A stretch of 64,000 nucleotides of DNA, taken from an uncultured Syntrophomonadaceae bacterium. GTDB taxonomy: Bacteria > Bacillota > Dethiobacteria > DTU022. This document shows positions 1 through 64,000 of the stretch, piece after piece; position 1 is the first letter of the stretch, and every line of letters begins with the position of its first letter. The stretch is from contig CAYXQO010000002.1 of NCBI GenBank assembly GCA_964467475.1, positions 57,787 to 121,786 of the forward strand, written 5' to 3'. The translations under genes were made by a program, and so were the position numbers. Below the pieces are notes generated by a model. That model did no database searches. It was not told where the DNA came from and worked only from the letters and a program-made list of their open reading frames with translations.

Positions 1-2480
1 AGGGTCGGCTGTTCGGTTATCCGCACTTCCATAACCTGTCCGCATGTCTCTACGATAATCGCTCCATGCCGGTCGGTCCGGTATGTCCGGATGGCTGCTT
101 CTTCAAGGGCACCGGTTACATAAGGATGAGGGTGACCGAAAGGATTTGAACCAACCTGGATCACTGCAATTTCCGGCTGCACAGCTTTCAAAAACTCAGG
201 CATCGCTTCCATGTATCCACCGTGATGGGGTATTTGTAAAAGGTCGGCCTGTAAATCAATTTGCTGCTGTAAAAGATCAGCTGCGGCAGCATCTTCAATA
301 TCACCGGTAAAAAGCATCCCGGTATCTTTATAGCTGAGCAAAAAGACAATGGAATTGTTGTTAAGATCACATCCTGTCCCGCGATAAAGCTCTTCAGGCG
401 GTCCGAGAAGAGCAATGGTTAACTCGGCGCCGCAGCGCCAGTGTTCCCCGGAGCAAACTTGATCAACCATAATCCCTTCTGCTTCAGCTTTGTCAAGGAG
501 CTGATCGTAGTAAACAGTTTCCCCGGGCACCGGAGAAATAAGCATCCGCTCTACCGGGATTTCACCAATTAATGGTAAAAATCCGCCAAAGTGATCTTCA
601 TGGGGATGGGTCACCACAGCCAGGTCTATCTCCTTGATTCCCCGGTAGCGCAAGAAAGGAAGGATCACTCTTTCCCCGATATCTCCTGGTTCTCCATAAA
701 AAGGAAGCTCACCGCCGGCATCAACCATGATAACCGCATCACAGGGAGTCTCGATTAGTGCTGCGGCCCCCTGGCCAACATCTATAAAAGTAACCTCCAG
801 GTTATTGCGTGAGGGGATGAGAATGCTCCCCCATACAAAAAGCACCGCGGGCAAAAGGATTCCCCCGGTGAGCAGATAAAATTTTAGTCGACTGTTTTTA
901 TAAAAGCCTGAAGTTGCCCTTTTCAGGTCAATGGTTGAGTTTTGGCGGTACCCGGAACTGTAGTGATCCGCCCATAGGTAATAGGCGACCAACCCGGCAA
1001 AAAGCAGTGCATAATATAAAATCAAGGGAAAAAGCCCCGGCGGATATACAACCAGGTAAAATCCGGGCAGATTACTTACAGCTGTAATTCGGGCCATCAC
1101 TTCCAGGAGGGGATAGGTGGCCCATAGAATGGAAGCACCGACAGGCGCTATTAAAAGGCTAACCAGGGCTCCAAACAAACCCAGTCCCACCACGAAAGCA
1201 GTCAAAGGCATCAACAGGAGATTAAAAAAGAGGGCCCCGGTAGGCAGGTGATGAAAGTAGTACACACAAAGGGGCAAAACGCCAAGTTGAGCTGCCATAG
1301 TCACTGCTACCGGCATTTGCAGGACCCGGGGGCACTTCAATTTTTTCAGCAAATGCTTTAAAGGTCGATATGCATAAACCAAAACCAGGGTGGCGGCATA
1401 AGAAAGCTGGAAACCAAGAGAAAAAAGCAGTAGTGGGTTTAAAAATAAAGTGATCAAGGCGGCAGCGGCTACCGCTGTGGGCAAATCTCTTTCTCTGTCC
1501 AGCATTAAAGCTCCCAGGGCAAGAGAAATCATTATAGCCGCCCGCAGGGCAGACGGGCGCATCCCGGTGAGGTAAGCATAAGCAATTACCAAAGCGATAG
1601 CCATAATAATCGGCAGGCGTCCCCTTAGTCCAAGAAATCTACCCAAGCCAAGGACAATAGCGGCAACCAACCCTACATGGAGACCGGATACAGCCATTAA
1701 ATGCCCCGCACCCGCCCTGGTGAAATTTTCCTGGATTCCTTCGGGAAGGCGGTGGCGTTGGCCAAAGAGCATCGCGATGAGCATTTCACCCGCCGGGGTG
1801 GGCAATTCATTACCGATTGCTTCCGCCATTTCCCCGCGCAGCCTAATGGCTGCAGCAGGTAAGCTGCCCACATCATCCATGCCAAGAGAAGTGACCTGGG
1901 AAGGCAGGGGATTTATTACAGCATCAATTCCCTGGCTTTTTAAGAAATAACGGTAATCAAACCCACCGGGGTTGCGAAGTCCTCGAGGCTCCCTGATCCT
2001 TCCTCGCAGGCGCAGTCGTTCGCCAAAAAAGAAATAATCATTTTCTTCGCCGTCTTCGTAAATATTAACTAGCAATTTTCCAGGTGCTGCAACCTGGCCA
2101 GAAGCAGTCTCCACCCGATCAACCTGCAGGTGGTAGGCTGCACGATTGTCGTAAAACACCGGCTCTTCAATTACAGTGCCTTCGATATAGACAGGATCGT
2201 CAGTGTAATCGAGAACGCCTCCGGCAGGTGGTTGCAGAGCAAAATAAAAAGAGGCAGTACCGCTTAGTGCAGCTAAAAGAAACAGAAGGACCTTATAAAA
2301 ATCGATTAAACGCCAGTACCAGGTTCCTGTTAGAACCAGGATAATAGCTCCGGCATATAAAAAAACAGCTGACTCCTGCATCCAAAGCCTGGCGCCAATA
2401 ATACCGGCAATATAAAAAAGGGCGATCAAGAACAGATGTCGCCCAAAGGCTTCATGAACAAGCTTTTTTATTGCCTGCAC
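1..2480 (-). CDS. comEC: DNA-internalization competence protein ComEC/Rec2; the C-terminal end runs off the window start.
   Basis: A minus-strand reading frame has no stop inside the window, which is why the ORF track omits it. The translation has a polytopic N-terminal membrane region and a C-terminal metallo-beta-lactamase domain (VVTHPHEDHFGG ... LQIPHHGG). A GTG at 2478-2480 overlaps the TAG stop of the upstream gene. Confidence 0.8.
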   Translation of the reverse strand, partial: MQAIKKLVHEAFGRHLFLIALFYIAGIIGARLWMQESAVFLYAGAIILVLTGTWYWRLIDFYKVLLFLLAALSGTASFYFALQPPAGGVLDYTDDPVYIEGTVIEEPVFYDNRAAYHLQVDRVETASGQVAAPGKLLVNIYEDGEENDYFFFGERLRLRGRIREPRGLRNPGGFDYRYFLKSQGIDAVINPLPSQVTSLGMDDVGSLPAAAIRLRGEMAEAIGNELPTPAGEMLIAMLFGQRHRLPEGIQENFTRAGAGHLMAVSGLHVGLVAAIVLGLGRFLGLRGRLPIIMAIALVIAYAYLTGMRPSALRAAIMISLALGALMLDRERDLPTAVAAAALITLFLNPLLLFSLGFQLSYAATLVLVYAYRPLKHLLKKLKCPRVLQMPVAVTMAAQLGVLPLCVYYFHHLPTGALFFNLLLMPLTAFVVGLGLFGALVSLLIAPVGASILWATYPLLEVMARITAVSNLPGFYLVVYPPGLFPLILYYALLFAGLVAYYLWADHYSSGYRQNSTIDLKRATSGFYKNSRLKFYLLTGGILLPAVLFVWGSILIPSRNNLEVTFIDVGQGAAALIETPCDAVIMVDAGGELPFYGEPGDIGERVILPFLRYRGIKEIDLAVVTHPHEDHFGGFLPLIGEIPVERMLISPVPGETVYYDQLLDKAEAEGIMVDQVCSGEHWRCGAELTIALLGPPEELYRGTGCDLNNNSIVFLLSYKDTGMLFTGDIEDAAAADLLQQQIDLQADLLQIPHHGGYMEAMPEFLKAVQPEIAVIQVGSNPFGHPHPYVTGALEEAAIRTYRTDRHGAIIVETCGQVMEVRITEQPT

Positions 2481-3958
2481 TATTTGAAGACCCTTTCGAA
2501 AAGGCCAAATGTTTTTTCACGCTGTTCAGGAGAAGGCGGTGGAGTAAGCAAAGATACGACAATTAAGATCAAAACTGCAAGCACGAAAGACGGGAAAACA
2601 GGCATAAAGCCAAATGTGGTCCACTGGGGTAAAACTTCCAGGTACCAAAGATGAAGCATAATTGCTGGAATAATCAAGGCTGCTGCTGCCCCGTATTTAT
2701 TAGCCCGGGACCAATAAAGCGCACCGATCATTACAGGCAGCATCACTGAAAAACCGGAAAAAGCAAAACCGGCAATACTTAAGATCGCCCCCGGTTGAAT
2801 CAGGGCAATATAAAAAGCGAGGACCGCAAAAAATACCAGGATTACCCTGCCCCAAAAAACTGCCTGTCCGGAAGTAATCCTTTTTATATTGGGCAGGAAA
2901 TCAACAGTCACCAGGTGGGTTACCGCTAACAGTTGTGAATCAATCGAGGATTTAACAATTGCCAGGACGACCACTAACCCCAAAATCATCCAGGTTGGAG
3001 ATAAAAACTGGTGGATGAGCAAAGGCACGATATTATCAGCTTCCTGGCCCTCAAGTCCAGGCACAGCCACCGAGCCCCACACTCCCATCAGAGTGGAAAC
3101 TCCAAATATTGCTGCTAAGGCCAGGGGATAATACATACTGACCTGCTTTAAGTTACCACTACTGCGGGTGGCAAGAATACGGGTATAAATCTGGGGAAAC
3201 ACAATCACGGCAATCGAATTAATAAAAGAATAGCTAAACCAGTTAATCGGGGCCAGTTGTTCAGAAAGACCCCGCTCCAGCATTGCCGGATTATCCCGGA
3301 CAATTTCATCAGTTATCTCAGAAAAACCACCCAATGCTCGGGCTACCGCAGAAAGTAGAAGTACAGCGACTATTAAAAACAAACTCCCCTGGAATATATC
3401 GGTCCAAACAGTTCCCCGTAATCCGGCAGGAAGGGTATAAATCAGTGAGATAGCAATAATTACCAGGGCCGAGAGCCAGTATGGCACCAATCCCTCGGTA
3501 ACCGTGGTAAAGGCGAGTCCTCCACCGATAATACTGACTACCAGGTAAGGCAGGGTATAGTAAATCAGGAGGACCAGGAACAAAAGGGAGATCAAGCGGC
3601 TGTTAAATATACCCCCGAAAACCTGGGGCTGGGTGGCAAACCCGTATCTTTTGCCAAGAAGCCAGGACCGGTAGCCCACCAGGTAATAAGTAAAAGGGGT
3701 TATAAAAATGCTCCAGCCAATCACGTAACCATAAGCGCCGTAACCTGCTTCATAGGCAAATCCGGCGTGACCGATAATGGTGAAAGCGGTAATATTGCTG
3801 GCGAAAAGGGCCATGAACACAGCAATACTGCCAAGCCCCCGCCCGGCCATGAAATAGTCTTCCCTGGTTTTGCGGGCTATCCAGCCCCCGTAAACTCCGA
3901 TAGCAACTAAAATCAAAAAATATATTGCCAGTAGGCCGATACCGATTACGTTAATCAC
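2480..3958 (-). CDS. Sodium:solute symporter (SSF) family transporter.
   Basis: The 492-aa product is very hydrophobic with about 13 TM helices and SSF-like sequence. It is translationally coupled to a small DUF3311-like membrane protein upstream. Confidence 0.7.
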   Translation of the reverse strand: MINVIGIGLLAIYFLILVAIGVYGGWIARKTREDYFMAGRGLGSIAVFMALFASNITAFTIIGHAGFAYEAGYGAYGYVIGWSIFITPFTYYLVGYRSWLLGKRYGFATQPQVFGGIFNSRLISLLFLVLLIYYTLPYLVVSIIGGGLAFTTVTEGLVPYWLSALVIIAISLIYTLPAGLRGTVWTDIFQGSLFLIVAVLLLSAVARALGGFSEITDEIVRDNPAMLERGLSEQLAPINWFSYSFINSIAVIVFPQIYTRILATRSSGNLKQVSMYYPLALAAIFGVSTLMGVWGSVAVPGLEGQEADNIVPLLIHQFLSPTWMILGLVVVLAIVKSSIDSQLLAVTHLVTVDFLPNIKRITSGQAVFWGRVILVFFAVLAFYIALIQPGAILSIAGFAFSGFSVMLPVMIGALYWSRANKYGAAAALIIPAIMLHLWYLEVLPQWTTFGFMPVFPSFVLAVLILIVVSLLTPPPSPEQREKTFGLFERVFK

Positions 3959-4236
3959 TGTTTTGAAGACTCCTTATCGGTAAACTGGTCAGTTACTTCT
4001 TTGGGAGGGTCAGGCCAGGCCAGGCTTATAATCGCTTTCATTACCAAAACGGAAAGAACAGCATAACCTGCGTAGTAAGAATATGCAAAAGGCATAAACC
4101 CAAAAAGCAAAGGAATCCGGCTGTCTAAATCCCATAAAAAGAAGCTGTTGTGCAATATAAACATGATTAAGACAATCACGCAAACCAGCATAAAGCGGAC
4201 CTTAAAGTTCATCCCGTTTCCCTCCAAACCGGGCAA
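3955..4236 (-). CDS. Small two-TM membrane protein, DUF3311-like putative accessory subunit of the symporter.
   Basis: The 93-aa ORF has two hydrophobic helices, and its stop overlaps the start of the SSF gene. The true start may be the internal Met of MNFKV. Confidence 0.45.
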   Translation of the reverse strand: MPGLEGNGMNFKVRFMLVCVIVLIMFILHNSFFLWDLDSRIPLLFGFMPFAYSYYAGYAVLSVLVMKAIISLAWPDPPKEVTDQFTDKESSKQ

Positions 4237-4289
4237 ACAATCCCTTATTTAAATACATTCGATTCCCTGCGAATTCGACAGGATTTTGT

Positions 4290-4751
4290 TTATTCCTGCT
4301 CTTCTTCGATAATCACTTCCTGCCAGGCTCTTTCCTCACCGTCAACCTCAACCAGTATTTTATACCTTCCCGGACCGCCAAACCAAATCTTATCAAAAAC
4401 AATTTCTGATTCCGGCTCCACTTCATCGCTGTAGTCTTCTTCGGCGAGCACCTCATCAGTTGCAGTATCTATCAGTTGCACCATGACTTCATCTTCACCA
4501 AAAGGCTCATCATTAAAAAAGGAAAAATATAAATCTTCATTGGGCGCAAACGTTGTTTCCATAGAAACTATTCTATGATCCTCGTCCAACTCTTTCCCGG
4601 TTTCCAGTTCCGCTTCACCCACCGAATAACTTTCCGGAGGAAGCTGCTCTTCCCCGTTTTCTTCCTCACAGGCTCCGGCAAAAAATACTACCAGGAAGAG
4701 TATTATCAGCAATACTGTAACTTGTTTGAACATCTGAGGCTCCCCTTTCAT
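4290..4751 (-). CDS. Acidic lipoprotein of unknown function.
   Basis: It has a signal peptide with a lipobox (FFAGAC) followed by a Glu/Asp-rich mature region. Confidence 0.45.
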   Translation of the reverse strand: MKGEPQMFKQVTVLLIILFLVVFFAGACEEENGEEQLPPESYSVGEAELETGKELDEDHRIVSMETTFAPNEDLYFSFFNDEPFGEDEVMVQLIDTATDEVLAEEDYSDEVEPESEIVFDKIWFGGPGRYKILVEVDGEERAWQEVIIEEEQE

Positions 4752-4951
4752 ATGTCCAATTCTTTCATAAAGATGCTTCTTGATTATTCTGCGTCCCCTT
4801 CCCTATTCCTGCTTAATTAGTTATTATTATATAGAACCGGCAACAATCAAGGGATAAAAATATTACAATTATTTTTCCGGTGAAGGATTAAATCAAAACG
4901 GTGTAGAAAGATTAGCCGGTAAATCAATGATTCCAAGCAGGAGGCGCTTAA

Positions 4952-5539
4952 ATGAACTTATCTGTCCGTAAAATTGTAATATCAGGAATTTTAGGAGCAA
5001 TTGCCATCTTACTCGGGGTAACCAGGTTGGGCTTTATCCCGGTGCCCACCCCCGCAGGCCACGCCACGATCATGCATATCCCTGTAATCCTGGGCGGCAT
5101 CCTGGAAGGCCCCGTGGTGGGACTGATTACCGGGGCTATTTTTGGCCTGTTCAGTTTCTTGCAGCCGGGGGCCCCGTTTTTTGCCGATCCCCTGGTTTCG
5201 ATCCTGCCCCGCTTATTTATCGGGGTTGTCTCTTACCTAATTTATGCTTTAACTAAAAACGGCTTGCAAAAAATTAAAAACGCTACCTCTTCCTCACCTG
5301 CAGGCAGCCTGGAAAAATTATATAATCTATTGCCCTTGATCCTTGCCGGCGCTTTCGGTTCAGCCACTAATACAGTGCTGGTAATGGGCATGGCCACCTG
5401 GAGAGGTTACCTGCCTTCTGAAGTATCCATTTCAGTAGGGGTTCTGCATGGCGTGCCCGAACTAATCCTGGCAGCTATTCTTACCGTTATCCTGGTTACA
5501 GGAATCCGCAGGATCAGGCCGGAAGAGAAAAATGATTGA
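4952..5539 (+). CDS. ECF transporter substrate-specific (S) component, substrate unknown.
   Basis: The 195-aa protein has six TM helices and sits directly upstream of ecfA1-ecfA2-ecfT, overlapping the ecfA1 start. Confidence 0.55.
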   Translation: MNLSVRKIVISGILGAIAILLGVTRLGFIPVPTPAGHATIMHIPVILGGILEGPVVGLITGAIFGLFSFLQPGAPFFADPLVSILPRLFIGVVSYLIYALTKNGLQKIKNATSSSPAGSLEKLYNLLPLILAGAFGSATNTVLVMGMATWRGYLPSEVSISVGVLHGVPELILAAILTVILVTGIRRIRPEEKND

Positions 5540-6413
5540 ACCACAGGGCTGTGATAACTTGGAAAAAACAATTGAAACAAAAAACCTGTCTTATGCCTAC
5601 CGCTCCGGGACAGATAAAGAAGTCAGAGCCCTGCGGGATGTTAATATGAACGTTTTCAAGGGAGAAATTCTGGCTATCACCGGGCAAAATGGGTCGGGCA
5701 AATCCACACTGGCCCGCCATTTCAATGGACTGCTCACACCAACAGGTGGAGAAGTATTAGTAAAGGGGCTTTCCACCAATGACAAAAATAATATCGGGAC
5801 AATCCGCAAAATAGTGGGCATGGTTTTTCAAAACCCCGACAATCAATTGGTTAGCAGTGTTGTTGAAGAAGACATTGCTTTCGGTCCGGAAAACTTGGGC
5901 TTACCGCAGGCAGAAATAATCGACCGGGTTAACTGGGCCCTTCACACCCTAAAACTGGAAGATTTACGCCGGGAATCTCCCCACAGTCTTTCTGCCGGCC
6001 AGAAACAACAGGTTGCCATTGCCGGGGTCCTGGCCATGAAACCCGAGTGTATCATCCTCGATGAACCAACCGCACATTTAGATCCTCGCGGCCGGCGCGA
6101 GGTGCTTGAAAGCGCGATTCGTTTAAACCGCGAAGAAGGTATTACCATGGTCCTTTTAACTCATTTTATGAATGAAGTTATCTACTGCAACCGGATGATC
6201 GTCATGGACGGCGGAACAATCAAAATGGAAGGAACTCCAAAAGAAGTCTTTCACCAGGGTGTAAAAGAAAGCCAGACAATTAAGGATATGGGGCTTGATT
6301 TTCCGGTAGCCTCCCAGCTGGCTGCGGGGCTGCAGGAAGAAGGTTTTACCGTTTCCCCCGATATCATTCATAACGAGGAGCTCATCAATAACCTATGTCA
6401 ATTGAAGTCTTAA
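5532..6413 (+). CDS. ecfA1: Energy-coupling factor transporter ATPase EcfA1.
   Basis: It has a Walker A motif (GQNGSGKST), an ABC signature (LSAGQKQQ) and a Walker B motif (IILDEP). EcfA-type C-terminal region. Confidence 0.85.
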   Translation: MIEPQGCDNLEKTIETKNLSYAYRSGTDKEVRALRDVNMNVFKGEILAITGQNGSGKSTLARHFNGLLTPTGGEVLVKGLSTNDKNNIGTIRKIVGMVFQNPDNQLVSSVVEEDIAFGPENLGLPQAEIIDRVNWALHTLKLEDLRRESPHSLSAGQKQQVAIAGVLAMKPECIILDEPTAHLDPRGRREVLESAIRLNREEGITMVLLTHFMNEVIYCNRMIVMDGGTIKMEGTPKEVFHQGVKESQTIKDMGLDFPVASQLAAGLQEEGFTVSPDIIHNEELINNLCQLKS

Positions 6414-7270
6414 ATCTAAGTCACAGTTACAAAATAGGGACCCCTTTTGAGCACAAAGTCCTGCATGATGTAAGCTTCTCAATTGCCGACGGTCAATTTG
6501 TAGGGCTAATCGGTCCCACTCGCTCGGGCAAAACCACCCTGGCACAATATTTAAACGCCCTTTATATTCCCCGTAAAGGAAAGGTATTGATCGACGGGGA
6601 AAATACAGCTGACCGGCGGGCAGACCTGGTTACTATCCGCCACCGGGTGGGATATGTTTTTCAAAACCCCGAGTACCAGCTATTTGCTCCCACCGTAGGC
6701 GAAGACATCGCTTTCGGGCCAACTAACCAGAACCTTCCCCGAGAAGAAATCGATAAACTGGTTAAAAATGCGATGGAAATGGTGGGCCTGGATTATGAAA
6801 CTTTTAAAACCCGCGATATTTTTGCTTTAAGCGGCGGCCAAAAAAGGCGTGCCGCTATTGCAGGAGTACTGGCCTGTAGGCCAAAAGTCCTGGTATTAGA
6901 TGATATCACCGCAGGTCTTGATCCCCGGGGACGGGAAGAAATTATGGATGTAGTAAAAAGTTTACATCAGCAGCAAAACATCACCATCCTGTTTATCAGC
7001 AACAGCATGGACGATGTGGCTTTGCTTGCCGAGAGGCTCCTGGTAATGGATAACGGAAAAATTATTATGGACGGGCCCACCAGGGAAGTTTTCGCCCGGA
7101 CCGAGGAATTGCGTGCAATCGGATTGGAATTACCGGAGGTTAGTATTATCGTCGACCGGTTGCGTTCTGCCGGGTTCCAACTGCCTGCCGGCATATTAAC
7201 CGTAGACGAAGCAATCAGTGAAATTGCCGCTTTCCTAAAGGATAAGGAGGCGCGAGAACAGTGGAGCTGA
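6395..7270 (+). CDS. ecfA2: Energy-coupling factor transporter ATPase EcfA2.
   Basis: It has a Walker A motif (GPTRSGKTT), an ABC signature (LSGGQKRR) and a Walker B motif (LVLDD). It overlaps ecfA1. Confidence 0.85.
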   Translation: MSIEVLNLSHSYKIGTPFEHKVLHDVSFSIADGQFVGLIGPTRSGKTTLAQYLNALYIPRKGKVLIDGENTADRRADLVTIRHRVGYVFQNPEYQLFAPTVGEDIAFGPTNQNLPREEIDKLVKNAMEMVGLDYETFKTRDIFALSGGQKRRAAIAGVLACRPKVLVLDDITAGLDPRGREEIMDVVKSLHQQQNITILFISNSMDDVALLAERLLVMDNGKIIMDGPTREVFARTEELRAIGLELPEVSIIVDRLRSAGFQLPAGILTVDEAISEIAAFLKDKEAREQWS

Positions 7271-8088
7271 CCAAGAATATTACCCTCGGCGTTTACCTGC
7301 CCGGAGAAACACGAGTGCACCGCCTCGATCCACGCACCAAAATTATTGGCGCATTTATCTTGATTGTTCTTTTACTGCTGGCCCGTTCATACGCTGCTTA
7401 TGGGGTGGTAACCCTATTTATCGCTTTCCTGGTCTTTATCTCCGGAATTCCCCCCGGCTACGCATTGCGGGGACTCAAGCCAATGCTGCCAGTGCTGCTC
7501 TTAATGTGGATATTCCAGTTATTTCTCCACCAGTCTCCCGATACGGCTGTCCTTTTCCGGTGGTGGATTTTTGAAGCTACCGAAGCCGGCCTTCACATGG
7601 GAAACTTAATCATCCTGCGGGTGCTCTTTCTCTTTACCGTGACCACCCTTTTAACCTTGACCACTTCCGTGGTAAGCCTAACTGACGGCCTGGAAAACCT
7701 GCTCAAGCCCCTGCGCTCCCTCGGACTTCCTTCACACGAACTGGTAATGACCCTGGTCATTGCCCTGCGTTTCGTGTTGATCCTGGCTGAAGAACTCGAA
7801 AAAATCATGAAAGCCCAGATGGCCAGGGGGGTGGCTTTTGACCGGGGCAATTTCATTCAAAAAACGAGGAAGATCTTCCCGGTTTTCCTGCCCCTGTTCA
7901 TCGGGGCTTTCAAACGGGCAGAAGAGCTTATCGTGGCCATGGATGCCCGCAGTTACACAGGGGGCAAAGGACGCACCAAAATGAAAACCCTGCACATGGG
8001 CAGGGTAGACCTGGCGGCCGCGTTAATCATGCTTTTCTTTACCGGGCTGATGATTTATGTAATCGTTACTTATGAACCATTTATCTAA
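7261..8088 (+). CDS. ecfT: ECF transporter transmembrane (T) component EcfT.
   Basis: The 275-aa polytopic protein carries the conserved EcfT ARG motifs (MKAQMARGV ... AMDARS). It overlaps the end of ecfA2. Confidence 0.8.
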   Translation: MELTKNITLGVYLPGETRVHRLDPRTKIIGAFILIVLLLLARSYAAYGVVTLFIAFLVFISGIPPGYALRGLKPMLPVLLLMWIFQLFLHQSPDTAVLFRWWIFEATEAGLHMGNLIILRVLFLFTVTTLLTLTTSVVSLTDGLENLLKPLRSLGLPSHELVMTLVIALRFVLILAEELEKIMKAQMARGVAFDRGNFIQKTRKIFPVFLPLFIGAFKRAEELIVAMDARSYTGGKGRTKMKTLHMGRVDLAAALIMLFFTGLMIYVIVTYEPFI

Positions 8089-9758
8089 CTTATTTCATAA
8101 ACATCTCTCGGCTCAACCCCAAATGAAGTACCTACAGCAATAGCGGCACGGACCTGTTCCCCGGAAGGATCAACCCGCTTTATCCCGCTTATCGCCTCAT
8201 TTAGGGGCACGGAAGAGATTTGATCTCCTTTTAGGCAGACCATCCGGTTGCATCTCTGCTCCATGAATAATTCCACCGCTTTCACTCCGAACCGGGTGGC
8301 CAGGATCCGATCGTACGAGGTCGGACTACCGCCGCGCTGCAGGTGGCCAAGCACAGTGGCCCTGCTTTCCATATCGGTGCGTTTTTCAATCTCCCGGGCT
8401 ACGGTTTCACCAATACCGCCCAATCTCTTTACAGAGCCCTTGGCTTTATAAACCGGCTCACTGCCCTCAGGATAGGCCCCTTCCGCTACTACAATAATAC
8501 TGAATTTTTTACCCCGCCGGTTACGCTCGTTTATTTTTTTCACCACACAGGAATAAGCGAAAGGCATCTCAGGGATCAAAATTATATCGCCACCGCCTGC
8601 CATTCCGGCCTGTAAGGCGATCCATCCGGCATCACGGCCCATCACTTCTACAACCATAACCCGGTGGTGCGATTCGGCCGTGGTGTGTATTTTGTCGATG
8701 GCTTCAGTGGCAGTAGTTACCGCAGAATCAAACCCAAAAGTTAAATCTGTCGCAGGCAGGTCGTTATCGATGGTTTTAGGTATACCGATCACCGGTACTC
8801 CCAGTTCGCTAAAGCGGTGGGCCAAAAGCAAGCTGCCGTCACCGCCAATTACCACCAGGCATTCGATACCCCATTTTCTCAGGTTATCCATGGCATCCGC
8901 GGAACGATCCATGCCAGTATCTTTATAGTCAGAGGAACCACCGGGACGGTAATCAAAAGGATTATCGCGGTTGGAAGTGCCAAGGATGGTCCCGCCCCGG
9001 GTAAGGATCCCGGAAACAGCAAAATCATCTATCAGGTAAGCATCATTTTCAACCAACCCTCTAAAACCGTTATTAAAACCAACCACTTCGCTATTATATT
9101 TATATTGAGCACTTTTAACCACTGCCCGGATTACCGCATTAAGACCGGGGCAATCACCGCCGCCGGTTAAAAGACCTAGCCTTCTTCCTGCCTTATGCGA
9201 ACCGGCTTTAATTGGGCCGGTGTTTCCTTTTAAAAAGGTATCTTGCGCTTGTGCTCCGCTATCTTCTTCTCTATTCGGCATAACACCGCCGCTATTATCT
9301 TTCTCTTCTTTCTCAGGCTCAAAGTCACCGATAGCTTCGCGGGCCAGCTGGTCACAACGCTGGTTAAGCCGGTCTGTACTGTGCCCTTTTACCTTGATCC
9401 ATTCAATTTCATTGATTTCAATCAGTTCCGCAAGCAGTTTCCAGAGATCCTGGTTTTCCACGGGTTGTTTCTTGCTGGAAAGCCAGCCGTTCTTTTGCCA
9501 GCGTTTCAACCAACCCTGGTTAAAGCAGTTAACCAGGTAAGCGCTGTCGCTGTAAAGCCTGACCCTGCTTCCCTGCGGCACCCGGCGCAAAGCTTCCACG
9601 GCTGCCTGCAATTCCATACGCTGATTGGTGGTTTTATCTTCGCGCCCGCTGATTTCTTCCACAGTATCGCCGTGCATAATTACAGCCGCCCAGCCACCGG
9701 GGCCAGGATTGCCGGTACAGGCACCATCGGTATAAATTTCATACTCTGGCTTTCCCAA
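8085..9758 (-). CDS. RNase HI domain fused in-frame to an ATP/PPi-dependent 6-phosphofructokinase domain.
   Basis: The N-terminal 150 aa or so is RNase HI (YTDGACTGNPGPGGWAAV, MELQAA, LYSDS, KGHS), with the catalytic D/E/D/H/D residues present. About 45 aa of E/K/G-rich linker follows, with no stop in frame. Then comes a full PFK-A fold (GLLTGGGDCPGLNAVIRAVV, VIGGDGS, MGRDAGW). Its stop overlaps the ecfT stop on the opposite strand. Confidence 0.7.
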   Translation of the reverse strand: MGKPEYEIYTDGACTGNPGPGGWAAVIMHGDTVEEISGREDKTTNQRMELQAAVEALRRVPQGSRVRLYSDSAYLVNCFNQGWLKRWQKNGWLSSKKQPVENQDLWKLLAELIEINEIEWIKVKGHSTDRLNQRCDQLAREAIGDFEPEKEEKDNSGGVMPNREEDSGAQAQDTFLKGNTGPIKAGSHKAGRRLGLLTGGGDCPGLNAVIRAVVKSAQYKYNSEVVGFNNGFRGLVENDAYLIDDFAVSGILTRGGTILGTSNRDNPFDYRPGGSSDYKDTGMDRSADAMDNLRKWGIECLVVIGGDGSLLLAHRFSELGVPVIGIPKTIDNDLPATDLTFGFDSAVTTATEAIDKIHTTAESHHRVMVVEVMGRDAGWIALQAGMAGGGDIILIPEMPFAYSCVVKKINERNRRGKKFSIIVVAEGAYPEGSEPVYKAKGSVKRLGGIGETVAREIEKRTDMESRATVLGHLQRGGSPTSYDRILATRFGVKAVELFMEQRCNRMVCLKGDQISSVPLNEAISGIKRVDPSGEQVRAAIAVGTSFGVEPRDVYEIS

Positions 9759-9782
9759 CAGCTTTCCTCTCCTGTCAACCGG

Positions 9783-12524
9783 TTATGAAGTAAACCTTTC
9801 CATATCCGAGAGTATTTCTTCCAGTTCCTCTATTTTATCACCGTAGCCGCTCCAGTCGCCTTCCTGCTGCATTTTTATTGCTTCTTCATAAGCATCCCTG
9901 GCCCGCCGGATCAACTCGGCCAGTTCCCCTTCCACGTCGATTTCCACTTCCGGCATGGGATCATCCAAATCAAGATCTTCGGGCAATTCATCATCGGGAA
10001 TTGCCGCAGGCAGCTCCCCTATTTCACCAAACACCTGGATCAGGGCTTCATCAAGGGTATGGCCCATCACTACTCTTTCGTCGTAGCTGACAATAACCCG
10101 GGCCAGTTCCGGCAGTCCCCCGGTATCCGCTTCTAAGAAGATCGGTTCAACGAAAAGCAGGGCATCATTGATCGGCAAAACCAGGAGGTTGCCCCGGATC
10201 ACCCGTGAACCGACCTGGCCCCAGAGGGTGAATTGCTCTGAAATATCGGTATCCTGGTCAATCCGGTTTTCAATCTGTCTTGGGCCGAGGACCAACCTTT
10301 CCCTGGGAAAGAGGAACAGTTCCACTTCGCCATAATTGGGTTGATCACAGCGGGCCACCATCCAGGCAATCATGTTGTTACGTTTATCCGGGGTAAAGGG
10401 CCGGATTAAAACATATTCAGGTTCCTCGTAGCCGGGCATTTCCAGGACTGTATAATATGGCTCCATCGGTTGTTCTTGACCGAAAGCTTTTTCAGTAGGA
10501 ATAGCCCAGAGATCTTCCCTGCTGTAGAACTGGTTCGCATCGGTGATATGGTACAACTGCAGCAATTCTGATTGCATCTCGAAAAGATCCAGGGGATAAC
10601 GGACATTTTCCATCAAACCCTCGGGCATTTCTTCCATTGGAGTAAACAAGTCAGGGAAGATATTACTGTAAGTCTGGATCATCGGATCGTCGGGTTCGGT
10701 CACGTAAAACTCAACATCGCCGTTGTAAGCATCGATGACCACCTTGACTGAATTGCGGATGTAATTTAAGTTTTCGTAGGGCTGCGAATAAGGATAACGA
10801 TCGGTTACGGTATAAGCATCCTGGATCCAAAACAGCCTGCCGTCATTAACCACAACATAGACATCGCGATCGTAACGCAGGAAAGGCGCAATCTTGCGCA
10901 CCCTTTCGTGAATATTGCGGTCGAATATAAGCCTGCTGTCATAGTTCAGTTCATCGGAAATAAGAATGCGGTACTCGCCAAAACGCAGGGCCATCAGCGC
11001 CCGGCGGAAAAATGAATTCAAAGGAATCCCGGCATCGCCATCGTAATAGATAAACTCATTTTCCCCCTCGTCGGTGGCATAGTGAAACTCCGCGGTTTCG
11101 GTGTTGGTAATGATATAATCATCTGTCAGTTCACCAAAATATATCGAAGGGTTGTTCAACTCCAGTTCCCCTTCCGGAGGAATATCCTGTAAAAAGTAAC
11201 GGGGCAAGCCTTCGGGGTTAACTTCATTAACCGGGCTCATAGCCACCCCGTAACCGTGGGTATACTGCAGGTGTATATTTACCCAGGTCTGGGCTTCTTC
11301 AGCCAGCCTGCTTTTATCGAGTTCCCTGGCAGATAACATTACCTGGCGCAATTCGTCGTCTACCTCGTAGCGATCGATATCGACGTCGGTAAAGCGGTAG
11401 TAGGGACGAATAGCCTGAAGCTCGTTAAAGGTGGTTAGCAGGGGGCGGTAATCCCACAGCCGCACATTATTGATTGTCCCCGGGTTATCCTGTAGATCTG
11501 TCCAGCTTAAAGCCCGGGTGGGATCATACTGGCGGGTATTGAACTGGTCGAGCCCGTATGCCTGACGGGTAAACTCAATGTTATGATCCAGGTATTCACG
11601 TTCGTAGCTGAACTCGCTTGGTTCCACCATGTAATTCTGGACAAATGCCGGATAAGCCCAACCACCAAGCAGAGAAACACCGATCAAGACCATGGTTCCA
11701 TATAAAAACAAGCGGTAGCGGCGCAGGAATATATTGGCTAAAAACACCAGGGCGATTACCCCGGCCAGGACCATCAAAACCATTAAAACATTGTAATTGG
11801 CATTAATATCGGTGTAACCGGCGCCATAAACTACACCCCTCTCTGAAAGCAGCAGTTCAAGCTGGCCGAGACGGTAATCCCAGGCTTTCAGACCGAACAC
11901 CATGGCCAAAAGCACAGCCAGGTGACTAATCCCGCGAGATGGGGGAAGGGTCCAGCCCTGTTTCGCCTGGGAAGGAGGGTTCATGAGCAGATAAATAGCC
12001 CCGATAATTACCAGGGTGATCACTACAGTCATCATTAGAAAACTGTAAATAAAACGATAAAACGGCAAACCGAATACGTACTGCGCTACATCGGCACCGA
12101 AGATTGGATCAGAAATATTAAAGGGCACCTGGTTGAAAAAGCGCAGCGCCTCCATCCAGGCATCCCCCACGTATGCAGAAAAAATGTAAGCAAGACCCGC
12201 AGATGCAATTATAAAATAGAGTGTCAGGCGCCTGGGAGTGAAATGACGCATAGCACCGCTGGCCATCAACTTTTCCCGTAAAGCCAGATTGGGAAAACTT
12301 AAAATGTAGCGTTTAGTAAACAAAAGGTTGACAAACAGAAAGGCAAAAATAAATATAAAACCGCCAATCCGCATGCCCCACTGGGTTAAGTACTGGGTCC
12401 AAAAAACCTGTTCGGCGTCCAGGTCGACAAACCACAGTAAATCAAGATAAAAATTCGTCCCGGTTATAAGCAAAGAACCGAGAATAATCAAACCTATAAG
12501 AATAAAAAAGAAACGACCGCGCAA
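9783..12524 (-). CDS. UPF0182 family large membrane protein.
   Basis: The 913-aa protein has seven N-terminal TM helices, a large soluble region and an acidic C-terminus, the typical UPF0182 architecture. Confidence 0.7.
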   Translation of the reverse strand: MRGRFFFILIGLIILGSLLITGTNFYLDLLWFVDLDAEQVFWTQYLTQWGMRIGGFIFIFAFLFVNLLFTKRYILSFPNLALREKLMASGAMRHFTPRRLTLYFIIASAGLAYIFSAYVGDAWMEALRFFNQVPFNISDPIFGADVAQYVFGLPFYRFIYSFLMMTVVITLVIIGAIYLLMNPPSQAKQGWTLPPSRGISHLAVLLAMVFGLKAWDYRLGQLELLLSERGVVYGAGYTDINANYNVLMVLMVLAGVIALVFLANIFLRRYRLFLYGTMVLIGVSLLGGWAYPAFVQNYMVEPSEFSYEREYLDHNIEFTRQAYGLDQFNTRQYDPTRALSWTDLQDNPGTINNVRLWDYRPLLTTFNELQAIRPYYRFTDVDIDRYEVDDELRQVMLSARELDKSRLAEEAQTWVNIHLQYTHGYGVAMSPVNEVNPEGLPRYFLQDIPPEGELELNNPSIYFGELTDDYIITNTETAEFHYATDEGENEFIYYDGDAGIPLNSFFRRALMALRFGEYRILISDELNYDSRLIFDRNIHERVRKIAPFLRYDRDVYVVVNDGRLFWIQDAYTVTDRYPYSQPYENLNYIRNSVKVVIDAYNGDVEFYVTEPDDPMIQTYSNIFPDLFTPMEEMPEGLMENVRYPLDLFEMQSELLQLYHITDANQFYSREDLWAIPTEKAFGQEQPMEPYYTVLEMPGYEEPEYVLIRPFTPDKRNNMIAWMVARCDQPNYGEVELFLFPRERLVLGPRQIENRIDQDTDISEQFTLWGQVGSRVIRGNLLVLPINDALLFVEPIFLEADTGGLPELARVIVSYDERVVMGHTLDEALIQVFGEIGELPAAIPDDELPEDLDLDDPMPEVEIDVEGELAELIRRARDAYEEAIKMQQEGDWSGYGDKIEELEEILSDMERFTS

Positions 12525-12551
12525 AATTAGCCCCCCTAATATAAATCAATA

Positions 12552-12568
12552 CCGGTAAATTACCGGTG
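12552..12568 (-). terminator. Palindromic hairpin downstream of deoC, candidate intrinsic terminator.
   Basis: The sequence ACCGGTAAATTACCGGT is a perfect palindrome, followed on the minus strand by a T-rich tract (ATTGATTTATATT). Confidence 0.3.
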
Positions 12569-12629
12569 TAGTTTAATCTTCATATGTATTTTAGACCAGT
12601 GCAGTCTCCCTGTCAAAAAGAAAATTAAG

Positions 12630-13286
12630 TCACTCCATTATTATGTCAACACCGGCACTGGTGCCAATTCTATTTGCCCCGGCACGGATTAATTCTTCGG
12701 CTGCAGCCCTGGTCCGGATGCCTGCAGATGCCTTAACGCCAAGCCTTTTCCCCACAGTTTCCCGCATCAATTTAATGTCGGCCGGGGTGGCTTGACCGGG
12801 CCCGAACCCGGTTGAGTTTTTAACAAAATGGGCCCCGCCTTTTTCTGCCAGGCGGCAGGCCAAAACTTTTTCTTCTTCCGAAAGCAGACCGGTTTCAATA
12901 ATTACCTTCACCGGTTTTTCATTTACTGCTTTTACCACCGCAGCAATATCTTCAACTACGTACTGATCGTTGCCGCTTTTTAAAGCACCGCTATGCATTA
13001 CCATATCAATTTCAGCAGCGCCGCTTTCCACTGCATCAGCAGCCTCATAAGCTTTGACTGCAGTAGTAGCAGTTCCCAGGGGAAAACCTACAACCACGCA
13101 AATTTTTACTGCGCTCCCTTTCAGCTCGCTTAAAGCGGTTTTTGCCCACGACGGATTGATGCAAACTGCGTAAAAAGAATGATCAATCGCTTCCCGGCAG
13201 AATCTGCGGACATCCTGCTCAGTTGATCCCGGCTTAAGCAAAGTATGCTCTATAAAGCCAGCCAGTTTATCCGGCACACTTGCCAC
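12630..13286 (-). CDS. deoC: Deoxyribose-phosphate aldolase.
   Basis: DeoC motifs are present (VCINPSW, VVGFPLG, a Schiff-base lysine context VKASAGIRT). Length is 218 aa. Confidence 0.85.
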   Translation of the reverse strand: MASVPDKLAGFIEHTLLKPGSTEQDVRRFCREAIDHSFYAVCINPSWAKTALSELKGSAVKICVVVGFPLGTATTAVKAYEAADAVESGAAEIDMVMHSGALKSGNDQYVVEDIAAVVKAVNEKPVKVIIETGLLSEEEKVLACRLAEKGGAHFVKNSTGFGPGQATPADIKLMRETVGKRLGVKASAGIRTRAAAEELIRAGANRIGTSAGVDIIME

Positions 13287-13294
13287 CTACTTTC

Positions 13295-14609
13295 CTATTC
13301 CACGCAGCCGAGGATCAAGGGGATTTTTTCATTGGGCTCTTTACTTATTTCATAAGCCTCGTCGATCATAGCGGTAGCTGAAGCCACCGGTTCTTTTTCC
13401 CGGCTGCCTACGGTATAGAGCAAAGCAAGAATATCCCCTTTTTTAACTCGGTCCCCGATTTTCTTTTCCAGGGTAATCCCTACTGCCGGGTTAATTATAG
13501 AATCTTTCCTTTGCCGACCTGCACCGAGGTTCATCGCTGCTCTGCCGACTAATTCAGCTTTGATCCTTCCCACATAACCTTCTTCAGCAGCCGTTACCTG
13601 GATTTTTTCTTCGGCCTGTGGCAGCAGAGATAAGTCGTCAATAATTTTTGGATCGCCACTCTGGTTTACCAACAGTTCCTTGAATTTATTAAGCGCCTCT
13701 CCGTTAGCAAGCAGTTTTTTCAGCAAGATTTCCCCTTCACCGGGCGCACCGGCTTTACCCGCCAGGTAAAGCATCCATCCTCCCAGGTGAAGGCAAAGTT
13801 TCTCTAAATCAGGCGGACCCTCCCCGCGTAGAGCCATAACCGCTTCTTCCACTTCCAGTGAATTGCCTACGGCACGGCCCAGGGGTTGATCCATGCTGGT
13901 AATCACGGCAGCTGTGCGCAAGTTTGATTTTTCACCGATACTTTTCATCATCCGGGCCAGCTCAAAAGCTCTTTCTTTTTCTTTAACAAATGCTCCGTCG
14001 CCAACCTTGACATCCAGCACCAGGGCATTAGCCCCGGCAGCCATTTTTTTGCTCATTATGCTGGCAGCAATCAGGGGCATGCTATCCACGGTAGCGGTCA
14101 CATCGCGGAGAGCATACAATTTTTTGTCAGCCGGAACCAAATCCGGGGTCTGGGCTGCTATGGCCACTCCAATCTTTCTCACCGCCGCTTTTATCTCCGG
14201 CACCGCGAGTTCAGTGCGAAAACCGGGAATGGCTCTTAGTTTATCCAGGGTGCCCCCGGTATGGCCAAGGCCGTGCCCGGACAACTTTGCTACCGGGACT
14301 CCAGCCGCAGCCACCAGCGGCGCCAGCACCAGGGTGGTGGTATCGCCAACCCCGCCGGTGCTGTGTTTATCTACCTTGATACCCGGAAGATCGCTTAAAT
14401 CGATACGGTTGCCGGAATCGACCATTGCTCGAGCAAGAAAGGTAGTTTCGTCATCATCCATGCCTCGAAAATATATTGCCATCGCCATGGCGGCAGCCTG
14501 GTAATCAGGAATGATTCCCTTAGCATAACCATTGATAAAATATTCGATCTCCGTCCCGGTAAGCGGTAAGTCATTACGCTTTTTTAAGATTAAGTCATAC
14601 GCCCTGATC
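13295..14609 (-). CDS. pdp: Pyrimidine-nucleoside (thymidine) phosphorylase.
   Basis: It contains KHSTGGVGD and SGHGLGHTGGTLDKL. The ORF-track Met is internal; the true N-terminus (IRAYDLILKKR...) extends to about 14609, where a GAGGGAGG RBS sits upstream. The exact start codon is uncertain. Confidence 0.8.
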
Positions 14610-14630
14610 GGTAAACCTCCCTCTCACTTA

Positions 14631-15215
14631 TCAGTAAATAGTAATCATATCTGCAATATTATCAAAAGTAGTTTCGCCAATTCCGCTAACCTCCATAAGT
14701 TGCTCTTTCTCGGTAAAAAAGCCATGTGTTTCGCGGTAATCTATAATCTGACCGGCGCGCACCTCTCCAATGCCGGGCAAATCAACCAGATCGGAAGCGG
14801 AGGCCTGGTTTATGTTGATCTTAGCACTGTCACTTTGTGGTCCCGCTTCCGGCACTTCTCCAAGACGGGGCACATAAACTTGCTCTCCATCGAAAACAGG
14901 ACGAGCCTGGTTTAAACCTTCCCGGTCGGCATCATCACTAAAACCGCCTCCCATTTCCAACAGTTCATAAACCCGCGCTCCTTCCGGCAATTCGTAAACC
15001 CCGGGGTTCTGCACCGCACCGACCAGGTGAACCGAAACCATCTCCGGTTCCAGAGTTTCTTCCTCAACTTCCCGGGTGATGCTTTCATTATCATGTTCCA
15101 AAACCGGTTCGGGCCCTTTTAGCTGAGCGGCCCTCCAAACCCCTCCGGTTATCAGCAACAGAACCAAAATTCCTAAAATAATTTTCTCCCGCACCCCAGG
15201 TATCCCTCCCAACAA
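14631..15215 (-). CDS. comEA: Competence protein ComEA (DNA receptor).
   Basis: It has an N-terminal TM helix, an SLBB-like region, and a C-terminal tandem helix-hairpin-helix (KININQASASDLVDLPGIGEVRAGQII ... VSGIGETTF). Confidence 0.8.
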   Translation of the reverse strand: MLGGIPGVREKIILGILVLLLITGGVWRAAQLKGPEPVLEHDNESITREVEEETLEPEMVSVHLVGAVQNPGVYELPEGARVYELLEMGGGFSDDADREGLNQARPVFDGEQVYVPRLGEVPEAGPQSDSAKININQASASDLVDLPGIGEVRAGQIIDYRETHGFFTEKEQLMEVSGIGETTFDNIADMITIY

Positions 15216-15330
15216 CCCATCTCTCCTCTCTTTTCATTTGACCGGATACCTTTCCCACATTAACGACCAGGCACCGGTATTTAAAATAGATATTTCGCCG
15301 CAGAAACTGCTTTTCCTTGTTCGAGCATAA

Positions 15331-15371
15331 CAAAACCCGGTCCGGTTTGTTGACCGGAACCGGGTTTTTTT
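15331..15371 (-). terminator. Intrinsic terminator downstream of the Asp23 gene.
   Basis: A GC-rich near-perfect hairpin (AACCCGGTCCGG ... CCGGAACCGGGTT) has U-runs on both sides. Confidence 0.55.
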
Positions 15372-15406
15372 ACCCAGTAATATATCAGTTTAATCAGGCA
15401 ATTATA

Positions 15407-15889
15407 TTACTTGCCTTCCTCTTTGCCTTGCTCCTTCTCTTCTCCGCCACCTTCTTCTTCGGGAACATTAATTCCCTGGACGTTGATATTGATGGCTTCC
15501 ACCGTCAAGCCGGTGGTTTTTTCAACATTATTGCGAATTTCTTTCTTCAGTTTGTCCGTGGTATCAACTATAGATTTGCCATACTCCACAATAACATTTA
15601 ATTCTATGGTAATCCGGTCTTCATTAACGTCTACCCTGATACCCCTGGTCATATCCTTGCGGCCCAATCTTTCAGCAATCCCGCCGACTACTCCACCGCT
15701 CATACCGGCAATGCCCGGGATATCGCTGGAAATTATACTGGTAATTACCGCAATAACATCCGAAGAAATCCTGATACTGTCTTCTTCCTTAGATGGATCC
15801 GGTTTTAAAACAGCTTCGTCTGCTCCACCTGTTTTTCCTGCTTTACCTTCCGCTTTACCTTGATTTGCTTTTTTTTCTTCTTCAGCCAT
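15407..15889 (-). CDS. Asp23/Gls24 family (alkaline shock protein-like) protein.
   Basis: It has a DUF322 core (ISSDVIAVITSI ... GGVVGGIAERLG) with acidic, Lys-rich termini. It has its own TTGACA-17-TACAAT promoter at about 15995-16023. Confidence 0.7.
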   Translation of the reverse strand: MAEEEKKANQGKAEGKAGKTGGADEAVLKPDPSKEEDSIRISSDVIAVITSIISSDIPGIAGMSGGVVGGIAERLGRKDMTRGIRVDVNEDRITIELNVIVEYGKSIVDTTDKLKKEIRNNVEKTTGLTVEAININVQGINVPEEEGGGEEKEQGKEEGK

Positions 15890-15925
15890 TTAATTTCCTC
15901 CTTTCAAATATATATCTGGAAATTT

Positions 15926-15947
15926 AAAACCAGTGAGTACTGGTTTT
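15926..15947 (-). terminator. Hairpin between leuS and the Asp23 gene; leuS terminator or 5'-UTR element.
   Basis: The sequence AAAACCAGT-GAGT-ACTGGTTTT is followed by a T-rich tract on the minus strand. Confidence 0.35.
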
Positions 15948-16111
15948 AAGATTAAAATACTTATCCTGATAAACCTGGGAAGATACTGCGTTAAATGACA
16001 AAGAATTTTTACTTTACTTTAGTAATTATTGTATAATCTGTTAGGATGCTTGTCAAGGGAATTGACCTTGATTTAATACAAATTCAAATTTTCTTCATAA
16101 TTTAACATGAT

Positions 16112-18598
16112 TCAGCGAGCAACTATATTAACCAGGCGTCCTGGTACAGCAATCGTTTTAACAACTTCCTTTCCGTCAAGCAGTTCGCTAATCCTCTCAT
16201 TATTTCTGGCTTCTTCGATTAACTGTTCCTCTGAACAATCGGCCGGCACATTAATCCTGCCGCGTACTTTTCCGTTAATCTGGACTACCACTTCTACCTG
16301 GTCCACCTGGAGCATCTCCGAATCGTACTGCGGCCAGTGCTGCCTGTGCACGCTATCCTCATGTCCAAGCAGGCTCCATGACTCTTCCGCTATGTGCGGC
16401 GCAAAGGGAGCGAGCAAAATAACCATTTTTTCCAGGGCATCCCTTAAAACTGCATGATTGCTCTGCCCGTTTTCATTAGCTTGTCGGTAAGCATATGTGG
16501 CATTTACCAGCTCCATAATCGCACTGATTGCCGTATTAAAGTTGAAGCGCTCTTCTATGTCATGAGTCACCTTCTTAATTGCTCCATGAACACTACGCTG
16601 CAGCTCGGAATCACTATCTCTGTAATCGTCACGACCACCCCCGGAAATCACCTCTTCCCGGCACTCGTCAATCAAACGCCAGGCTCGGCGCAAGAAACGG
16701 TAACAACCCTCCACGCCCTGATCATTCCAATCAAGGTCCTTTTCCGGCGGTGAAGCAAATAGAATAAACAACCGGCCTGTATCGGCGCCGTACTTTGCTA
16801 CGATCTCATCGGGGGTAATCACGTTGCCCTTGGATTTGGACATCTTTGCCCCGTCTTTATAGACCATTCCCTGGGCCAGCAGGCGGGTGAAGGGTTCATG
16901 ACATTTAAGCATACCGGCATCATATAATACTTTGGTGACAAAGCGAGCATAAAGCAGGTGGAGTACTGCATGTTCAATACCGCCGATATACTGATCGACA
17001 GGCATCCAGTAATCAACCGCCTCTTTGTCGAAAGGAACTGTCTCAGAGTTCGGGCTGGTATAGCGCAGGAAATACCAGGACGAACATATAAACGTATCCA
17101 TCGTATCTGTTTCCCGCTTAGCCGGCTCGCCGCATAAGTGACAGGTGGTTTTAACAAAACTTTCGTAATGGGACAGGCTGGGCACACGGTTGCCGGATAA
17201 TTCAACGTCCATAGGCAATTCCACCGGTAACTCTTCTTCGGGCACCGGAATTGCGCCACACTGATCACAGTATTTTATAGGTATCGGCGCCCCCCAGTAA
17301 CGCTGACGAGAGATTAACCAGTCCTTTAGCTTGTAGGTGACCTTGAAAGTGCCCAGGTCTTGCTCTTCAAGGTATTCGGTAACTTTCCTAAAGCCCTCCT
17401 TCTCGCTCAAACCATCAAAAGTTCCTGAGTTGATCATCTTCCCCGGACCATCATAGGCTTCTGCCATGCTATCACCGGACAGGTTCTCCCCTTCCGGCTG
17501 AATCACTACCCTGACTTGCAGATTGTATTTGCGGGCAAATTCAAAGTCTCTCTGGTCATGAGCCGGCACACCCATTACCGCACCGGTTCCGTAAGCCATA
17601 AGCACATAATTGCCTACCAGGATCGGCACTTCTTCCCCATTGATCGGGTTAACCGCGTGACGACCGGTAAAAAGTCCGATCTTAGGAGTTTCTTCAGAAG
17701 TACGGTCAATTTCGCTCTCCTGCCGGACATTAGAAACAAACTCCATTACCTCTTCTTCCCGGGTCGTTCCTTCCACCAGTGGTTTAACCAGGGGGTGCTC
17801 CGGAGCTAAAACCATGTAGGTTACCCCAAAAAGCGTATCAGGCCTGGTGGTAAAAGTACGGATTTCTTCTTCGGGGAATTCCTTAACCTTAAAAGAAATC
17901 TCCGCCCCTTCACTTCTGCCGATCCAGTTCTGCTGCATCAATTTAACCCGCTCGGGCCATTCTTCCAGATCATTTAGGTCATCTAGCAACCGTTCGGCAT
18001 AATCGGTTGTTTTCAAAAACCACTGCTCCAGTTCCCTGGTCTCCACTACAGCGGAACAGCGCCAGCACAGGCCCTTTTCCACCTGTTCGTTTGCCAGGAC
18101 GGTTTGGCAGGTAGCACACCAGTTAACGTTTGATTTTTCTTTGTAGGCCAGATTCCTTTTGTACATTAGCAAGAACAACCACTGGGACCAGCGGTAATAA
18201 TCCGGCGAAGAAGTATTTACTTCCCGTTGCCAGTCATAGCTAACACCCAGCCTGTTTTGCTGTTCTTTCATATGCTCTATATTTTGCGCCGTCCACTCGG
18301 CCGGGTTGACGTTATTTTCAATAGCGGCATTTTCAGCAGGGAGTCCGAAAGCATCCCAGCCCATTGGGTGCATTACGTTGTAATCACGCATACGCAGGAA
18401 ACGAGCCAGGACATCCCCGATAGAATATACCCGCATGTGACCCATGTGCAGCTTTCCTGAAGGATAGGGGAACATCTCAAGTACATAATATTTAGTCTTG
18501 GAATGATCAACCTGGGAACGAAACGAGTCCTGTTCCTTCCAGAGTTTCTGCCATTTTTCTTCGATTTGGATCGGGTCGTAGTTTGTCACTTGCATCAT
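16112..18598 (-). CDS. leuS: Leucyl-tRNA synthetase.
   Basis: It carries the class I motifs HMGHMRVY and KMSKSKGN and a CP1 editing domain. Length is 828 aa. Confidence 0.95.
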   Translation of the reverse strand: MMQVTNYDPIQIEEKWQKLWKEQDSFRSQVDHSKTKYYVLEMFPYPSGKLHMGHMRVYSIGDVLARFLRMRDYNVMHPMGWDAFGLPAENAAIENNVNPAEWTAQNIEHMKEQQNRLGVSYDWQREVNTSSPDYYRWSQWLFLLMYKRNLAYKEKSNVNWCATCQTVLANEQVEKGLCWRCSAVVETRELEQWFLKTTDYAERLLDDLNDLEEWPERVKLMQQNWIGRSEGAEISFKVKEFPEEEIRTFTTRPDTLFGVTYMVLAPEHPLVKPLVEGTTREEEVMEFVSNVRQESEIDRTSEETPKIGLFTGRHAVNPINGEEVPILVGNYVLMAYGTGAVMGVPAHDQRDFEFARKYNLQVRVVIQPEGENLSGDSMAEAYDGPGKMINSGTFDGLSEKEGFRKVTEYLEEQDLGTFKVTYKLKDWLISRQRYWGAPIPIKYCDQCGAIPVPEEELPVELPMDVELSGNRVPSLSHYESFVKTTCHLCGEPAKRETDTMDTFICSSWYFLRYTSPNSETVPFDKEAVDYWMPVDQYIGGIEHAVLHLLYARFVTKVLYDAGMLKCHEPFTRLLAQGMVYKDGAKMSKSKGNVITPDEIVAKYGADTGRLFILFASPPEKDLDWNDQGVEGCYRFLRRAWRLIDECREEVISGGGRDDYRDSDSELQRSVHGAIKKVTHDIEERFNFNTAISAIMELVNATYAYRQANENGQSNHAVLRDALEKMVILLAPFAPHIAEESWSLLGHEDSVHRQHWPQYDSEMLQVDQVEVVVQINGKVRGRINVPADCSEEQLIEEARNNERISELLDGKEVVKTIAVPGRLVNIVAR

Positions 18599-18944
18599 CC
18601 CCTTTTAGAATATAAAAAATCCGCCCTCTTTCTCAAGGGACGGATTATTCCCGCGGTACCACCCTTATTGGTAAACATCTGGTGGAGCTGGCGGGAGTCG
18701 AACCCGCGACCTCTTCCATGCCAAGGAAGCGCGCTCCCACTGCGCCACAGCCCCATGTTGTATTACCCGCTTACTGGCCGTTACCGCCGGCTTACGGCAA
18801 CGATTACTTTTTCTTTCACCGCTGCTTCTCCGGGACGAGTTCAACATTCATGCCTGCCGGTTTTCAGCTAACCCGGCTCTCTTGGAAGACATTCCTGCCT
18901 ACTGCTTCCCATCATCGAATTAACTTTTTGGTACCTCGAGTACA
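18599..18944 (-). promoter_or_regulatory. T-box leader (Leu specifier) of leuS, interrupted by a tRNA-Ala gene.
   Basis: The canonical T-box motif AAUAAGGGUGGUACCGCGGG is at 18650-18669. The antiterminator (AAGGG / UGGUACC bulge / GCGG ... CCGU / CCCUU) overlaps a terminator (AUCCGUCCCU-UGAGAAAG-AGGGCGGAU + U6, 18613-18645) placed 18 nt before the RBS. A Stem I-like region at 18830-18930 has AGAGAG and a CUC codon at 18837-18839. A sigma-A promoter lies upstream. Confidence 0.75.
18680..18754 (-). tRNA. tRNA-Ala (anticodon GGC), CCA encoded.
   Basis: The 75-nt sequence folds into a perfect cloverleaf: acceptor GGGGCUG/CAGCUCC with the G3:U70 alanine identity pair, and discriminator A73-CCA. 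The D stem is GCGC/GCGC with G18G19; the anticodon stem is CUUCC/GGAAG with loop UUGGCAU; the T stem is GCGGG/CCCGC with loop UUCGACU. U8, U33, A37, T54, U55 and C56 are all present. Confidence 0.85.
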
Positions 18945-18950
18945 TTTAAC

Positions 18951-18979
18951 ATTATATGCACACCGGGAAACCTTGTCAA
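18951..18979 (-). promoter_or_regulatory. Sigma-A promoter for the leuS leader.
   Basis: On the minus strand, TTGACA (18974-18979), a 17-nt spacer and TATAAT (18951-18956). Confidence 0.6.
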
Positions 18980-19013
18980 TAGGAGTAGCTATATTTTACA
19001 GCAGTAGCATAGT

Positions 19014-19886
19014 TTAACCCAGGTCAAGAGAATATGACTCACCTGATTGCATATCAATTACCAGAAGTTTACCTTCGGGCAAAGCCCCATCTAACCCGGC
19101 CAGCAGTTTGATCGCCTCAGCGGATTGCCAGGAGGCCAGCATAGCCGGGGTGAATGCCGGATTGCCAAGCTGTGCTTCCACTCCTTGCCGGGCACCACCG
19201 GCAGCTTCCCCGTAAATTTTCGATAGTACCGGCCGCCCGGGTCTAATTACGGTAAGCTGCCCTAAGAAACCGGCAATAGCACCGTGCACCATGGGAATAT
19301 TTAATTCAGTACATGCTTTTTCTAAGTCAAACCGGGAGGGGAGGTTGTCAAGACAATCCAGGACAACGTCGCACCGGGAAAATAACCCGGGTAGATTTTC
19401 TGCATCTCCCCTACAGCTGCAGGCTTTAACTTCTACCGCACTGTTTATATCTTCAATGCGTTTTGCCGCAGCTTCAGCCTTGGACTGACCAAGGTTTATT
19501 TCAGTAGCCATTAACTGCCGGTTTAAATTACTTTCGGTAAAAATGTCATCATCTACAACCACCAAATTACCTACGCCCATCCGGGCCAGTAGCTCCAGAA
19601 CAAAGCCGCCTAACCCACCTGCACCTAAAACCCCGGCTGTAGATTTAAGCAGGTTAATCTGGCCGTTGATACCCACTGTACCCAGGCTGCGCTGGTACCT
19701 TTCAGGAATGACTCCTCCTTCAAGAGCAGCCATTTCCACCAGCCTGGCCGGAATATCAAAACTACTTGCCAGCCTTTGGGTTGCAGCTCTGTTTAGACAC
19801 AAATAGCTATCCCCGGACGGGCTAACTTGCTCATTAGCTGTGTCATTTACCGCTTTCTGAAGATTATTTTTGTCCATGCCACTCAC
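19014..19886 (-). CDS. ThiF/MoeB/HesA family E1-like adenylyltransferase.
   Basis: It has a Rossmann GAGGLGG nucleotide motif and an E1 core, plus about 50 extra N-terminal residues. It sits where yqeM normally lies. Confidence 0.6.
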   Translation of the reverse strand: MSGMDKNNLQKAVNDTANEQVSPSGDSYLCLNRAATQRLASSFDIPARLVEMAALEGGVIPERYQRSLGTVGINGQINLLKSTAGVLGAGGLGGFVLELLARMGVGNLVVVDDDIFTESNLNRQLMATEINLGQSKAEAAAKRIEDINSAVEVKACSCRGDAENLPGLFSRCDVVLDCLDNLPSRFDLEKACTELNIPMVHGAIAGFLGQLTVIRPGRPVLSKIYGEAAGGARQGVEAQLGNPAFTPAMLASWQSAEAIKLLAGLDGALPEGKLLVIDMQSGESYSLDLG

Positions 19887-19906
19887 CTGTACTGGTTCTG
19901 ACTAAG

Positions 19907-20299
19907 TTATTCTGAAAATGCTGAGTGCTTATTGCCAGGTCCGTTTAATTCTACCAGCGGCGATTCTGACCAAAGCCTCTCCAGGTCATAAAAGTCTCTT
20001 GCTTCAGGTTGGAAAATATGAACTACCAGCGAACCATAATCCATAATCACCCACCAGCCTTCCTGGTATCCTTCAATCCGTGTAGCATAGTATCCTTTCT
20101 TTTTCAGGCTTTCAGTCAAGTAATCGCAAATAGCATGGACCTGCACAGCCGTAGCCCCGGTACCGATTAAAAAGTAATCTGCAATTATCGATACCTGGCC
20201 AACTTCTAACAACCGCATATCCTGGGTTTTCTTTTCTGCCGCCAGTTCCACAGCGTAGTTGGCCAATTCCCGGGCACTACGATCCGGTCCTTCTGTCAA
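19907..20299 (-). CDS. rsfS: Ribosomal silencing factor RsfS (Iojap).
   Basis: The 130-aa protein has the Iojap-fold sequence (DYFLIGTG ... WWVIMDYGSLVVHIF). Confidence 0.85.
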   Translation of the reverse strand: MTEGPDRSARELANYAVELAAEKKTQDMRLLEVGQVSIIADYFLIGTGATAVQVHAICDYLTESLKKKGYYATRIEGYQEGWWVIMDYGSLVVHIFQPEARDFYDLERLWSESPLVELNGPGNKHSAFSE

Positions 20300-20350
20300 A
20301 TATAATCACCTCCGGCTTGAATAATAGCATGTATCTGCTCAAAAAACCTT

Positions 20351-20962
20351 TTATTCACTTTCCCGCCGGGCTAAAACCAGGCTGTTACGAAATGCCACAG
20401 AACGAGGATGTAAGAGTAGCCCTCTTTCCAGCACAGACCTGATTGCAAACTCAACTGCTGCAAGCAGGGCCCGGTCCGGGTTTTCCCGGGCGATTTTTCG
20501 TATTTTTTCCGACCCCTCAAAATCACGCCCTTCTTCTATGTAATCGGCCAGGTAAATTATCTTTTCCAACCCGGTCATATTCTTGCGACCGGTAGTATGA
20601 TAGTAAACCGCCCGCAAAACATCCGGATCTTTTACCTGTAATTCCGATTGAAGAAGAGCAGCGCCGACCGGAGCATGGAGCAGCCGGCTCTCCCGGCGGG
20701 TAACCGGGTCCAAGTGCAACTCCATTTGATCTGCCTTCTCAATAAGTTCCTCCTGTTTATAACGCTTGCCATAATCATGGACAATTCCGGCAAAATATGC
20801 TTTTTCTTTATCCTCACCATAGCTTTTTGCCAGGAAAGCAGCCGCTTCCGCTACTCCACGAGAATGCATATACAGTTTATCATTAAGTAATTCTTCCATC
20901 AATTCCTGGTACCGGGTGGCTTTCATGGCATATCCAGGATTGTCAAGGTCATGTTCAGGCAA
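20351..20962 (-). CDS. yqeK: HD-domain protein YqeK (bis(5'-nucleosyl)-tetraphosphatase).
   Basis: It carries an HD motif (GIVHDYGK), and the nadD-yqeK-rsfS order is conserved. Confidence 0.75.
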   Translation of the reverse strand: MPEHDLDNPGYAMKATRYQELMEELLNDKLYMHSRGVAEAAAFLAKSYGEDKEKAYFAGIVHDYGKRYKQEELIEKADQMELHLDPVTRRESRLLHAPVGAALLQSELQVKDPDVLRAVYYHTTGRKNMTGLEKIIYLADYIEEGRDFEGSEKIRKIARENPDRALLAAVEFAIRSVLERGLLLHPRSVAFRNSLVLARRESE

Positions 20963-21016
20963 ATAACCAACCTTTCTACTTTCAGTTCTGATTAAATATA
21001 AATTATGAGTCCGGTA

Positions 21017-21268
21017 TTACTGTTCACGAGGTTTTGCTTCATTAACCACCAGTTTACGCCCTTCCAGTTCAGCTCCGTTTGTTTTCTCCATTATTTCTTC
21101 CATTTGTGCTTCATTCACTTCTACAAATCCGTAACCGCGGGAACGCCCTGTTGCACGTTCTGTAATAATTCGACATTCAACTACTTCTCCGTGCTCAGAA
21201 AAAAACTTTTCCAATTCACTTTCTTTAGTGCTCCAGGGAATATTCCCCACGTACAATGTTTTTACCAT
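21017..21268 (-). CDS. Small RRM-type RNA-binding protein.
   Basis: It has RNP2 (LYVGNI) and RNP1 (RGYGFVEV) motifs, about 83 aa. The likely start is the Met of MVKTLYVGN; the ORF track extends 6 aa further upstream. Confidence 0.7.
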   Translation of the reverse strand: MVKTLYVGNIPWSTKESELEKFFSEHGEVVECRIITERATGRSRGYGFVEVNEAQMEEIMEKTNGAELEGRKLVVNEAKPREQ

Positions 21269-21325
21269 TAAATATTCCACCTCCAAGTATATTATACCCT
21301 AAACCAGGGCAAGAAAAACCTTTTT

Positions 21326-21973
21326 TTAACTGGAAGGCACGTAAAGCCCGTGCTTTCTTATATATTGTTCCACCGGTTCCGGAGTCAAATACTTGATCGT
21401 CTTACCCAAAGTTACTCGCTCCCTGATGAAAGTTGAGGAAACCGCCAATGCCGGTATTTCAAGCAAATGGACCTTGTTTTTCATTCCCGGGCAATGTTTA
21501 TCCAGAGTTTCTCTAAATTTCTCCAGTGAATAACCTGGCCTTGAAACAGCAATAAATGTACACAGGCGGAGCAGCTCTTCATAGTCTTTCCAGGTAAATA
21601 TATCCAGGATTGCATCGGCGCCGGTAATGAAGAACAATTCCGGGGGACCATGTTCATCGCAAGAAAAATGCCTTACCGTATCAATAGTATAAGTCGGCCC
21701 TTCACTGTCCATTTCCACGGAAGAAACGTAAAAAGCGGGGTTGGACATGACCGCCAGGCTGGTCATCAAATAACGATGTTCCGGAAGAGTGATTTTTCCG
21801 CGCTCCTTGTGAGGTGGTGTCCCGGTAGGCACAAAAATAACATAATCAAGCTCAAATTGCTGCCTGGCCTCTTCTGCGGTAACCAGGTGCCCCATATGAA
21901 TCGGATCAAAAGTTCCTCCCATCAAACCCACGCTCAAACTTGCGGAATTGTTTTGGTGATTGATAAAAAACAA
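21326..21973 (-). CDS. nadD: Nicotinate-nucleotide adenylyltransferase.
   Basis: The GGTFDPIHMGHL (H/T)xGH motif and the rest of the NadD fold are present. Confidence 0.85.
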   Translation of the reverse strand: MFFINHQNNSASLSVGLMGGTFDPIHMGHLVTAEEARQQFELDYVIFVPTGTPPHKERGKITLPEHRYLMTSLAVMSNPAFYVSSVEMDSEGPTYTIDTVRHFSCDEHGPPELFFITGADAILDIFTWKDYEELLRLCTFIAVSRPGYSLEKFRETLDKHCPGMKNKVHLLEIPALAVSSTFIRERVTLGKTIKYLTPEPVEQYIRKHGLYVPSS

Positions 21974-21995
21974 CGACTGCAGCTCCTTTAATTAG

Positions 21996-23276
21996 TTATT
22001 CATAAAAATCAAATTCTTCTTCACCAATCCGGACAGTGTCGCCTTCCTTAATCCCTTTTCTTTTCAATTCTCGATCCAGACCAATCCTATTAGCAAATTT
22101 TTGAAAACGACGCAGGGCCTCTTCATTATCAAAATCAGTTTTGGCCGCCATCCTTTCGATTTCATCACCTTTAACATAAAAAACATTATCCACTACCTCT
22201 ATGGTTAAAGGCGCTTTAGCCGGTTCCAGGGAAACCGGGGCAGGTTCGGTTTCTAATGCTTCTTTTTCATCTGCCAGCTCGTTAATTTTTTTGTATAAGT
22301 AGTAGATCAGGTCATCCACACCTTGCCCGGTGTGGGCAGAAATTCCAAGTACAGGAACATTTTGATCCTCTATTTCCCGGATCTTATCTTTTAGTTCTGC
22401 CAATACCCTCTCAGCACCGGTCAAATCAAGCTTATTCCCCACTATAACACGTGGGTATTCAGCCAACCGGAAGCTATAAACAGAAATTTCGTTTTTTAGC
22501 ATGCTGTATGCTTCGACCGGATCGGTTTCCGCATCTGGATCAAGATCCACCAGGAAAACCAAAAGGAGGTTTCTTTCTACATGACGTAAAAAACGATGGC
22601 CTAAGCCCACCCCTTGATGGGCGCCTTCAATCAAACCGGGCAGGTCGGCAACAATAAAATTACCCTCATCACCAACTTTAACCATACCCAGGTTTGGTGT
22701 AAGGGTAGTAAAAGGATATGAAGCCACTTTTGGTTTTGCAGCAGTTATCCTGCTAAGCAGAGTAGATTTACCTGCATTGGGAAGGCCCACCAGGCCTACC
22801 TGGGCCATTAGTTTTAATTCCAGTTTGATTTTTCGTTCTTCGCCGGGTAAACCCTTTTCTGCAATACGCGGGACCCGCCTTTTGGAAGTGGCAAACCGGG
22901 CATTCCCCTTACCGCCCTGACCGCCCCTGGCCACCAGGGCCCTATGCCCGGCCTGGGTTAGATCAGCCAATAGATTACCATCCTCATCGCGTGCTACCGT
23001 CCCCTCCGGGACAGGGACTGTCAAATCGTTTCCATCCGCGCCATGCTGGTTTTTTCCCCGTCCATGAGCCCCATCTGAGGCCTTGAGGGTATGGCGATAC
23101 CGCAAATCAAGGAAACTTTGCTTCGACGAATCCGCCAAGAGGTAAACATTGCCGCCGTTTCCACCATCTCCGCCATCAGGGCCGCCTTTGGGCACATACT
23201 TTTCTCGGCGGAACGAAACTGCACCATTGCCGCCACGGCCTCCGCGTACAAACAACTCTAATTCATCTACGAACAT
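21996..23276 (-). CDS. obg: GTPase Obg/CgtA.
   Basis: It has a Gly-rich Obg fold ([29 protein letters not shown]), a G domain ([17 protein letters not shown]) and an OCT C-terminal domain. Confidence 0.9.
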
Positions 23277-23355
23277 CAGTCCACGATCACCTGCAGCGCT
23301 GCTAAAAAGTGAGATTAATAAAAAGCCCGGGTTTTAATACCCGGGCCAACCAGGC

Positions 23356-23628
23356 TTAGTTTGCCGCCGCACCCTCGACAGGCACGATGCTTACCTGTTT
23401 TTTAGCACGATTAGTGTGTTCAAAAACTACCCGGCCATCGGCCTTGGCGAATAAGGTATCATCGCCGCCTTTGCCTACATTGTCACCCGGATGAAACTTA
23501 GTGCCCCTCTGGCGGACGATTATACTTCCTGCTTTGACCACCTGGCCGCCATAGCGCTTGACACCTAGTCTTTTCGCATTACTATCTCTACCGTTGCGGG
23601 AACTGCCTACTCCTTTTTTATGAGCCAT
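23356..23628 (-). CDS. rpmA: 50S ribosomal protein L27.
   Basis: The protein starts [16 protein letters not shown]... with no N-terminal propeptide. Confidence 0.9.
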
Positions 23629-23674
23629 TTATGACACCTCTCTTTCATGCCTTTCTTTTGAAATAATTAAATCA

Positions 23675-23986
23675 TTAACCGCCGATGTTTTCAATCAAGA
23701 CTTCGCTATAGGGTTGGCGGTGCCCCTGTTTGCGGCTGTAGTTTTTCTTCGGCTTGTACTTAAAAACCGTAATTTTGCGACCACGCCCAACGCCTACAAC
23801 TTTTCCTTCAACCTTGCAATCTTCCAGGTAAGGAGTTCCTACCCGGGTTTCCTTGCCATCATTAAACATAAGGACTCGATCGAAATTGACCATATCGCCC
23901 TTTTCCGCGGGCAATTTTTCCACGCGAATGGTTTTTCCCTCTTCGGCGCGGTACTGTTTCCCGCCGGTTTCAATAATTGCGTACAT
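23675..23986 (-). CDS. rplU: 50S ribosomal protein L21.
   Basis: The sequence is [25 protein letters not shown]... The real start is at about 23986; the ORF track over-extends to 24115 because no stop intervenes. Confidence 0.85.
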
Positions 23987-24086
23987 AAACAAACCCCCTG
24001 TTAAGGACTCGCCGAACATGGTAGCCCAAAAGGAATTTTCCGTGGCTTTGTAAAACCATCTTCGTGCGGTTGTCAGTCTATTGCTG

Positions 24087-24115
24087 AGTTTACCATGCGT
24101 ACCGGCCTTTGTCAA
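24087..24115 (-). promoter_or_regulatory. Sigma-A promoter and about 95-nt leader for rplU-rpmA.
   Basis: On the minus strand, TTGACA (24110-24115), a 17-nt spacer and TAAACT (24087-24092). The untranslated leader before rplU resembles L21-leader contexts. Confidence 0.45.
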
Positions 24116-24154
24116 TTTAATTGACTCAGTGACTCAGTCTTTTTATTTACACTC

Positions 24155-24183
24155 TTGACGTATCTTCCGGCTTGTTATAAAAT
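24155..24183 (+). promoter_or_regulatory. Sigma-A promoter for the tup operon leader.
   Basis: TTGACG (24155-24160), a 17-nt spacer and TAAAAT (24178-24183). Confidence 0.5.
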
Positions 24184-24189
24184 GCACTT

Positions 24190-24367
24190 AAATCAATTGA
24201 ATATTATTCACCTTCGATCCATTTATCCTAAGGCGTGCCATCAGGCATGACTAAGGTAAATGGACGATAGGGTACGGTTGGAAACGGCTGTGCCTCCCGT
24301 TGCGGAAAGAAGGTCATTGTTGACTAATTGACGATCGCATTTCCCAGCGGGAAAATGCGATTTTTTT
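24190..24367 (+). ncRNA. Structured 5' leader with an intrinsic terminator; candidate Moco/tungsten-cofactor-type riboswitch.
   Basis: The untranslated leader between the promoter and tupA is about 265 nt with several nested helices (UGCC-AUCA-GGCA; ACGG ... CCGU enclosing GGC-UGU-GCC; CCUCCC). A perfect terminator CGCAUUUCCC-AGC-GGGAAAAUGCG + U7 sits at 24336-24367, 88 nt before the start codon. The family assignment is not verified. Confidence 0.35.
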
Positions 24368-24455
24368 CATTCATCGCAAATAACTTGTGGTTATCCTTTT
24401 CTGCGCAGAATCTAGATAACAAATACTTATCCTAATAGGAGGAAAAAAGATAATT

Positions 24456-25301
24456 ATGTACGCTCACAATAAATTGAGCCATTTAACCATGTTTACCCTG
24501 GTTCTCATGTTAAGCACTGCTCTAATAATAGGAGGTTGTGAAGAAGAACCTATCGATGATACTATCACCCTGGCCACCACCACGAGTACCTACGATTCCG
24601 GGCTGCTTGATTTCCTCAACCCTAAATTTAAAGAGGAAACAGGAATCGAGGTAGAAGTAATATCTCAGGGCACCGGTGCCGCCCTTGAAACCGGAAAACG
24701 GGGCGATGCCGATGTCTTGCTGGTGCACGACAGGGATTCCGAACTGGAACTGGTGGAAGAAGGCTATTTTGTCGATCGCCACGATGTAATGTATAATGAT
24801 TTTATCTTTGTCGGCCCGGAAGATGATCCGGCCGGAGTTGGCGATGTTGACGAAGCGTTCGAAAGCTTAAACCTGATTGCCGAAAGCGAAAGCACCTTCG
24901 TATCCCGCGGTGACGATTCCGGTACCCACCGTATGGAAATGAGTTTGTGGGAAGATGCCGGCATCGATCCGGAAGGAGAAAATTGGTACCGCTCTATCGG
25001 CCAGGGCATGGGCGATACCCTTAACATGGCCAATGAAGAACTGGGTTATGCCATGACTGACCGGGGCACTTATATCTTCATGCGGGACAATTTAGACCTT
25101 GAAATCGTTCTTGAAGGGGATCCGGTTCTGTTTAACCAGTACGGCGTCATGGCTGTCAATCCAGAAGAACATGACCACGTTAAATATGAGTACGCACTGA
25201 TGTATATTGATTTCTTAATGTCTGATGAAGGGCAGGAATTGATTAATTCCTACACGGTAGACGATGAAGTCCTCTTTTTCCCCGGTTACGGGTTAGAATA
25301 A
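24456..25301 (+). CDS. tupA: Tungstate ABC transporter substrate-binding lipoprotein TupA.
   Basis: It has a signal peptide with lipobox (IIGGC) and the TupA/WtpA-type sequence (TLATTTSTYDSGLLDFL ... SRGDDSGTH). Confidence 0.75.
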   Translation: MYAHNKLSHLTMFTLVLMLSTALIIGGCEEEPIDDTITLATTTSTYDSGLLDFLNPKFKEETGIEVEVISQGTGAALETGKRGDADVLLVHDRDSELELVEEGYFVDRHDVMYNDFIFVGPEDDPAGVGDVDEAFESLNLIAESESTFVSRGDDSGTHRMEMSLWEDAGIDPEGENWYRSIGQGMGDTLNMANEELGYAMTDRGTYIFMRDNLDLEIVLEGDPVLFNQYGVMAVNPEEHDHVKYEYALMYIDFLMSDEGQELINSYTVDDEVLFFPGYGLE

Positions 25302-25322
25302 TTTTTTAAGTCCATACGAGCA

Positions 25323-25400
25323 GGGCGCATTTATGTTATCCGGTTATTGCATTTTAACTAAATACCGTAGCTAAACAAACATGAATGCGCCCCCTTTTTA
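25323..25400 (+). terminator. Intra-operon attenuator hairpin between tupA and tupB.
   Basis: A long imperfect stem (GGGCGCAUUUAUGUU ... AAACAUGAAUGCGCCC) is followed by CC + U6 at 25395-25400. Confidence 0.4.
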
Positions 25401-25444
25401 ATTACTGAACATTTTTATTAACTAAACTATGCGGAGGCAGAACC

Positions 25445-26143
25445 TTGTTCGACCTATTAGATGGTATCATTGAAGCATTCAGCCTGATTATAGCTTTAGA
25501 TCCAGATTTAATACAAATCGTTTTACTTTCACTGCAGGTATCCCTGACAGCAATTATTATTTCTACCCTGCTGGCAATTCCCCTGGGAACCCTGCTCGGT
25601 TTAAAACCGGAAAAAAAGACCCGCCTGTTCAACAAAATCATTTTTACTTTCATGGGGATGCCACCTGTTGTCGGCGGGCTAATCATATTTTTATTGCTCT
25701 CAAGAATGGGCCCTTTAGGCGTGTTAGATCTATTGTACACCCCTTCTGCAATGATTATCGCCCAGGTTTTTTTAGCCACCCCGATCATAACCGGCTTAAC
25801 CATGGTTGGGATCAGGGCCAAAGGAGCGGAAGTCGAAGAAACCGCCCGCTCTTTGGGAGCAGGCTCTTTCCTGGCCGCCTGGACGGTAGTGCGCGAAGCA
25901 CGGTTTGCCATTTTGGGAGCGATCATCACAGGATTAGGCCGGGTAATTGCTGAAGTAGGGGCAGTCATGCTGGTGGGCGGTAACATAGCCGGAAAAACCA
26001 GGGTGATGACCACCGCTATTGTTTTAGAAACCCGCAAGGGCAACTTTGAACTGGCCATCGGCCTGGGAATCATCCTTTTATTATTATCATTTATTATCAA
26101 TTCAGTGCTCTATAATGTTCAGAAAGGGGGGCAGAGCAATTAG
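25445..26143 (+). CDS. tupB: Tungstate ABC transporter permease TupB.
   Basis: It has six TM helices and a permease EAA-like loop (ARSLGAGSF). Confidence 0.75.
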   Translation: MFDLLDGIIEAFSLIIALDPDLIQIVLLSLQVSLTAIIISTLLAIPLGTLLGLKPEKKTRLFNKIIFTFMGMPPVVGGLIIFLLLSRMGPLGVLDLLYTPSAMIIAQVFLATPIITGLTMVGIRAKGAEVEETARSLGAGSFLAAWTVVREARFAILGAIITGLGRVIAEVGAVMLVGGNIAGKTRVMTTAIVLETRKGNFELAIGLGIILLLLSFIINSVLYNVQKGGQSN

Positions 26144-26891
26144 CTGGCAAAGCAATCAAAACAATGTTATCGTAAAGCTGGAAAATATTAATAAAGAATA
26201 CGACAAGGAAGTCTTAAGGGTTGGCAGCCTGGAACTAAAAAAAGGCCTTATTTACGGCATTATAGGCCCAAGCGGGGCCGGTAAAAGTACCCTTCTGCGC
26301 ATTATAAACCTGCTGACTCCTCAAAGCCGGGGGACCTATTATTTTCACGGGGAGCCGGTTTCAAAAAGCAACCGCGAATTGATTGACCTGCAGCGCAAAA
26401 TGGGCCTGGTTTTTCAAAAAACCATTTTGTTCAGTGACAGTGTCTGGAATAACGTTGCTTACGGGTTAAAAGCCAGGGGTTATCATAAAGATGAAATTAA
26501 CGAACGGGTTGGCAACCTTCTTGACCAGGTGGGCTTAAGAGATCTGGCCAAACGCCGGGCAGATACTCTCTCTGGCGGGGAAGCACAGAGAGTGGCGATC
26601 GCCCGTTCTGTCGCCTATGACCCGGAACTGCTTTTGCTCGATGAACCGACCGCCAACTTAGACCCCTATAATATCGAGTTAATTGAAAAAATGATTAAAA
26701 CTTTAAGCGAGGAAAAATCAATAACCGTGGTCATAGTAACCCATAACGTATTTCAAGCCCGTCGCATCGCCGATGAAGTGATTTTTATCGACAACGGCAA
26801 AATCATCGAAATGGGCCCTACAAAAAAAATCTTTAACAACCCCGATCATGAAAAAACTCGCTTATATGTTGAAGGTAAGGTGATTTCTTAA
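26115..26891 (+). CDS. tupC: Tungstate ABC transporter ATP-binding protein TupC.
   Basis: It has Walker A (GPSGAGKST), a signature motif (LSGGEAQR) and Walker B (LLLDEP). The start is probably ATG 26115 (MFRKGG...), overlapping the end of tupB. Confidence 0.75.
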   Translation: MFRKGGRAISWQSNQNNVIVKLENINKEYDKEVLRVGSLELKKGLIYGIIGPSGAGKSTLLRIINLLTPQSRGTYYFHGEPVSKSNRELIDLQRKMGLVFQKTILFSDSVWNNVAYGLKARGYHKDEINERVGNLLDQVGLRDLAKRRADTLSGGEAQRVAIARSVAYDPELLLLDEPTANLDPYNIELIEKMIKTLSEEKSITVVIVTHNVFQARRIADEVIFIDNGKIIEMGPTKKIFNNPDHEKTRLYVEGKVIS

Positions 26892-26894
26892 GTT

Positions 26895-28022
26895 ATGGAA
26901 ACTGCTGGTGGGAATAAATTTAACATCCGCGAATTATCGGGCTCAATGGGCGATTTTGGCACCTTAATCCCCCTTGCCGCCGGCTATATTGTAGTATGCG
27001 GCCTGGATCCGGCGGCCCTTTTAATTACCGTGGGCATAATTAGCATTCTTACAGGCATTGTTTTTAAACTGCCCGTGCCGATTGAGCCGATGAAAGTCCT
27101 GGCAGCTGTAGCCATCGCTCAAGCCTGGTCGCCATCGATGATCTATGCTTCTGCATTTGCCATGGGCATTACCTGGGTGCTCTTTTCTATTACCGGGATC
27201 ATCGAGGTAATTGCCCGATATACTCCTCACCCGGTTATCAGGGGAATCCAGGTAGCGCTGGGGATATCGTTGGCCATGCAGGCATTTAATTTAATATTGA
27301 GCTGGTGGATTATAGGCATTATCGCCCTGGTGCTGGCTCTTTTATTAAGAAATAACCGTTACGTACCGTCCATGGTGATAATTATGGTTATCGGCATAGC
27401 TATTTCTCTTTACCGGGGAACCCCATCAGATGAAGCCCTGTTCGGCTTTTCTCTACCCGCTATAACAACTTTTGACTTCGGTGATCTTTGGCCGGCGATG
27501 CTTCTCGGTGGATTTGCCCAGATCCCTCTAACAGCTACCAATGCCGTTTTATCAACTTCATCCCTGATGAAAACCTACTGGCCGGGACGGGAGATTAAAC
27601 CGAAGGCCCTGTCTTTAAGCATCGGACTATTTAACCTGGGACTTCCTTTCCTCGGGGGAATGCCGATCTGCCACGGCGCAGGCGGTCTGGCCGCCAAGCA
27701 TTATTTTGGAGCAAGGACAGGTGGTGCGAATATTTCGATTGGCATAATTGAAGTTATCGCCGGCCTCTTCATGGCCGGACTGGCCGCACTGGTATTCGCA
27801 GAATTTCCGGAAGCGGTGATCGGGGCAATGATGCTTTTAATCGGGATAGAACTGATCAAGTTTGTGCAAACTGTAAGCTGGGGTTGGGAATATATACCCC
27901 TGGCTACCACAGTAGTGATATCGGTAATAACTAACATGGGGTCTGGTTTTTTAGCCGGCCTGGCTGTATTTTATTTAATCCGGTATTTTTATAGGCCGCA
28001 GACTCATGAAAACGAAAAATAA
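26895..28022 (+). CDS. MOT1-family (SulP-related) molybdate/tungstate transporter.
   Basis: Two internal repeats carry the MOT1 signature motifs (ELSGSMGDFGTLIPL / PVPIEPMKVLAAVAI and PICHGAGGLAAKHYFGARTG). It starts 3 nt after tupC. Confidence 0.65.
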   Translation: METAGGNKFNIRELSGSMGDFGTLIPLAAGYIVVCGLDPAALLITVGIISILTGIVFKLPVPIEPMKVLAAVAIAQAWSPSMIYASAFAMGITWVLFSITGIIEVIARYTPHPVIRGIQVALGISLAMQAFNLILSWWIIGIIALVLALLLRNNRYVPSMVIIMVIGIAISLYRGTPSDEALFGFSLPAITTFDFGDLWPAMLLGGFAQIPLTATNAVLSTSSLMKTYWPGREIKPKALSLSIGLFNLGLPFLGGMPICHGAGGLAAKHYFGARTGGANISIGIIEVIAGLFMAGLAALVFAEFPEAVIGAMMLLIGIELIKFVQTVSWGWEYIPLATTVVISVITNMGSGFLAGLAVFYLIRYFYRPQTHENEK

Positions 28023-28085
28023 CAAGTTCGAATAAGGTCAAATAAGAGATAAAACTCTCCATTCAATTACTCACTGTATATCCAC

Positions 28086-28115
28086 CTCTTGGTTAAAGCG
28101 GGGCTGATGCCCCGC
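28086..28115 (+). terminator. Intrinsic terminator of the tup-MOT1 operon.
   Basis: AAGCGGGGC-UGAU-GCCCCGCUU followed by U8. Confidence 0.7.
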
Positions 28116-28281
28116 TTCTTTTTTATTTCTGTATTGTGATTGTCCGACTACAGCCGTGCTACATTTTGAGCTAGCACATTGCTATAGAGCAGTCGCAATA
28201 ACCGACATAGCAAAGGTTCTAACTTGATGGCATGCATGGATGCACGGCCGCCCAAGTCCTGAGCTATGGATGGCATCGCCC

Positions 28282-29967
28282 CTATTTTAAAACTCCCCGG
28301 GCAAAAGTGCGGTTCACATCTTTTATATCAACTTTAACTTTCTGGCCAACTTTATCTCCCGCGCCTTCTACATTGATCACAAAACCGTGGATCCGGGCTA
28401 TCCCGTGGCTGGGGTTTGTTGAATGCGGCTCCTCGATTTCAAGTTCATGCTCTTCGCCCACCTTAACCGGTAGGGCGAGATCCTGGATCTCTTTTTTACT
28501 GCCCCGGGCAACGATGCGGTACTGCTCAATATGAACATCTTCAGCACCGCGGATAAAAATCTTCCGGTTTAGCTCGTCTTCAAGCTTTTTAAGGTTGCCC
28601 CCACCGCTGCCGATAATAATCGAGGCCACCTCGTGATGCATTTCTACCAGCACGGCTTTGCTGGTTTCATTCTGGAGCTGGTTTTTCAACTCTCCCTCGA
28701 TACGGGTGCTTACCACCAGGGGGGTAAGCACCTTGCCCGAGCCGCTGCAGTAAGGGCAAGCCTGCTGGAGATATTCGGATAAGTCCTGGCGCACTTTTTT
28801 CCTGGTCATCTCCACCAGGCCCAGGTTGGTTAAGCCAAGCACGTAAGTCTTGGTCCGGTCGTTTTTGATTGCACTGCTCAGTTTATCGATCACCTTGCGG
28901 CGGTGATCTTCTAAACTCATATCTATGAAATCAATGATAATAATTCCACCGATATCGCGCAGGCGCACCTGCCGGGCTATTTCCTCAGCCGCTTCCAGGT
29001 TGGTTTTTAAAATCGTCTCAGCCAGGTTGCGCCGACCGATGTAACGCCCCGTATTTACATCGACCACCGTTAAAGCTTCTGTTTCATCGAAAACCAGGTA
29101 CCCGCCGCTTTTTAGCCACACCTGGCGGGCCAAAGCTTTTTCCAGTTCCTTCTCCACGCCGTAGCGCTCAAAGATTGGTTCCTTTTGCTTATAATATTTA
29201 ACCTTGGATTTCAAATGAGGGGAAATATAATCAACAATTTCGTTTACTTTTTCATATTCATGCTTGTCATCAATTAAAAAGCTGCTAAATTCTTCGACAA
29301 AAAGATCTCGGGCAATCCGGCAGGTCAGGGAAAGATCCTGGTATAATATTGCCGGTGCCATTTTCTGATCAAAGCGGGTTAAGATGCGATTCCAAAGCTG
29401 GATCAAAAACTGCAGATCCTGCTCCATTACTTCGGTGTCAACCCCTTCGGCCACAGTTCTTACGATCAAGCCCAGTCCCTCAGGTTTTAAATTTTCTACT
29501 TCCCGGCGCAGCCTTTCCCGCTCAGTCTGGCTTTCAATGCGCCTGGAAACCCCAATATAATCTGCTCCGGGCACTAAAACCAGGTACCGTCCGGGAATGG
29601 TAATCTGCCCTGTCACCCGGGCACCCTTACTGCCAAAGGGTTCCTTGATTACCTGCACCATAATTTCTTCGCCGACTTTCAAAAGTTTATCAATTGAACT
29701 GCGGGCAGGGGGTGCACCTTCTTCATCCCAATCAGTAAACACATCGTCCACATACAAAAATGCATTTTTTTCCAGTCCTATATCCACAAAGGCAGCCTGC
29801 ATTCCCGGCAAAACATTTGCCACGACCCCTTTATAAAGATTCCCGACCACCCGGTGCTGCAGGGGGCGTTCAATATCCAATTCTACCAGTTTGCCGCTTT
29901 CAAGTAGGGCTACCCGGGTAGCCCGGTTATCGCAATTAACAATAATTTTCTTATCCATTAAGTTCAC
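28282..29967 (-). CDS. rng: RNase E/G family ribonuclease (Rng/CafA-like).
   Basis: It has an N-terminal S1 domain (RVVGNLYKGVVANVLPGMQAAFVDIG), a DNase I-like catalytic core and a Zn-link CPxCxGxG motif. Length is 561 aa. Confidence 0.85.
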   Translation of the reverse strand: MNLMDKKIIVNCDNRATRVALLESGKLVELDIERPLQHRVVGNLYKGVVANVLPGMQAAFVDIGLEKNAFLYVDDVFTDWDEEGAPPARSSIDKLLKVGEEIMVQVIKEPFGSKGARVTGQITIPGRYLVLVPGADYIGVSRRIESQTERERLRREVENLKPEGLGLIVRTVAEGVDTEVMEQDLQFLIQLWNRILTRFDQKMAPAILYQDLSLTCRIARDLFVEEFSSFLIDDKHEYEKVNEIVDYISPHLKSKVKYYKQKEPIFERYGVEKELEKALARQVWLKSGGYLVFDETEALTVVDVNTGRYIGRRNLAETILKTNLEAAEEIARQVRLRDIGGIIIIDFIDMSLEDHRRKVIDKLSSAIKNDRTKTYVLGLTNLGLVEMTRKKVRQDLSEYLQQACPYCSGSGKVLTPLVVSTRIEGELKNQLQNETSKAVLVEMHHEVASIIIGSGGGNLKKLEDELNRKIFIRGAEDVHIEQYRIVARGSKKEIQDLALPVKVGEEHELEIEEPHSTNPSHGIARIHGFVINVEGAGDKVGQKVKVDIKDVNRTFARGVLK

Positions 29968-30686
29968 ATCCCTTCAGATAAAGGCTCCAGGGATCCATTA
30001 ACATCCCTGTAAAGCCTTACCCGGTGCAGTTTCCAGTTAGCCTGGCTGGGACGGTCTTCGCCGAGTTCGTGCTCCAGCTGCTCGAGGACAAACCCCGGCG
30101 CTACACCCCCCTGGCTTCCGGTCTGCAAAAGCAAGTTTAATTCCAGGGGATACTCGCTTTCCTGATTGTTCATATAAGCTTCAATAATATACGGACGGAC
30201 ATTGACATAGGTCTGTTTTTTGCCTTTTTTACGCGACCGAGGGGCCAGGATCTCTTCCTTGGACAAAAGCCTTTCCAGGGCTTCTCGGTACAGTTCATAA
30301 TCAACAGTTTCACTTTCATCCAAGATTATCAGGCTAGCCCGGTAGAGAGCAGCAACAACTCTTGAAGGCAGGGCCGGGGCATGTTCATCTTCAACAAATG
30401 CACCGGCAAGCTCCACTCCTTCAGGCAGCTGTCTGGCAAGGGTTCCAAGGAAATTTTTCGGATCTGTTTTTTCGGTTAAAAATACTTCGCCGAATTCTTC
30501 TTCCGCTGTAACATTCACCGGTAGCGGAGCAGCAAGGTTAAAACGAATATGCGGGTTGTAACCTTCGCTGAAGGCAAGCGGTAAGCCGCTTCTCCTTAAG
30601 GCCCGCTGGAAAAGGCGCATCATATCCAGGTGGGAAATATGTTTCAATTGTTCTTTGCGGGCAAATCTAAAACAGATCCTGGTCAT
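29964..30686 (-). CDS. TIGR03936 (DUF2344) radical-SAM-associated protein.
   Basis: This is the conserved partner located downstream of the TIGR03960 radical SAM gene and upstream of rng. The start is probably the MTRICFRF Met. Confidence 0.65.
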   Translation of the reverse strand: MTRICFRFARKEQLKHISHLDMMRLFQRALRRSGLPLAFSEGYNPHIRFNLAAPLPVNVTAEEEFGEVFLTEKTDPKNFLGTLARQLPEGVELAGAFVEDEHAPALPSRVVAALYRASLIILDESETVDYELYREALERLLSKEEILAPRSRKKGKKQTYVNVRPYIIEAYMNNQESEYPLELNLLLQTGSQGGVAPGFVLEQLEHELGEDRPSQANWKLHRVRLYRDVNGSLEPLSEGM

Positions 30687-32466
30687 GTGCTGCTTCCTCC
30701 GGTGTTCTTTGTTCAAGTGATTTTTGATGCTCCCTGATCAATATTTCTTTATCTACCCCACAATGAAGATGATCCCAGGGCAGGTACTCCTCGTGGGCAA
30801 AACGGCGATAAGCGTAATGCTCGGCATCCACCTCCATCTCTCTGAAGGCCTCTTGCCATAAATCAAAGGAAAAATGCTCCGACCAGCCGTCAAACCGGCA
30901 GCCCAACTGCCAGGCCCGCTCTATGACAGGTGCCAGACTACGGTCTCCCCGGGCAAATACAGCTTCCAAAAAGCTGGACCCGGCATCATGCCAGCTATAA
31001 TCGACACCGGGCAATTTTTTAAAACTTTTGCGCAGGATGTCCTGGCGTTTGTGAACTTCGGGCATGGTAAGCTGAGGTTCCCACTGGAACGGGGTATGTG
31101 CTTTGGGAACAAAAGTGGATACACTCACATTAATTGTTATCTTTCGCTTTGTCTTTTGCTTGAAGTGCTGCCTGAGCCTGCCGCATAAATTGACAATCTC
31201 CTCGACATCTGCTTCCTCTTCGCCCGGCAGGCCGATCATAAAGTAAAATTTGAAACCCTGCCAACCCGCATCAATAGCATCACTAAGTGCTGTAAGAATT
31301 TCTTCCTCGGAAATATTTTTCCTGATAACCTTACGCAACCTTTCTGTTGCCGCTTCCGGCGCAAAAGTGAGATTGCTTTTTTTACCCTGATGCAGTTTGT
31401 CGGCCAACTTAATCGAGTACGAATCAAGGCGCAGCGAGGGCAGGCTGCACTTGACTCTTTCTTGGGACAACTCCCTGTCGAGATCGTTGATTAATCTTTC
31501 AAGCTGCGGATAATCTGTGCTGCTGAGTGAAACCAGGGAAAGCTCCTCATAACCAGTGTTGTTAATTAACTGTCTTGCTGTTTCAAACAGCTGTTCCCGG
31601 CTGCGCCGCCTGACAGGCCTGAAGATGTAACCGGCCTGGCAAAAACGGCATCCACGGCTGCACCCGCGAAACAACTCTATTACAGCCCGGTCATGCACAG
31701 TCTGGATGTAAGAGACCAGTGGCGCCGTCGGGTATGGAGCGGTATCAAGTTCTTCAACCAGCTTTTTGTTAACCATTTCCGGAGCCCGGGAATCCAGTCT
31801 TTTCATCCCACAAAAATTACTGCCGGAATAAACCGGGCAGTAAAGGGAAGGCACATAGATCCCTTCTTGTGAAGCCAGGCGGGCTAAGATTTCCTGCCGG
31901 GGGTGTCCCTGCTGCCTCAAGTCCTTGTACAGGGAGAGCACTTCGGGAAGGCATTCTTCAGCTTCACCAAGAAAAAATAAGTCAAAAAACGGGGCCAGGG
32001 GTTCGGGGTTAAACGCACAAGGTCCCCCTCCGATAACCAGGGGATCGGTTTCACTACGCTGTTCACTGTAAAGGGGTATTTTAGCCAAATCGAGCATATT
32101 CAGCACGTTGCTATAACTCAACTCGTACTGGAGTGAAAACCCGACCACATCAAAATCCCTTACCGGTTTATGGCTTTCCAGGGCAAACAAAGGCAGGCCG
32201 CTATTTCGCAAGCAATCTTCCATATCGGCCGCCGGGGAAAAAACCCTTTCCATGAGCATATCGGGATGCCTGTTGACACTTTCATAAAGGATTTTCAGGC
32301 CCTGGTTAGACATGCCTACTTCGTAAAGATCGGGAAAAGCAAACGCAAAGCGCAAATCTACCCCGGCATGCCCTTTAATCACGGCATTCCATTCATTGCC
32401 CATGTAGCGGGCCGGTTTCCAAACCTGCTCAATAAGCTGTTTAATTTTTGATTCCCGGGTTTGCAT
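30667..32466 (-). CDS. TIGR03960-type radical SAM protein (B12-binding-like N-terminal domain plus radical SAM core).
   Basis: It has a CxxxCxxC motif (CSRGCRFCQAG), is 599 aa long, and lies in the conserved rng neighbourhood. Confidence 0.75.
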   Translation of the reverse strand: MQTRESKIKQLIEQVWKPARYMGNEWNAVIKGHAGVDLRFAFAFPDLYEVGMSNQGLKILYESVNRHPDMLMERVFSPAADMEDCLRNSGLPLFALESHKPVRDFDVVGFSLQYELSYSNVLNMLDLAKIPLYSEQRSETDPLVIGGGPCAFNPEPLAPFFDLFFLGEAEECLPEVLSLYKDLRQQGHPRQEILARLASQEGIYVPSLYCPVYSGSNFCGMKRLDSRAPEMVNKKLVEELDTAPYPTAPLVSYIQTVHDRAVIELFRGCSRGCRFCQAGYIFRPVRRRSREQLFETARQLINNTGYEELSLVSLSSTDYPQLERLINDLDRELSQERVKCSLPSLRLDSYSIKLADKLHQGKKSNLTFAPEAATERLRKVIRKNISEEEILTALSDAIDAGWQGFKFYFMIGLPGEEEADVEEIVNLCGRLRQHFKQKTKRKITINVSVSTFVPKAHTPFQWEPQLTMPEVHKRQDILRKSFKKLPGVDYSWHDAGSSFLEAVFARGDRSLAPVIERAWQLGCRFDGWSEHFSFDLWQEAFREMEVDAEHYAYRRFAHEEYLPWDHLHCGVDKEILIREHQKSLEQRTPEEAAHDQDLF

Positions 32467-32751
32467 GATAACACATCACTATTCGAAACAGGCCCGGGAT
32501 AAAGGCCTGAAAATTATTGACCGTGGCCTGGCAAAAAATTGCCTATTAAAATATCTGTACATCCATTACCGAATTATCGATTAATTGCCTGAAATAATTA
32601 TTTCTTAGCTGATCTTTCAGGCAGAAATTGCTTTATGGAATAAAGGGACAAGGAACCTGTCCCCTTGCCCCAATCACTTCCTTATCCCTTTTTCCACTTC
32701 ATACATTCAAATCCTATAATACCATATCATTCCTATTTTGATAAGAGTCCC

Positions 32752-33450
32752 TTAGAGCAGGCCTTTCTCCCGAAAACTAAAGAAACATCCGTCTCCGATA
32801 ATGATGTGATCACGCACGGCAATACCCAGTATCTTACCGGCATCGACCAGGCGCCTGGTCACTTCCAAGTCTTCCTGGCTTGGTGCAGGATCTCCGCTGG
32901 GATGATTATGAAATAAAACCACGGAAGCGGCACTCTTGCGCAAAGGAATGGTAAATATCTCGCGCGGATGGACAATGGAAGCACTCAAACTACCTACCGA
33001 TATTTCTTCCCTGGATATAACCCGGTTCTTTGTATTCAACAAAAGAATTTTAAAATATTCCTTCTTCTTGTAGCGCAGTTCTTCGATAAACAAATCCGCT
33101 GCCTGCCTGGGGGTGGTAATGGCGCAGGCTTCTTCCCGAGGTGTGGTAGCCAGGCGACTGCCCAGTTCCAGGGCAGCCTTAATCGTTACAGCCTTATCGG
33201 GGCCAATGCCCTTGTTCTCTTGCAGGTCCTCCAGGGACAAATCAGGGAGGTTGCGCAACCCACCTTCCTTAGAAATAACCTTTGTTGCCAGTTGGACTGC
33301 TGATTCGTTTTTGTTACCGGACCTGAGAAGAATCGCCAACAACTCGGCATTAGAAAGGGCACCTGCCCCTAGAGCCCTCAGTTTTTCCCGGGGCCTTTCT
33401 TCAAGGGGTAAATCCTTAATCATGATTGATTCTTTATCCATTACCGCCAT
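32752..33450 (-). CDS. radC: RadC-family JAB/MPN domain protein.
   Basis: It has an N-terminal HhH and a JAMM motif (HNHPSGDPAPSQED). Confidence 0.85.
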   Translation of the reverse strand: MAVMDKESIMIKDLPLEERPREKLRALGAGALSNAELLAILLRSGNKNESAVQLATKVISKEGGLRNLPDLSLEDLQENKGIGPDKAVTIKAALELGSRLATTPREEACAITTPRQAADLFIEELRYKKKEYFKILLLNTKNRVISREEISVGSLSASIVHPREIFTIPLRKSAASVVLFHNHPSGDPAPSQEDLEVTRRLVDAGKILGIAVRDHIIIGDGCFFSFREKGLL

Positions 33451-34034
33451 CCTTTCTCATTAAACCAGGTTGGTACTTGCATCCGTACGAGGAATTCAAA
33501 GAGCAACCCCAGGGGCAACCCGACCACGTTAAAATAACAGCCATCAACCCTATCCACAAACAAAGCGGCGCGTCCCTGGATTCCATATCCTCCGGCCTTG
33601 TCCATCGGTTCGCCGGTAGCGACATAACTGTTGATCTGTTCATCCGTTAATGTTTTCATCCAGACGTAAGTTTTAGCAAAACCGTTTTCAGAAGTACCAG
33701 TATCAGCATTAACCAGCGCAATTCCTGAAAGAACCAGGTGTCTGGTCCCACTCAATTGCCTTAGCATTTGGGCGGCTTCCTCAGTGTTTAAAGGTTTGCC
33801 CAGGACTGAGTTTCCGGATACAACCACTGTGTCGGCAGCCAGGATATACCCGCTTTCAACTTTACCGGAAACAGAAGCAGCTTTCTCGAGGGCAAGCCTG
33901 GTCACCATTTCTTCGCAAGAAACCCCTTCTACCATCTCTTCTGCAATTGATGGCTCAATAACCGTAAACGGGATGCCCACCTGGTGAAGTAATTCCGCCC
34001 GGCGCGGGGAAGCGGAAGCTAGGAAGATATTCAT
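33441..34034 (-). CDS. maf: Maf-like nucleoside triphosphate pyrophosphatase.
   Basis: The sequence MNIFLASASPRRAELL ... is Maf-typical; the gene overlaps the start of radC. Confidence 0.85.
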   Translation of the reverse strand: MNIFLASASPRRAELLHQVGIPFTVIEPSIAEEMVEGVSCEEMVTRLALEKAASVSGKVESGYILAADTVVVSGNSVLGKPLNTEEAAQMLRQLSGTRHLVLSGIALVNADTGTSENGFAKTYVWMKTLTDEQINSYVATGEPMDKAGGYGIQGRAALFVDRVDGCYFNVVGLPLGLLFEFLVRMQVPTWFNEKGWR

Positions 34035-34609
34035 CGCGGAGTACCTGTTCCTGTTTGTTTAATCATTCTGGCCGTCACTCCTTCTAAGTAATTGGCGGCA
34101 AGGCCCGTAAAAATACCGGTAGGCACCGAGAGAAGCATTAAAAAAGGAAAATACCCTTTGAGCAAATCAAAGCTGGCAATAATCATGCTGGCCATGGATA
34201 GTTGGACCAGATTGTGCACGGCTGCCCCGGTAACACTAACTGATAACAGGCTAACCATTCCTTTATTACGAAATAACAACACCAGGGCCATAGCCAGGCA
34301 GCTAATCACCCCGGCGGTTACGCTTAACCAAAACCCAAAACCGAAAAGCCCGCCGACAAATATACTGCCCAATACGGAGCGCAATACAGCCACGAGCAAT
34401 CCGCTGCGCAGGCCGAACAAAATTAAGGTTAGCAAGGTTATGATATTAGCCAGGCCAATGCGAACTCCGGGAACAGGCATCGGTAAAGGCATAGCCGCTT
34501 CCACGGTATGGATAACCACGGCAAATGTAATCAAAAGAGCAATGTAGATTAAATAATTTAAACGGCTTCGCATCTGCAAGCCCGGGTTCTGCATAAATAT
34601 ACCTCGCAA
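34031..34609 (-). CDS. Gx transporter family (heptaprenyl-diphosphate-synthase component I-like) membrane protein.
   Basis: The small polytopic membrane protein has the conserved GxxxG-rich helices typical of the family that co-occurs with ApbE. Confidence 0.5.
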   Translation of the reverse strand: MRGIFMQNPGLQMRSRLNYLIYIALLITFAVVIHTVEAAMPLPMPVPGVRIGLANIITLLTLILFGLRSGLLVAVLRSVLGSIFVGGLFGFGFWLSVTAGVISCLAMALVLLFRNKGMVSLLSVSVTGAAVHNLVQLSMASMIIASFDLLKGYFPFLMLLSVPTGIFTGLAANYLEGVTARMIKQTGTGTPR

Positions 34610-34650
34610 TCGTATCCGCCCTGGAAAACACCCGGGGAACCCTCTGCAGT

Positions 34651-35721
34651 TTAGCGAAGTTCAATGATTTCTTCCAGGCCGCTCGAATACTCTATATCAA
34701 GCTCGGGGGTAACCAAGACTCCCTCTACCCCTTCTTTTTGTTCAATAATTTGCATCCCCTGTTCCCGGCCGAGCACAAAAATGGTCGTGGAAAGGACATC
34801 CGCCTCAAGGACAGAATCGGCGACGATGGTCACACTGGCCAATTCCCTCGCCGGCATTCCGGTTTCCGGGTCAAGGAGATGATGGTAATGAACGCCGTCT
34901 TCCTCAAAAGAGCGTTCATAGTCTCCTGAAGTAGCCACTGCCTTGTCAGAAACAGGAAGAACCGCGAGCATTTTCTGCTCCTGCCTTGGGTTGCGCACTC
35001 CAATACGCCAGGGGTCATCCTCGGGCCTACTGCCGATTAAACCAATATCACCCCCGGCGTTAACAAATGCATGTTCCACTCCATGGTTAGTAAGCACTTC
35101 CATTGCCCTGTCGACAATAAAACCTTTGGCAATACCACCCAACTCGAGAGCCATATCATCCTCAGGCAGGTAAACAGCAGAGTTTTTTTGATCAAGTTCT
35201 ATTTCCCGGTAGTCCACCAGGGTCAGCTTTTGATTAAGCTGTTCTTCAGAGGGAACCCGGTATTCATGGCCCAAAAAACCCCAGGCATCGGTCACAGGGG
35301 CAATTGTAGGATCAAAAGCACCGCCGCTTAATTCGGCATATTCCAACGCTTTTTCAGCAACGTAAAAAACCTCCGGGCTTACCTCCACCGGTTTTTGACC
35401 GGCCTTTTCATTCAAGTTGTAAATATCGCTGTTTTCCAGGGTGCGATCAAACAGGCGTTCCAGACGCTCCATCTCACTAAATACTTCTTCCTTGATCTGT
35501 CCGGCTCTTCTCTCCCCGGTAGTTTGAAAACGAATCTCAACCATAGTATCCATAGTCAGGTGGGTGTAATCATAAGTATTTACCGCATAAAAAGCATTAT
35601 AGTAAAAGTAGCCACCAAGAATTAGCAAGACTACTATGGGAACCATATAAATTGATTTAAGAAATCTATTGTTAAAAATTGCTTTTTTGCTGCTCATTTC
35701 TTGCTGATCTCGCTCGGACAA
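34651..35721 (-). CDS. apbE: FAD:protein FMN transferase ApbE, membrane anchored.
   Basis: It has the ApbE fold (DPTIAPVTDAWG, GGIAKG, TSGDYERSF ... HHLLDPETG) and an N-terminal TM anchor. Confidence 0.8.
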   Translation of the reverse strand: MSERDQQEMSSKKAIFNNRFLKSIYMVPIVVLLILGGYFYYNAFYAVNTYDYTHLTMDTMVEIRFQTTGERRAGQIKEEVFSEMERLERLFDRTLENSDIYNLNEKAGQKPVEVSPEVFYVAEKALEYAELSGGAFDPTIAPVTDAWGFLGHEYRVPSEEQLNQKLTLVDYREIELDQKNSAVYLPEDDMALELGGIAKGFIVDRAMEVLTNHGVEHAFVNAGGDIGLIGSRPEDDPWRIGVRNPRQEQKMLAVLPVSDKAVATSGDYERSFEEDGVHYHHLLDPETGMPARELASVTIVADSVLEADVLSTTIFVLGREQGMQIIEQKEGVEGVLVTPELDIEYSSGLEEIIELR

Positions 35722-35764
35722 ACCTTATCGTTCCACCTTTTTATATTTAACAGCCCAATTAATC

Positions 35765-37720
35765 TTACCGGCCATAATAAAAGATCACTACCATGACTGC
35801 ACCAAGTAATAATGCAAGGATCAATTGATCGAAGTTTAAATTCTTAGAGGTCCACTCTACCGGGTTGAAGCGAAGCCTACGCCTGATCTCCTCTTCTTCC
35901 TCTTCACTTCTTTCACCGGTGCTATCAGCCATTTTCCGCATCGCTTCTCCTGTTTTCAGGTAACCCTCATCAATGCTTTGATCCAGCTGCCTGGAACGGT
36001 CAGCGAAATGACGTGCAGCATCGCCGGTTTTACTGTATCCTTCGTCAATCGCCTGATCCAGGTAACGGGTACGCTCGGCAAGCCCGCGCCCGATTTCCGA
36101 AGAACGCTCAAAAGTTCTGTCAATTCCCCGGTCAAGGGTAGTGATATACTGGCAAAATTCATAAAGCCTCCGGCCTGATTTCATGTAGAGGTTATCTACA
36201 GAGGAATCAATTGTTGAACCGTACTGGCAAAACCGGTTATACATTCTTTGTCCCAGGGGCTTGAAAATGAGGTACTCCACACTAACCCAGGGTGGTAAAT
36301 GAATGCCTTTCTTAAGCAGGTTGGATAAATTTAAGAAAAGCAGCAGCCCGGCTATGCCAAGCTGTGAGGCACCCCAAATCCCGTCAAGGGTGTAAATACC
36401 GGTAACCTTCGAAGCATAAGGAATCAGGGGGGATATTAACTGCGGGTATATTCCCAGGATGATGCAAAATGCAGCTGTCCCAAGAATAGCCACCTGGCCG
36501 GACAAAGGTACTTTATTAGTTATTTTCGCTCGTCCTTTAATAAACCCAAAACCGATTAACTTACAAAATGAAGCTGCCGTGCCAATACTGGCCACCATTA
36601 ACATTATTTCAGCCGGTCCCATATCATAAAAAGCATATTTTAACAGGTACTTACTGACATACCCGTTGAAAAGCGGCATGCCGGCAATAGCCAGGGCCCC
36701 GACAATCCCGCCAAAAGTGACCAGGGGCATAGCTTTCCAAATGCTCTGCTTTTCTTTCTCCTCTTCTTCTGAATCCTCATGGATTAAATCATGCAAATCC
36801 TCTGTTCCCGTGGCATATAAAACCCCGCCCACGCTCATAAACAACAGCGCCTTATAGAGCATATGGTTGACCACGTGCAGAAGCGCTCCATCTGTAGCCA
36901 TTTCGGTCGCCAAACCTACCCCGGCAACCATGTAGCCCACCTGGCTGATAATATGGTAAGACAACAGTCGGCGCATATTATGCTGCAGCATCGCCATGGT
37001 TACCCCGGCAACTGCCATGGAAGCCCCCATGTACATGATCACTTCATTAGGGGGCAGCATCCGGGCAATAGCAAATACACCAATTTTCGTAGTCAACCCG
37101 GCAAGGATTACACTGGAAGGAAAATTAGCCGATGGATACCCGCGGGCCACCCACAAATGAAAGGGCAGAAAAGCTGCTTTGAATCCAAAGCCGAGAATGA
37201 AAAAGGGCAGCCCGGCCTGGGGCTGGGTTAACATAAAATTTCCGGCCTCTTGGAAATGAAGGAGAATCCCCAGTAATACGATTAACCCGCCAGCTAAGTG
37301 AAAGGAAAGAAAATATAGCCCGGCATAACTTGCCTCCGGGGTTTTCCGCAACAAAATCAACCCGGCTGTAGACAAAGTAAGCATTTCCCAGAAAATAAAA
37401 AGAGTAATAAAATTATCGGAAAACACAATTCCGATGGCACTGGCCAGAGCGGCCAGGGCAACGGCTTGTTCGCTTGGCTTAGATAGCTGAAGCCCGTAAA
37501 GCAGGGATAAAGAACCGACCAGGGTAAACCCAAGCACAGCTATCCTGCTGTAGGAATGTTCGTCAAAAGAGATCGGGGCCAGCACTGCATCGCCCAGCAC
37601 AAGCCGCCCCAGCTCCACACCGGTCCAATCGTAGTAGGCAAGGTAAAGCAGGGCACCGATTACACCCAGCATTAAAAAGTATCTTAAACCCCTCGGCCCT
37701 AACAGAACACCGGGGATCAA
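35765..37720 (-). CDS. Divergent MrpD/NuoL-like proton-pumping antiporter subunit with a long C-terminal extension.
   Basis: It has the PF00361-type 14-TM core, but the WLPDAH motif is replaced by HLWVARGYPSANFPSS. There is an acidic insertion (HEDSEEEEKEKQ). A C-terminal hydrophilic extension of about 170 aa holds three copies of a 25-aa repeat of the form LDxxIDEGYxKTGxAxR and ends in a single TM helix (NLNFDQLILALLLGAVMVVIFYYGR). Confidence 0.7.
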   Translation of the reverse strand: MIPGVLLGPRGLRYFLMLGVIGALLYLAYYDWTGVELGRLVLGDAVLAPISFDEHSYSRIAVLGFTLVGSLSLLYGLQLSKPSEQAVALAALASAIGIVFSDNFITLFIFWEMLTLSTAGLILLRKTPEASYAGLYFLSFHLAGGLIVLLGILLHFQEAGNFMLTQPQAGLPFFILGFGFKAAFLPFHLWVARGYPSANFPSSVILAGLTTKIGVFAIARMLPPNEVIMYMGASMAVAGVTMAMLQHNMRRLLSYHIISQVGYMVAGVGLATEMATDGALLHVVNHMLYKALLFMSVGGVLYATGTEDLHDLIHEDSEEEEKEKQSIWKAMPLVTFGGIVGALAIAGMPLFNGYVSKYLLKYAFYDMGPAEIMLMVASIGTAASFCKLIGFGFIKGRAKITNKVPLSGQVAILGTAAFCIILGIYPQLISPLIPYASKVTGIYTLDGIWGASQLGIAGLLLFLNLSNLLKKGIHLPPWVSVEYLIFKPLGQRMYNRFCQYGSTIDSSVDNLYMKSGRRLYEFCQYITTLDRGIDRTFERSSEIGRGLAERTRYLDQAIDEGYSKTGDAARHFADRSRQLDQSIDEGYLKTGEAMRKMADSTGERSEEEEEEIRRRLRFNPVEWTSKNLNFDQLILALLLGAVMVVIFYYGR

Positions 37721-37879
37721 TAACAGTGGTATGCCTATACCCGCTATAACAAATATGTCGATTTCTCATCACTCCATTACAATGCGATTCTGCTTAACAT
37801 TGTTGTAGTTGATATACTCGATAAAGTCAAGCATAGCATAATTTATTTTTTGTTTTACTATGTCTACTCGGCCAAAAAC

Positions 37880-39916
37880 TTAATTACCATAAGAAAATAC
37901 TATGAATAAGATAATTCCAAGGACAAACGCCAAGAGCAAGTTGTCAAAATTAAGGTTTTTAATATTCCATTGCTCCTGGTCCCACCAAAACAAACTGCTC
38001 CTGAACTGCTCCTGCAAACGCCGTTCCCGCTCCGGTCCTTTTCCGGTTATATAATATGCCGACTGGCCTGCTTCATCAAGTGACTGTTCTGGTATAAGCT
38101 CCTTTTCTCCTGGCACATGAGAATCCCATTCGTTCTCACTTTCACTGTGGTCATAAAATTGTCCCAGGGCCATGTCATCTATATTAACTTCACGAAAGAA
38201 AAATGACAGGACCAAACGCGGCAACGGTTGAAATATCAATCTTTGAATGCTTAACCAGGGAGGCGGTGTCCATTCAAACCAGCCTCTTGAAACTCCCGGC
38301 AAATAAATAAACAAAGATAATAGAACTACAACCAGCATCGCCTCCAGGGGATGCCATTCAAAAAACTGGAAGCTAAAGAGATAATCAATGCTGGATCCGG
38401 CAAAATCAAGCAAACGCGCAGCGGGCAAAATCAGCCTATCCAGGAGAAAGTTCGGGAAAATCCCGATACCAAGTACCAGGGCAGCAAAAATAATAATCAC
38501 AAAATTAACCGATGGCGGGATACGGTAATCCTGATCAAGTTTTTCCGGAACCGGCCCCAGAAAAACCCCCTGGAAAAGCTTTATAAAGTAGCATATCGTT
38601 AAAGCGCTGGTCACCATAAAAAAGCGCTCGGCTACATAAATCCCGTAAATATCATAATACTGGTGCGCCTCTAATAAAGAATCATGCACCAAAGTCTTGC
38701 TGGCAAACCCGTTAAATCCAGGTATTCCGGCAATCCCGAGGGCTGCGATAACAAAAGTAACTGCTACTACCGGCATTTTCCGTGCCATACCACCCAGGCG
38801 GGACAAATCCAGTTCGTGGGTATACATATAAACCACCCCGATCATGGCAAAAAGTCCGGCCTTAAATATGGCATGATTGGCAATATGGTACAGCGATCCG
38901 GAAAAACCCATCGTTCCTTCAGCCCCCATAAACATGGCTACGCCGATCCCTGTAACAATATAGCCCATCTGACTGATGCTGCTGAAAGCCAGGATCCGTT
39001 TGGCGTTGCCTTGTAAAATGGCCATTAAAGCTCCAGCCAACATGGTAATTATGCCAACCCACATCAAGATATAGCCCGAACTGAAAATAAATGACCAGTC
39101 AGCTTCGGAGAGTGCCCCTGCCGGCTGAAATAGCACCAAACTTACCCGCAGGATACCGTAAGCGCCCGCTTTGATCATGATCCCCGACAAGAGAGCACTA
39201 GCCGGTGAGGGAGCTACCGGGTGAGCCAGGGGCAACCAGATGTGCAGGGGAACTATCCCGGCCTTAATTCCGAAACCAACCATAAACAAAAGCAGGATGG
39301 CCGTTCGCTGATTGCCGATTTCTTCCAAAGCAGGGACCATATTGAGGTGCCCCACATTACCGTAAAGCAATAAAATGGCAAACAGTAGGGAAAGACCACC
39401 GATAATGGCCATGTACAGGTATAACGAACCGGCCTGCAGCGCTTCCTGGTTTTGTTTATGGATAACCAGGACAAAGGAACTGAAGGTCATTATTTCAAAA
39501 AAGATAAACAGGGAAAAGAAGTCGCCGGCAAATACTACACCTAATATTGACCCGAGGGTAAAGATAAAAAAACTGTAATAACGACACAGGTTGTGCTCAA
39601 AATCCATATAGGCAAAGGAAAAGATCGTGGCCAATACCCAGATCAAGGTAATCAGAAAAGCAAACGTCCAGCCGATTAAATCAATGTTGAAGTACAGGTT
39701 GAATTGCATCAGTTCAATCAAATCACAGCACACTTCACCGGCAAAGACCATCGGTAAAAGCCAGATAACACCGGCAAGAGAAAAAAGTGATGCAGAAAGA
39801 ACTCCAGCCTTGCGGATCAACATTTTTTCATCAGGGACAAAATAGAGCGCTATACCGGTTAACATGGGAACTATAACCAGAAACAACGGTATATAAGTGC
39901 TGAAGGTTACCTCCAC
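37880..39916 (-). CDS. MrpD/NuoL-like antiporter subunit with a C-terminal extension.
   Basis: It has the canonical motif (PLHIWLPLAHPVAPSPASALLSGIMIKAGAYG). A C-terminal extension of about 200 aa ends in a TM helix (NLNFDNLLLAFVLGIILFIVFSYGN) homologous to the terminal helix of the downstream paralogue. Confidence 0.75.
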   Translation of the reverse strand: MEVTFSTYIPLFLVIVPMLTGIALYFVPDEKMLIRKAGVLSASLFSLAGVIWLLPMVFAGEVCCDLIELMQFNLYFNIDLIGWTFAFLITLIWVLATIFSFAYMDFEHNLCRYYSFFIFTLGSILGVVFAGDFFSLFIFFEIMTFSSFVLVIHKQNQEALQAGSLYLYMAIIGGLSLLFAILLLYGNVGHLNMVPALEEIGNQRTAILLLFMVGFGIKAGIVPLHIWLPLAHPVAPSPASALLSGIMIKAGAYGILRVSLVLFQPAGALSEADWSFIFSSGYILMWVGIITMLAGALMAILQGNAKRILAFSSISQMGYIVTGIGVAMFMGAEGTMGFSGSLYHIANHAIFKAGLFAMIGVVYMYTHELDLSRLGGMARKMPVVAVTFVIAALGIAGIPGFNGFASKTLVHDSLLEAHQYYDIYGIYVAERFFMVTSALTICYFIKLFQGVFLGPVPEKLDQDYRIPPSVNFVIIIFAALVLGIGIFPNFLLDRLILPAARLLDFAGSSIDYLFSFQFFEWHPLEAMLVVVLLSLFIYLPGVSRGWFEWTPPPWLSIQRLIFQPLPRLVLSFFFREVNIDDMALGQFYDHSESENEWDSHVPGEKELIPEQSLDEAGQSAYYITGKGPERERRLQEQFRSSLFWWDQEQWNIKNLNFDNLLLAFVLGIILFIVFSYGN

Positions 39917-39957
39917 CGATAAAAACCACCTTTACCACGGGTTTATTTTAACAAAAC

Positions 39958-41508
39958 CTAAAATATTCCCCCTTCCAAGAAAAACACAGTCGTAAGTTGA
40001 GATAAATCAAAGGGAATATTTAACGGCGTCAATCCGAAAATAAACGTGCATAATGCTAAAATTATCAGCGGAGCCAGCATTTTCGGGGTCGCATCCTGGA
40101 CTTTCAACTTAAGGGCAGATACTTGCGTTTGATTATGCCCGTGAGAACCTCCTTCGGCAGCCTCGCTTTCACCAATAATCTCGAAAAATGCCGGCACAAT
40201 GATCGGCAGATAATAAAGAGCATTCAATAGACTGCTAATTAAAAGGACCACAGCATATATAGTTAAATTGGCGTCAAGGGCCCCCAATCCCAGGGTCCAT
40301 TTACTCAGAAATCCACTTAAAGGAGGAATGCCGATCATAGCCAGGGCTGCTATGGAAAAACAGGCCATTGTATAAGGCATTTCCCTGCCGATGCCGCCCA
40401 TTTCCGAGATCTGCCTCTTTCCTGTCTTCCATATTATAGCACCGGCTGCAAGGAAGAGACAACTTTTCATGATTGCGTGGCTAAATATATGAAACATGGT
40501 CCCGGTAAGGGCATTCTCATTAAGAATACTCAAGCCTATAAGAACATATCCCATCTGCCCGACACTGGAGTAGGCAAGGCGGCGTTTAATATCATTCTGG
40601 GTTAAGGCCACAGCAGAACCCAGAAGGGTGGTGACCACCGCCAGGACCCCGAGGATTATGTCCCAATTATTCACCTGCATTATTTCAATCGAAAAGGCGT
40701 TAAAAACCACCCTGAAAAGCCCATAAGCTCCGGTTTTCAGCATTACTCCCGACAAAAGGGCGCTGGCCGGTGATGGAGCAACGGGGTGCGCATCCGGAAG
40801 CCAGACATGCAGCGGAAACATACCAGCTTTCATGCCGAATCCAATCACAAAACAGGCAAACGCCAGAAAGGAAAGGAAGGTGACTTCTTCGATAATAGAA
40901 CCTACCCCGAGTGAAACGGTGCCACCAAGCTCAAAAGTAATGATAATCCCTAGGAACAGAGCCAAACCGCCAATGATTGTCATCACCAGGTACTTGTAAC
41001 CAGCCTTTAAGGCCTGTTCTGTTTCTTCATGCACCACCAAAATATAAGAGATTAAAGACATTAATTCGAAAAACACAAAGAGGGTAAAAAAGTCACCGGC
41101 AAAGAATATCCCCAGGCAACTGCCGAGAGTAAACATCAACACCGGGTAATAACGGTCGCCTCCGTGCTCCTCGGCCATATAATCCAGGGAATAAATTGTG
41201 CAGAGGAACCAGATAAAGGAGGCAATTGCCCCAAGGCTAAAACTTAAAATATCGAGCCTGATCGAAATCTCCAGGTTTGGGAGAATTTCAAAAAGGGTCA
41301 ACTGGATTACATCGCCCCGCATCACTACCGGAAACAAGGAAAGGGTTAAAACAAAAGTGACTGCGCTAGTCAATAAAGACAAGGCATTTCTTAATTTATC
41401 CGAGCGGCCCCCGGCCGACATAATTACCGGGGTCATTACTATTGGAAATAAAATCACAAATAGTATTACCGCAATTGCTGTTGCTTCATCCACCGAAGCC
41501 ACCTCCAA
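39958..41508 (-). CDS. mrpD: MrpD/NuoM/N-like antiporter subunit.
   Basis: The 516-aa protein carries FPLHVWLPDAHPVAPSPASALLSGVMLKTGAYG. Confidence 0.8.
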   Translation of the reverse strand: MEVASVDEATAIAVILFVILFPIVMTPVIMSAGGRSDKLRNALSLLTSAVTFVLTLSLFPVVMRGDVIQLTLFEILPNLEISIRLDILSFSLGAIASFIWFLCTIYSLDYMAEEHGGDRYYPVLMFTLGSCLGIFFAGDFFTLFVFFELMSLISYILVVHEETEQALKAGYKYLVMTIIGGLALFLGIIITFELGGTVSLGVGSIIEEVTFLSFLAFACFVIGFGMKAGMFPLHVWLPDAHPVAPSPASALLSGVMLKTGAYGLFRVVFNAFSIEIMQVNNWDIILGVLAVVTTLLGSAVALTQNDIKRRLAYSSVGQMGYVLIGLSILNENALTGTMFHIFSHAIMKSCLFLAAGAIIWKTGKRQISEMGGIGREMPYTMACFSIAALAMIGIPPLSGFLSKWTLGLGALDANLTIYAVVLLISSLLNALYYLPIIVPAFFEIIGESEAAEGGSHGHNQTQVSALKLKVQDATPKMLAPLIILALCTFIFGLTPLNIPFDLSQLTTVFFLEGGIF

Positions 41509-41589
41509 GATTCTTTGTAAATTCCTTTATTTACTGTGATAGCTATATATAATATTATTAGCTTCCTCAACTATTAAAGTTTATTACTA

Positions 41590-43092
41590 TCAAAATAATA
41601 GCCCAATGGCATATTCCAACAAGTCCAAAGTAGGCCCGGGTACAACCCCGAAAAAGATGATCGCCGCTACACCGAACAGCAACGGAATCAGCATTTGCCG
41701 TGGCACCGGCTTGGCCACGTGTTCAAACTTTTCTTGGTACATAAAAGCGTTAACCACAATCGGCATATAGTATACCGCATTTAGCAAACTACTGGCCAGG
41801 ATAATTACTACAAAAAACGGCCGTCCTATTTCCAGGGCCCCGAGAGCCAAGTACCACTTACTGATTAACCCACCAGTGCCCGGTATGCCAATCATTGAAG
41901 CAGCACCAATAGTAAATGCGATCATGGTTACCGGTAAAACCTGCCCCACACCGGCAAGCTGTTTAATTTGCCTAACCCCGGTAGAATAAATAATTACCCC
42001 GGCAGCCATAAAAAGCATTGACTTCATCAGCGCATGAACAAGCAGGTGATAAAAACCACCCGTAAGTGCAATGGTATCGTCAAGCCCAATCCCCAGGAAC
42101 ACGTAACCAATCTGCCCGATACTGGAATAAGCCAACATCTTCTTTATATCTACCTGGACCATGGCAAAGATAGAACCAAACATAATTCCCGCTGTAGCTA
42201 ACCACAACACAATTTCATTTAGCGGGATTGAATCGAGTAAAGGCCGGGGAAATAGCTGGTAAAACATAATGAAAAGGGCAAAAGCATAAATTTTAATCAC
42301 GATTCCGGAAAGCATTGCGCTTGAGGGCGAAGGAGCCGAAGCATGTGCGTCGGGAAGCCAAACATGGAGCGGAAAAAGCGCCGCCTTGGTTCCAAAAGCA
42401 ACAATAAACAAAGCGGATGCGGCAAACATATTATTCGGATATTGTTCAACTGCAACCGGTAGCGCTTGATTCACCAGGTCATAATTAAACTGTCCGGTAA
42501 CCATGTAAAGCATGGCCACTCCTAATAAAAAACACCCGGTTCCCATTGCGCTTAAAATAAGATACTTAAAACTTGCTTCCAGGCAGGCGCGGTCTTCTTT
42601 AATCGAGATAATCGCGCAGGCTGAAATCGCACATATCTCCATAAGCACAAACAAGTTGAAAAGGTCATTCGTCATAGCAATACCGGCCATCGATCCAACT
42701 AAGAGGGCATATAATGAATAATACCAACCAAGCATTCCAATTTTTAGCTCATGTTGAAGGTCTTTTAAAGCGTAAACCATAATCCAGAGGCTTACCGCAA
42801 GAACTACCAGGAGCATATACGCCCTGAAATAGTCTACTTTGAACTCGACCCCGTAAGGAGGTTCCCATCCTCCCATATGGTAATAGATTTCCCCACCCTG
42901 ATGCACCTGGATTAACAGGGAAATGGCCATCACCAAAGCCAAAGAAAGAGAAACTAACAGCGCAGGAGCGCTAGCTTTCCTGGCCCAGCGATATAAAATC
43001 GGTGACAAAAAAGCAATACTAAATAAAATTGCTATAATTAATGCTGGAAAATGTTGTTCGAGACCCACTACTCCTGGCTCCTTATTAGGCAA
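41590..43092 (-). CDS. mrpD: MrpD/NuoN-like antiporter subunit.
   Basis: The 500-aa protein carries FPLHVWLPDAHASAPSPSSAMLSGIVIKIYAF. It overlaps the end of mrpC. Confidence 0.8.
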   Translation of the reverse strand: MPNKEPGVVGLEQHFPALIIAILFSIAFLSPILYRWARKASAPALLVSLSLALVMAISLLIQVHQGGEIYYHMGGWEPPYGVEFKVDYFRAYMLLVVLAVSLWIMVYALKDLQHELKIGMLGWYYSLYALLVGSMAGIAMTNDLFNLFVLMEICAISACAIISIKEDRACLEASFKYLILSAMGTGCFLLGVAMLYMVTGQFNYDLVNQALPVAVEQYPNNMFAASALFIVAFGTKAALFPLHVWLPDAHASAPSPSSAMLSGIVIKIYAFALFIMFYQLFPRPLLDSIPLNEIVLWLATAGIMFGSIFAMVQVDIKKMLAYSSIGQIGYVFLGIGLDDTIALTGGFYHLLVHALMKSMLFMAAGVIIYSTGVRQIKQLAGVGQVLPVTMIAFTIGAASMIGIPGTGGLISKWYLALGALEIGRPFFVVIILASSLLNAVYYMPIVVNAFMYQEKFEHVAKPVPRQMLIPLLFGVAAIIFFGVVPGPTLDLLEYAIGLLF

Positions 43093-43436
43093 ATTTCATC
43101 GTAATCTACTGTCCCATAATAACGGTATATTTTAACAATTAAACTAAGCGCATAAGCGGTAATGCTGATAGCAACAACAATACCGGTAAGCATAAGCGAA
43201 CTCGGGAGGGGATTTATATAAAGGACTTCTTTGCCCTCCTGAACAATGGGCGCTTGCCCTCCATAGGTGTAACCGACGGCAACAAAAAGCAAAAATACCG
43301 AGGTGTCCATTATATTCATAGCGATTACCTTTTTAATCAAATTCGAATGGGTAAGCATAGTATGCATCCCGATAATAAAAAGGAGAATCGCCGCCATGTA
43401 ATAATAATTATGAAGAACTTTGATTAACATTTCCAT
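43068..43436 (-). CDS. mrpC: MrpC/NuoK-like subunit.
   Basis: The 122-aa protein has three TM helices and MrpC/NuoK-like sequence. Confidence 0.7.
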   Translation of the reverse strand: MEMLIKVLHNYYYMAAILLFIIGMHTMLTHSNLIKKVIAMNIMDTSVFLLFVAVGYTYGGQAPIVQEGKEVLYINPLPSSLMLTGIVVAISITAYALSLIVKIYRYYGTVDYDEICLIRSQE

Positions 43437-43437
43437 A

Positions 43438-43869
43438 TTAATCTTCCCCCTCGATAATGTGAAAGAAAAAGCTCACAATAGTGCTTGCTACCTTAAACCC
43501 GAGAAAAACTGTAATGATCATGATCGCACCAGAACTGAAAAGTTCTCCTGCTTCTCCCATGGGAAATCCGGCAGCCCGGTTGGCCAAAAAATGCCCTCCA
43601 ACCGCTACACTCACCAGACCGGTTAACACAAACCCGAGAGCACCGCCGCTTTCCAGGATGGAAGAAACATCTTCAGAAATCTGCCTGGCTCCCACTTCGA
43701 GGTTAAAAGACACGGCTAAAAGAACAAGGCTAGCGCCAAAAATTGCGCCTCCGGAAAAACCACCCCCCGGGGAAAGATGGCCGTGCAGCACAATATAAAT
43801 CCCATACAATTGAATAAACGGCACCACAAGCCTGCTGGTGATGCGAACAATTTGGTCTTCCAGGGTCAT
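43438..43869 (-). CDS. mrpB: MrpB/MnhB domain subunit (MbhF-like).
   Basis: It carries the MnhB signature HGHLSPGGGFSGGAI. Confidence 0.75.
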   Translation of the reverse strand: MTLEDQIVRITSRLVVPFIQLYGIYIVLHGHLSPGGGFSGGAIFGASLVLLAVSFNLEVGARQISEDVSSILESGGALGFVLTGLVSVAVGGHFLANRAAGFPMGEAGELFSSGAIMIITVFLGFKVASTIVSFFFHIIEGED

Positions 43870-43879
43870 CTACCCCCAT

Positions 43880-44218
43880 TTACGAGTGAGATTTCAGGGT
43901 GGCAACCACCGCGGCAATTGCCACGAAAAGCACCGTTGCTTCACCCAGGGTATCAAAAGCACGGTAATCAATAATTACGCTGCTGACTATATTAACTGCC
44001 CCGGTATCGGCAACCCCCTGCTCCATGTAGCGTTGAGGAATTTCGTTAAACACCGGATTGTTGGGATCACCGAACGGAGGCATCTCGGCAACTGTAAAAC
44101 TAAAGAAAAATCCAATCAGGCCGACAAGCAATATGGTGAATACGCCTCTTGCCTGAAGGCGGAGCAGGTAGCGCATCGCAAAGATAGCCGCGATAATAAT
44201 AAACAGAATGTCTTCCAC
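43880..44218 (-). CDS. MrpB N-terminal-like small membrane subunit (MbhE-like).
   Basis: It contains IIDYRAFDTLGEATVLF, the MrpB N-domain signature. Confidence 0.6.
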   Translation of the reverse strand: MEDILFIIIAAIFAMRYLLRLQARGVFTILLVGLIGFFFSFTVAEMPPFGDPNNPVFNEIPQRYMEQGVADTGAVNIVSSVIIDYRAFDTLGEATVLFVAIAAVVATLKSHS

Positions 44219-44242
44219 TTAAATATCCCCCTCACAGGATCC

Positions 44243-44503
44243 CTATTCAGCCCGCCTGGTTTTGCTGATTGTCGCGATCAACAGTAATGTAGTAACCCCT
44301 GTACCCAGGGCAGCTTCCACCATGGCCACATCCGGAGCGCTCAGCTGCTGCCAGATAATCGCCATGATTAAACCAAAAGAAGCAAACACAATTACCGCGC
44401 TGAGCATGTCACGAATCTGGGCTACAGCAATAGCACATACTACTAAAAACAATAGCAGCAAAGCATTCAACACTTCTGTAAGAACGTCAGTCATTAGAAT
44501 CAC
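44243..44503 (-). CDS. DUF4040 (MbhD-like) small membrane subunit.
   Basis: The 86-aa protein has two to three TM helices and the sequence SAPDVAMVEAALGTG. Confidence 0.55.
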   Translation of the reverse strand: MILMTDVLTEVLNALLLLFLVVCAIAVAQIRDMLSAVIVFASFGLIMAIIWQQLSAPDVAMVEAALGTGVTTLLLIATISKTRRAE

Positions 44504-44807
44504 TCCTGCCTATTTGAGGCTTGATTCCTGTCGAGTAAGCGACCCGGGCAATAACATGGGCTGCCGTCGGGTTGGTAATTAAAACAAAAATAATCAGTAG
44601 AGCAAGCCTGATCGCCACCGCCATTTCACTTTGCAGGGCAAGAGAAAGCAGCACCAAACCGGCTCCGAGTGTATCGCACTTGGAGGTGGCATGCAGACGG
44701 TTGTATACATCGGGCAGGCGCAGCAAACCTACTATAGCGACAACCAGGAAAAAAAGACCGATGATCATTGATATTATTGACAATATCTGCAAAATAGTTT
44801 CCAGCAT
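44487..44807 (-). CDS. mrpG: MrpG/MnhG subunit.
   Basis: It contains GLLRLPDVYNRLHATSKCDTLGAG, the PhaG/MnhG signature. Confidence 0.75.
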   Translation of the reverse strand: MLETILQILSIISMIIGLFFLVVAIVGLLRLPDVYNRLHATSKCDTLGAGLVLLSLALQSEMAVAIRLALLIIFVLITNPTAAHVIARVAYSTGIKPQIGRSDSND

Positions 44808-44815
44808 CGCGTTAG

Positions 44816-45097
44816 TTAATCCAGCGCCCCTTTCTCCAGGTACTTAGCCACTCCAATGGTGAAAATAAAACCCATTAAAGCGTAAATCATGGCAATATCA
44901 AGAAAGTAAACCTGTTCATAGATCCTGGCTATTAGGGTAATAATAATCAGGGTGTTTGTTGTAATGATGTTGACAGCGACAACCCGGTCAGGCGCCGTAG
45001 GCCCAGCAAGCGCCCTGATCATGGCAACAAATATTGTCAACATAACCAGGATAGCTCCTAACGGGAACAATATATCAAGGATTTGTTCATAAATCAC
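44816..45097 (-). CDS. mrpF: MrpF/MnhF subunit.
   Basis: The 93-aa protein has three TM helices and the MrpF-like sequence ALAGPTAPDRVVAVNI. Confidence 0.7.
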   Translation of the reverse strand: MIYEQILDILFPLGAILVMLTIFVAMIRALAGPTAPDRVVAVNIITTNTLIIITLIARIYEQVYFLDIAMIYALMGFIFTIGVAKYLEKGALD

Positions 45098-45591
45098 TAC
45101 TTACCGCCCTCCATATCCTTGAGCCTGGCCATTAGGTGCCAATCCTTTATTGCCTTGCCAGTTTCTTTGGTAAGAGCATGCACCAAAAAATCTTTTTCGT
45201 CGGCAAGGACTGTTAATGTGCCCGGACACATAGTGATAGAATTACCCAGCAGTGTACGGCTGCCCATGCTTTCCAGATCCACCTTTACCGGAACCAGGTT
45301 CGGATAGATTGGCATCTTCGGGTGTAAAACCAGCCAGGCAATCTGGAAATTGGCAATGAATATTTCTTTAATCAAAATAAGTAGATACCCGATCAACCAG
45401 AAAACATTCTTTATTGTAACCGGAGGCCTGTCCCGGTCCCCAATCAAAAGGTTCCGGTTGAAATAAACCACAAATACAGACGATACAAAACCGACGATGA
45501 GTTGCGGAATGTCAAAAGAACTACTCACGGCAACCCAAAAAGCAATAAAAATTAGGGTAAAACCAATATAATTCAGCCAATCTTTTTTCAT
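45097..45591 (-). CDS. mrpE: MrpE/MnhE subunit.
   Basis: The 164-aa MnhE-like protein has two N-terminal TM helices and a soluble C-terminal domain. Confidence 0.7.
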   Translation of the reverse strand: MKKDWLNYIGFTLIFIAFWVAVSSSFDIPQLIVGFVSSVFVVYFNRNLLIGDRDRPPVTIKNVFWLIGYLLILIKEIFIANFQIAWLVLHPKMPIYPNLVPVKVDLESMGSRTLLGNSITMCPGTLTVLADEKDFLVHALTKETGKAIKDWHLMARLKDMEGGK

Positions 45592-45667
45592 AAGTATCCG
45601 CCACCTGGAACCTAATGGTTTAATATAATAAATATTTCACATGCTAACAAGCAAATTAAATCCCAAA

Positions 45668-46573
45668 CTAAACGCTTTTGCCCGAAGACGTTGCTTTTGC
45701 CGGTTCTTCATCTGCTTCCTTACCTTCATCCGGCATAATCGGTAGTACTGTCCGCGGATATATTGTTCCCGGTGGGCAAACCGGAACACATTTGCCGCAG
45801 TCGTCGCATTTATCAATATCAATAACCGCAAGCCTGTCATCCATCTCAATCGCTTCCTGGGGACATTCTTTGACACAAGCCCGGCAGCCAATACAGCCCA
45901 CGGTACATGCTTTAGAAACTGTTTTGCCCCGATCATGGGAACTGCACAGGACCAGATGCCCCTGGCCTGAACGGCGGGGTAAAGTTTTCAACAAATCCCT
46001 GGGGCATGCCTCTACACACAGCCCACAACCGGTGCAAGCTTCCGGGTCGACAATCGGCAGACCATGCGAACCGATTTCTATTGCTTCAAACGGGCAGACC
46101 CTAACACAGTTACCCAAACCAAGACAGCCATAACCGCAAGCTTTAAAGCCCCCGTTGAATTTGCCGGCCACCTCACAGTCTTGAACCCCGTCATATATGA
46201 ACAAATCAGCTGCTTTTTTATTATCCCCAATACAGAAAAGTGTAGCTATAAGCGGTTCCGAGTCGTCTACTTCAAGACCCAGCTCTTCAGCGATAGCCCG
46301 GGTGGTTTCTTCCCCGCCGGGTATACATGCATTAGCTGCTGCTTCCCCTTTAACAACCGCCGCCGCAAAATTAACACAACCGGCATAACCGCAAGCTCCA
46401 CAATTAGCTCCGGGTAATATATCATTAACTGCATCCACTCTCGGATCAGTTTTTACCGCAAAAACCCGTGCTGCAATAGATAACAGCAGCCCAAAAAGAA
46501 GGCCGATTAACCCTAAAGCAACAATTGCATATGCTATCTGCACGTTCCAACTCACCTCACCCATATTTAACAA
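45668..46573 (-). CDS. rnfB: Rnf complex subunit B (polyferredoxin).
   Basis: It has an N-terminal TM helix followed by multiple CxxCxxCxxxCP [4Fe-4S] motifs. The likely start is MGEVS. Confidence 0.85.
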   Translation of the reverse strand: MLNMGEVSWNVQIAYAIVALGLIGLLFGLLLSIAARVFAVKTDPRVDAVNDILPGANCGACGYAGCVNFAAAVVKGEAAANACIPGGEETTRAIAEELGLEVDDSEPLIATLFCIGDNKKAADLFIYDGVQDCEVAGKFNGGFKACGYGCLGLGNCVRVCPFEAIEIGSHGLPIVDPEACTGCGLCVEACPRDLLKTLPRRSGQGHLVLCSSHDRGKTVSKACTVGCIGCRACVKECPQEAIEMDDRLAVIDIDKCDDCGKCVPVCPPGTIYPRTVLPIMPDEGKEADEEPAKATSSGKSV

Positions 46574-46585
46574 TAAATTCTTCGC

Positions 46586-47167
46586 TTAGAGCGTTAGCAT
46601 TCCCTTAAAGCCAAGGAAGGCCAACGACAATATACCGGCAGTAATTAAAGTGACCGCGGAACCCTGCAGAGCTTCCGGAATTTTTGCCATCTCCAATCTT
46701 TCCCGGATACCGGCCATTATTACAAGGGCCAGTGAAAAACCAATTGAAGCGGCAAGGCCAAAAACAACTGCTTCAACAAAAGTAAATTCTTCCCTGACAG
46801 CAAGCACCGCAACCCCCATAATCGCACAATTCGTGGTAATTAAAGGTAAAAAGATCCCCAGGCCCTGGTACAGGGTAGGACTTATTTTACGCATCGCTGT
46901 TTCAACCAGTTGAACCAGGGAGGCAATAACCAAAATGAAAGTTACAATCTGTAAGTATTCCAGTTGATATGGCATTAATACAAAAGTATAAAGAATCCAG
47001 GTTACAATTGTGGCCATAGTCATGACAAAAATTACAGCCATGCTCATGCCTATCGCTGTTTCCATTTTACGAGAAACCCCGATAAACGGGCATATCCCCA
47101 GGAAACGTTGCAAAACAAAATTATCAACCAAAATATAGATAAAAATTATTGCCAGCAGTCTTTCCAT
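46586..47167 (-). CDS. rnfA: Rnf complex subunit A.
   Basis: It is an RnfA/NqrE-type six-TM protein (FLGICPFIGVSRK). Confidence 0.85.
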   Translation of the reverse strand: MERLLAIIFIYILVDNFVLQRFLGICPFIGVSRKMETAIGMSMAVIFVMTMATIVTWILYTFVLMPYQLEYLQIVTFILVIASLVQLVETAMRKISPTLYQGLGIFLPLITTNCAIMGVAVLAVREEFTFVEAVVFGLAASIGFSLALVIMAGIRERLEMAKIPEALQGSAVTLITAGILSLAFLGFKGMLTL

Positions 47168-47236
47168 AATAACCTCCTGCTACCGGTTATTTTATTTAAG
47201 TATTAATTTAAACTTTCAAGCTCATCCCGGTTTAAT

Positions 47237-47866
47237 TTATTTGATATTAAACTTCTTAAATATCACGTTAAAGATACCCAACAATAGTCCCAGGGCAATA
47301 AATGCACCCGGCGGTTGGGCAAAAAGGCCCATTGGTTCAAATTCTGGTCCAAAAAGGTGGACAGCACTTTCCGGGTCGGGCCCCATCAGGGTACCGTGTC
47401 CGGCAACTTCACGAACAAAAGATAATATCCCCAGGGCCAGGGTAAAACCAAGGCCAACCCCGATACCATCAATCAAAGAACGAAGTACCGGCTGTTTGCC
47501 TGCAAAAGCTTCGGCCCTGCCCAGTATAACACAGTTAACTACGATTAAGGGAACGAAAATGCCTAAAGCTTCATGAAGTGCGGGCTGATAAGCCTCTAAA
47601 ACCATATCAATTATAGTTACAAATGTTGCGATCACTACAATAAAGCAGGGTATTCGCACCTGAGGCGGGATAAATTGTTTGAGACTGGAAATCACCACAT
47701 TTGAAGCAACCAGCACTGCGGTTGCAGCAATTCCCATCCCCAGTCCGTTTATAAAAAAGGCAGTAACCCCCAACACCGGGCACAATCCCAAGAGTAATTT
47801 GAAAACCGGGTTTTCGCGAATAATACCCCGGGTTAAGTCTTGAATATAAACACTTTTATTATTCAT
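47237..47866 (-). CDS. rnfE: Rnf complex subunit E.
   Basis: It is an RnfE/NqrD-type protein (LLLGLCPVLGVT). Confidence 0.85.
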   Translation of the reverse strand: MNNKSVYIQDLTRGIIRENPVFKLLLGLCPVLGVTAFFINGLGMGIAATAVLVASNVVISSLKQFIPPQVRIPCFIVVIATFVTIIDMVLEAYQPALHEALGIFVPLIVVNCVILGRAEAFAGKQPVLRSLIDGIGVGLGFTLALGILSFVREVAGHGTLMGPDPESAVHLFGPEFEPMGLFAQPPGAFIALGLLLGIFNVIFKKFNIK

Positions 47867-48713
47867 CTAAACTGTCACCTCCACTGCCTTCTTCCAACGG
47901 TGCGCCGTTAAGAGCATTTTCCACGGCAAATATTATCCTTTCAGCGCTTAATGTAGCTCCGGTTTGCGTATCTACATTAAGGCTCTGTTCTTCTATAATT
48001 CTTTCTGGAATTAAAGGATAAGATTCAACAAAATAAGCATCGGTTTCATGCTGTTCAACAATCTCAATCCGATTAATTATGCCATTTAAAACTTCAACCT
48101 CGGCTGTCAATATACCCCTGGTTCCTTCCACACTGCCAAGGTATACACCGTCATCCACGGAAGGAAGGTTCAAACCAGCTCCTTCCTTATCCAGGAAGTT
48201 TTCACCAATAGTAATTACCGTGCGTCGCACAGAACTGATCACCGAACCGGTGCTTTCCGTCGCTCCACTGACAGTATCAACATCTTCACCGGCCTGGATA
48301 GGATCCTCATAACCTTTGCCAATAAATTGCTCCTGGAACTCGTCGGTAGTAATCACGTCACCAATCCCGGGAGTTTCAGAATGCCCCGTAACTATTATCC
48401 CTTTGATCTCACCTTCATCATCTACCGCAAGGTTATAGGATATCTCACCTTCATACCCATAGGTGGTAACCGTGGCCATGATCCCCATCAAATTAGCATC
48501 TTGATCGTAAACAAGATCATATGTATCTCCGTCTATTTCTTCGGATTCATAATCGGCAAGCTCGGGAAAAAACTGTTCAAGAGCCTCGATATATTCTCTT
48601 TGCTCTCTTTCTTTAATAACCGGTTCGGTAATGTTGTGAATCCCGGTAAGAAGCGCAGCGGACATTACCGCAATTAGTGCCAGAACCATTGAAAGACGAA
48701 CAATATCACGCAC
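47859..48713 (-). CDS. rnfG: Rnf complex subunit G with two FMN-binding domains.
   Basis: It has an N-terminal TM helix and two FMN_bind-like modules. The flavinylation-type motifs are DTVSGATESTGSV and DTQTGATLSAERI. Confidence 0.8.
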   Translation of the reverse strand: MRDIVRLSMVLALIAVMSAALLTGIHNITEPVIKEREQREYIEALEQFFPELADYESEEIDGDTYDLVYDQDANLMGIMATVTTYGYEGEISYNLAVDDEGEIKGIIVTGHSETPGIGDVITTDEFQEQFIGKGYEDPIQAGEDVDTVSGATESTGSVISSVRRTVITIGENFLDKEGAGLNLPSVDDGVYLGSVEGTRGILTAEVEVLNGIINRIEIVEQHETDAYFVESYPLIPERIIEEQSLNVDTQTGATLSAERIIFAVENALNGAPLEEGSGGDSLDE

Positions 48714-49680
48714 TTTTTTTCACCCCCCCAAACTGCTGGGGTATTGTAAAGTTATCAATTATCGGGGTCACTGCATTCATCATTAATATAGCAAAGGAAA
48801 CCCCTTCCGGGTAGGTTCCCCATAACCTGATCAACATTGTAAACAACCCGCAGCCAATCCCAAAAATTAATCGTCCGGCAGGGGTAACCGGGGTGGTGAC
48901 CATATCAGTGGCCATAAAGATAGCCCCGATCATCACCCCTCCGGCAAGCACATGGAACAACCCGGTCAACAGATAATTCTCGTAAAACCCGCCTCCAAAA
49001 ATTGTCCCTAAAACAAAAACAGTGCCGATAAATCCGCCGGGTATACGCAAATCAATATGGCCCCGGTAAGCAAGCCATATTCCTCCGATAAGCAAGGCCA
49101 GGGAGGAAGTTTCCCCTAACGAACCGGCAATATTGCCAATAAATATTTCCGGCAAGCTGAAAGCCAGGGCCTCCTGGGGGGCAGCTAAAACAGTTGCCCC
49201 GGTAACAGCAGAAATATCGGCGGTCAGCGCAAACGGTTGGGGCATAGGCCAGATGTCACCGGCCATGTGGCCGCCCCAGGAAACAACCAGGATCGCCCGA
49301 CCAACCAGGGCCGGGTTGAAAATATTATAGCCTATCCCCCCAAAAACCTGCTTACCAATAATGATTGCCGAGGCTGAGCCCAGAACAACCACCCACCAGG
49401 GCACCACAGGGGGCAGGGTCATCGCTAAAAGCAACCCGGTAACAGCGGCGCTGCCGTCTCCCAGGATGTTGCGATTTTTAAGCCACAGTGCTTCAACCAG
49501 CATGGCAACTACCATCGAAAGGACCATAATCATAAGGGCACGGTATCCAAACAAAAGCACAGCCATCAGGGCAGCCGGGAACAGCGCGATTAAAACATCA
49601 AACATTATGCTTTGCACTGATTCGCTTGTGCGTATATGCGGTGAAGAAGATACGATTAATTTTTCGCTAATTACAATCAC
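48706..49680 (-). CDS. rnfD: Rnf complex subunit D.
   Basis: It is an RnfD/NqrB-type polytopic protein with a flavinylation-site context (SGATVLAAP). Confidence 0.85.
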   Translation of the reverse strand: MIVISEKLIVSSSPHIRTSESVQSIMFDVLIALFPAALMAVLLFGYRALMIMVLSMVVAMLVEALWLKNRNILGDGSAAVTGLLLAMTLPPVVPWWVVVLGSASAIIIGKQVFGGIGYNIFNPALVGRAILVVSWGGHMAGDIWPMPQPFALTADISAVTGATVLAAPQEALAFSLPEIFIGNIAGSLGETSSLALLIGGIWLAYRGHIDLRIPGGFIGTVFVLGTIFGGGFYENYLLTGLFHVLAGGVMIGAIFMATDMVTTPVTPAGRLIFGIGCGLFTMLIRLWGTYPEGVSFAILMMNAVTPIIDNFTIPQQFGGVKKSA

Positions 49681-49701
49681 TTCCCTTCCCCGAGCAATAA
49701 A

Positions 49702-51060
49702 CTATTTACCTTGCTGTTTTCTCCTTTTCATAATTTCGGCTTTGGCAATTCTGATCCACTGGGTTAAAGGTATTTTGGAAGGACAGACATATGAACAGCA
49801 GCCGCACTCAAAACAATCCAGCGCATACAATTTTTCCGCTTTCTTATAATCGCCAAATTCTGAAACCTGAGCAATCAAGGTTGGCATCAATTGAACCGGG
49901 CAGGCATCCACACACTTAGCACAACGAATACAGGGGCTGCTTTCAACCAGGTGCACATCCTCTTTTGTGAGAGCAAGGATACCGGAAGTTCCCTTGATTA
50001 CCGGAATCTCAGAGGTAGGTTGGGCAAGCCCCATCATCGGGCCGCCAACCACCAGCTTAGCCGTCGATTCCTTAAGGCCTCCACAGTAATCGAGCAATTC
50101 CGCCGCGAGTGTTCCCAGCCGGACCTGCAGATTCTTCGGTTCTTTGATGCCGGAACCGGTAACTGTAATGACCCGCTCAACCAAAGGCTTGCCTTCGCGG
50201 ATTGCCCTGGCAACAGCTACTGCCGTACCTACATTATGGTTAACAACCCCGACCTCAAGAGGCAGGGCCCCTTCAGCAGGGACCACCCTCCCGGTGGTCG
50301 CATAAATCAACATCTTCTCCGCCCCCTGCGGATATTTTGTATGCAGGGGACATACCTGGATGTTATCTTCTTCGGCAACCATTTTTTCCATTACTTCTAA
50401 GGCATCGGGCTTGTTGTCTTCAATGCCGATGATCCCTCTTTCGGCACCAAGTGCCTTGATCATCGCCTTTAGGCCGAATAAAATCTCTTCCGGCTTTTCA
50501 AGCATTACCCGGTGGTCTCCAGTCAGGTATGGCTCGCATTCAGACCCATTTATGATCACCACATCAATCGGCTTGTCTTCCGGGGGAGAAAGTTTGACAT
50601 GGGCAGGGAAAGTCGCTCCACCTAACCCTACAATGCCGGCTTCCCTGACTATTTTACGAATATCTTCTGCTGAGAGTTCGTCAAGATTGCCTCCGGGCTG
50701 TAAACTTTCATCCCATTCATCCTTACCATCTGATTCAATTGTAACCGCATTAATTTTTACCCCAAGCGGATGATTGTACATGCCAATATCAGTCACCGTC
50801 CCGGAAATAGAAGAATGAACCGGAGCGGAAACAAACCCCTGGTTGTCACCTAATTTTTGACCGGCTTTCACCAGGGTCCCCTTTTCAATTTTCTCAACAT
50901 CGGCCAGAAGCTCGCAGGGAGCACCGATATGCTGCTGCATCGGGATAACCACTTTCTGTGGAAGCGGCATCTTTTCAATGGGCGTCGAGGCGGTATAGTT
51001 CTTTTTATCCTCGGGATGGACTCCACCTTTGAATAGTTCTTTAACCATTCCCTGAATCAC
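49702..51060 (-). CDS. rnfC: Rnf complex subunit C.
   Basis: It has an NADH/FMN-binding region (GLGGATFPAHVKL) and two C-terminal [4Fe-4S] motifs (CIRCAKCVDACP, CFECGCCSYVCP). Confidence 0.9.
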   Translation of the reverse strand: MIQGMVKELFKGGVHPEDKKNYTASTPIEKMPLPQKVVIPMQQHIGAPCELLADVEKIEKGTLVKAGQKLGDNQGFVSAPVHSSISGTVTDIGMYNHPLGVKINAVTIESDGKDEWDESLQPGGNLDELSAEDIRKIVREAGIVGLGGATFPAHVKLSPPEDKPIDVVIINGSECEPYLTGDHRVMLEKPEEILFGLKAMIKALGAERGIIGIEDNKPDALEVMEKMVAEEDNIQVCPLHTKYPQGAEKMLIYATTGRVVPAEGALPLEVGVVNHNVGTAVAVARAIREGKPLVERVITVTGSGIKEPKNLQVRLGTLAAELLDYCGGLKESTAKLVVGGPMMGLAQPTSEIPVIKGTSGILALTKEDVHLVESSPCIRCAKCVDACPVQLMPTLIAQVSEFGDYKKAEKLYALDCFECGCCSYVCPSKIPLTQWIRIAKAEIMKRRKQQGK

Positions 51061-51293
51061 CCTTTCAACCGGTCATTGCTATTATTTGCTGTTTGAATTA
51101 AACATTGTCGCTTATCATTTTCCGAATAAAAAGAAATTAGCGATAAAATTGCTATAAAAGGACTTAACTATTTTCGTGAAATAATTACAAAGTCCTGCCA
51201 AAAAACATTCATTTTAGCTCGGTCCCTTAAAATAGAACTAATCAATCATTTAGTTACATTCAAATATTTTTTACTATTATCGTAGTAAAGTTT

Positions 51294-52679
51294 TTAGCGC
51301 ATATTCTTTTCCCAGTATGCGCGGGCATCACTAACCGTGTAAAAAGAACCGCTTACGAGCACCATATCCCGGTTACCAGCCAGTTCCAGTCCTTTTTCCA
51401 AAGCCATCCCGATATCATCAAATACTTCTATATAACGAGGATCCCACCCCAGTTGATGCACCGCTTCTGAAGCAAGGGCTCTGGGATCTTCAGCTCGGGG
51501 TATCAGTGCCCTGGTAAAGATAACTTTGTCGGCCAGCGGCAGGATGTTTTCCAGCATCAAGCGGGAATCTTTATCAGCCATAATCCCGAAAACAAGAATT
51601 AAGCGCCGGTAGTTAAAATATTCAGGCAGGGCCCCGGCAAGGTTTGTGACCGCAGCCGGATTATGAGCCCCGTCCATAACCAGCATGGGTTCAGTTTGTA
51701 AAAGTTCCAACCTACCGGGCCACTCTACCGTAGCAAAACCGCGGCGTACTGATTCCTCCTCTACCCTGTAACCCTGTTTAACCAGCAATTCCGCCGCAGC
51801 CAGGGCTGTAGCGGCATTTGTCACCTGGTAAGAACCGCGTAAGGGGATAAAAAGCCCACCGAAATTCTTCGTAAAGCCCAGGTACGAAAATTCTTGACCT
51901 TTTTCATTTACAGAAACCTGCGAAAACCCGGCACTTGGAGTGTCCGGGTTAAGATAAGGGACAGATAGGTCCTTTCCTGTTACTTCCTCTGCCAGCGGCT
52001 TCACATAGTAGAGGCTGCTCCCCAACTGCGCCGCCCGATCTTCAATCACTGCCAGCGTTTCGCTGTCGTCGGCAGCAGTAATTACCGGGACTTCTTCCTT
52101 AATGATCCCGGCCTTTTCCCGGGCTACCTGCGCCACTGTATCGCCAAGTACCTCGGTATGTTCCAGGCTGACATTAGTGATTACGCTTAAAAGGGGAGTA
52201 ACCACATTAGTAGCATCCAACCGCCCTCCCAGGCCTACTTCTAAAACTACCAGGTCTACTTTTTCCCGAGCAAAATAAGTAAGGGCCAGCACGGTGACCA
52301 CTTCAAATTCCGTAGGGTGGCCATAACGGCTGTCTGTGCTGATCCGTTCAACCAGGGGGCGGACTTCTTCCACCAGCCCGACCAATTCCTCATGGCCGAT
52401 GTCCCGACCGTTGATCGCCATACGGTTACTGAAAGAAAGCAGGTAAGGAGAGGTATAAAGCCCTGTTCGGTAACCTGCATCCCGCATGATCGAAGCGAGC
52501 ATGGCTGCAGTAGATCCCTTCCCGTTTGTGCCGGCTATATGCACAAAGCGGAGCCTATCTTGCGGTCTGCCCAGCTCCTCGAGCATGGCAGTAACTCGTT
52601 CCAACCCGGGTTTATTGCCAAAACGGCTTAACCCGTGAATCCATTCGAGTGCTTCACGATAACTTTTATTATGATCCAT
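51294..52679 (-). CDS. folC: Folylpolyglutamate synthase/dihydrofolate synthase.
   Basis: It carries a P-loop (HIAGTNGKGST) and a Mur-ligase fold. Confidence 0.85.
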   Translation of the reverse strand: MDHNKSYREALEWIHGLSRFGNKPGLERVTAMLEELGRPQDRLRFVHIAGTNGKGSTAAMLASIMRDAGYRTGLYTSPYLLSFSNRMAINGRDIGHEELVGLVEEVRPLVERISTDSRYGHPTEFEVVTVLALTYFAREKVDLVVLEVGLGGRLDATNVVTPLLSVITNVSLEHTEVLGDTVAQVAREKAGIIKEEVPVITAADDSETLAVIEDRAAQLGSSLYYVKPLAEEVTGKDLSVPYLNPDTPSAGFSQVSVNEKGQEFSYLGFTKNFGGLFIPLRGSYQVTNAATALAAAELLVKQGYRVEEESVRRGFATVEWPGRLELLQTEPMLVMDGAHNPAAVTNLAGALPEYFNYRRLILVFGIMADKDSRLMLENILPLADKVIFTRALIPRAEDPRALASEAVHQLGWDPRYIEVFDDIGMALEKGLELAGNRDMVLVSGSFYTVSDARAYWEKNMR

Positions 52680-52682
52680 TGC

Positions 52683-55361
52683 CTAGCTTAACTCCTGCAA
52701 TCTTTGCTGTAGCTTCTGCATTTTAGTTTCCTGCTCCTCGCGGCGGGCTTTTTCCTTTTCAACTACATCCGCAGGCGCCTTTTCCCTAAAACTCTGGTTG
52801 TTCAGCTTTCCCTCTGTTTTCTTTATTTCTTCTTCCAGCTGAGAAACTTCTTTTTTCAATCTTTCTATTTCAATATCCAGGTCAATAACCCCTTCCAGGG
52901 GGAGATATACTTCAACATCCTCACCGATAATCGAAGTCAACGCTTGTTTGGGCTTATCTATGTTCGGGTCAATAGTTACCGGTTCAGCAAAGGCCAGCTC
53001 TTTAATATGATGTGACTCCTCTGTCAGGAAGGTTTGCCTGCGGCCACCGGCCCTAATAATGACAGGCGCTTTTTTACCCGGAGGCAATTGAACCTGGCTG
53101 CGGAGATTCCTGATAGCCTTGATTACATCCTGGACCAGGGCAAACTCTTCAGCTTCTTCGGGGAAGGAAAGAGCCGGTGATGTATCCGGCCAGGCAGCTA
53201 CTACCAGGGCATCTTCTTTTCTGTGCGGAAGCTGCTGCCAAATTTCCTCGGTAATAAATGGCATCACCGGGTGAAGGAGACGCATCATCCCGTCAAGAAG
53301 ATAAACCAAAAGACTGCGGGTGCGTTCCCGGTCGCGTTCCGCATCCGGTTCCCCTGAATCCCGGTAGAGATAGTATTTGCTAATTTCTAGATACCAGTCA
53401 CAGTAGTCATTCCATAGATGTTCATATATCGTGCGAGCCGCTTCACCCAGCTCGTACTGTTCAAGTAAATCATTCGTTTTTTGCACGGTTTCATTAAAGC
53501 GGTGCAGAATCCAGCGATCGATTCGGTTCAAGCCTTCCGGCAGCTGTTGCGGGTCAAACTGGACAGGCGGTGCGCTCTCCTCGTCAAAGCCGAGGTTCAT
53601 CAAAACAAACCGGGAGGCATTCCATATCTTGTTAGCAAAGTTACGACCCGCTTCCACACTTTCCTGCCTGAAACGCTGGTCGTTTCCGGGAGTCTGGTTG
53701 GTTACCAGGGTAAAGCGCAGGGTATCCGCCCCGTAATTTTCAATTACTTCAAGGGGATCAACCCCATTGCCAAGCGATTTGCTCATTTTACGCCCCAGGG
53801 CATCGCGGACAAGCCCGGTGATGTAAACAGTATAGAAAGGAACATCATTCATGAAAGCAAGACCCATGAACATCATCCTTGCTACCCAGAAGAAAATGAT
53901 ATCATAAGCGGTAACTAAGACTGTGGTAGGATAAAAATTTTGCAAATCATCAGTTTGATCCGGCCAGCCAAGAGTGGAAAAGGGCCACAGGGCTGAACTG
54001 AACCAGGTATCCAAAACATCGGGATCCTGTTTTAAATCGCTACCGCCACAGGAAGGACAGCGTTCAGGATCGGAATAATCAACAATAACTTCCCCGCATG
54101 AGCAGTACCAGGCGGGAATACGGTGCCCCCACCAGATCTGCCGTGATATGCACCAATCGCGGATATTTTCCAGCCATTCCTTGTAGATTCGGGCAAAACG
54201 GGGTGGTACAAAGTCGGTTTGCCCTTTCTCAACCGCCGCAATCGCGGGTTCGGCCAGGGGCTTCATCTTAACGAACCACTGGCGGGATATTAATGGTTCA
54301 ACCACCGTATCGCACCGCTGACAATGGCCGATTGAATGCTCATAATCCTCGATTTTTTCAACCAGGCCTAAGTCTTTTAGATCTTCGACTACTTTTTTGC
54401 GGCACGCAAACCGTTCCATTCCTTCATAAGGACCGGCTGCAGGGGTCATTTTGGCATCTTCCCCGACCACCTTAAGGATTTCCAGGTCGTGACGCCAGCC
54501 GATGGCCAGGTCGTTTGGATCATGGCCAGGGGTAACCTTAACTGCCCCACTGCCGAATTCCGGGTCCACGTAATCATCAGCTACGATCGGAATTTCCCGG
54601 TCAAGGAGAGGTAAAATCACACTTTTGCCCACCAGGTCACGGTAACGTTCATCGCCCGGGTGGACTGCTACAGCGGTATCGCCGAGCATTGATTCGGGCC
54701 GGGTGGTAGCAACGATTATATGCCCGTTACCATCGGCCAACGGATATTTAATATGAGTAATCGTCGAAGCTTCAGCTTCATGCTCCACTTCAATATCAGA
54801 GAGAGCGGTAGAACACCTCGCGCACCAATTGATCATATAATCCCCGCGGTAAATCAAACCGCGGTGGTAAAGGTCGACAAATACCTTGCGTACAGCCTGG
54901 GAACAGCCTTCATCCATGGTAAAACGCTCCCGTGACCAGTCACAGGAAACACCCAGGCGGTGAAGTTGCCTGGTAATGCGTTCATGGTAAGTATCTTTCC
55001 AGTCCCAAACCCGCTCGAGAAAAGCTTCTCGTCCCAGCTCCCGGCTATCAACACCTTCCTCGGCCAAATGTTTTTCCACTACATTCTGAGTGGCAATCCC
55101 GGCATGGTCACAGCCGGGCAGCCAGAGGGTATCGTAACCCTGCATCCGGCGCCTGCGGATCAATACGTCCTGGACAGTATTGTTCAAAGCATGGCCCATA
55201 TGCAACGAACCGGTCACATTAGGCGGAGGGATAACGATTGTAAAAGGTTCTTTGTCCGGATCCCCGGAAGCGCGAAAGTAATCTCCATCCAGCCAAAACT
55301 GATACCGCTTTATTTCAACTGCATGGGGATCATATACAGGCGGCAGCATCTTTTCGTTCAT
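52683..55361 (-). CDS. valS: Valyl-tRNA synthetase.
   Basis: It has HMGHALNNTVQD and KMSKSLGN, plus a C-terminal coiled coil. Length is 892 aa. Confidence 0.95.
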   Translation of the reverse strand: MNEKMLPPVYDPHAVEIKRYQFWLDGDYFRASGDPDKEPFTIVIPPPNVTGSLHMGHALNNTVQDVLIRRRRMQGYDTLWLPGCDHAGIATQNVVEKHLAEEGVDSRELGREAFLERVWDWKDTYHERITRQLHRLGVSCDWSRERFTMDEGCSQAVRKVFVDLYHRGLIYRGDYMINWCARCSTALSDIEVEHEAEASTITHIKYPLADGNGHIIVATTRPESMLGDTAVAVHPGDERYRDLVGKSVILPLLDREIPIVADDYVDPEFGSGAVKVTPGHDPNDLAIGWRHDLEILKVVGEDAKMTPAAGPYEGMERFACRKKVVEDLKDLGLVEKIEDYEHSIGHCQRCDTVVEPLISRQWFVKMKPLAEPAIAAVEKGQTDFVPPRFARIYKEWLENIRDWCISRQIWWGHRIPAWYCSCGEVIVDYSDPERCPSCGGSDLKQDPDVLDTWFSSALWPFSTLGWPDQTDDLQNFYPTTVLVTAYDIIFFWVARMMFMGLAFMNDVPFYTVYITGLVRDALGRKMSKSLGNGVDPLEVIENYGADTLRFTLVTNQTPGNDQRFRQESVEAGRNFANKIWNASRFVLMNLGFDEESAPPVQFDPQQLPEGLNRIDRWILHRFNETVQKTNDLLEQYELGEAARTIYEHLWNDYCDWYLEISKYYLYRDSGEPDAERDRERTRSLLVYLLDGMMRLLHPVMPFITEEIWQQLPHRKEDALVVAAWPDTSPALSFPEEAEEFALVQDVIKAIRNLRSQVQLPPGKKAPVIIRAGGRRQTFLTEESHHIKELAFAEPVTIDPNIDKPKQALTSIIGEDVEVYLPLEGVIDLDIEIERLKKEVSQLEEEIKKTEGKLNNQSFREKAPADVVEKEKARREEQETKMQKLQQRLQELS

Positions 55362-55487
55362 ATGATCACCTCAACTATTTTCAGCAATAGCTTCAACCGA
55401 ACAGGCGCTATTATTTAAGACAGCCTGTAACTAATCGGTTTTGTAAATAGTATTATTTTACGCAATGAAAGTCAATCCTGATGAGGG

Positions 55488-55832
55488 CTAAAACTTATCC
55501 CCCAGGCGGGAAGATTGCAGAGCCTGTTCCGAGAGATAATACTTTTCATCCTCTGTAGAACGAATAACCTCCAATTTGATCAGAACATCGAAAGCATAAA
55601 CCCTATAATCACGAGGCTTAAAAGATCGCTCCCATAAACTCTGCTCAGCTAGAGAAAGCAACCCCAGTTCTTTTCGGGTCTTGGCATTTCCCGGGTCGAG
55701 CGCTTCTTTTTCCCTAAAAGTTTCAACCACCCTCTTTAGCGCTTTCTCCATTTTATAGCGAGACAACCATATCCCAAAAGCAAACAAACCTCCAATTATT
55801 ACCACCAGTAAAATTGCTGTACCAACAGGCAA
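55488..55832 (-). CDS. Small membrane-anchored hypothetical protein.
   Basis: The 114-aa protein has a single N-terminal TM helix and no recognisable domain. Confidence 0.4.
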   Translation of the reverse strand: MPVGTAILLVVIIGGLFAFGIWLSRYKMEKALKRVVETFREKEALDPGNAKTRKELGLLSLAEQSLWERSFKPRDYRVYAFDVLIKLEVIRSTEDEKYYLSEQALQSSRLGDKF

Positions 55833-55836
55833 AAAA

Positions 55837-56781
55837 TTACCCCCTTCGCTTTAAATCTGATTTTTTAATATCCCAGTAAAGAGCACTGATAAATTGTTTT
55901 ATGTTAACTCTGGTTTTCGTCGGGGCAGGATTATCCTGCTCCAACTCTTTCATTTTAAGACGAAGCTCGTTAAAATCAAAATACTTGGGAGCATACCTTT
56001 CAAATATGGGATCGCTATAATCCTCTATCCCCAGGGCTGCAACATGGTCCATAGCCTGTTTCACCGCCCGGCGCACCCGCTGCTCAATAGTGCGCACATC
56101 ACTGCGTCTGGCCCCCTCTTGAATATACTCTTCCTGGACTGCCCGGTAAAGATCTTTCAATCTTTTCGATTCTTCCAGGTACTTCTCCGCCCCGGGGACA
56201 CTGTTTAAAAATACGACGATCTGCACCAAATCATTACTGCCCGGCTCACCGATCAACCCCAGATCGGCAAGCACTTCCCTGGTTCTTTCCTTGATCGTAT
56301 CCTGATCCAGAATTTGGCCCTCGTTTCTGCTGGTGGAAGATTTCAAACCCTCAATATTATCCAGGGCTGCCAGGGAATCGCGCATTTGCTCAAAAGAGCG
56401 TTCCATCCGCAGGCGATCAATCAATCCCTTGATTACAGAAATTACTTCCACCTTGTTGATCGGTTTGTTGATATAAAACTCGATCCCTGCATCGTAAGCC
56501 TGGGCAACCATCTCTTTTTTTTCAACCTGGGATATCATTACAATCTTGCCGTTAAAATCACGATCTTTAAGTTGTTCCACGATCTCTATTCCGTCTTTAC
56601 CGGGCATCAACAGGTCAACTAAGAGTATATCGGGTTGACAATCCAGGATTATACCGCTTACATTGCCGCGGCCGTCACCAAGTTCGCCAACAACTTCCCC
56701 TAAAAATTCATCCTCGATAATCTGGGCCAAAATTCGCCTGCAGGCCAGATCGTCTTCAATGATAAAGAAACTATAATTCAT
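55837..56781 (-). CDS. Response regulator, GlnL/YcbB-like (receiver plus YcbB-type output domain).
   Basis: The receiver domain has the phospho-acceptor context ILLVDLLMPGKDG. The C-terminal domain resembles the B. subtilis GlnL output domain. The likely start is MNYSFFIIEDD, overlapping the kinase stop in an ATGA arrangement. Confidence 0.6.
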   Translation of the reverse strand: MNYSFFIIEDDLACRRILAQIIEDEFLGEVVGELGDGRGNVSGIILDCQPDILLVDLLMPGKDGIEIVEQLKDRDFNGKIVMISQVEKKEMVAQAYDAGIEFYINKPINKVEVISVIKGLIDRLRMERSFEQMRDSLAALDNIEGLKSSTSRNEGQILDQDTIKERTREVLADLGLIGEPGSNDLVQIVVFLNSVPGAEKYLEESKRLKDLYRAVQEEYIQEGARRSDVRTIEQRVRRAVKQAMDHVAALGIEDYSDPIFERYAPKYFDFNELRLKMKELEQDNPAPTKTRVNIKQFISALYWDIKKSDLKRRG

Positions 56782-58109
56782 CAAACATCCTCCACGATAT
56801 TCGAAACGGGAATTAGTATAATAAAACATTTTTCGTTTTCTTTTTCCCGGAAGCAAACCCGCCCCCGGAAATTTTCCACCAGTCCCTTGACGTAAGACAA
56901 ACCAATCCCCGTAGAGGGCACTCCCTCTGCTGAAAATTTGGTAGTAAACCCTGGTTCAAAAATCAGCGCCCGATCCCGTTCACGGATCGGGTCACCGTTG
57001 TCACAAATATATATCCGCAGGATAGAGCGCTTCTTTTTTACCTTAAGGCGAATATATCCCTCTGAGCGAATTGCCTCGACAGCATTGGAAGCCAGGTTAT
57101 TTAGAATCGCCAGCAGTGGATAAATCTGTTCGACCTCAAGATCCTCTTCACATTGAAGGTAAAAATGGACACTTTTATCGAGGCTTTGCGCATAACTGCG
57201 GTTTGTCTCGATCACCAGGTTCATTATTTCCGAGAGGTTCATTACCGGCTTTTCCTGCCTGATTTTTAAAGCTTCACCAAGTCCTGCCAGGATTCTCACC
57301 GTATCCTTTTTAACTTCATGAACCTCCTCGGCTATTTGCAAGGCACTCCTCTCCAGGGAACGGTCCATCAACTTCAATTCCTTTAGCTTCTTATGTAAAT
57401 TATAACTCTTGGCCATGATATTTTCTATGTTTTCAATTGACTTTTGCATATAAAAAAGCTCATCGTAAAGCTCTGAGGCCACAATAAGCATTTTTTCATA
57501 ATTAACCCGCTGCTGCTGATCGTGAATTACCGTTTTTTGAAAATGGCTGATATTAACCAGGCTGGTCACTAAAAAAAGCTGCACAGAAGACATCAGGAGC
57601 AGGATAGCCAGGTTTTCCAGGCTAATCACCTGCGGAAGCGGAATCCTAACCAGTGCTTCGGCAAGATTGGAAACGGCAATAGCGCCGCCCAGAAAAAACA
57701 ACAGGGGCACTGTAAACCCCCGAGCACCTTCACGAATATCACCCAGGCGCAAGATTACGGCCAACAGCAAAAAATAAACTGCTCCTGAATACTGGTGCTC
57801 GGTCATAAAAGTAAAGTAATCGGAAGGCAACCAGATAAAATAATCCATGCTAACTCTGATTAGAAGGGTGGAAGCAGCAACCAGCGCTGCAGTGGGTAAA
57901 ATAAGTAAGTGGTTTAAGCTAAGAATCGCATAAACAAAAACTACCGTGCCAATTGAAAAACGAAAAGGCCCGATATCAGTAACAATAAATAGTTCAGAAG
58001 CAATTACTGTAACTGTAACAACAAGAAGGACTCTTTTATTTCTTGGTCTGAGCAGAGATTCCGTAATCCTGTCCCGAACCTCGTTCATACAAGCGATAAC
58101 CAAGGTCAA
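56781..58109 (-). CDS. Sensor histidine kinase, GlnK/YcbA-like (5TM LytS-YhcK type sensor plus HATPase).
   Basis: It has an N-terminal 5TM receptor domain and C-terminal GHKL ATPase motifs (NASNAVEAI, DNGDPI, GIGLSYV). Confidence 0.6.
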   Translation of the reverse strand: MTLVIACMNEVRDRITESLLRPRNKRVLLVVTVTVIASELFIVTDIGPFRFSIGTVVFVYAILSLNHLLILPTAALVAASTLLIRVSMDYFIWLPSDYFTFMTEHQYSGAVYFLLLAVILRLGDIREGARGFTVPLLFFLGGAIAVSNLAEALVRIPLPQVISLENLAILLLMSSVQLFLVTSLVNISHFQKTVIHDQQQRVNYEKMLIVASELYDELFYMQKSIENIENIMAKSYNLHKKLKELKLMDRSLERSALQIAEEVHEVKKDTVRILAGLGEALKIRQEKPVMNLSEIMNLVIETNRSYAQSLDKSVHFYLQCEEDLEVEQIYPLLAILNNLASNAVEAIRSEGYIRLKVKKKRSILRIYICDNGDPIRERDRALIFEPGFTTKFSAEGVPSTGIGLSYVKGLVENFRGRVCFREKENEKCFIILIPVSNIVEDV

Positions 58110-58614
58110 AGGCCTGTTGATTTAGCTCACCACTTCCCTTGGGTGCCAGCTTGTGGATGTTTTCCCGAAAAATATCTTTATCCACAAGTTCAGTCGCCGC
58201 ATTGACCACACCCAGTGCCATCATGTTTGCTACTACTTCCCGGCCTAATTCCTCTTTTGCCACCTTTGTGATCGGATACGTCTGGATCTTGTACTCTTCC
58301 TGGAAAGGCCCGGTCACAAAAGTGGAATCGACAATTACCGTGCATCCGGGCTTTACTTTAGGAAGATACTTGTTAAATGCAGCCTGGCTCATGCACAGCA
58401 AGACCGTAGGATCTGCCACCTTGGGATACTCGATAGTATCAACATCAATAATCACCCCGGCCATGCTAGCCCCTCCCCGGGCTTCGGGACCGTATGACTG
58501 GGTTTGGACCACGTTTTTGTTGTCATTGACAGCAGCTTCAGCCAGCACTATTGATGCAAGGATCAATCCCTGGCCTCCCGTACCGGTCAACAAAACTTCC
58601 TGCCTGTTACCCAA
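58036..58614 (-). CDS. korC: 2-oxoacid:ferredoxin oxidoreductase gamma subunit.
   Basis: It contains GTGGQGLILAS, the POR/KOR gamma signature. Confidence 0.75.
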   Translation of the reverse strand: MGNRQEVLLTGTGGQGLILASIVLAEAAVNDNKNVVQTQSYGPEARGGASMAGVIIDVDTIEYPKVADPTVLLCMSQAAFNKYLPKVKPGCTVIVDSTFVTGPFQEEYKIQTYPITKVAKEELGREVVANMMALGVVNAATELVDKDIFRENIHKLAPKGSGELNQQAFDLGYRLYERGSGQDYGISAQTKK

Positions 58615-58638
58615 CTTTACCGCCTCCGCTTTCTTTCT

Positions 58639-59454
58639 TTAGCTTTTACCAATTGATTTATAGTATTCTTCTGAGTATTCAGGAGCATTAAGACTAAAAA
58701 TAACCCCGGTAATGCTCTTATCTTCGAGTTCCTCTTCTTCCATCTTCGTAGCGCGTTCCACAGAGACGCTCTTTTGTTTGATATCTTTTAACATATCCAC
58801 CGGTCCACCTAGCTTATTCCGCCTACCGTAAGCGATCGGGCATGGAGAGAGAGATTCAATTATGGAAAATCCCTTATGTTTTGAGCCCCTGGTTATTAAT
58901 TGCTCAAGCTGACGTGGTTGCGCTGCAGTACCTCTCGCTCCGAACGTCGCACCGGCTCCCCGGGCCAGATCAATCAGGTTAAATTCCCTTTCCACTGTCC
59001 CTCCAGGTGCGGTAGTCGCTTTTTTGCCTTCCGGAGTAAGAGGAGAATGCTGCCCACCGGTCATGCCATAAATGTGGTTATTAACTACCACCGCAGTAAG
59101 ATCTATATTCCTCCTGGCTGCATGAATAAAATGATTGCCCCCGATTGCACTGCAGTCACCATCTCCCATAATCACGAAAAGCTTGAGTTCGGGCCTGGCC
59201 ATTTTTAACCCGGTGGCAAAAGCAAGGGCACGTCCGTGGGTGGTGTGAAGGGTGTTAAAATTCAGGTAACCGGCCGCTCTTGAGGAGCAACCAATCCCTG
59301 AAACAATAACCACATCTTTTTGATCATATTCAGCCCGTTCGATAGCCCTGACCAGGGCAGCGGTTACGATTCCATTGCCACATCCCGGACACCAGATGTG
59401 CGGCAACTTTTTTGTTCTTAAAAAATCTTGAGTGAGCTGTTCTATGATAGCCAC
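58639..59454 (-). CDS. korB: 2-oxoacid:ferredoxin oxidoreductase beta subunit (TPP-binding).
   Basis: It has CPGCGNG and GDGD TPP-binding motifs. Confidence 0.8.
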   Translation of the reverse strand: MAIIEQLTQDFLRTKKLPHIWCPGCGNGIVTAALVRAIERAEYDQKDVVIVSGIGCSSRAAGYLNFNTLHTTHGRALAFATGLKMARPELKLFVIMGDGDCSAIGGNHFIHAARRNIDLTAVVVNNHIYGMTGGQHSPLTPEGKKATTAPGGTVEREFNLIDLARGAGATFGARGTAAQPRQLEQLITRGSKHKGFSIIESLSPCPIAYGRRNKLGGPVDMLKDIKQKSVSVERATKMEEEELEDKSITGVIFSLNAPEYSEEYYKSIGKS

Positions 59455-60572
59455 CTCCCAAGTGCTTCGCTTATCTCATCGGGGGTAATCATTTCCCCAT
59501 CATAACGGTTGATCGGGACAACTTCCGCTTCCCCGGCAACATGCTTTTCCACTTCCCCGACAATTTGACCCATGTTCATTTCCGGAACCAAAATTACATC
59601 GGCCTGTTTGGCCAAAGCCTTAATTTCCCGATCCGGGAACGGCCAAATAGTTTGCAAGCTGAGCAAACCTACCTGCTCCCGATTCTGCCAGTAAGCCTTC
59701 TTCACCACTGCCCGGGCCGAGCGAACGGTACAGCCGTAAGTGACAATTACCACCCTGGGTTCTTTGTGACCAATATAATTGGTCAGCACAATCTCGTCCC
59801 GGTATTTTTCCATTTTTTCATGCAGTCTATCCAGTGACCGTTCCACCTGGGGCGGATCAGTGGTGGGAAACCCGTACTGGTCGTGGAACAGGCCGGTTAC
59901 ATGGTAATAGTGGCCAAAGCCAAATGGAACCAGGGGGGTAACCCCTTTATCATCGTATGGCTTCCAGTCCGGGGGAATTTTATCACTTGATTTTTCCACC
60001 ATTAATCTTCCTTCTTCAGGAATCAAAACTTTTTCCCGCATATGACCAATCACTTCATCTAACAGTATAACAATCGGCTGCCTTAGTTTCTGGCTTAAAT
60101 TAACCGCGGCCACCGTCAAGTAATAAGTTTCGTACACCGAAGCCGGTGAAAAAGCAATAATCGGATGGTCACCGTGGGTGCCCCAGCGTGCCTGCATTAC
60201 GTCTCCCTGGGCCGGCGCTGTCGGCGCCCCCGTACTGGGACCCATGCGCTGAACATTAACAACCACACAGGGAATTTCAGCCATTATCGCATAACCGAGG
60301 TTTTCCTGTTTTAAGGAAAATCCAGGGCCGCTTGTAGCGGTAAGAGTGCGCATTCCCCCGATAGATGCGCCGATAACAGCGGCCATGCTTGCTATTTCAT
60401 CCTCCATTTGAATAAAGACTCCCCCATATTCGGGAAGCCTCGCAGCCATACGTTCAGCAACTTCAGTTGACGGGGTAATCGGGTAGCCGGCATAAAAGCG
60501 GACGCCAGCACTGATTGCCCCTTCGGCACATGCTACATTACCTTGCATCAAGACCGGTTTCGTTTCCGGCAT
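59442..60572 (-). CDS. korA: 2-oxoacid:ferredoxin oxidoreductase alpha subunit.
   Basis: It has POR/KOR alpha domain I and III sequence (GYPITPSTEV). Confidence 0.8.
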   Translation of the reverse strand: MPETKPVLMQGNVACAEGAISAGVRFYAGYPITPSTEVAERMAARLPEYGGVFIQMEDEIASMAAVIGASIGGMRTLTATSGPGFSLKQENLGYAIMAEIPCVVVNVQRMGPSTGAPTAPAQGDVMQARWGTHGDHPIIAFSPASVYETYYLTVAAVNLSQKLRQPIVILLDEVIGHMREKVLIPEEGRLMVEKSSDKIPPDWKPYDDKGVTPLVPFGFGHYYHVTGLFHDQYGFPTTDPPQVERSLDRLHEKMEKYRDEIVLTNYIGHKEPRVVIVTYGCTVRSARAVVKKAYWQNREQVGLLSLQTIWPFPDREIKALAKQADVILVPEMNMGQIVGEVEKHVAGEAEVVPINRYDGEMITPDEISEALGRWLS

Positions 60573-60795
60573 TTACAGAAAGCCTCCTCTTAACCAGCGA
60601 AATCGCAAAATCAGGACAAAATGTTTCACAAATACCGCATGCAGTACATTTTTCCTTTTCCTTTTTAGCTTTGCCCTTTTCATCCATAAAAAGAGCCTCC
60701 TTGGGACAGAAAGCTACACAAATACCGCAACCTTTACACCACTGTTCATTGATCAAAAGATCCGCAGGATCATTATTTCGTTTCATTTGTGCCAA
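60538..60795 (-). CDS. korD: 2-oxoacid:ferredoxin oxidoreductase delta subunit (2x[4Fe-4S] ferredoxin).
   Basis: It has two CxxCxxCxxxCP motifs (CKGCGICVAFCP, CTACGICETFCP). Confidence 0.75.
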   Translation of the reverse strand: MAQMKRNNDPADLLINEQWCKGCGICVAFCPKEALFMDEKGKAKKEKEKCTACGICETFCPDFAISLVKRRLSVNAGNETGLDAR

Positions 60796-60842
60796 GTAAT
60801 TACCGCCCCTTTCATAAAACCCGGCCTATTTTTTTCTTCAAT

Positions 60843-60880
60843 TATAATTTTAAACTTCAGCTATAATTTTAAACTTCAGC
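60843..60880. repeat. Perfect tandem duplication of the 19-bp unit TATAATTTTAAACTTCAGC in the kor upstream region.
   Basis: Copy 1 is at 60843-60861 and copy 2 at 60862-80, with identical sequence. They lie 48-85 bp upstream of the korD start. Confidence 0.9.
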
Positions 60881-61075
60881 CTACCAAAAGTAACAGAAAA
60901 AATCTTTAACCCACCACATATTTTTTTAAAAAATTTACATTAAGATCATAATTTCTTAAAATAATTAATTAACCTGGCAGAGCAGGCGTAAACTTCCCGG
61001 AGCCCACACCCGCTCAACCAATAATTGCAAAAAATAGCTTGTCGCGATTAAACAAGCGGTGATTCTTATTGGGGA

Positions 61076-62365
61076 TTAACCGTACATGCCGTTGTGCAGC
61101 CAGCCCCTGTACTGCATCGCTTCCGCCAGCTTTTTAATCGCATACATGTATGCACCGGTTCTCATATCAGAGCCTTGACAATTTTCACAGTAAAAACCGT
61201 AAACATTATTGAAAGCTCCGATCATTTTTTCCTGCAAGTGCTTATCAACAGTAGGGAAGTCCCATCTGAAGCCATAGTTATTTTGCACCCATTCGAAATA
61301 GGAAACGGTTACCCCGCCACTGTTGGACAATACATCAGGGACAACCAGAACCCCATTATCTTTAAGGATCTGATCGCCTTCCGGTGTAGTTGGACCATTT
61401 GCCCCTTCCACCACAACTTTTGCTTTCACATCAGCAGCATTATTTCCATTGAGTTGATTTTCCATGGCTGCCGGGATTAAAATATCACAATCTAAAGCCA
61501 GCAATTCCTCGTTGGTAATTTCTTTTGGCCCGGAATAACCGGTCAAAGCACCGGTTTTCTTTTTATGGTCAATTACACTTTTAGCATCCAAACCCTTAGG
61601 ATCATATAAACCGGTCTTAGAATCGCTGATCCCAACAATTTTACAACCTTCTTCGGCAAGCAGCAAAGCGGCAAAACCGCCTACGTTTCCGGCTCCCTGG
61701 ATTGCCACCCGTGCTCCTTCAAAGGGAATACCTAGGGTTCTTGCCGCTTCTTTAGCTACATAAACACAACCCCTAGAAGTAGCTTCCTCACGGCCAACAC
61801 AGCCGCCCACAGCAATGGGCTTACCGGTAACCACGCCAAAAGCCGGTTCACGCATGATTGTGGTATACTCATCGGCCATCCAGGCCATCACCTGGGCATT
61901 GGTATATACATCCGGGGCCGGGATATCGGTTTCCGGTCCTAAAACTGTTCCCATTGCCTTGACATATCCTCTTGCGGTTTTTTCAATTTCTTTGGTCGAC
62001 ATGTTTCGCGGATCGCAAACTACAGCTCCTTTACCGCCCCCAAAAGGCGTACCCACCAGGGCGCATTTCAGGGTCATCCACATTGAAAGCGCCTTTACTT
62101 CATCGGCATGTGAATCAGGGTGAAAACGGATACCACCCTTATAAGGTCCCAGGACATTGTTGTGTTGGGAACGGTAACCGGTAAAAACTTTTACCGACCC
62201 GTCATCCATTTCCACCGGGATAGATGTTTCTACAAAACGCATCGGCACCCTTAAATGTTCGTAAACATCATCGCACATACCAAGCATTTCAACCGACTGC
62301 TTGATCAAGCCAAGCGTCGCTTTCAGGGTGTCATCCTTAATCGTTTCTTCCTCTCTTTTCACCAT
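61076..62365 (-). CDS. gdhA: Glutamate dehydrogenase (Glu/Leu/Phe/Val dehydrogenase family).
   Basis: It has the active-site region KGGIRFHP and GxGNVG NAD(P)-binding motifs (GAGNVGGF). Length is 429 aa. Confidence 0.9.
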   Translation of the reverse strand: MVKREEETIKDDTLKATLGLIKQSVEMLGMCDDVYEHLRVPMRFVETSIPVEMDDGSVKVFTGYRSQHNNVLGPYKGGIRFHPDSHADEVKALSMWMTLKCALVGTPFGGGKGAVVCDPRNMSTKEIEKTARGYVKAMGTVLGPETDIPAPDVYTNAQVMAWMADEYTTIMREPAFGVVTGKPIAVGGCVGREEATSRGCVYVAKEAARTLGIPFEGARVAIQGAGNVGGFAALLLAEEGCKIVGISDSKTGLYDPKGLDAKSVIDHKKKTGALTGYSGPKEITNEELLALDCDILIPAAMENQLNGNNAADVKAKVVVEGANGPTTPEGDQILKDNGVLVVPDVLSNSGGVTVSYFEWVQNNYGFRWDFPTVDKHLQEKMIGAFNNVYGFYCENCQGSDMRTGAYMYAIKKLAEAMQYRGWLHNGMYG

Positions 62366-62790
62366 TTCCTAAGCAACCTCCCATTATTGTTGTAATTTCA
62401 CATTAATTTCGGGGGGCTTCTCCCTCCCCCCGGCGCAACCACTAACATGTACCTACTTCATTGATCTATTCGCCAAAAACAGGTTCTTACCTTCATTGAT
62501 CAAATTTTCCATAAAGTATTGTAACATAGTTTGATTACCCGGGGAACTGGTTTATTTTGAAACACTTTTTTTGTTTTCATGGTCATTTTTCATTGCTCTA
62601 AAACATCCAGAATTTCAAGGATCCTGCTATTTTCATTTCTGGATATTAAGGTTTGCCATATAAATTGAAAAGAGAAAAAGCCCGCCAAATAGGAAAATGT
62701 AATAAAAAAACAACTTGTTTGTAATCTTTCTGTAATGTTCAGCCTTTATAATAATAAGTGAGTTGACCCCCTCTTTTTATATATATCCTC

Positions 62791-62818
62791 GGGCGCAGTT
62801 AAAAACTGCGCCCTTTTT
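62791..62818 (+). terminator. Orphan intrinsic terminator hairpin between gdhA and birA.
   Basis: GGGCGCAGUU-AAAA-ACUGCGCCC followed by U5. No annotated plus-strand gene precedes it. Confidence 0.5.
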
Positions 62819-62940
62819 CTTGGCAAGATTTCCCGGAGCCCATATTAGAAACCACACAGCTCCACATGCACAAAAAGTTAAGTGCCAAAATAGTCATTTC
62901 CTTTGTTTCTTCAGGTTTTCCTCATCACAAAACTAATAAT

Positions 62941-62994
62941 GTAAACCAAATAAAATAAATATGGTTGACATTTTGATTTCGCTTAAATATGATA
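62941..62994 (+). promoter_or_regulatory. BirA operator (bioO-like inverted repeat) overlapping the birA sigma-A promoter.
   Basis: TGTAAACC-N15-GGTTGACA spans 62941-62971. The right half-site supplies the -35 TTGACA (62966-62971), with a 17-nt spacer and the -10 TATGAT (62989-62994). Confidence 0.6.
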
Positions 62995-63020
62995 AGAAAT
63001 ACATCTGGAGGTAACTGGAG

Positions 63021-64000
63021 ATGAAAAACAAACACATTAATGGTAAAGGGCTTAACCATAAAGAAAGCGGTAAAAGCATTAACACTAAAGCAATAATCTT
63101 AAAGTCTCTTTTAAAATACCAGGACAGGTACTTACCGGGCGCTTACTTCTGTAAAAAAATTGATATCAGCCGAGCAGCAGTATGGAAACAAATTTGTGCA
63201 TTACGCAAAGAAGGTTACCGCATCGACGCCCGCCCCAACCGTGGCTACCGGCTTCTTGAAAGACCTGACAAACTTCAGCAACTTCTTATTACCGGCAAAA
63301 ATATTTATTATTACGAAACCGTGGACTCAACCAACCTGACTGCTCGCCACCTGGCTGAAGAAGGCGCTCCCGGTGGCTGCACAGTCGTGGCAGAGCAACA
63401 ACTGGCCGGCCGGGGCAGGCTGGGCCGCAGCTGGTTTTCACCACCACAAAGCGGGCTGTGGTTTTCGATGGTACTTAGGCCGGATAAAGCTCCCCCCACT
63501 GATGCTTCGGCAATTACCCTGGTTACCGCAGCAGTCTTGGCCCGCCTTTTTCATGAAAAATATGAACTCCAACTGGAAGTTAAATGGCCCAATGACCTTT
63601 TAATTGGAGGGAAAAAAACCGGTGGTATCCTAACAGAAATAAAGGCGGAACCGGACAGGATTGAATACCTGATCGTTGGTACCGGAATCAATATAAACCA
63701 AAAGCAGTCTGATTTCCCTAAAGAACTAAAGGGACAGGCCACCTCACTTTTTGCTGAAAAAAATACCCGCTTTGACCGCACAAACCTTTTCCTGGAAGCG
63801 CACCACAATCTCACCACCGCTTACCGGAAATTTTTCTATGAAGGCTTTGCTCCCTTTCGAGAACTGTGGAAAAAATACAACCAAACCCTTGGAAAGTTTG
63901 TTACCGTGAGCTGGAGCGGCCACTCACTGCAGGGGACTGCTTTAGATATAGATGAAACCGGAGCTCTGATCATCGAAACCCACCAGGGAGAAAAACAAAT
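63021..64000 (+). CDS. birA: Bifunctional biotin-protein ligase / biotin operon repressor BirA; 3' end runs off the window.
   Basis: A GGAGG RBS precedes ATG 63021. The protein has an HTH region (ISRAAVWKQICALRKEGYRIDARPNRGYRL) and a BPL catalytic domain (AEQQLAGRGRLGRSWFSP, KWPNDLLIGGKKTGGILTE). No stop appears before the window end. Confidence 0.85.
   Translation, partial: MKNKHINGKGLNHKESGKSINTKAIILKSLLKYQDRYLPGAYFCKKIDISRAAVWKQICALRKEGYRIDARPNRGYRLLERPDKLQQLLITGKNIYYYETVDSTNLTARHLAEEGAPGGCTVVAEQQLAGRGRLGRSWFSPPQSGLWFSMVLRPDKAPPTDASAITLVTAAVLARLFHEKYELQLEVKWPNDLLIGGKKTGGILTEIKAEPDRIEYLIVGTGININQKQSDFPKELKGQATSLFAEKNTRFDRTNLFLEAHHNLTTAYRKFFYEGFAPFRELWKKYNQTLGKFVTVSWSGHSLQGTALDIDETGALIIETHQGEKQ

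Follow-up and report, generated by a model that had tools for sequence, protein, structure and literature searches.

RNase HI and 6-phosphofructokinase are joined in frame in a clade of Dethiobacteria: a fusion with a single origin from neighbouring genes

A single open reading frame (ORF) of 557 aa, situated in the 64-kb stretch of DNA analysed here (the window), encodes a complete RNase HI joined in frame to a complete 6-phosphofructokinase (PFK) of the PFK-A family. The same architecture is found throughout one clade of uncultured bacteria, assigned to the Dethiobacteria (Bacillota) by way of named LeuS homologues, and it arose once, from two genes that are still separate neighbours in the sister clade. 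The explanation that best accounts for the data as a whole, and that is considered likely, is that of a bifunctional polypeptide of single origin, the two domains of which would work independently and which would have been fixed by a neutral ratchet. The finding is real but modest.

The features of the locus are listed in Table 1. An in-frame fusion of two complete enzymes had been proposed in a first-pass annotation of this DNA, and the proposal was borne out. Pfam models PF00075 and PF00365, suggested at that time as a check, both matched within the one ORF and well above their thresholds: RNase_H at aa 5-143 (E 5.5e-42; 143.7 bits against 25.8) and PFK at aa 193-497 (E 7.8e-109; 363.7 bits against 30.9). 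The corresponding NCBIfam models gave the same picture, with 179 bits for PRK00203, the equivalog of ribonuclease HI (cut-off 160), and 448.1 bits for TIGR02483, PFK_mixed (cut-off 430.55). An AlphaFold2 model of the fusion monomer contains two confident domains, separated by a linker in which pLDDT falls below 50 over aa 150-188. The linker is rich in E, K and G and about 45 aa long (aa ~146-190), as first described.

Table 1. Features of the fusion locus and of the region upstream of it, with positions in the window
Feature	Position	Strand	Basis
Fusion ORF, 557 aa	8085..9758	-	TTG start at 9758-9756; stop codon at 8087-8085; no internal stops
PFK-A family 6-phosphofructokinase domain ('PFK_mixed'), aa 193-547	8118..9182	-	PF00365, TIGR02483, residues, Foldseek
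Disordered linker, aa 146-190 (~45 aa)	9189..9323	-	pLDDT, identity, length spread
Internal in-frame ATG, Met160	9279..9281	-	Second-start candidate of the first-pass annotation; judged not conserved
RNase HI domain, aa 5-143	9330..9746	-	PF00075, PRK00203, structure model, catalytic residues
Shine-Dalgarno AGGAG	9769..9773	-	7 nt 5' of the TTG start; sequence and Shine-Dalgarno scan
UPF0182 membrane-protein gene	9783..12524	-	ORF list, PF03699; ends 24 nt upstream of the fusion gene
Sigma-70 promoter-like site, near-consensus, TTGACA-17-TAAAAT	12588..12616	-	Upstream of UPF0182; consensus scan, 11/12 matches

In seven of nine fused loci, the window included, an AGGAGG-type Shine-Dalgarno sequence of 5-7 nt is present at the equivalent position; of the remaining two, one retains a match of 4 nt and the other no match. 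The UPF0182 gene and the fusion gene are probably co-transcribed, and the promoter-like site upstream of UPF0182 is, as a pattern match, a candidate promoter of such an operon.

Two separate genes might in principle have been joined by a sequencing or assembly error, or by a recent inactivating read-through, and relatives with separate rnhA and pfkA do exist. The identical 557-aa protein was, however, recovered from two separate ENA assemblies as well as from NCBI and JGI records, and an error specific to the window is thereby excluded. Moreover, about 70 diverged clusters remain in frame through linkers of unequal length, both domains are under purifying selection as judged by dN/dS (see below), and the fused sequences group in a single clade with good support. 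On these grounds an assembly artefact was ruled out, and this reading, extremely improbable as it now is, can be regarded as effectively already refuted.

The RNase HI domain has all five of the catalytic positions ascribed to it in the first-pass annotation. In the alignment with the E. coli enzyme, D11, E49, D71, H126 and D136 of the window correspond to D10, E48, D70, H124 and D134, and this DEDD and His set is unchanged in 67/67 full-length fused members. The basic protrusion, WLKRWQKNGWLSSKKQPVENQDLW, also aligns with its E. coli counterpart without a gap, as judged from the alignment only. The domain is modelled with a pLDDT of about 88-98, and among solved structures 3H08 comes nearest (E 4e-48), followed by those of the E. 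coli type at approximately 1e-32 to 1e-35.

Similarly, the PFK domain contains GGDG, TIDND (T125, D127, D129), R162, R171, E222, R243, H249 and R252, all of which are present in the window, and the catalytic and fructose-6-phosphate residues do not vary among the 68 fused and 47 unfused relatives compared. In Foldseek searches it matched bacterial PFK structures (E 3e-30). The domain carries G104 and K124; by the residue rule for the PFK donor, a glycine at 104 is ATP-like, while a lysine at 124 is typical of PPi and mixed-group enzymes. A literature search for this Gly104/Lys124 donor rule found nothing, and the PFK domain scores below the cut-offs of the ATP-specific equivalog models TIGR02482 and PRK14071. 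The phosphoryl donor is probably ATP.

Mean pairwise identity within the fused family is 68% for the RNase HI domain, 81% for the PFK domain and 8% for the linker. Because dS is near saturation for most pairs, a reliable dN/dS could be obtained from one close pair only (L102/L105), for which the values are 0.137 (RNase HI), 0.061 (PFK) and 0.45 (linker). The window and L100 gave 0.083 and 0.057 for the two domains, so that estimates lie at 0.08-0.14 for RNase HI and at ~0.06 for PFK; those for the linker extend from ~0.4 to >1. A degraded RNase H domain, or a pseudo-enzyme, was ruled out by the invariant catalytic residues and the dN/dS of 0.08-0.14, and the earlier impression that neither domain is degraded was supported, with both domains under purifying selection. 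Given that the catalytic residues are kept and that this selection is strong, each domain most likely retains its ordinary job: on the sequence evidence, RNase HI most likely cleaves the RNA of RNA:DNA hybrids, and PFK most likely phosphorylates fructose-6-phosphate. PFK-A enzymes being tetrameric, four RNase HI heads would be expected on each assembled particle. No other RNase H or PFK gene was found within the 64-kb window.

It was of interest to establish how widely the fusion is distributed. Orthologous fusions, the search for which had been recommended in the first-pass annotation, were found within the window's own clade in about 70 clusters of proteins (90% identity), which are at 66-78% identity and come from independent NCBI, JGI, ENA and Logan assemblies. 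LKMJ has a soda-lake origin according to the literature. The window has the gene order PYNP-DeoC-UPF0182-[RNaseH-PFK]-ECF in common with most of the fused loci, L099 and L101 departing from it locally, and the order UPF0182 to fusion is kept in all fused loci for which the upstream flank was retrieved. Among the matches listed, a PFK gene was situated near RNase HI in 0/89 other loci from diverse bacteria (flanks of <=6 kb on each side), which indicates that the RNase HI-PFK association is lineage-specific. A scan of metagenome contigs by RNase-H-domain alignment, in which the generic GNPGPGGW motif was dominant, yielded the fusion in 0/80 loci among the matches listed, and a whole-protein scan of genome contigs with peptide patterns exact to the query yielded only stand-alone RNase HI from unrelated phyla, so that it gave no named species with the fusion.

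The origin of the fusion is apparent from its unfused sister clade. There, in a matching neighbourhood, an rnhA gene (150-151 aa) is followed, after a spacer of 186 bp or 48 bp, by a pfkA gene (359-361 aa); the spacer contains stops in all frames, and pfkA has a proper Shine-Dalgarno sequence and start codon. A tree of the PFK domain groups the fused sequences in a clade with a bootstrap value of 98/100 when P0074 is allowed inside it, or 81/100 in the strict sense, and this clade is sister to the unfused one (94/100). The presence of separate rnhA and pfkA genes at the equivalent position in the sister clade shows that the fusion arose once, from neighbours. Two separate genes in relatives had been named in the first-pass annotation as a finding that would count against a fusion. 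Such genes, divided by stops, do occur in the sister clade, but the window's own clade, with its ~70 clusters, is fused; the split genes thus mark the source of the fusion and do not refute it. For LeuS proteins encoded on contigs of matching length, identity to the window is 75-78% in fused genomes and 67-72% in unfused genomes, a pattern that fits vertical inheritance.

Three proteins were considered as possible exceptions. P0074, a stand-alone PFK that nests near the fused clade, was rejected as a case of fission in view of its unrelated gene context and long branch; it looks like a separate copy and not a reversion at the fusion locus. P0171 and P0180 were rejected as decayed RNase H fusions, being N-terminally extended PFKs whose N-termini have no similarity to RNase H.

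The sequence of events envisaged is as follows. The rnhA stop codon would have been lost once, in an ancestor within the Dethiobacteria, and the short spacer would have been read through into pfkA, giving a polypeptide that begins with a type-1 RNase H and ends with a PFK-A, the two being connected by a linker that is flexible and not conserved. The linker is thus probably derived from the former rnhA-pfkA intergenic spacer. With the loss of its own ribosome-binding site and start codon, pfkA would have become obtainable as protein only by translation through rnhA and the linker, and the fusion would be hard to reverse. If PFK is made only in this way, the linker can drift in sequence and length while the frame is never lost. 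What is observed has this form: linkers range from 13 to 58 aa, are rich in G, K, S, E, A and N, and evolve almost freely, and yet the reading frame is kept through every one of them.

It had been suggested at the first pass that the locus might have a dual output, an internal Met with a weak RBS-like sequence allowing a separate PFK to be made as well. An in-frame Met is indeed present (aa 160), although at 9281-9279, slightly off the 'about 9269' given for it; the RBS-like sequence was not confirmed, the ATG in the window being without any Shine-Dalgarno match. Free PFK could arise besides the fusion by initiation at Met160 or by proteolytic cleavage of the linker, and several observations might be read in this way: the ATG itself; a weak promoter-like match (9/12) at 9322-9294, just upstream of it; the long disordered linker, which on the AlphaFold2 model would be open to proteases; and, in many members, an M or V directly before RRLGLL, the start of the PFK domain and the ancestral position of the pfkA start codon. 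In the window, however, the residue before RRLGLL is G, and the 11 promoter-like sites found, against 8.6 expected from shuffles, are at chance level. A Met is present in just 14/67 family linkers; L015 and L103, two of the nine sequenced fused loci, contain no in-frame ATG, GTG or TTG in the linker at all; and at the internal linker starts of the nine loci no good Shine-Dalgarno sequence was found, the sole match being one of 4 nt. The internal start is therefore neither conserved nor served by a ribosome-binding site, dual output is unsupported, and it is judged to be very unlikely.

A further possibility is that the fusion is no accident and that the two activities are functionally coupled, with RNase HI carried on a PFK tetramer as scaffold or PFK brought to RNA:DNA hybrids. 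The turnover of hybrids or RNA could then follow the glycolytic state, or RNase HI could join a degradosome-like network. Four RNase HI domains on such a tetramer might confer avidity for long hybrids. Transient contact between the RNase HI and PFK domains may also occur. The retention of the fusion across the whole clade is in keeping with coupling, as is the fact that rnhA and pfkA have stayed adjacent in the sister clade, where they are unfused; this adjacency may point to a functional or regulatory connection of greater age, as opposed to chance alone. In addition, PFK is listed for B. subtilis among the components or interaction partners of the degradosome organised around RNase Y (PMC5289998; PMC8152036, PMC8565344). 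Against coupling, the linker is conserved in neither sequence nor length, no interface residues stand out, and the RNase HI domains of unfused relatives are as close to those of the fused proteins (63-66%) as the latter are to one another. PFK genes are, furthermore, missing from the vicinity of the 89 other RNase HI loci. In the sole studied analogue, RNase HI-CobC, there is no coupling in vivo (PMC7466739). Functional coupling is consequently regarded as doubtful. Two independent activities agree better with so variable a linker and with the case of RNase HI-CobC, and a neutral ratchet is preferred over a selective advantage as the way in which the fusion became fixed.

In its most ambitious form, coupling would make the fusion a 'Rosetta stone' for a physical as well as functional partnership between PFK and RNA-processing nucleases in Bacillota: a metabolite-sensing PFK tetramer with four RNase HI heads, by which the clearance of R-loops, primers or hybrids would be tuned to the glycolytic or energy state, or would take place inside a degradosome-like assembly. 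This is considered quite unlikely, and the tie between glycolytic flux and the removal of R-loops, raised as speculation in the first-pass annotation, is still speculative. If the activities were coupled, the locus would open to direct experiment a long-standing puzzle, the association of glycolytic enzymes with the RNA-processing machinery of bacteria.

The locus is a clean natural example of two unrelated, adjacent housekeeping genes merging into one: of two sister lineages, one still has the genes split, as in the ancestor, and the other has them fused, and a one-time intergenic spacer is now a freely drifting but frame-locked linker. It should be useful as a test case of what makes gene fusions persist, a neutral ratchet or adaptation. 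There is also a practical consequence. Public pipelines label the fusion proteins only 'ribonuclease HI' or only '6-phosphofructokinase', so that PFK or RNase HI can be overlooked when metabolism is reconstructed from MAGs of Dethiobacteria. The databases contain many RNase H-PFK proteins, each named after one domain only; a search of the literature found no paper describing such a protein, in agreement with the first-pass annotation, in which none was known.

Each half of the fusion can be compared with enzymes that are already familiar. Like the stand-alone RNases HI (E. coli RnhA; 3H08 from Chlorobaculum tepidum), the N-terminal domain has the whole fold, the DEDD and His site and the basic protrusion; unlike them, it bears a covalently attached C-terminal enzyme of ~365 aa and presumably sits on a tetramer. 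The C-terminal domain shares with the Group III 'mixed' PFK-A enzymes (TIGR02483; the type of Streptomyces, Amycolatopsis and Mycobacterium) the GGDG, TIDND and F6P-binding residues, G104 and K124, and the lack of most of the effector-site arginines of the E. coli type, but differs in the added N-terminal RNase HI domain and in having lost its own translation start. As in the RNase Y degradosome-like network of B. subtilis (PMC5289998), a Bacillota PFK is physically associated with a ribonuclease; here the two are covalently joined and the nuclease is one of RNA:DNA hybrids, whereas in B. subtilis the contact is non-covalent and the partners are RNase Y and J1, nucleases of RNA decay. No evidence connects the fusion with the B. 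subtilis degradosome.

The nearest parallel is offered by the RNase HI-CobC protein of actinobacteria (Rv2228c of M. tuberculosis; MSMEG_4305, or RnhC, of M. smegmatis), and SCO2299 of Streptomyces is a further bifunctional RNase HI/CobC (acid phosphatase) protein. In both architectures a catalytically complete RNase HI occupies the N-terminus and an enzyme from central or cofactor metabolism the C-terminus, and the linker between them varies greatly. Both are restricted to one lineage, and in both the domains differ in evolutionary rate (PMC7466739). The domains of MSMEG_4305 are functionally dissociated in vivo, and drift was judged by the authors of that study to be the most probable cause of its fixation (PMC7466739). 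The partner, on the other hand, is PFK-A here and a histidine-phosphatase/CobC domain there, and the hosts are Dethiobacteria (Bacillota) as opposed to Actinomycetales. The model for the bifunctional RNase H/acid phosphatase, NF005567, gave 18.7 bits against a cut-off of 326, matching the RNase H part only, and the fusion described here is thus an analogue of the RNase HI/CobC family and not a member of it.

The fusion gene was compared with protein family models, and the results bear out the first-pass annotation of an RNase HI joined in frame to a phosphofructokinase (PFK) in a single ORF: the product, of 557 aa without interruption, matches the Pfam families RNase_H (residues 5–143, E value 5.5e–42) and PFK (residues 193–497, 7.8e–109), and exceeds the curated NCBIfam cut-offs for ribonuclease HI (PRK00203, 179 bits against 160) and the 'PFK_mixed' subfamily (TIGR02483, 448 bits against 430.55). 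Translation would start at the TTG at 9758, which is preceded 7 nt upstream by the Shine-Dalgarno sequence AGGAG.

It is also apparent, as had been proposed, that neither domain is degraded. The catalytic residues D10, E48, D70, H124 and D134 of E. coli RNase HI align with D11, E49, D71, H126 and D136 of the window protein. None of the five varies among the 67 full-length members of the family, and alignment of the basic protrusion with that of the E. coli enzyme needs no gaps. The PFK domain has invariant GGDG and TIDND motifs, and its residues D127, R162, R171, E222, R243, H249 and R252 are likewise invariant. Pairs of family members are on average 68 % identical in RNase HI, 81 % in PFK and 8 % in the linker, which varies from 13 to 58 aa in length. 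Both domains are also constrained, with low dN/dS values in codon-level comparison of locus pairs: 0.137 (RNase HI) and 0.061 (PFK), with 0.45 for the linker, in the close pair of relatives L102/L105; 0.083 and 0.057 for the window and the relative L100, where dS is near saturation and the linker value is not calculable (dS saturated); and, in other pairs, not calculable or 0.080 (RNase HI) and not calculable or 0.043 (PFK), with linker values of approximately 0.8 to 2.7. An AlphaFold2 model built from an 81-sequence alignment (mean pLDDT 81.9, pTM 0.60) contains two confident domains, with pLDDT below 50 for residues 150–188. When the PDB was searched with Foldseek and by sequence, the halves matched separately, to bacterial PFKs and to RNase HI (3H08), and no solved chain spanned both.

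Gly104/Gly124 in PFKs denotes ATP as phosphoryl donor, and Asp104/Lys124 denotes PPi. The window protein has Gly104 and Lys124, a combination that by this rule would point tentatively to an ATP-using PFK of the Streptomyces type, although its scores against the ATP-specific NCBIfam equivalog models are under their cut-offs.

A search of 5.8 billion proteins recovered exactly this sequence from NCBI and from ENA, where it is present on two different assemblies, and a JGI copy differing solely in the annotated first residue. For the PF00075 plus PF00365 architecture, homology searching for which had been suggested as a check, the same search yielded approximately 70 further 90 %-identity clusters (66–78 % identity, 483–565 aa) from NCBI MAGs, JGI, ENA and Logan assemblies. 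The identical protein in separate assemblies and these clusters rule out an assembly artefact. The proteins go under the name 'ribonuclease HI [Bacillota bacterium]' or '6-phosphofructokinase 1', each pipeline having labelled one half only. Many copies are already in the databases, named after a single domain. No paper on an RNase H-PFK protein was found in a literature search.

The closest unfused PFKs share approximately 70 % identity with the window's PFK domain, and their genes lie in the same neighbourhood as the fusion, with a separate rnhA directly upstream. GCA_900198705.1 has UPF0182, rnhA (150 aa), 186 bp and pfkA (361 aa) in this order, and the order is PYNP, DeoC, rnhA (151 aa), 48 bp, pfkA (359 aa), a second PFK, FBA and a convergent ECF transporter in GCA_964441025.1. 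Each spacer closes with a Shine-Dalgarno sequence and the pfkA start codon, and the 186-bp spacer has stops in all frames. Separate genes in relatives had been named as a finding that would refute the fusion; unfused relatives do have rnhA and pfkA apart, but the approximately 70 clusters keep the fusion. Most retrieved fused loci read PYNP, DeoC, UPF0182, RNaseH-PFK and convergent ECF transporter (L099 and L101 deviate on one flank, and L105 is without an upstream flank).

A neighbour-joining tree of PFK domains unites every fused sequence in a single clade, with bootstrap support of 98/100 when P0074, a long-branch sequence, is allowed inside and 81/100 strictly; its sister is the unfused clade (94/100). 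P0074 was considered as a reversion at the fusion locus and rejected, being a stand-alone PFK in an unrelated gene context. LeuS proteins from contigs matched by length to those of fused genes are 75–78 % identical to that of the window, and those from contigs so matched to unfused ones 67–72 %; the named matches are 'Dethiobacteria bacterium' MAGs. Two of the relatives with the fusion were recovered from metagenomes of hypersaline soda lakes (LKMJ; PMC4766312). The whole fused family has one representative in a 50 %-identity clustered library, among whose best 150 matches no independent RNase H-PFK fusion was found, and in other bacteria none of 89 sampled loci (retrieved flanks up to 6 kb each side) had a PFK gene near RNase HI. 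The simplest explanation is that the rnhA stop codon was lost once in one Dethiobacteria lineage and the spacer became the linker, with vertical inheritance thereafter. With both the ancestral (split) and derived (fused) states preserved, the locus is a neat example of gene fusion.

Other variation was observed around pfkA. A 97-aa fragment duplicating the pfkA C-terminal end lies at 7341–7634 of the GCA_900198705.1 locus (L013), approximately 250 bp downstream of the intact gene and with a repeat of downstream non-coding sequence; it is also found in the relative L012, and is a partial tandem duplication. The second PFK-family gene (421 aa) and the gene for class II fructose-bisphosphate aldolase, which come directly after pfkA in GCA_964441025.1 (7334–9431 of locus L097), are missing at that position in all fused loci. 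Two other PFK-A proteins in the 50 %-representative library, from high-GC organisms (P0171, 563 aa; P0180, 532 aa), carry an N-terminal extension of approximately 185 aa with no Pfam match or RNase H similarity, so the PFK N-terminus seems tolerant of added domains.

Coordinates of the fusion gene and other features of the window (bit scores are followed by gathering scores)
Feature	Position	Strand	Remarks
ecfT/CbiQ gene	7261-8088	+	convergent with fusion gene
Fusion ORF	8085-9758	-	557 aa, uninterrupted
PYNP and DeoC genes (pyrimidine-nucleoside phosphorylase, deoxyribose-phosphate aldolase)	12630-14488	-	just upstream
leuS	16112-18598		downstream of T-box leader
T-box leader	18633-18924	-	full length, 109.5 bits (93)
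tRNA-Ala(GGC) gene	18680-18754	-	complete
Molybdenum/tungsten cofactor (Moco) riboswitch aptamer	24200-24328	+	66.8 bits (36)

The ends of the fusion gene and ecfT/CbiQ, with their stop codons, share 4 bp (8085–8088), and there is no terminator between the two genes; the overlap recurs in L102 and L105, and other relatives have a gap of 24–110 bp. PYNP and DeoC lie on the strand of UPF0182 and the fusion gene, and relatives with and without the fusion keep this order. The breakdown of deoxynucleosides supplies glycolysis with glyceraldehyde-3-phosphate, and the neighbourhood therefore mixes nucleic-acid and sugar-phosphate metabolism.

Further upstream, the tRNA-Ala gene is nested in the T-box leader, where it forms an 86-nt insertion at the tip of 'stem III', the stem immediately 5′ of the antiterminator. 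Its sequence includes the G3:U70 identity pair and encodes the CCA. The leader has a CUC (Leu) specifier, a perfect TTGACA-17-TATAAT promoter at approximately 18977–18949 and an intrinsic terminator after it. It would thus also act as a tRNA precursor, and processing by RNase P/Z would sever the riboswitch. No description of such nesting was found in a literature search. The Moco aptamer lies upstream of an ORF at 24456–25301.

UPF0182, directly upstream, ends 24 nt before the fusion-gene start, and a near-consensus promoter-like site is situated at 12616–12588; the protein is probably made from a transcript shared by UPF0182 and the fusion gene. A second output, PFK alone from an internal Met near 9269, had been suggested. 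The Met exists (residue 160), with its ATG some 12 nt away at 9281–9279, and no Shine-Dalgarno sequence was matched to it. Two of the nine fused loci with DNA lack any in-frame ATG, GTG or TTG throughout the linker, and linker start codons in the remainder have no Shine-Dalgarno sequence, except for one 4-nt match; the N-terminal starts of these nine loci mostly have AGGAGG. Only 14 of 67 family members have a linker Met, and a promoter-like match at 9322–9294 is one of 11 found, against 8.6 ± 3.1 expected by chance. Separate production of PFK is thus not conserved, and the proposal is unsupported. Many family members have M or V right before RRLGLL (Gly in the window), the ancestral pfkA start position, which looks like a relic of that start. 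Proteolytic cleavage of the linker could conceivably release free PFK. It is concluded that the gene would yield one protein of approximately 61 kDa with two working enzymes.

Retention of the fusion is best explained by a ratchet: with the translation signals of pfkA itself lost, PFK would be abolished by any stop or frameshift arising in either rnhA or the linker, so the frame is preserved while the linker sequence drifts. It is unlikely that the PFK tetramer instead has a scaffolding or sensing role towards RNase HI; such a role would echo the presence of PFK in the RNase Y degradosome network of B. subtilis (PMC5289998). As a precedent, the actinobacterial RNase HI-CobC (Rv2228c/MSMEG_4305) comes closest: its domains were found not to be coupled in vivo, its linker is highly variable and genetic drift was considered the most probable route to fixation (PMC7466739). 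The RNase H-PFK fusion is probably not a new mechanism; it is a new domain partner for lineage-restricted bifunctional RNase HI fusions.

Follow-up and report, generated by a model that had tools for sequence, protein, structure and literature searches.

A tRNA-Ala(GGC) gene in the Stem III loop of leuS T-box leaders from at least seven bacterial phyla

What is a complete tRNA gene doing inside a T-box leader, between the part of the riboswitch that senses a tRNA and the part that decides whether the downstream gene is read? This question is raised by the region upstream of leuS in a 64,000-nucleotide stretch of DNA from an uncultured Syntrophomonadaceae bacterium (hereafter the window). T-boxes and tRNA genes are among the best-studied elements of their kinds, yet we came across no account of such nesting. 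A reading of the window from its sequence alone (hereafter the sequence-only reading) had already suggested that there was no precedent, and the literature that we searched, including TBDB (PMC7778990) and Wels 2008 (PMC2494555), describes no tRNA gene inside a T-box, although the surveys of Vitreschak 2008 and Gutierrez-Preciado 2009 may hold one.

A complete leuS T-box leader interrupted by a tRNA gene

The sole tRNA that ARAGORN finds in the window is a tRNA-Ala(GGC), with the same cloverleaf as in the sequence-only reading (Table 1). With the Rfam tRNA model (RF00005) this gene reaches 68.9 bits (cut-off 29; E=6e-13), and the tRNA carries the AlaRS identity pair G3:U70, A73 and an encoded CCA. 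The Rfam T-box model (RF00230) aligns around it with a score of 109.5 bits (cut-off 93; E=2.7e-23), over model positions 1-219 of 219. The sequence-only reading had placed the tRNA where Stem II, the IIA/B element and Stem III normally lie, and it had raised the prospect of a T-box match split around the tRNA. The T-box itself is confirmed, but the match is unbroken: Stem II, Stem IIA/B and Stem III all align, and the tRNA gene with its short linkers adds 86 nt to the apical loop of Stem III. Since these elements are all present, the idea of the tRNA as a structural spacer replacing Stems II and III fails. The two distances of 13 nt given earlier also need correction, as the CCA end of the tRNA lies 10 nt from AAUAAGGG and 18 nt from the UGGU bulge.

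Table 1. Features of the leuS leader region, in window coordinates and in the order of transcription
Feature	Position	Strand	Basis
Sigma-A-type promoter, TTGACA-17-TATAAT	18951..18979	(-)	Consensus match 12/12
T-box leader RF00230, complete, interrupted by the tRNA	18633..18924	(-)	Rfam covariance model
Stem I, AGAGAG motif (18877-18882) and specifier loop	18827..18918	(-)	Covariance-model alignment, sequence
Specifier codon CUC (Leu), in GAA-CUC-G (18836-18842)	18837..18839	(-)	Sequence, covariance-model alignment
Stem II	18798..18824	(-)	Model positions 106-132, high posterior probability
Stem IIA/B element, hairpin region only	18785..18796	(-)	Model alignment, high posterior probability
Purine motif AAGCG (18768-18772) and Stem III 5' arm GGUAAU (18762-18767)	18762..18772	(-)	Covariance-model alignment
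tRNA-Ala(GGC), 75 nt, in the Stem III loop	18680..18754	(-)	ARAGORN, Rfam RF00005
Stem III 3' arm UUUACC (18670-18675) and conserved AA (18668-18669)	18668..18675	(-)	Covariance-model alignment, sequence
T-box sequence AAUAAGGGUGGUACCGCG, UGGU bulge at 18658-18661	18652..18669	(-)	Sequence, covariance-model alignment
Intrinsic terminator, hairpin 18619-18645 and U-run	18614..18646	(-)	Terminator scan, fold, sequence
leuS ORF, 828 aa; ribosome-binding site AAAGGGG at about 18599-18606	16112..18598	(-)	ORF list, homologues

Stem III of the window is a GGUAA/UUACC helix whose flanks, AAGCG on the 5' side and AA on the 3' side, fit the RRRNG-Stem III-AA signature of T-boxes (PMC7778990). In the minimum-free-energy fold of the leader (ViennaRNA), this helix stays closed around the tRNA domain and the terminator is also kept, whereas the tRNA cloverleaf is absent. 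Minimum-free-energy folding often misses the tRNA cloverleaf and is uninformative for the tRNA here. Two further pairings were rejected. One, between GGUACC at the 5' end of the leader and GGUACC of the T-box in the same fold, is not conserved in two other loci (L124 and L125); the other, between the tRNA T-stem/ACCA and the T-box region, amounts to 4-5 bp only, and the T-stem sequence varies between phyla.

The remaining elements that had been picked out from the sequence, namely the promoter, Stem I with its AGAGAG motif and specifier, and a terminator overlapping the antiterminator, were all recovered (Table 1). The specifier agrees with the downstream gene, whose homologues are named leucine--tRNA ligase and have the Pfam domains tRNA-synt_1 and Anticodon_1. 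An uncharged ligand tRNA pairs through its ACCA end with the UGGU bulge of a T-box, and tRNA-Leu has the discriminator A73, which would match UGGU; the host's own tRNA-Leu gene lies outside the window. The 5' arm of the terminator, which lies directly upstream of leuS, is the 3' strand of the antiterminator, so that the two structures are mutually exclusive, and a similar hairpin and U-run are found in most other loci. From the full-length match, the CUC specifier and the LeuS ORF, the leader is identified as the genuine Leu-specific T-box that had been proposed, and it is predicted to be a canonical, transcription-terminating one. The riboswitch is probably still functional despite the insert, with read-through predicted to respond to uncharged tRNA.

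Both promoter hexamers are invariant in an alignment with six relatives (LeuS identity 67-86%), and a promoter scan of the window leader found no promoter-like site between Stem I and the tRNA. As the only strong promoter lies upstream of Stem I, leuS must be read through the leader and the tRNA, as had been argued before, and this single promoter most likely serves the leader, the tRNA and leuS together. A candidate promoter directly for leuS, a 10/12 match inside the terminator (18636-18609), is not conserved in the relatives and is therefore taken as a chance match.

Conservation of the nested arrangement

The arrangement is not a peculiarity of one locus, as it had first appeared. Genomes were scanned with a pattern that is generic for CCA-encoding tRNAs (any tRNA T-loop followed by CCA, a gap of 4-34 nt and GGGTGGNACCRCG) and that returned at least 120 loci; because only tRNA genes that encode CCA and T-boxes of consensus sequence could match, the scan gives no frequency among all leuS T-boxes. 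Among the matches listed, a tRNA-Ala(GGC) was nested at the T-box in 116 of 120 loci, mostly upstream of leuS. These comprise 111 tRNA-Ala(GGC) genes called by ARAGORN, four cases of the same tRNA cut by the edge of the locus, and a Symbiobacterium MAG (L113) in which the tRNA is reduced to its 3' half, beside a contig end. Three of the listed loci (L050, L065 and L115) are chance matches; no tRNA species other than tRNA-Ala(GGC) was found at this position among the matches listed, except for the chance tRNA-Met of an Opitutaceae MAG (L115). More than 110 species-level genomes carry the nested arrangement, and they come from at least seven phyla: Bacillota, Chloroflexota, Armatimonadota, Ca. 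Sysuimicrobiota, Atribacterota, Coprothermobacterota and Caldisericota. Carriers include Tengunoibacter tsumagoiensis Uno3, Dictyobacter alpinus and D. arantiisoli, a Ktedonobacter, Thermosyntropha lipolytica DSM 11003, Desulfitispora alkaliphila DSM 22410 and two closed chromosomes (OY970217 and OY969433).

The T-box is conserved along with the tRNA. Across 20 phylogenetically spread loci, a T-box match of full model length spans the tRNA in 19, of which nine score above the curated cut-off and a further ten reach E<=3e-9. The tRNA insert thus leaves many real T-boxes below the Rfam cut-off (55-91 bits). In a Chloroflexia example, the covariance-model alignment again places the insert, here of 81 nt, in the Stem III loop. 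Of 114 genome loci among the matches listed, 101 have a GAA-CUC-R specifier ahead of the nested tRNA. When L121-L123 are added to the 120 listed genome loci, 112 of the 123 regions encode LeuS downstream, at a median of 91 nt past the T-box sequence. An independent set of eight loci was fetched through relatives of the LeuS protein (67-83% identity), with no RNA pattern used. All eight contain the nested tRNA, together with a conserved promoter, specifier and T-box sequence. Taken with the 116 of 120 listed loci, this excludes chance, and the nested arrangement is a deeply conserved architecture. We assume that its restriction to tRNA-Ala(GGC) and a Leu T-box reflects a single ancient event.

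Stem III itself has been maintained around the tRNA. When its arms were set by position alone in 92 distinct loci (after RAGNG and before AA), 70.7% of arm positions paired. In 2000 partner shuffles the paired share was 52.1 +/- 1.7%, and no shuffle came up to the value of the real arms. Each Stem III position shows several Watson-Crick pair types across loci, and cognate flanks pair better than non-cognate ones (p=1e-12). The sequences flanking the tRNA therefore covary as Stem III. The linkers between Stem III and the tRNA vary from 0 to 52 nt on the 5' side and from 0 to 21 nt on the 3' side. In published discriminator structures the Stem III apex faces away from the ligand, and this apex appears to tolerate insertions.

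The tRNA shows its own pattern of constraint. There are at least 79 distinct nested tRNA sequences, and the copies of the sampled loci score 53.5-69.4 bits with RF00005. In 40 diverse copies, compensatory changes are found at 16 of 21 pairs, while the acceptor pairs G1-C72, G2-C71 and G3:U70 are invariant (G3:U70 in 40/40). Among the matches listed, the 111 loci with distinct flanks all have the anticodon GGC and ACCA, 110 of them have U33, and position 37 is a purine. G18G19 and the T-loop are likewise invariant over at least seven phyla. In alignments of close relatives, the tRNA is almost unchanged and the leader has diverged. The cloverleaf is thus upheld by covariation, and in fold, identity elements and constraint the nested gene belongs with elongator tRNA-Ala. 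The combination of a fixed anticodon and identity set with covarying stems is the pattern expected of a translating tRNA, not of a scaffold. Just upstream of the tRNA, position -1 is U in 88 of 111 loci, position -2 a purine in 95 and position -3 a pyrimidine in 104 (among the matches listed), and the enrichment of U(-1) matches the preference typical of RNase P.

A second survey asked less of the T-box. Metagenomes were scanned with the 5' half of the tRNA only, and 82 loci had enough flanking sequence to be classified (counts are per locus, not per genome). A full T-box was present in 46, of which 38 had LeuS downstream; 28 were free-standing tRNA genes, and one had a decayed T-box. The other seven were tRNA-leuS units without a T-box, with a strong promoter 25-45 nt before the tRNA and a distance of 85-155 nt from the tRNA to the start of leuS. 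This layout fits leuS being driven from the promoter of the tRNA. Free-standing genes of the same tRNA 5'-half sequence type carry their own terminators.

Explanations for the nested gene

We consider it likely that the nested gene encodes a working tRNA-Ala(GGC) that is co-transcribed from the leader promoter, later excised, and housed over the long term in the Stem III loop of the leuS T-box. The whole leader would be transcribed constitutively from the one strong promoter upstream of Stem I, with regulation solely at the step of termination or read-through. Since only this final step would be regulated, the tRNA would be part of every transcript, terminated or not; tRNA output would follow the level of the leader, and leuS mRNA the level of read-through. 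The decision would be made co-transcriptionally: the specifier would hold uncharged tRNA-Leu on Stem I, and the ACCA-UGGU pairing would stabilise the antiterminator. Because the Stem III apex is variable in length and points away from the ligand, a tRNA that folds independently should not disturb sensing. RNase P would cut at the 5' end of the tRNA only after the decision, and trimming of the 3' end to the encoded CCA would yield mature tRNA-Ala. Through this excision the sensor, formed by Stems I and II, would inevitably be cut loose from both the antiterminator/terminator and the leuS message. The arrangement would persist chiefly through the dependence of the tRNA on the promoter and terminator of the leader.

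Two other explanations are rivals of this one. An artefact or decay (a chimeric assembly, a tRNA pseudogene, or an ordinary tRNA gene that has a T-box-like motif beside it by chance) is already refuted by the comparative data. It could draw on the half tRNA at the contig end of L113 and on the few loci with decayed T-boxes (L138), but the same architecture recurs in assemblies made independently of one another, of isolates as well as in many MAG projects, the tRNA scores stand at 53-69 bits across loci, the full-length T-box exceeds its cut-off in the window as well as in nine of the 20 sampled loci (ten more reach E<=3e-9), and covariation is seen in both the tRNA and Stem III. We regard it as very unlikely that the tRNA is a non-translating mimic, an idea akin to the cis mimic of the sequence-only reading. 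It could then act, for example, as a decoy in cis, its ACCA end vying for the UGGU bulge, or as a scaffold touching the ligand tRNA or RNA polymerase. The use of one tRNA species throughout and an ACCA end complementary to a bulge just downstream would suit such a role. A scaffold, however, needs no fixed anticodon, and the features read by AlaRS and the ribosome (GGC, U33, G3:U70, A73 and CCA) stay the same over seven phyla or more, in contrast to the covarying stems. A T-box reads a tRNA with a blocked 3' end as charged, and the CCA of the precursor continues into RNA and would be blocked in this sense. The pairing in cis would also be just 4 bp and would compete with the covarying Stem III, and the same tRNA sequence type occurs as free-standing genes with terminators of their own.

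A further explanation adds to the preferred one instead of replacing it, and we think it improbable: the tRNA would be kept because its excision belongs to the control of leuS, along the lines of the processing-coupled regulation of the sequence-only reading, with RNase P and 3' processing parting the sensor from the expression platform. The read-through mRNA would be left with a structured 5' end, formed by the 3' arm of Stem III and the antiterminator/terminator hairpin, which would change its stability or translation; spent leaders would be cleared; and the extra 86 nt would delay synthesis of the terminator, leaving tRNA-Leu longer to dock. Cleavage is very likely, as the U(-1) enrichment and the invariant ACCA point to RNase P processing here, and by the geometry of excision it would necessarily sever Stem I from the antiterminator after transcription. 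The retention of the arrangement in at least seven phyla also speaks for a role in control, as does the nuclease cut in the S. aureus met T-box leader, which affects mRNA stability (PMC7913692). On the other hand, the effect on leuS mRNA is one that we infer, and the conservation is explained equally well by the reliance of the tRNA on the leader promoter. The widely varying linkers argue against a precise structural coupling, and lineages in which the T-box has been lost still keep the tRNA-leuS unit. The B. subtilis leuS T-box presumably has no nested tRNA, so that neither element needs the other. It seems doubtful, if perhaps slightly less so, that the tRNA is a working regulatory part in the fullest sense, whose folding in Stem III would time the decision, whose excision would cut off the sensor, and through which the fate of leuS mRNA and the turnover of the leader would be tied to the capacity of RNase P and tRNA processing (a 'self-dismantling' riboswitch doubling as a tRNA precursor). 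To return to the preferred reading of a co-transcribed and excised tRNA, its view of the tRNA as a passenger gives no reason why only tRNA-Ala(GGC) and only a Leu T-box are involved.

Known systems and wider meaning

Compared with canonical transcriptional T-boxes (RF00230; B. subtilis leuS, tyrS and glyQS), the window leader has the same Stems I-III, IIA/B element, RRRNG...AA flanks, UGGN bulge and overlapping antiterminator and terminator. The difference lies in the apical loop of Stem III, for which the Rfam consensus has 7 nt and which holds the 86-nt insert in the window. Structured inserts have a parallel in stem Sa, a clade-conserved extra insert of staphylococcal glyS T-boxes, which is likewise tolerated in a functional T-box (PMC9177973). 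Stem Sa is a plain hairpin in the terminator/antiterminator domain with a role in the riboswitch, whereas the Stem III insert described here is a separate tRNA that is presumably cut out.

The arrangement shows that a riboswitch helix can host a whole independent gene, apparently for a very long time. Leader RNA that is always transcribed and usually discarded may in this way serve as a tRNA precursor. The loci also offer a natural experiment on a long-standing kinetic question, the speed at which a co-transcriptional riboswitch has to decide, here set against RNase P cutting the sensor from the output domain. For annotation, they will produce overlapping tRNA and T-box calls, of which pipelines may drop one, and for engineering, the Stem III apex appears permissive for the insertion of cargo RNA.

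Cleavage of T-box leaders has been described before. The B. subtilis thrS leader is reportedly cleaved upstream of its terminator, with an effect on mRNA stability, in work ascribed to Condon et al. in 1996. The S. aureus met T-box leader is cleaved by RNase III (PMC7913692). In both leaders a cut made after the regulatory decision sets the 5' end of the downstream mRNA, and by analogy the same may happen here. Unlike in those leaders, the cut sites here would follow the embedded tRNA and would be made by the tRNA maturation machinery.

The seven loci without a T-box, with their order of promoter, tRNA-Ala, hairpin and leuS, are of the same kind as the thrU-tyrU-glyT-thrT-tufB operon of E. coli, in which tRNAs and an mRNA for the translation apparatus are made from one strong promoter and separated by RNase P. 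In the tufB operon the tRNAs merely precede the mRNA, whereas the nested tRNA sits within the fold of a riboswitch, between sensor and expression platform. The B. subtilis tRNA gene trnSL-Ala1 is like the nested gene a single-copy-type tRNA-Ala with a terminator hairpin just after it, but it forms a monocistronic unit that has a promoter and a terminator to itself and an 8-nt 5' leader, and it is not described as part of a leader (PMC1874595). The model organism thus gave no hint of nesting. The trnSL-Ala1 tRNA has no encoded CCA, needs RNase Z and is processed by RNase P (PMC1874595), whereas CCA is encoded in every nested copy, a feature that the genome scan required. Near-identical free-standing tRNA-Ala(GGC) genes are also found in soda-lake metagenomes (L149, L150, L155 and L213), where they could be second copies or the genes of other organisms.

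Architecture of the leuS leader

A tRNA gene nested in the leuS T-box is real, ancient and widespread, and we read the feature as a T-box riboswitch that carries a functional tRNA gene in its Stem III (see table). In the window, ARAGORN called tRNA-Ala(GGC) as the sole tRNA of the 64 kb, and the Rfam models scored the tRNA at 68.9 bits and the T-box at 109.5 bits (cut-off 93), with the entire 219-position T-box model covered. The claim of the sequence-only reading that a complete tRNA gene lies inside the leuS T-box leader thus holds. Its further proposal, that the tRNA occupies the position of Stem II, IIA/B and Stem III, had to be abandoned: all three are aligned, and the tRNA appears in the alignment as 86 nt inserted into the loop of Stem III. 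No prior description of a nested tRNA was found in the literature searched, a search that left two key T-box surveys outside its reach.

Features of the leuS leader in the window and selected features of three carrier genome loci (L003, L040, L028)
Feature	Location	Position	Strand	Remark
ThiF/MoeB-family adenylyltransferase gene	window	19014-19886	-	directly upstream of leuS leader
Sigma-A promoter TTGACA-17-TATAAT	window	18979-18951	-	12/12 consensus
Stem I with AGAGAG	window	18918-18827	-	
Specifier CUC (Leu) in GAA-CUC-G	window	18839-18837	-	within Stem I
Stem II	window	18824-18798	-	
IIA/B hairpin	window	18796-18785	-	
Purine motif AAGCG and Stem III 5′ arm GGUAAU	window	18772-18762	-	
Linker, Stem III 5′ arm to tRNA	window		-	7 nt
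tRNA-Ala(GGC)	window	18754-18680	-	ARAGORN, Rfam
Linker, tRNA to Stem III 3′ arm	window		-	4 nt
Stem III 3′ arm UUUACC, then AA	window	18675-18668	-	
T-box sequence AAUAAGGGUGGUACCGCG	window	18669-18652	-	
Terminator hairpin and U-run	window	about 18646-18614	-	
Ribosome-binding site	window		-	between terminator and leuS
leuS	window	16112-18598	-	828 aa
tRNA-Ala(CGC)	L003	1039-1111	-	
tRNA-Ala(CGC)	L040	4012-4084	+	
Fatty-acid CoA ligase family gene	L028	458-2122	-	NF009233, E=4e-249, just under its cut-off

Two other elements of this leader look like chance and are not conserved in relatives: a 10/12 promoter-like match inside the terminator (18609-18636, minus strand) and a GGUACC near the transcript 5′ end (18930-18940, minus strand) to which the minimum-free-energy fold pairs the GGUACC of the T-box. 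Elsewhere in the window, a Moco (molybdenum/tungsten cofactor) riboswitch aptamer lies at 24200-24328 on the plus strand (Rfam RF01055, 66.8 bits; cut-off 36).

Distribution and selection

The nested tRNA is a conserved architecture and not a single-locus curiosity. One genome for each of 185,579 species was scanned with a pattern generic for any tRNA (T-loop, 12 nt, CCA, then GGGTGGNACCRCG within 4-34 nt), and at least 120 loci matched; because the scan demanded an encoded CCA and the consensus T-box sequence, its frequencies are not population estimates. For 111 of the 120 loci listed, ARAGORN identified the matching tRNA as tRNA-Ala(GGC). It is cut by the stored locus edge in four more, and one (L113) retains the 3′ half only. 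The other three, from Polyangiaceae, Isosphaeraceae and Opitutaceae MAGs, are chance matches, the last being a tRNA-Met, and no other nested tRNA species was found among the 120 with this generic pattern. LeuS is encoded downstream in 112 of 123 regions (the 120 plus L121-L123), the median distance from the T-box sequence being 91 nt, and a GAA-CUC-R motif precedes the nested tRNA by 75-150 nt in 101 of 114 listed loci. By record labels and NCBI taxonomy, the carriers among the loci listed belong to Bacillota (about 59 loci: Syntrophomonadaceae, Peptococcaceae, Desulfotomaculia-type genera, Thermacetogeniaceae, one Bacilli MAG and Symbiobacterium), Chloroflexota (about 37: Ktedonobacteria including Tengunoibacter and Dictyobacter isolates, Thermomicrobiales/Sphaerobacter, and ‘Chloroflexia’ MAGs), Ca. 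Sysuimicrobiota (3), Armatimonadota, Atribacterota and Coprothermobacterota (2 each) and Caldisericota (1), with a few MAGs whose labels are doubtful or missing.

Of 20 phylogenetically spread loci, 19 gave an Rfam match to a full-length T-box spanning the tRNA; nine of these exceeded the cut-off and the other ten scored 55-91 bits (E<=3e-9); in a Chloroflexia MAG, the alignment directly shows an 81-nt insert in the Stem III loop. Comparison of related leuS upstream regions, sampled independently of any RNA pattern through five LeuS relatives (67-83% identity, MAGs named Dethiobacteria or Bacillota), also bore out the arrangement, with the nested tRNA in all eight loci fetched. When the window was aligned with these five and L121 (86% LeuS identity), the promoter hexamers, specifier, tRNA and T-box sequence were invariant, and the remaining leader had 58% mean column identity.

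The tRNA and Stem III are each under selection for their own function. With the Stem III arms set by position only (6 nt after the last RAGNG, and 6 nt before the AA preceding the T-box sequence), 70.7% of cells were paired. Shuffling partners among loci gave 52.1 ± 1.7%, and the observed figure was not attained in any of 2000 shuffles. Three to five standard pair types occur at each of positions 2-5, and the mean flank duplex energy was -11.7 kcal/mol for cognate versus -7.8 kcal/mol for non-cognate flanks (p=1e-12). The flanks in nested loci carry the RRRNG...AA signature that has been assigned to the aminoacylation-sensing domain (PMC7778990).

As for the tRNA, at least 79 distinct nested sequences exist. 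RNAalifold recovered the cloverleaf from 40 diverse ones, with compensatory double changes in 16 of 21 pairs and G1-C72, G2-C71 and G3:U70 invariant. The 111 distinct loci all have the anticodon GGC, A or G at position 37 and an ACCA 3′ end (the scan itself demanded CCA), and 110 have U33. Sequence types are lineage-specific (GGGCCUG... in Ktedonobacteria, GGGGCUAU... in Syntrophomonas, a CCCGC/GCGGG anticodon stem in Sysuimicrobiota), which is consistent with a tRNA long established in each lineage and not recently transferred. At permissive thresholds, the Rfam tmRNA model (RF00023) also matched the nested tRNA of five genome loci (L009, L010, L031, L045 and L054) at 41-46 bits (cut-off 47), the matches being about 75 nt long and reported across model positions 1-374; we read these as cross-hits to the alanine-tRNA-like domain of tmRNA and not as genuine tmRNAs.

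Probable processing of the tRNA and its proposed bond with leuS

U directly precedes the tRNA in 88 of the 111 distinct loci, with a purine at -2 in 95 and a pyrimidine at -3 in 104. Bacterial RNase P substrates are known to favour U(-1), which makes this pattern indirect yet specific evidence for cutting of the tRNA 5′ end at the nested site. In the window, a promoter scan found no promoter-like site separating Stem I from the tRNA, so that transcription from the leader promoter is the simplest source of the tRNA.

A scan of metagenomes with the tRNA 5′ half alone gave at least 119 loci, 82 with enough flank on both sides. Among these 82 listed, 38 have Stem I-II, the T-box sequence and LeuS, eight have a full T-box with LeuS absent within 1.5 kb, and 28 are free-standing tRNA genes with their own terminators. 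In seven others (L142, L146, L193, L197, L216, L226 and L241) the T-box is absent, and the tRNA is followed by a hairpin and then, at a distance of 85-155 nt, by the leuS start; RsfS is the upstream gene in several. Where the upstream sequence was read (L146, L193, L216 and L241), a strong promoter lies 25-45 nt before tRNA-Ala(GGC), and in L146 and L241 the hairpin is similar to a T-box terminator, with the T-box sequence replaced. The tRNA-Ala(GGC)-to-leuS transcription unit thus seems to outlive the riboswitch in some lineages, which supports a shared promoter as the bond holding the pair together. The remaining locus, L138 (contig Ga0224558_1001992), is a decaying version: Stem I-II can still be made out (nhmmer E=2e-25), but the specifier has become GAA-CCC-G and GGGUGGUACC is lost, with tRNA, terminator and leuS kept.

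The best supported explanation is that the tRNA is a passenger sharing a promoter with leuS. The leader would be transcribed constitutively and regulated at read-through only, which would put the tRNA in every transcript, and leuS mRNA would be produced only upon stabilisation of the antiterminator by uncharged tRNA-Leu. An independently folding tRNA should be tolerated at the Stem III apex, since this apex varies in length (7 nt in the Rfam consensus) and is directed away from the ligand in published discriminator structures. Once the decision has been taken, tRNA-Ala would be freed by RNase P together with 3′ trimming; RNase Z is not expected to act where CCA is encoded. Such release would necessarily leave the antiterminator and the leuS message detached from Stem I-II, and excision itself may have a regulatory role, which is a testable idea. 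As the specifier and T-box sequence are intact and conserved, sensing presumably still works, and cleavage would then normally come later than the regulatory decision.

Free-standing tRNA-Ala(GGC) genes from soda-lake and related metagenomes (L149, L150, L155 and L213), some from sample series common to the window’s relatives, have a T-arm identical to, or 1 nt off, the nested type of the window’s clade; each may be a second copy in a genome that also has the nested gene, or may come from a different organism. The B. subtilis counterpart of the nested gene, trnSL-Ala1, is monocistronic (PMC1874595), and this probably explains why the arrangement went unnoticed.

Variants among carriers

Five Chloroflexota loci (Ktedonobacteria and related: L003, L040, L006, L047 and L058) have a second alanine tRNA, tRNA-Ala(CGC). 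It lies 250-330 nt upstream of the nested tRNA in all five, and in L003 and L040 it precedes the T-box start by about 55-95 nt. The leader region resembles a two-tRNA-Ala unit that encloses the riboswitch.

Desulfotomaculia-type genomes (Desulfofundulus, Desulfotruncus, Desulfallas, Pelotomaculum) have a fatty-acid CoA ligase family gene in place of leuS after the T-box with its nested tRNA-Ala. L028 and L013 share this gene, and LeuS is likewise absent downstream in L069, L107 and L110. The GAA-CUC-G specifier is present in four of these five; the GAA-CUC scan found none in L110. The ligase might activate isovalerate for leucine synthesis.

In L113 (230-290, plus strand), a Symbiobacterium thermophilum MAG, the T-box sequence, terminator and leuS are present, the tRNA is seen only from the anticodon loop onwards and Stem I is not recognisable. 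About 230 nt separate the region from the contig start, and a GGGACGGCC-rich repeat precedes it; this probably reflects an artefact at the assembly end, or possibly a genuine truncation.

Nine metagenome loci with the nested tRNA (L171, L176, L179, L183, L194, L205, L209, L219 and L244) have GGGUGGUAACACG or GGGUGGUAACGCG, GGUGGUAUCGCG, GGGUGGUACAGCG instead of GGUGGUACCGCG, so that the ACC following the UGGU bulge, as a rule invariant, is altered; LeuS is downstream in all nine.

Follow-up and report, generated by a model that had tools for sequence, protein, structure and literature searches.

An eleven-gene Mrp-type cassette lies between the Rnf genes and apbE in an uncultured Syntrophomonadaceae bacterium

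In the 64,000-nucleotide stretch of DNA analysed here (the window), eleven Mrp-type antiporter genes lie between the structural genes of an Rnf complex and the flavin transferase gene apbE, and the same placement of Mrp after rnfB recurs in 12 other contigs of one clade. Our best explanation, to which we assign a probability of roughly 60%, is that an Rnf primary pump and an electrogenic Mrp antiporter are co-expressed and serve the homeostasis of pH and sodium. What the analysis itself established is gene content, fold class, residue conservation, synteny and where the Mrp block lies.

Gene content of the locus

In Pfam scans, the minus strand proved to carry rnfCDGEAB, then eleven genes of Mrp type (E, F, G, MbhD-like, MbhE-like, MnhB, MrpC and four antiporter-like ones), and finally apbE and a gene of Gx type (Table 1). 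Every gene identity and position given in a preliminary description of this DNA was thereby backed, except that its twenty consecutive genes from rnfC to Gx count 19. As it had also stated, there is no hydrogenase, formate dehydrogenase or NuoH-like gene, nor a NuoB- or NuoD-like one, among the 19 block genes, the flanking open reading frames (ORFs) and the part of the other window ORFs that was scanned. The shared direction stood as well, but the same-strand run extends beyond the block, upstream to folC and valS and downstream to maf and radC, with reading frames that adjoin or run into the gene before (by 4 nt for Gx/maf). Since 46 of the 61 large ORFs in the window lie on this strand, co-direction by itself is weak evidence. 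Genes further downstream vary, with a radical-SAM gene in the window and mreBCD in the related contigs L003 and L004.

Table 1. Genes and promoter-like elements of the block, in window positions
Feature	Length	Position	Strand	Matches and remarks
rnfC, NADH-side subunit	452 aa	49702..51060	-	Pfam RnfC_N, Complex1_51K, SLBB, Fer4
rnfD	324 aa	48706..49680	-	Pfam NQR2_RnfD_RnfE, E = 7e-110; flavinylation motif AVTGAT, residue 160
rnfG	284 aa	47859..48713	-	Pfam FMN_bind, two stretches; motifs DTVSGAT, DTQTGAT
rnfE	209 aa	47237..47866	-	Pfam Rnf-Nqr
rnfA	193 aa	46586..47167	-	Pfam Rnf-Nqr
rnfB	301 aa (longest ORF)	45668..46573	-	Pfam FeS and several Fer4
Conserved block GCATGTGAAATATTTATTAT	20 nt	45625..45644	-	In the 76-nt rnfB-mrpE spacer
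mrpE-like	164 aa	45097..45591	-	Pfam MNHE
mrpF-like	93 aa	44816..45097	-	Pfam MrpF_PhaF
mrpG-like	106 aa	44487..44807	-	Pfam PhaG_MnhG_YufB
MbhD/DUF4040-like	86 aa	44243..44503	-	Pfam MbhD
MbhE-like	112 aa	43880..44218	-	Pfam MbhE
mrpB/MnhB-like	143 aa (ORF)	43438..43869	-	Pfam MnhB
mrpC/NuoK-like	122 aa	43068..43436	-	Pfam Oxidored_q2; NCBIfam subunit C models
D1, short MrpD/NuoN/M type	~492-500 aa	41590..43092	-	Pfam Proton_antipo_M
D2, short type	~511-516 aa	39958..41508	-	Pfam Proton_antipo_M, Proton_antipo_N
D', long NuoL/MrpA-N type	678 aa	37880..39916	-	Pfam Proton_antipo_M; AlphaFold
TTGACT-17-TACAAC, promoter-like		37802..37830	-	In the D'-D'' spacer
D'', long NuoL/MrpA-N type		35765..37762	-	Pfam Proton_antipo_M; AlphaFold; Foldseek
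apbE, flavin transferase	356 aa	34651..35721	-	Pfam ApbE, E = 3e-93; N-terminal membrane anchor
Gx/Hpre_diP_synt_I, ECF-S-like membrane protein	187-192 aa	34031..34609	-	Pfam Hpre_diP_synt_I

The best solved match of RnfE was subunit E of the Acetobacterium woodii Na+-Rnf (E = 6e-63), and the R67/E115 pair is kept as R71/E119. This ion pair occurs in the Azotobacter enzyme too, and the ion specificity of Rnf is not readable from sequence. For rnfB, the public gene call for the same contig in ENA, identical in sequence, starts at 46543 and gives 291 aa. The two FMN-binding domains of the window RnfG are unusual; the RnfG proteins of L003, L004 and L034, of about 176 aa, match its first part only. 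Within the block, flavinylation motifs were confined to RnfD (one) and RnfG (two), and a motif search of the Mrp subunits returned none; ApbE, previously proposed to flavinylate these two proteins, is thus assigned to Rnf by their motifs. The Gx protein matched Pfam ECF_trnsprt under the cut-off and no NCBIfam model, and in many relatives that lack Mrp its gene separates rnf/apbE from maf-radC.

Among the small Mrp subunits, the MnhB-like protein (128 aa in the public gene call) scored 99.5 bits against NCBIfam NF006248 (cut-off 92), and the MrpE-like protein matched NCBIfam subunit E models under their cut-offs. The MbhD-like and MbhE-like proteins align with positions ~606-690 and ~680-790 of MrpA NCBIfam models, which identifies them, at the level of alignment, as counterparts of the first and last parts of the MrpA C-terminal domain. 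The description of the module as lacking MrpA therefore holds for a gene of that name, but not for its parts, as the long D proteins also model as NuoL/MrpA-like.

The canonical Glu of TM5 and Lys of TM7, TM8 and TM12 are retained in each of the four antiporter-like proteins (E152, K236, K267 and K412 in D1; E148, K227, K258 and K403 in D2), the outcome of a check on channel residues proposed earlier, and on these residues all four look functional. The best solved sequence match of D' was MbhH (6cfw_H). Its distal part carries, in order, a conserved PPWLS..R, a repeat-free linker of ~94 residues, WNIKNLNFD and a C-terminal transmembrane helix, and its AlphaFold model (pLDDT 78) has an extra transmembrane helix (523-547) and a C-terminal helix (657-677), with low-confidence helices at 564-595, 611-623 and 627-642. 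D'' bears four repeats of ~22-25 residues (motif D..ID..Y.K[ST]G) ahead of its C-terminal anchor helix; its model (pLDDT 81, pTM 0.76) has an extra helix at 445-471, long helices at 481-546 and 554-599 and the anchor helix at 630-650, and the best Foldseek hits were MrpA (9a6h_A, 7qru_A, 6z16_A, 7d3u_A) and full-length NuoL/NdhF, over 600-675 aligned columns. With the extra helix, long lateral helices and C-terminal anchor, D' and D'' are of the NuoL/MrpA type as modelled. Counted from a TTG at 37720, D'' has 651 aa; its start is probably an ATC at 37762, which gives 665 aa and follows a GGAGTGAT ribosome-binding site in four species. The peptide upstream of the TTG, IDIFVIAGIGIPLL, is conserved, and the nucleotide changes are synonymous.

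Spacers and promoter-like elements

Two larger spacers had been reported for the block. That of 76 nt between rnfB and mrpE was recovered, but that between D' and D'' shrinks from 160 to ~117 nt with the conserved ATC start, and a third, D1-D2, had been overlooked (81-96 nt, depending on the choice of start codon). Neither a terminator-like site nor a stable hairpin was found in any spacer of the block, and spacer folding resembled that of shuffled sequence (z-scores -0.2 to -0.6). The rnfB-mrpE spacer, where a strong terminator had been named as counter-evidence to the pairing, likewise yielded no stable hairpin.

Both promoter-like strings quoted in the preliminary description are present in the sequence. 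TTGCTT-17-TTATTA is overlapped by the block GCATGTGAAATATTTATTAT, which is unique in the window at ≤3 mismatches and whose core is invariant in five species, the remainder of the spacer being variable; we regard it as a candidate -10 region of an internal promoter and/or an operator. For TTGACT-17-TACAAC, the window, L088, L006 and L007 share both hexamers at a 17-nt distance, with different sequence in between. Given the conservation of both elements across species, separate transcription of some of the block is possible as well.

Conservation of the adjacency and its possible explanations

The survey of relatives, which had been suggested as a check, revealed Mrp directly after rnfB in 12 other contigs (L003, L004, L006, L007, L034, L088-L092, L094 and L097), and ahead of apbE wherever the contig extends far enough, over RnfB identities down to ~48% and MrpE identities down to ~31%. 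At 41-51% RnfB identity, other relatives carry rnf-(apbE)-Gx-maf-radC without Mrp (L095, L096, L099, L101-L103, L108, L124, L127, L128, L139, L142 and L165). Two close relatives separate the systems: L093 (RnfB 62%, RadC 78%) has rnf-apbE-Gx-maf-radC and no Mrp, and L008 carries moaC-Mrp-apbE-Gx-maf-radC but lacks rnf over the 3.7 kb that precede moaC, so that the link is favoured, not obligatory. A moaC between rnfB and mrpE is present in some relatives only; the moaC of L003, L004 and L008 runs into the start of mrpE. D genes number 3, 4 or 5. That the adjacency stays while moaC, D number and downstream genes vary favours our best explanation, which is weakened by L093, by L008, by a perfect 10-bp hairpin immediately 3' of rnfB in L092 and by the conserved promoter-like blocks before mrpE and D''.

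According to this explanation, an older rnfCDGEAB-apbE-Gx operon between folC and maf-radC would have received the 11-gene cassette between its structural and its maturation genes, and the whole block would form one expression unit. From the locus we infer ion specificity, transport direction, stoichiometry and co-transcription as follows. Rnf would oxidise reduced ferredoxin with NAD+ and expel cations, most likely Na+, generating a membrane potential; ApbE would add FMN at one RnfD and two RnfG sites, and Gx would probably aid this flavin maturation. The Mrp part, with E, F, G, the split MrpA C-terminal domain (MbhD, MbhE), B, C and four channels, two short and two long and NuoL/MrpA-like with their own lateral and anchor helices, would be a complete antiporter requiring no redox partner. 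Driven by the potential made by Rnf, it would take several H+ in per cycle and move Na+ out, keeping alkalinity and sodium in the cytoplasm below those of a soda-lake medium, in a host for which no proton-pumping respiratory chain is known. Shared transcripts would adjust the capacity of the antiporter to the activity of the pump, and the elements before mrpE and D'' probably allow Mrp, and D''-apbE-Gx, to be expressed additionally or independently.

The adjacency might instead be a historical accident, which we consider unlikely: a moaC-mrp cassette would have landed after rnfB in a conserved housekeeping region and then been inherited vertically, with Mrp acting as a general pH/Na+ antiporter under its own promoter and with no special tie to Rnf. 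A single insertion event may indeed underlie all instances, and the promoter- or operator-like block conserved ahead of mrpE in the window clade, the L092 hairpin, the overlap that makes moaC-mrp look like a separate unit, and the cassette and rnf occurring one without the other in L008 and L093 would all fit. However, the arrangement outlasts divergence at which many neighbouring genes changed, the window Mrp sits between Rnf and ApbE/Gx with terminator-free spacers, and an insertion hurting maturation-gene expression would be selected against unless the block were read through. Moreover, Rnf is the candidate in these organisms for primary generation of the membrane potential on which such an antiporter depends (PMC10608574).

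We are more doubtful still of a supercomplex in which the multi-antiporter arm docks on RnfA/E/D and in which redox-driven ion movement in Rnf is linked, by mechanical or electrostatic means, to the movement of H+/Na+ in the arm, a complex-I-like machine with Rnf replacing the hydrogenase or quinone module. The retention of Mrp between Rnf structural and maturation genes across deep divergence would suit it, as would the gene order shared with the Mrp module of Mbh. The genome with L034 also encodes another Mrp, away from Rnf and with six D genes (L087), so that its Rnf-linked copy is additional, which counts for our best explanation as well and, for the supercomplex, suggests a dedicated role. 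Yet the block has no NuoH/MbhM-like or other candidate connecting subunit, known Mrp antiporters of such composition work alone, the same cluster type occurs without Rnf, several relatives have moaC inserted at the junction, and L093 and L008 have one system without the other. Energetically, ferredoxin to NAD+ would yield ~35 kJ per electron pair, which pumping about two Na+ would already consume, leaving little for four more channels.

It is very improbable that this Mrp family partners ApbE-dependent flavinylated extracytoplasmic proteins in general, within a flavin-linked membrane system not described to date. Pointing that way, a two-FMN_bind protein stands directly before mrpE in L014, which otherwise lacks rnf genes; it shares 35% identity with the window RnfG across 96% of its length and follows a DsbD-type membrane protein. 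In L047, ApbE comes after Mrp and nothing else on the locus gave an rnf-related match, and L008 has Mrp-ApbE-Gx without rnf. These are three cases only, though, each explicable as the remnant of an rnf-apbE array; the Mrp subunits lack the flavinylation motif, and ApbE is not near most stand-alone Mrp clusters. Least credible of all is a membrane arm of an oxidoreductase with peripheral subunits elsewhere (NuoEFG-type or a formate dehydrogenase module, for example): the antiporter-like subunits and MrpC are homologous to NuoL/M/N/K, and the 'Ca. Contubernalis alkaliaceticus' antiporter genes are also named 'putative membrane part of NADH:quinone oxidoreductase' (PMC10608574), but MrpE, F and G are confined to Mrp and Mbh-type modules, and equivalents of NuoH, NuoA, NuoB, NuoD and NuoI are absent in and near the cluster in the window and all relatives examined, while every known complex-I-type enzyme requires the NuoH/B/D junction.

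Habitat and comparison with known systems

The closest genomes with a name, all Syntrophomonadaceae MAGs, bear the label CSSed16, which we read from the genome names as Cock Soda Lake sediment; the host is an anaerobe, probably from a soda lake. The clade-wide adjacency suggests that Rnf and Mrp are made together, holding internal pH and sodium at high external pH.

The Mrp genes follow the order of the Mrp module of Mbh (MbhA-H equivalents), as originally described. In Mbh, this module docks on a redox module, whereas the window block is without a redox or connecting module. A respiratory membrane arm, the further reading of this order, is not implied by it, as such a multi-D cluster without hydrogenase is also found by itself in Hungatella hathewayi and, judged by the lack of rnf matches nearby, in many other Clostridia and Actinomycetota. 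The architecture is therefore not unique and, being found alone in non-alkaliphile gut Clostridia, the multi-channel design is not specific to high pH.

A published Dethiobacteria genome gives the same Rnf-Mrp adjacency without comment (PMC10608574). In 'Ca. Contubernalis alkaliaceticus', Rnf is encoded by HUE98_01685-01710 and a multisubunit antiporter by HUE98_01720-01765, and a Na+-type ATP synthase c subunit is described (PMC10608574). In the literature searched, there is apparently no discussion of Mrp inserted in an Rnf operon; cooperation between Rnf and Mrp was put forward earlier for Methanosarcina acetivorans, in work cited in PMC10553843.

Composition of the Rnf-Mrp block

Pfam scans found 19 genes in the block (listed in the table below), one fewer than the 20 counted in the preliminary description, whose gene order and coordinates were otherwise correct. 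The block lies in housekeeping surroundings: it is preceded by valS-folC and followed by maf-radC, a radical-SAM gene, DUF2344 and RNase G. Since 46 of the 61 large ORFs of the window are on the minus strand, co-direction alone carries little weight. The D'' protein recurs, identical and in the same gene order, on two ENA metagenome contigs, while an exact search with MrpE gave no match. Elsewhere in the window lies a T-box leader, a feature that points to Bacillota, upstream of leuS. An insert of 86 nt occupies its stem III loop, for which the model allows about 7 nt, and holds a full-scoring tRNA (Rfam, 68.9 bits), called tRNA-Ala with anticodon GGC by ARAGORN, and by these predictions the leader is a leuS T-box with an embedded tRNA. 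A further single ORF of 557 aa joins an RNase H domain (residues 5-143) to a phosphofructokinase domain (193-497).

Positions of the block, its parts and other features, in the window unless a locus of another genome (L handle) is named
Feature	Position	Strand	Content
Whole block	34031-51060	-	19 genes: Rnf, Mrp-type, ApbE, Gx
Rnf genes (n=6)		-	Order C-D-G-E-A-B; Pfam matches for all six, one cluster
RnfG	47859-48713	-	Two FMN-binding domains
RnfE	47237-47866	-	
Small Mrp-type genes (n=7)		-	MrpE, MrpF, MrpG, MbhD/DUF4040, MbhE, MnhB (MrpB), Oxidored_q2 (MrpC/NuoK); Pfam
MbhD	44243-44503	-	
MbhE	43880-44218	-	
Proton_antipo_M genes (n=4)		-	About 500, 516, 678 and 651 residues; Pfam
Long D protein D'	37880-39916	-	
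Long D protein D'', probable start	37762 (35765-37762)	-	ATC nine or ten bases after GGAGTGAT
ApbE	34651-35721	-	Second-last gene of block; Pfam
Gx	34031-34609	-	Last gene of block, Hpre_diP_synt_I/ECF-like membrane protein; Pfam
Conserved block before mrpE	rnfB-mrpE spacer	-	GCATGTGAAAnAnTTATTA; consensus GCAT[GA]TGAAA..[AT]TTATT in five species
Molybdenum/tungsten riboswitch locus	24200-28022	+	Riboswitch, ABC-type binding protein, ABC ATPase, MOT1-family transporter
T-box leader of leuS	18633-18924	-	
tRNA within T-box insertion	18680-18754		
RNase H-phosphofructokinase ORF	8085-9758	-	
L087, second Mrp cluster	3051-14897		
L086 (Dethiobacter sp.), partial Rnf-like cluster	15645-21364		
L092, hairpin 3' of rnfB	1465-1585		
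L094, Rnf-Mrp cluster	1-3924		
L014 (Firmicutes bacterium UBA994)	2821-5091		
L047 (Clostridia bacterium SUG1085)	2780-13159		

The Mrp module is not a classical mrpABCDEFG with a single fused MrpA; its order is E-F-G-(A C-domain, split)-B-C-D-D-D'-D'', where D1 and D2 are short antiporter-like subunits and D' and D'' long ones. All Mrp functions A to G nevertheless have equivalents: E, F, G, B and C by Pfam, D1 and D2 as MrpD-like proteins, D' and D'' as counterparts of the MrpA N-domain (structure models, Foldseek), and MbhD with MbhE, which align with about residues 606-790 of the NCBIfam MrpA family models, as counterparts of its C-domain. None of the Mrp proteins reached an NCBIfam equivalog cut-off, the MnhB subfamily model being the sole one whose cut-off was attained, so a precise subfamily name cannot be assigned to them. 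By alignment, the Glu and Lys set of the NuoL/M/N and MrpA/D proton paths is retained in all four antiporter-like proteins (E152, K236, K267 and K412 in D1; E148, K227, K258 and K403 in D2; E141, K218, K249 and K407 in D'; E112, K181, K212 and K357 in D''), with the Glu presumably on TM5 and the Lys residues on TM7, TM8 and TM12.

After the core, D' and D'' share a P-W-[LV]-S motif, a hydrophilic linker, a near-invariant WNIKNLNFD and one C-terminal hydrophobic helix. The D'' linker consists of four repeats, each of about 22-25 residues (D..ID..Y.K[ST]G....), and those of homologues of one to six; this repeat-bearing C-terminal motif (P.W.S.E ... KNLNFD) was detected nowhere outside the Rnf-linked clade except in L008, a locus described below. 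The AlphaFold model of D'' (pLDDT 81, pTM 0.76) has a 14-helix core, an extra transmembrane helix (445-471), long helices at 481-546 and 554-599 and an anchor helix (630-650), with low confidence in the repeat/lateral region (pLDDT 40-70). Foldseek placed MrpA chains at the top; its alignments to full-length NuoL/NdhF, which bear the lateral helix, spanned 600-675 columns. The D' model shows the same layout at lower confidence, and both long D proteins are thus predicted to have the NuoL/MrpA-type arrangement of 14-helix core, extra transmembrane helix, long lateral helix and C-terminal anchor. Because these models resemble MrpA and NuoL, and because MbhD and MbhE match the MrpA C-domain, we count MrpA as present in pieces. 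The label "MrpA-less" therefore holds insofar as there is no fused MrpA gene, and fails insofar as both MrpA domains have their counterparts; on the models, MrpA is present as separate genes, as in Mbh, with the lateral helix fused to the long D proteins instead. The "Mbh/Mbx-type gene order" fared similarly: the MbhA-H order is present, but it is common among stand-alone Mrp clusters and is hence not evidence of a respiratory arm. The reported absence of hydrogenase, formate dehydrogenase and NuoH-like genes was borne out in the block, its neighbours and the other window ORFs scanned.

Flavinylation motifs ([ST]GA[TS]) are present in RnfD (AVTGAT) and RnfG (VSGAT and QTGAT) and were found in none of the Mrp subunits of the block. 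The motif-bearing targets of the flavin transferase ApbE within the block are therefore RnfD and RnfG only, which means that Mrp is truly placed between the pump and its maturation factor. Each of the two FMN-binding domains of RnfG has its own motif, likewise in L093, L088 and L097; in the deeper relatives L003, L004 and L034 the protein has roughly 176 aa and covers about 60% of the window form. The Rnf-Mrp cluster of L094 is without rnfG, the rnfD match ending at 1828 and the rnfE match beginning at 1831. Rnf exports cations at the expense of ferredoxin oxidation by NAD+, the Na+ path of the Acetobacterium woodii enzyme running through RnfA/E with a gating ion pair R67/E115 in RnfE (PMC11889175). 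RnfE of the window, most similar to the A. woodii enzyme, aligns R71/E119 with this pair (9eri_E). We rejected a reading of Na+ versus H+ choice from these conserved residues, since the R/E pair is also found in the Azotobacter enzyme and does not distinguish the two ions.

Rnf-Mrp adjacency among relatives

A search from the long D protein recovered the arrangement Rnf-(moaC)-Mrp-ApbE-Gx-Maf-RadC in L003, L004, L006, L007 and L034, and an RnfB-based metagenome search found Mrp directly after rnfB in seven contigs (L088-L092, L094 and L097) with RnfB identities of about 52-90%. The array rnfCDGEAB-apbE-Gx-maf-radC occurs without Mrp in L093 (RnfB 62%, RadC 78%), and among relatives with RnfB identities of 41-51% rnf-(apbE)-Gx-maf-radC is likewise Mrp-less (L095, L096, L099, L101-L103, L108, L124, L127, L128, L139, L142 and L165). 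On these comparisons, the simplest history would be that an older rnf-apbE-Gx-maf-radC array received an Mrp cassette between rnfB and apbE. In deeper branches the cassette starts with moaC, whose end overlaps the start of mrpE; in the window clade moaC is missing, with a 76-88-nt spacer in its stead. L008 has moaC-Mrp-ApbE-Gx-Maf-RadC, and rnf was not found in the 3.7 kb upstream of its moaC. The window, where moaC is absent from this position, has a molybdenum/tungsten cofactor riboswitch locus, in which the riboswitch precedes the transporter genes.

The number of antiporter-like genes is three in L004, L034, L094 and L008, four in the window, L088, L007 and L003, and five in L006. A tie between linker length and D-gene number was rejected, linkers of 139-200 residues being found with 3, 4 or 5 D genes. 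The genome of L034 has a second Mrp cluster (L087) with six antiporter-like genes, which does not adjoin rnf and whose order, B-C-D-E-F-G-MbhD-MbhE-D-D-D-D-D, is unlike that of the window.

Several candidates for further or independent cases were discarded: L059 (Omnitrophota) is an ordinary group-4 NiFe hydrogenase (NuoH, NuoB, NuoC and NuoD-like) with a convergent rnf, and by contrast with the window illustrates a true Mbh locus; in L012 the Rnf side consists of RnfC- and RnfD-like genes alone, whose operon also encodes a 4Fe-4S protein and a molybdopterin-binding protein and is convergent to an Mrp of another gene order; and Natranaerofaba (L005) and Dethiobacter (L086) have one lone D-like gene each. 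In L086, FMN_bind, RnfC, RnfD, UbiA, a Rex-like regulator and Ni_hydr_CYTB are also clustered, with RnfA, RnfE and RnfB absent; this is similar to the 'RnfC, D, G only' set that 'Ca. Syntrophonatronum acetioxidans' is reported to have.

The closest species representatives, with protein identities of 62-94% across the block, are two MAGs labelled Syntrophomonadaceae bacterium CSSed16..., and this label, together with the contig name SL_5KL_010_SED, suggests soda-lake sediment. 'Candidatus Contubernalis alkaliaceticus', an obligately syntrophic alkaliphile of the class Dethiobacteria with a published genome, has Rnf at HUE98_01685-01710 and a multisubunit Na+/H+ antiporter at HUE98_01720-01765 (PMC10608574), with one gene between them judging by tag numbering. 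Its authors passed over the adjacency without remark, named the same genes both antiporter and putative membrane part of NADH:quinone oxidoreductase, and reported the ATP synthase c subunit as Na+-type (PMC10608574). From this one published genome and the MAG names, we assign the clade carrying the adjacency to Dethiobacteria.

Spacers and putative internal starts

Intergenic gaps measure 76 nt between rnfB and mrpE, 81-96 nt between D1 and D2 (depending on the start codon chosen) and nominally 160 nt between D' and D''. No terminator-like site was detected in any spacer of the block, nor any stable RNA fold, the rnfB-mrpE, D'-D'', D''-apbE and apbE-Gx spacers scoring no better than shuffled sequence. 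Both promoter-like elements of the preliminary description proved to coincide with conserved positions. The first, TTGCTT-17-TTATTA before mrpE, overlaps the block conserved in five species, which is unique within the window and around which the rest of the spacer diverges; it may be a candidate -10 region plus operator. Compared by eye with the Rex operator consensus (TTGTNAA-N4-TTNACAA), it agrees at about 10 of 14 positions, which we take only as a lead to a candidate Rex operator. The second, before D'', is kept in four species as TTGAC[TA]-17-TA[CA]AAC.

Gene callers place the D'' start 14 codons too late. Four species conserve the ATC codon, the ribosome-binding site GGAGTGAT ahead of it and the peptide that the ATC opens, IDIFVIAGIGIPLL, which agrees with the N-terminus of homologues; D'' therefore most likely starts at this non-canonical ATC.

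In L092, a perfect hairpin (AGAACAGGGC-AACTA-GCCCTGTTCT) lies directly 3' of rnfB and hints that rnf and mrp are perhaps transcriptionally separate there. Together, this hairpin and the conserved elements before mrpE and D'' argue that internal starts add to read-through transcription and, in some species, perhaps replace it.

Proposed function and relation to known systems

It is poorly understood how strict anaerobes that have no proton-pumping respiratory chain keep a cytoplasm close to neutral and poor in sodium at pH 9.5-10 and molar sodium. Mrp antiporters, which move H+ in and Na+ out, have a central part in the pH homeostasis of alkaliphiles (PMC10404738). For an anaerobe that has a Na+ ATP synthase but lacks a proton pump, the only force to pull protons in would be the membrane potential that Rnf generates, and proton uptake by Mrp would have to overcome an inverted pH gradient. 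An antiporter with four proton channels for each sodium site would be strongly electrogenic and could sustain a pH difference greater than that of a 2:1 exchanger; a shared transcript would scale the amount of Mrp to that of Rnf. We favour, at a probability of roughly 0.6, a co-made pair in which Rnf is the potential source and an electrogenic Mrp takes up protons.

Mere inherited co-location of the two gene sets appears unlikely: the conserved block before mrpE and the hairpin of L092 would sit well with it, and the retention of Mrp between rnf and apbE across the clade would not. A physical Rnf-Mrp supercomplex, which the preliminary description had entertained, comes next and is doubtful; the adjacency kept among relatives, the separate Mrp cluster of the L034 genome and the Mbh-type order would suit it, and the lack of a NuoH-like connecting subunit and the relatives with Rnf or Mrp alone would not. 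A physical union of Rnf and Mrp would mean a novel route in the evolution of modular respiratory complexes. A more far-reaching version, which we regard as a long shot, would make Rnf and the four-channel Mrp one membrane machine, an independent second build of a complex-I-like multi-antiporter respiratory complex with Rnf as redox engine in place of a hydrogenase or quinone module and the variable-length repeat helices of D' and D'' as clamp, in which ferredoxin oxidation would drive Na+ export and H+ import at a fixed ratio at extreme pH.

A link of Mrp to flavinylated proteins in general is suggested by L008, L014 and L047, and seems very improbable given motif-free Mrp subunits. In L014, a DsbD-type membrane protein and a two-FMN_bind protein, 35% identical to the window RnfG, stand directly before mrpE, other rnf genes being absent from the locus; in L047, apbE directly follows a stand-alone Mrp cluster, and no rnf, Gx, maf or radC was detected at the locus. 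That the Mrp genes are the membrane arm of another oxidoreductase can practically be dismissed: NuoB, NuoC, NuoD/NiFe, NuoH and NuoI-like subunits were found neither in the 19 genes nor in the neighbours or other window ORFs scanned, NuoH/NuoA/NuoJ arm genes are absent from the block (NADHdh, PF00146, gave no match), and its complex-I-related content is the NuoK-like MrpC and the NuoL/M/N-like genes only.

The pairing of Rnf as potential source with Mrp for proton uptake would offer a concrete, testable answer to the alkaliphile's problem, with a potential made by Rnf and spent by Mrp on proton capture, and could serve as nature's own model for the 'Rnf plus Mrp' design that has been put forward on paper to engineer Caldicellulosiruptor bescii (PMC8269263). 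The conserved operon puts a large, probably highly electrogenic antiporter within the genes of the only respiratory pump. Within the clade, moreover, antiporter-like subunits naturally number 3, 4 or 5 and linkers have 1-6 repeats, a series useful for asking how lateral helix and channel number set stoichiometry in the complex I/Mrp superfamily.

In Methanosarcina acetivorans, Mrp has the classical mrpABCDEFG form, in which MrpA and MrpD each occur once, and Rnf has a cytochrome c subunit. There too a Na+-pumping Rnf works with a multisubunit Mrp that tunes the Na+/H+ balance of the gradient, but the two are separate gene sets, whereas the window Mrp sits inside the rnf-apbE operon, is E-F-G-first, and has a split MrpA and four antiporter-like subunits. 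Cooperation of Rnf and Mrp in M. acetivorans is attributed to Jasso-Chavez et al. 2013 in PMC10553843, and their co-regulation has been described (PMC2838876).

Every functional module of the classical Mrp structures (Bacillus pseudofirmus 7QRU, Anoxybacillus flavithermus 6Z16, Dietzia 7D3U) is represented in the window: D'' superposes on MrpA, MbhD/MbhE match the MrpA C-terminal domain and the charged channel residues are kept. The gene order differs, however, MrpA is spread over three or more genes, and two short plus two long antiporter-like subunits stand against one MrpA and one MrpD. Pyrococcus furiosus Mbh/Mbs (6CFW, 6U8Y) shares the Mrp-derived order (MbhA-H being E, F, G, MbhD, MbhE, B, C, D), and MbhH is the best solved sequence match of D' and D''. 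Unlike Mbh, the window is without MbhJ-N (NiFe, NuoB, NuoH and NuoI-like), has four antiporter-like subunits and has the lateral helix fused to the long D proteins; in Mbh this helix is a separate subunit, MbhI. Clusters uniting a hydrogenase-type pump with an Mnh/Mrp module are known from Thermococcales. One such, the formate hydrogenlyase-Mnh cluster Fdh2-Mfh2-Mnh2 of Thermococcus onnurineus, likewise combines a primary ion-translocating redox enzyme with an Mrp/Mnh antiporter for gradient interconversion, but its pump is a complex I-family hydrogenase with its own Mrp-like subunits, a family to which Rnf is unrelated.

The stand-alone order E-F-G-MbhD-MbhE-B-C-D-D-(D)-long D was found in many Lachnospiraceae, Oscillospiraceae, Actinomycetota and Margulisiibacteriota in a scan of species-representative genomes, with no rnf matches in the flanks. 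Hungatella hathewayi WAL-18680 (L021) is an example (E-F-G-MbhD-MbhE-B-C-D-D-D-D) with several D genes and a long terminal D (722 aa); its cluster is flanked by an integrase upstream and choline-binding proteins downstream, and no hydrogenase was found there. NPL-UPA2 bacterium Unc8, reported with 'MrpEFGBBBCD, MrpDD', is like the window in gene order, several D genes and lack of hydrogenase (PMC6305446). Unlike the window set, to which their identity is about 30-50%, these stand-alone clusters do not adjoin rnf, apbE or Gx. In the Vibrio cholerae nqr operon, the flavin transferase gene apbE, with nqrM, similarly trails and is co-transcribed with the genes of an Rnf/Nqr-type pump (PMC12174285), though without antiporter genes between structural and maturation genes.

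Accounts of M. acetivorans and of metabolic models both treat Rnf and Mrp as separate units, and a 2025 review of Rnf/Nqr mentions neither Mrp nor antiporters. None of the open-access full texts searched describes an Rnf-Mrp operon; what comes closest is the adjacent locus tags of PMC10608574. The idea of Rnf-Mrp cooperation is thus already known; what appears to be new, judging from that literature, is an operon that joins both and is conserved in one clade.
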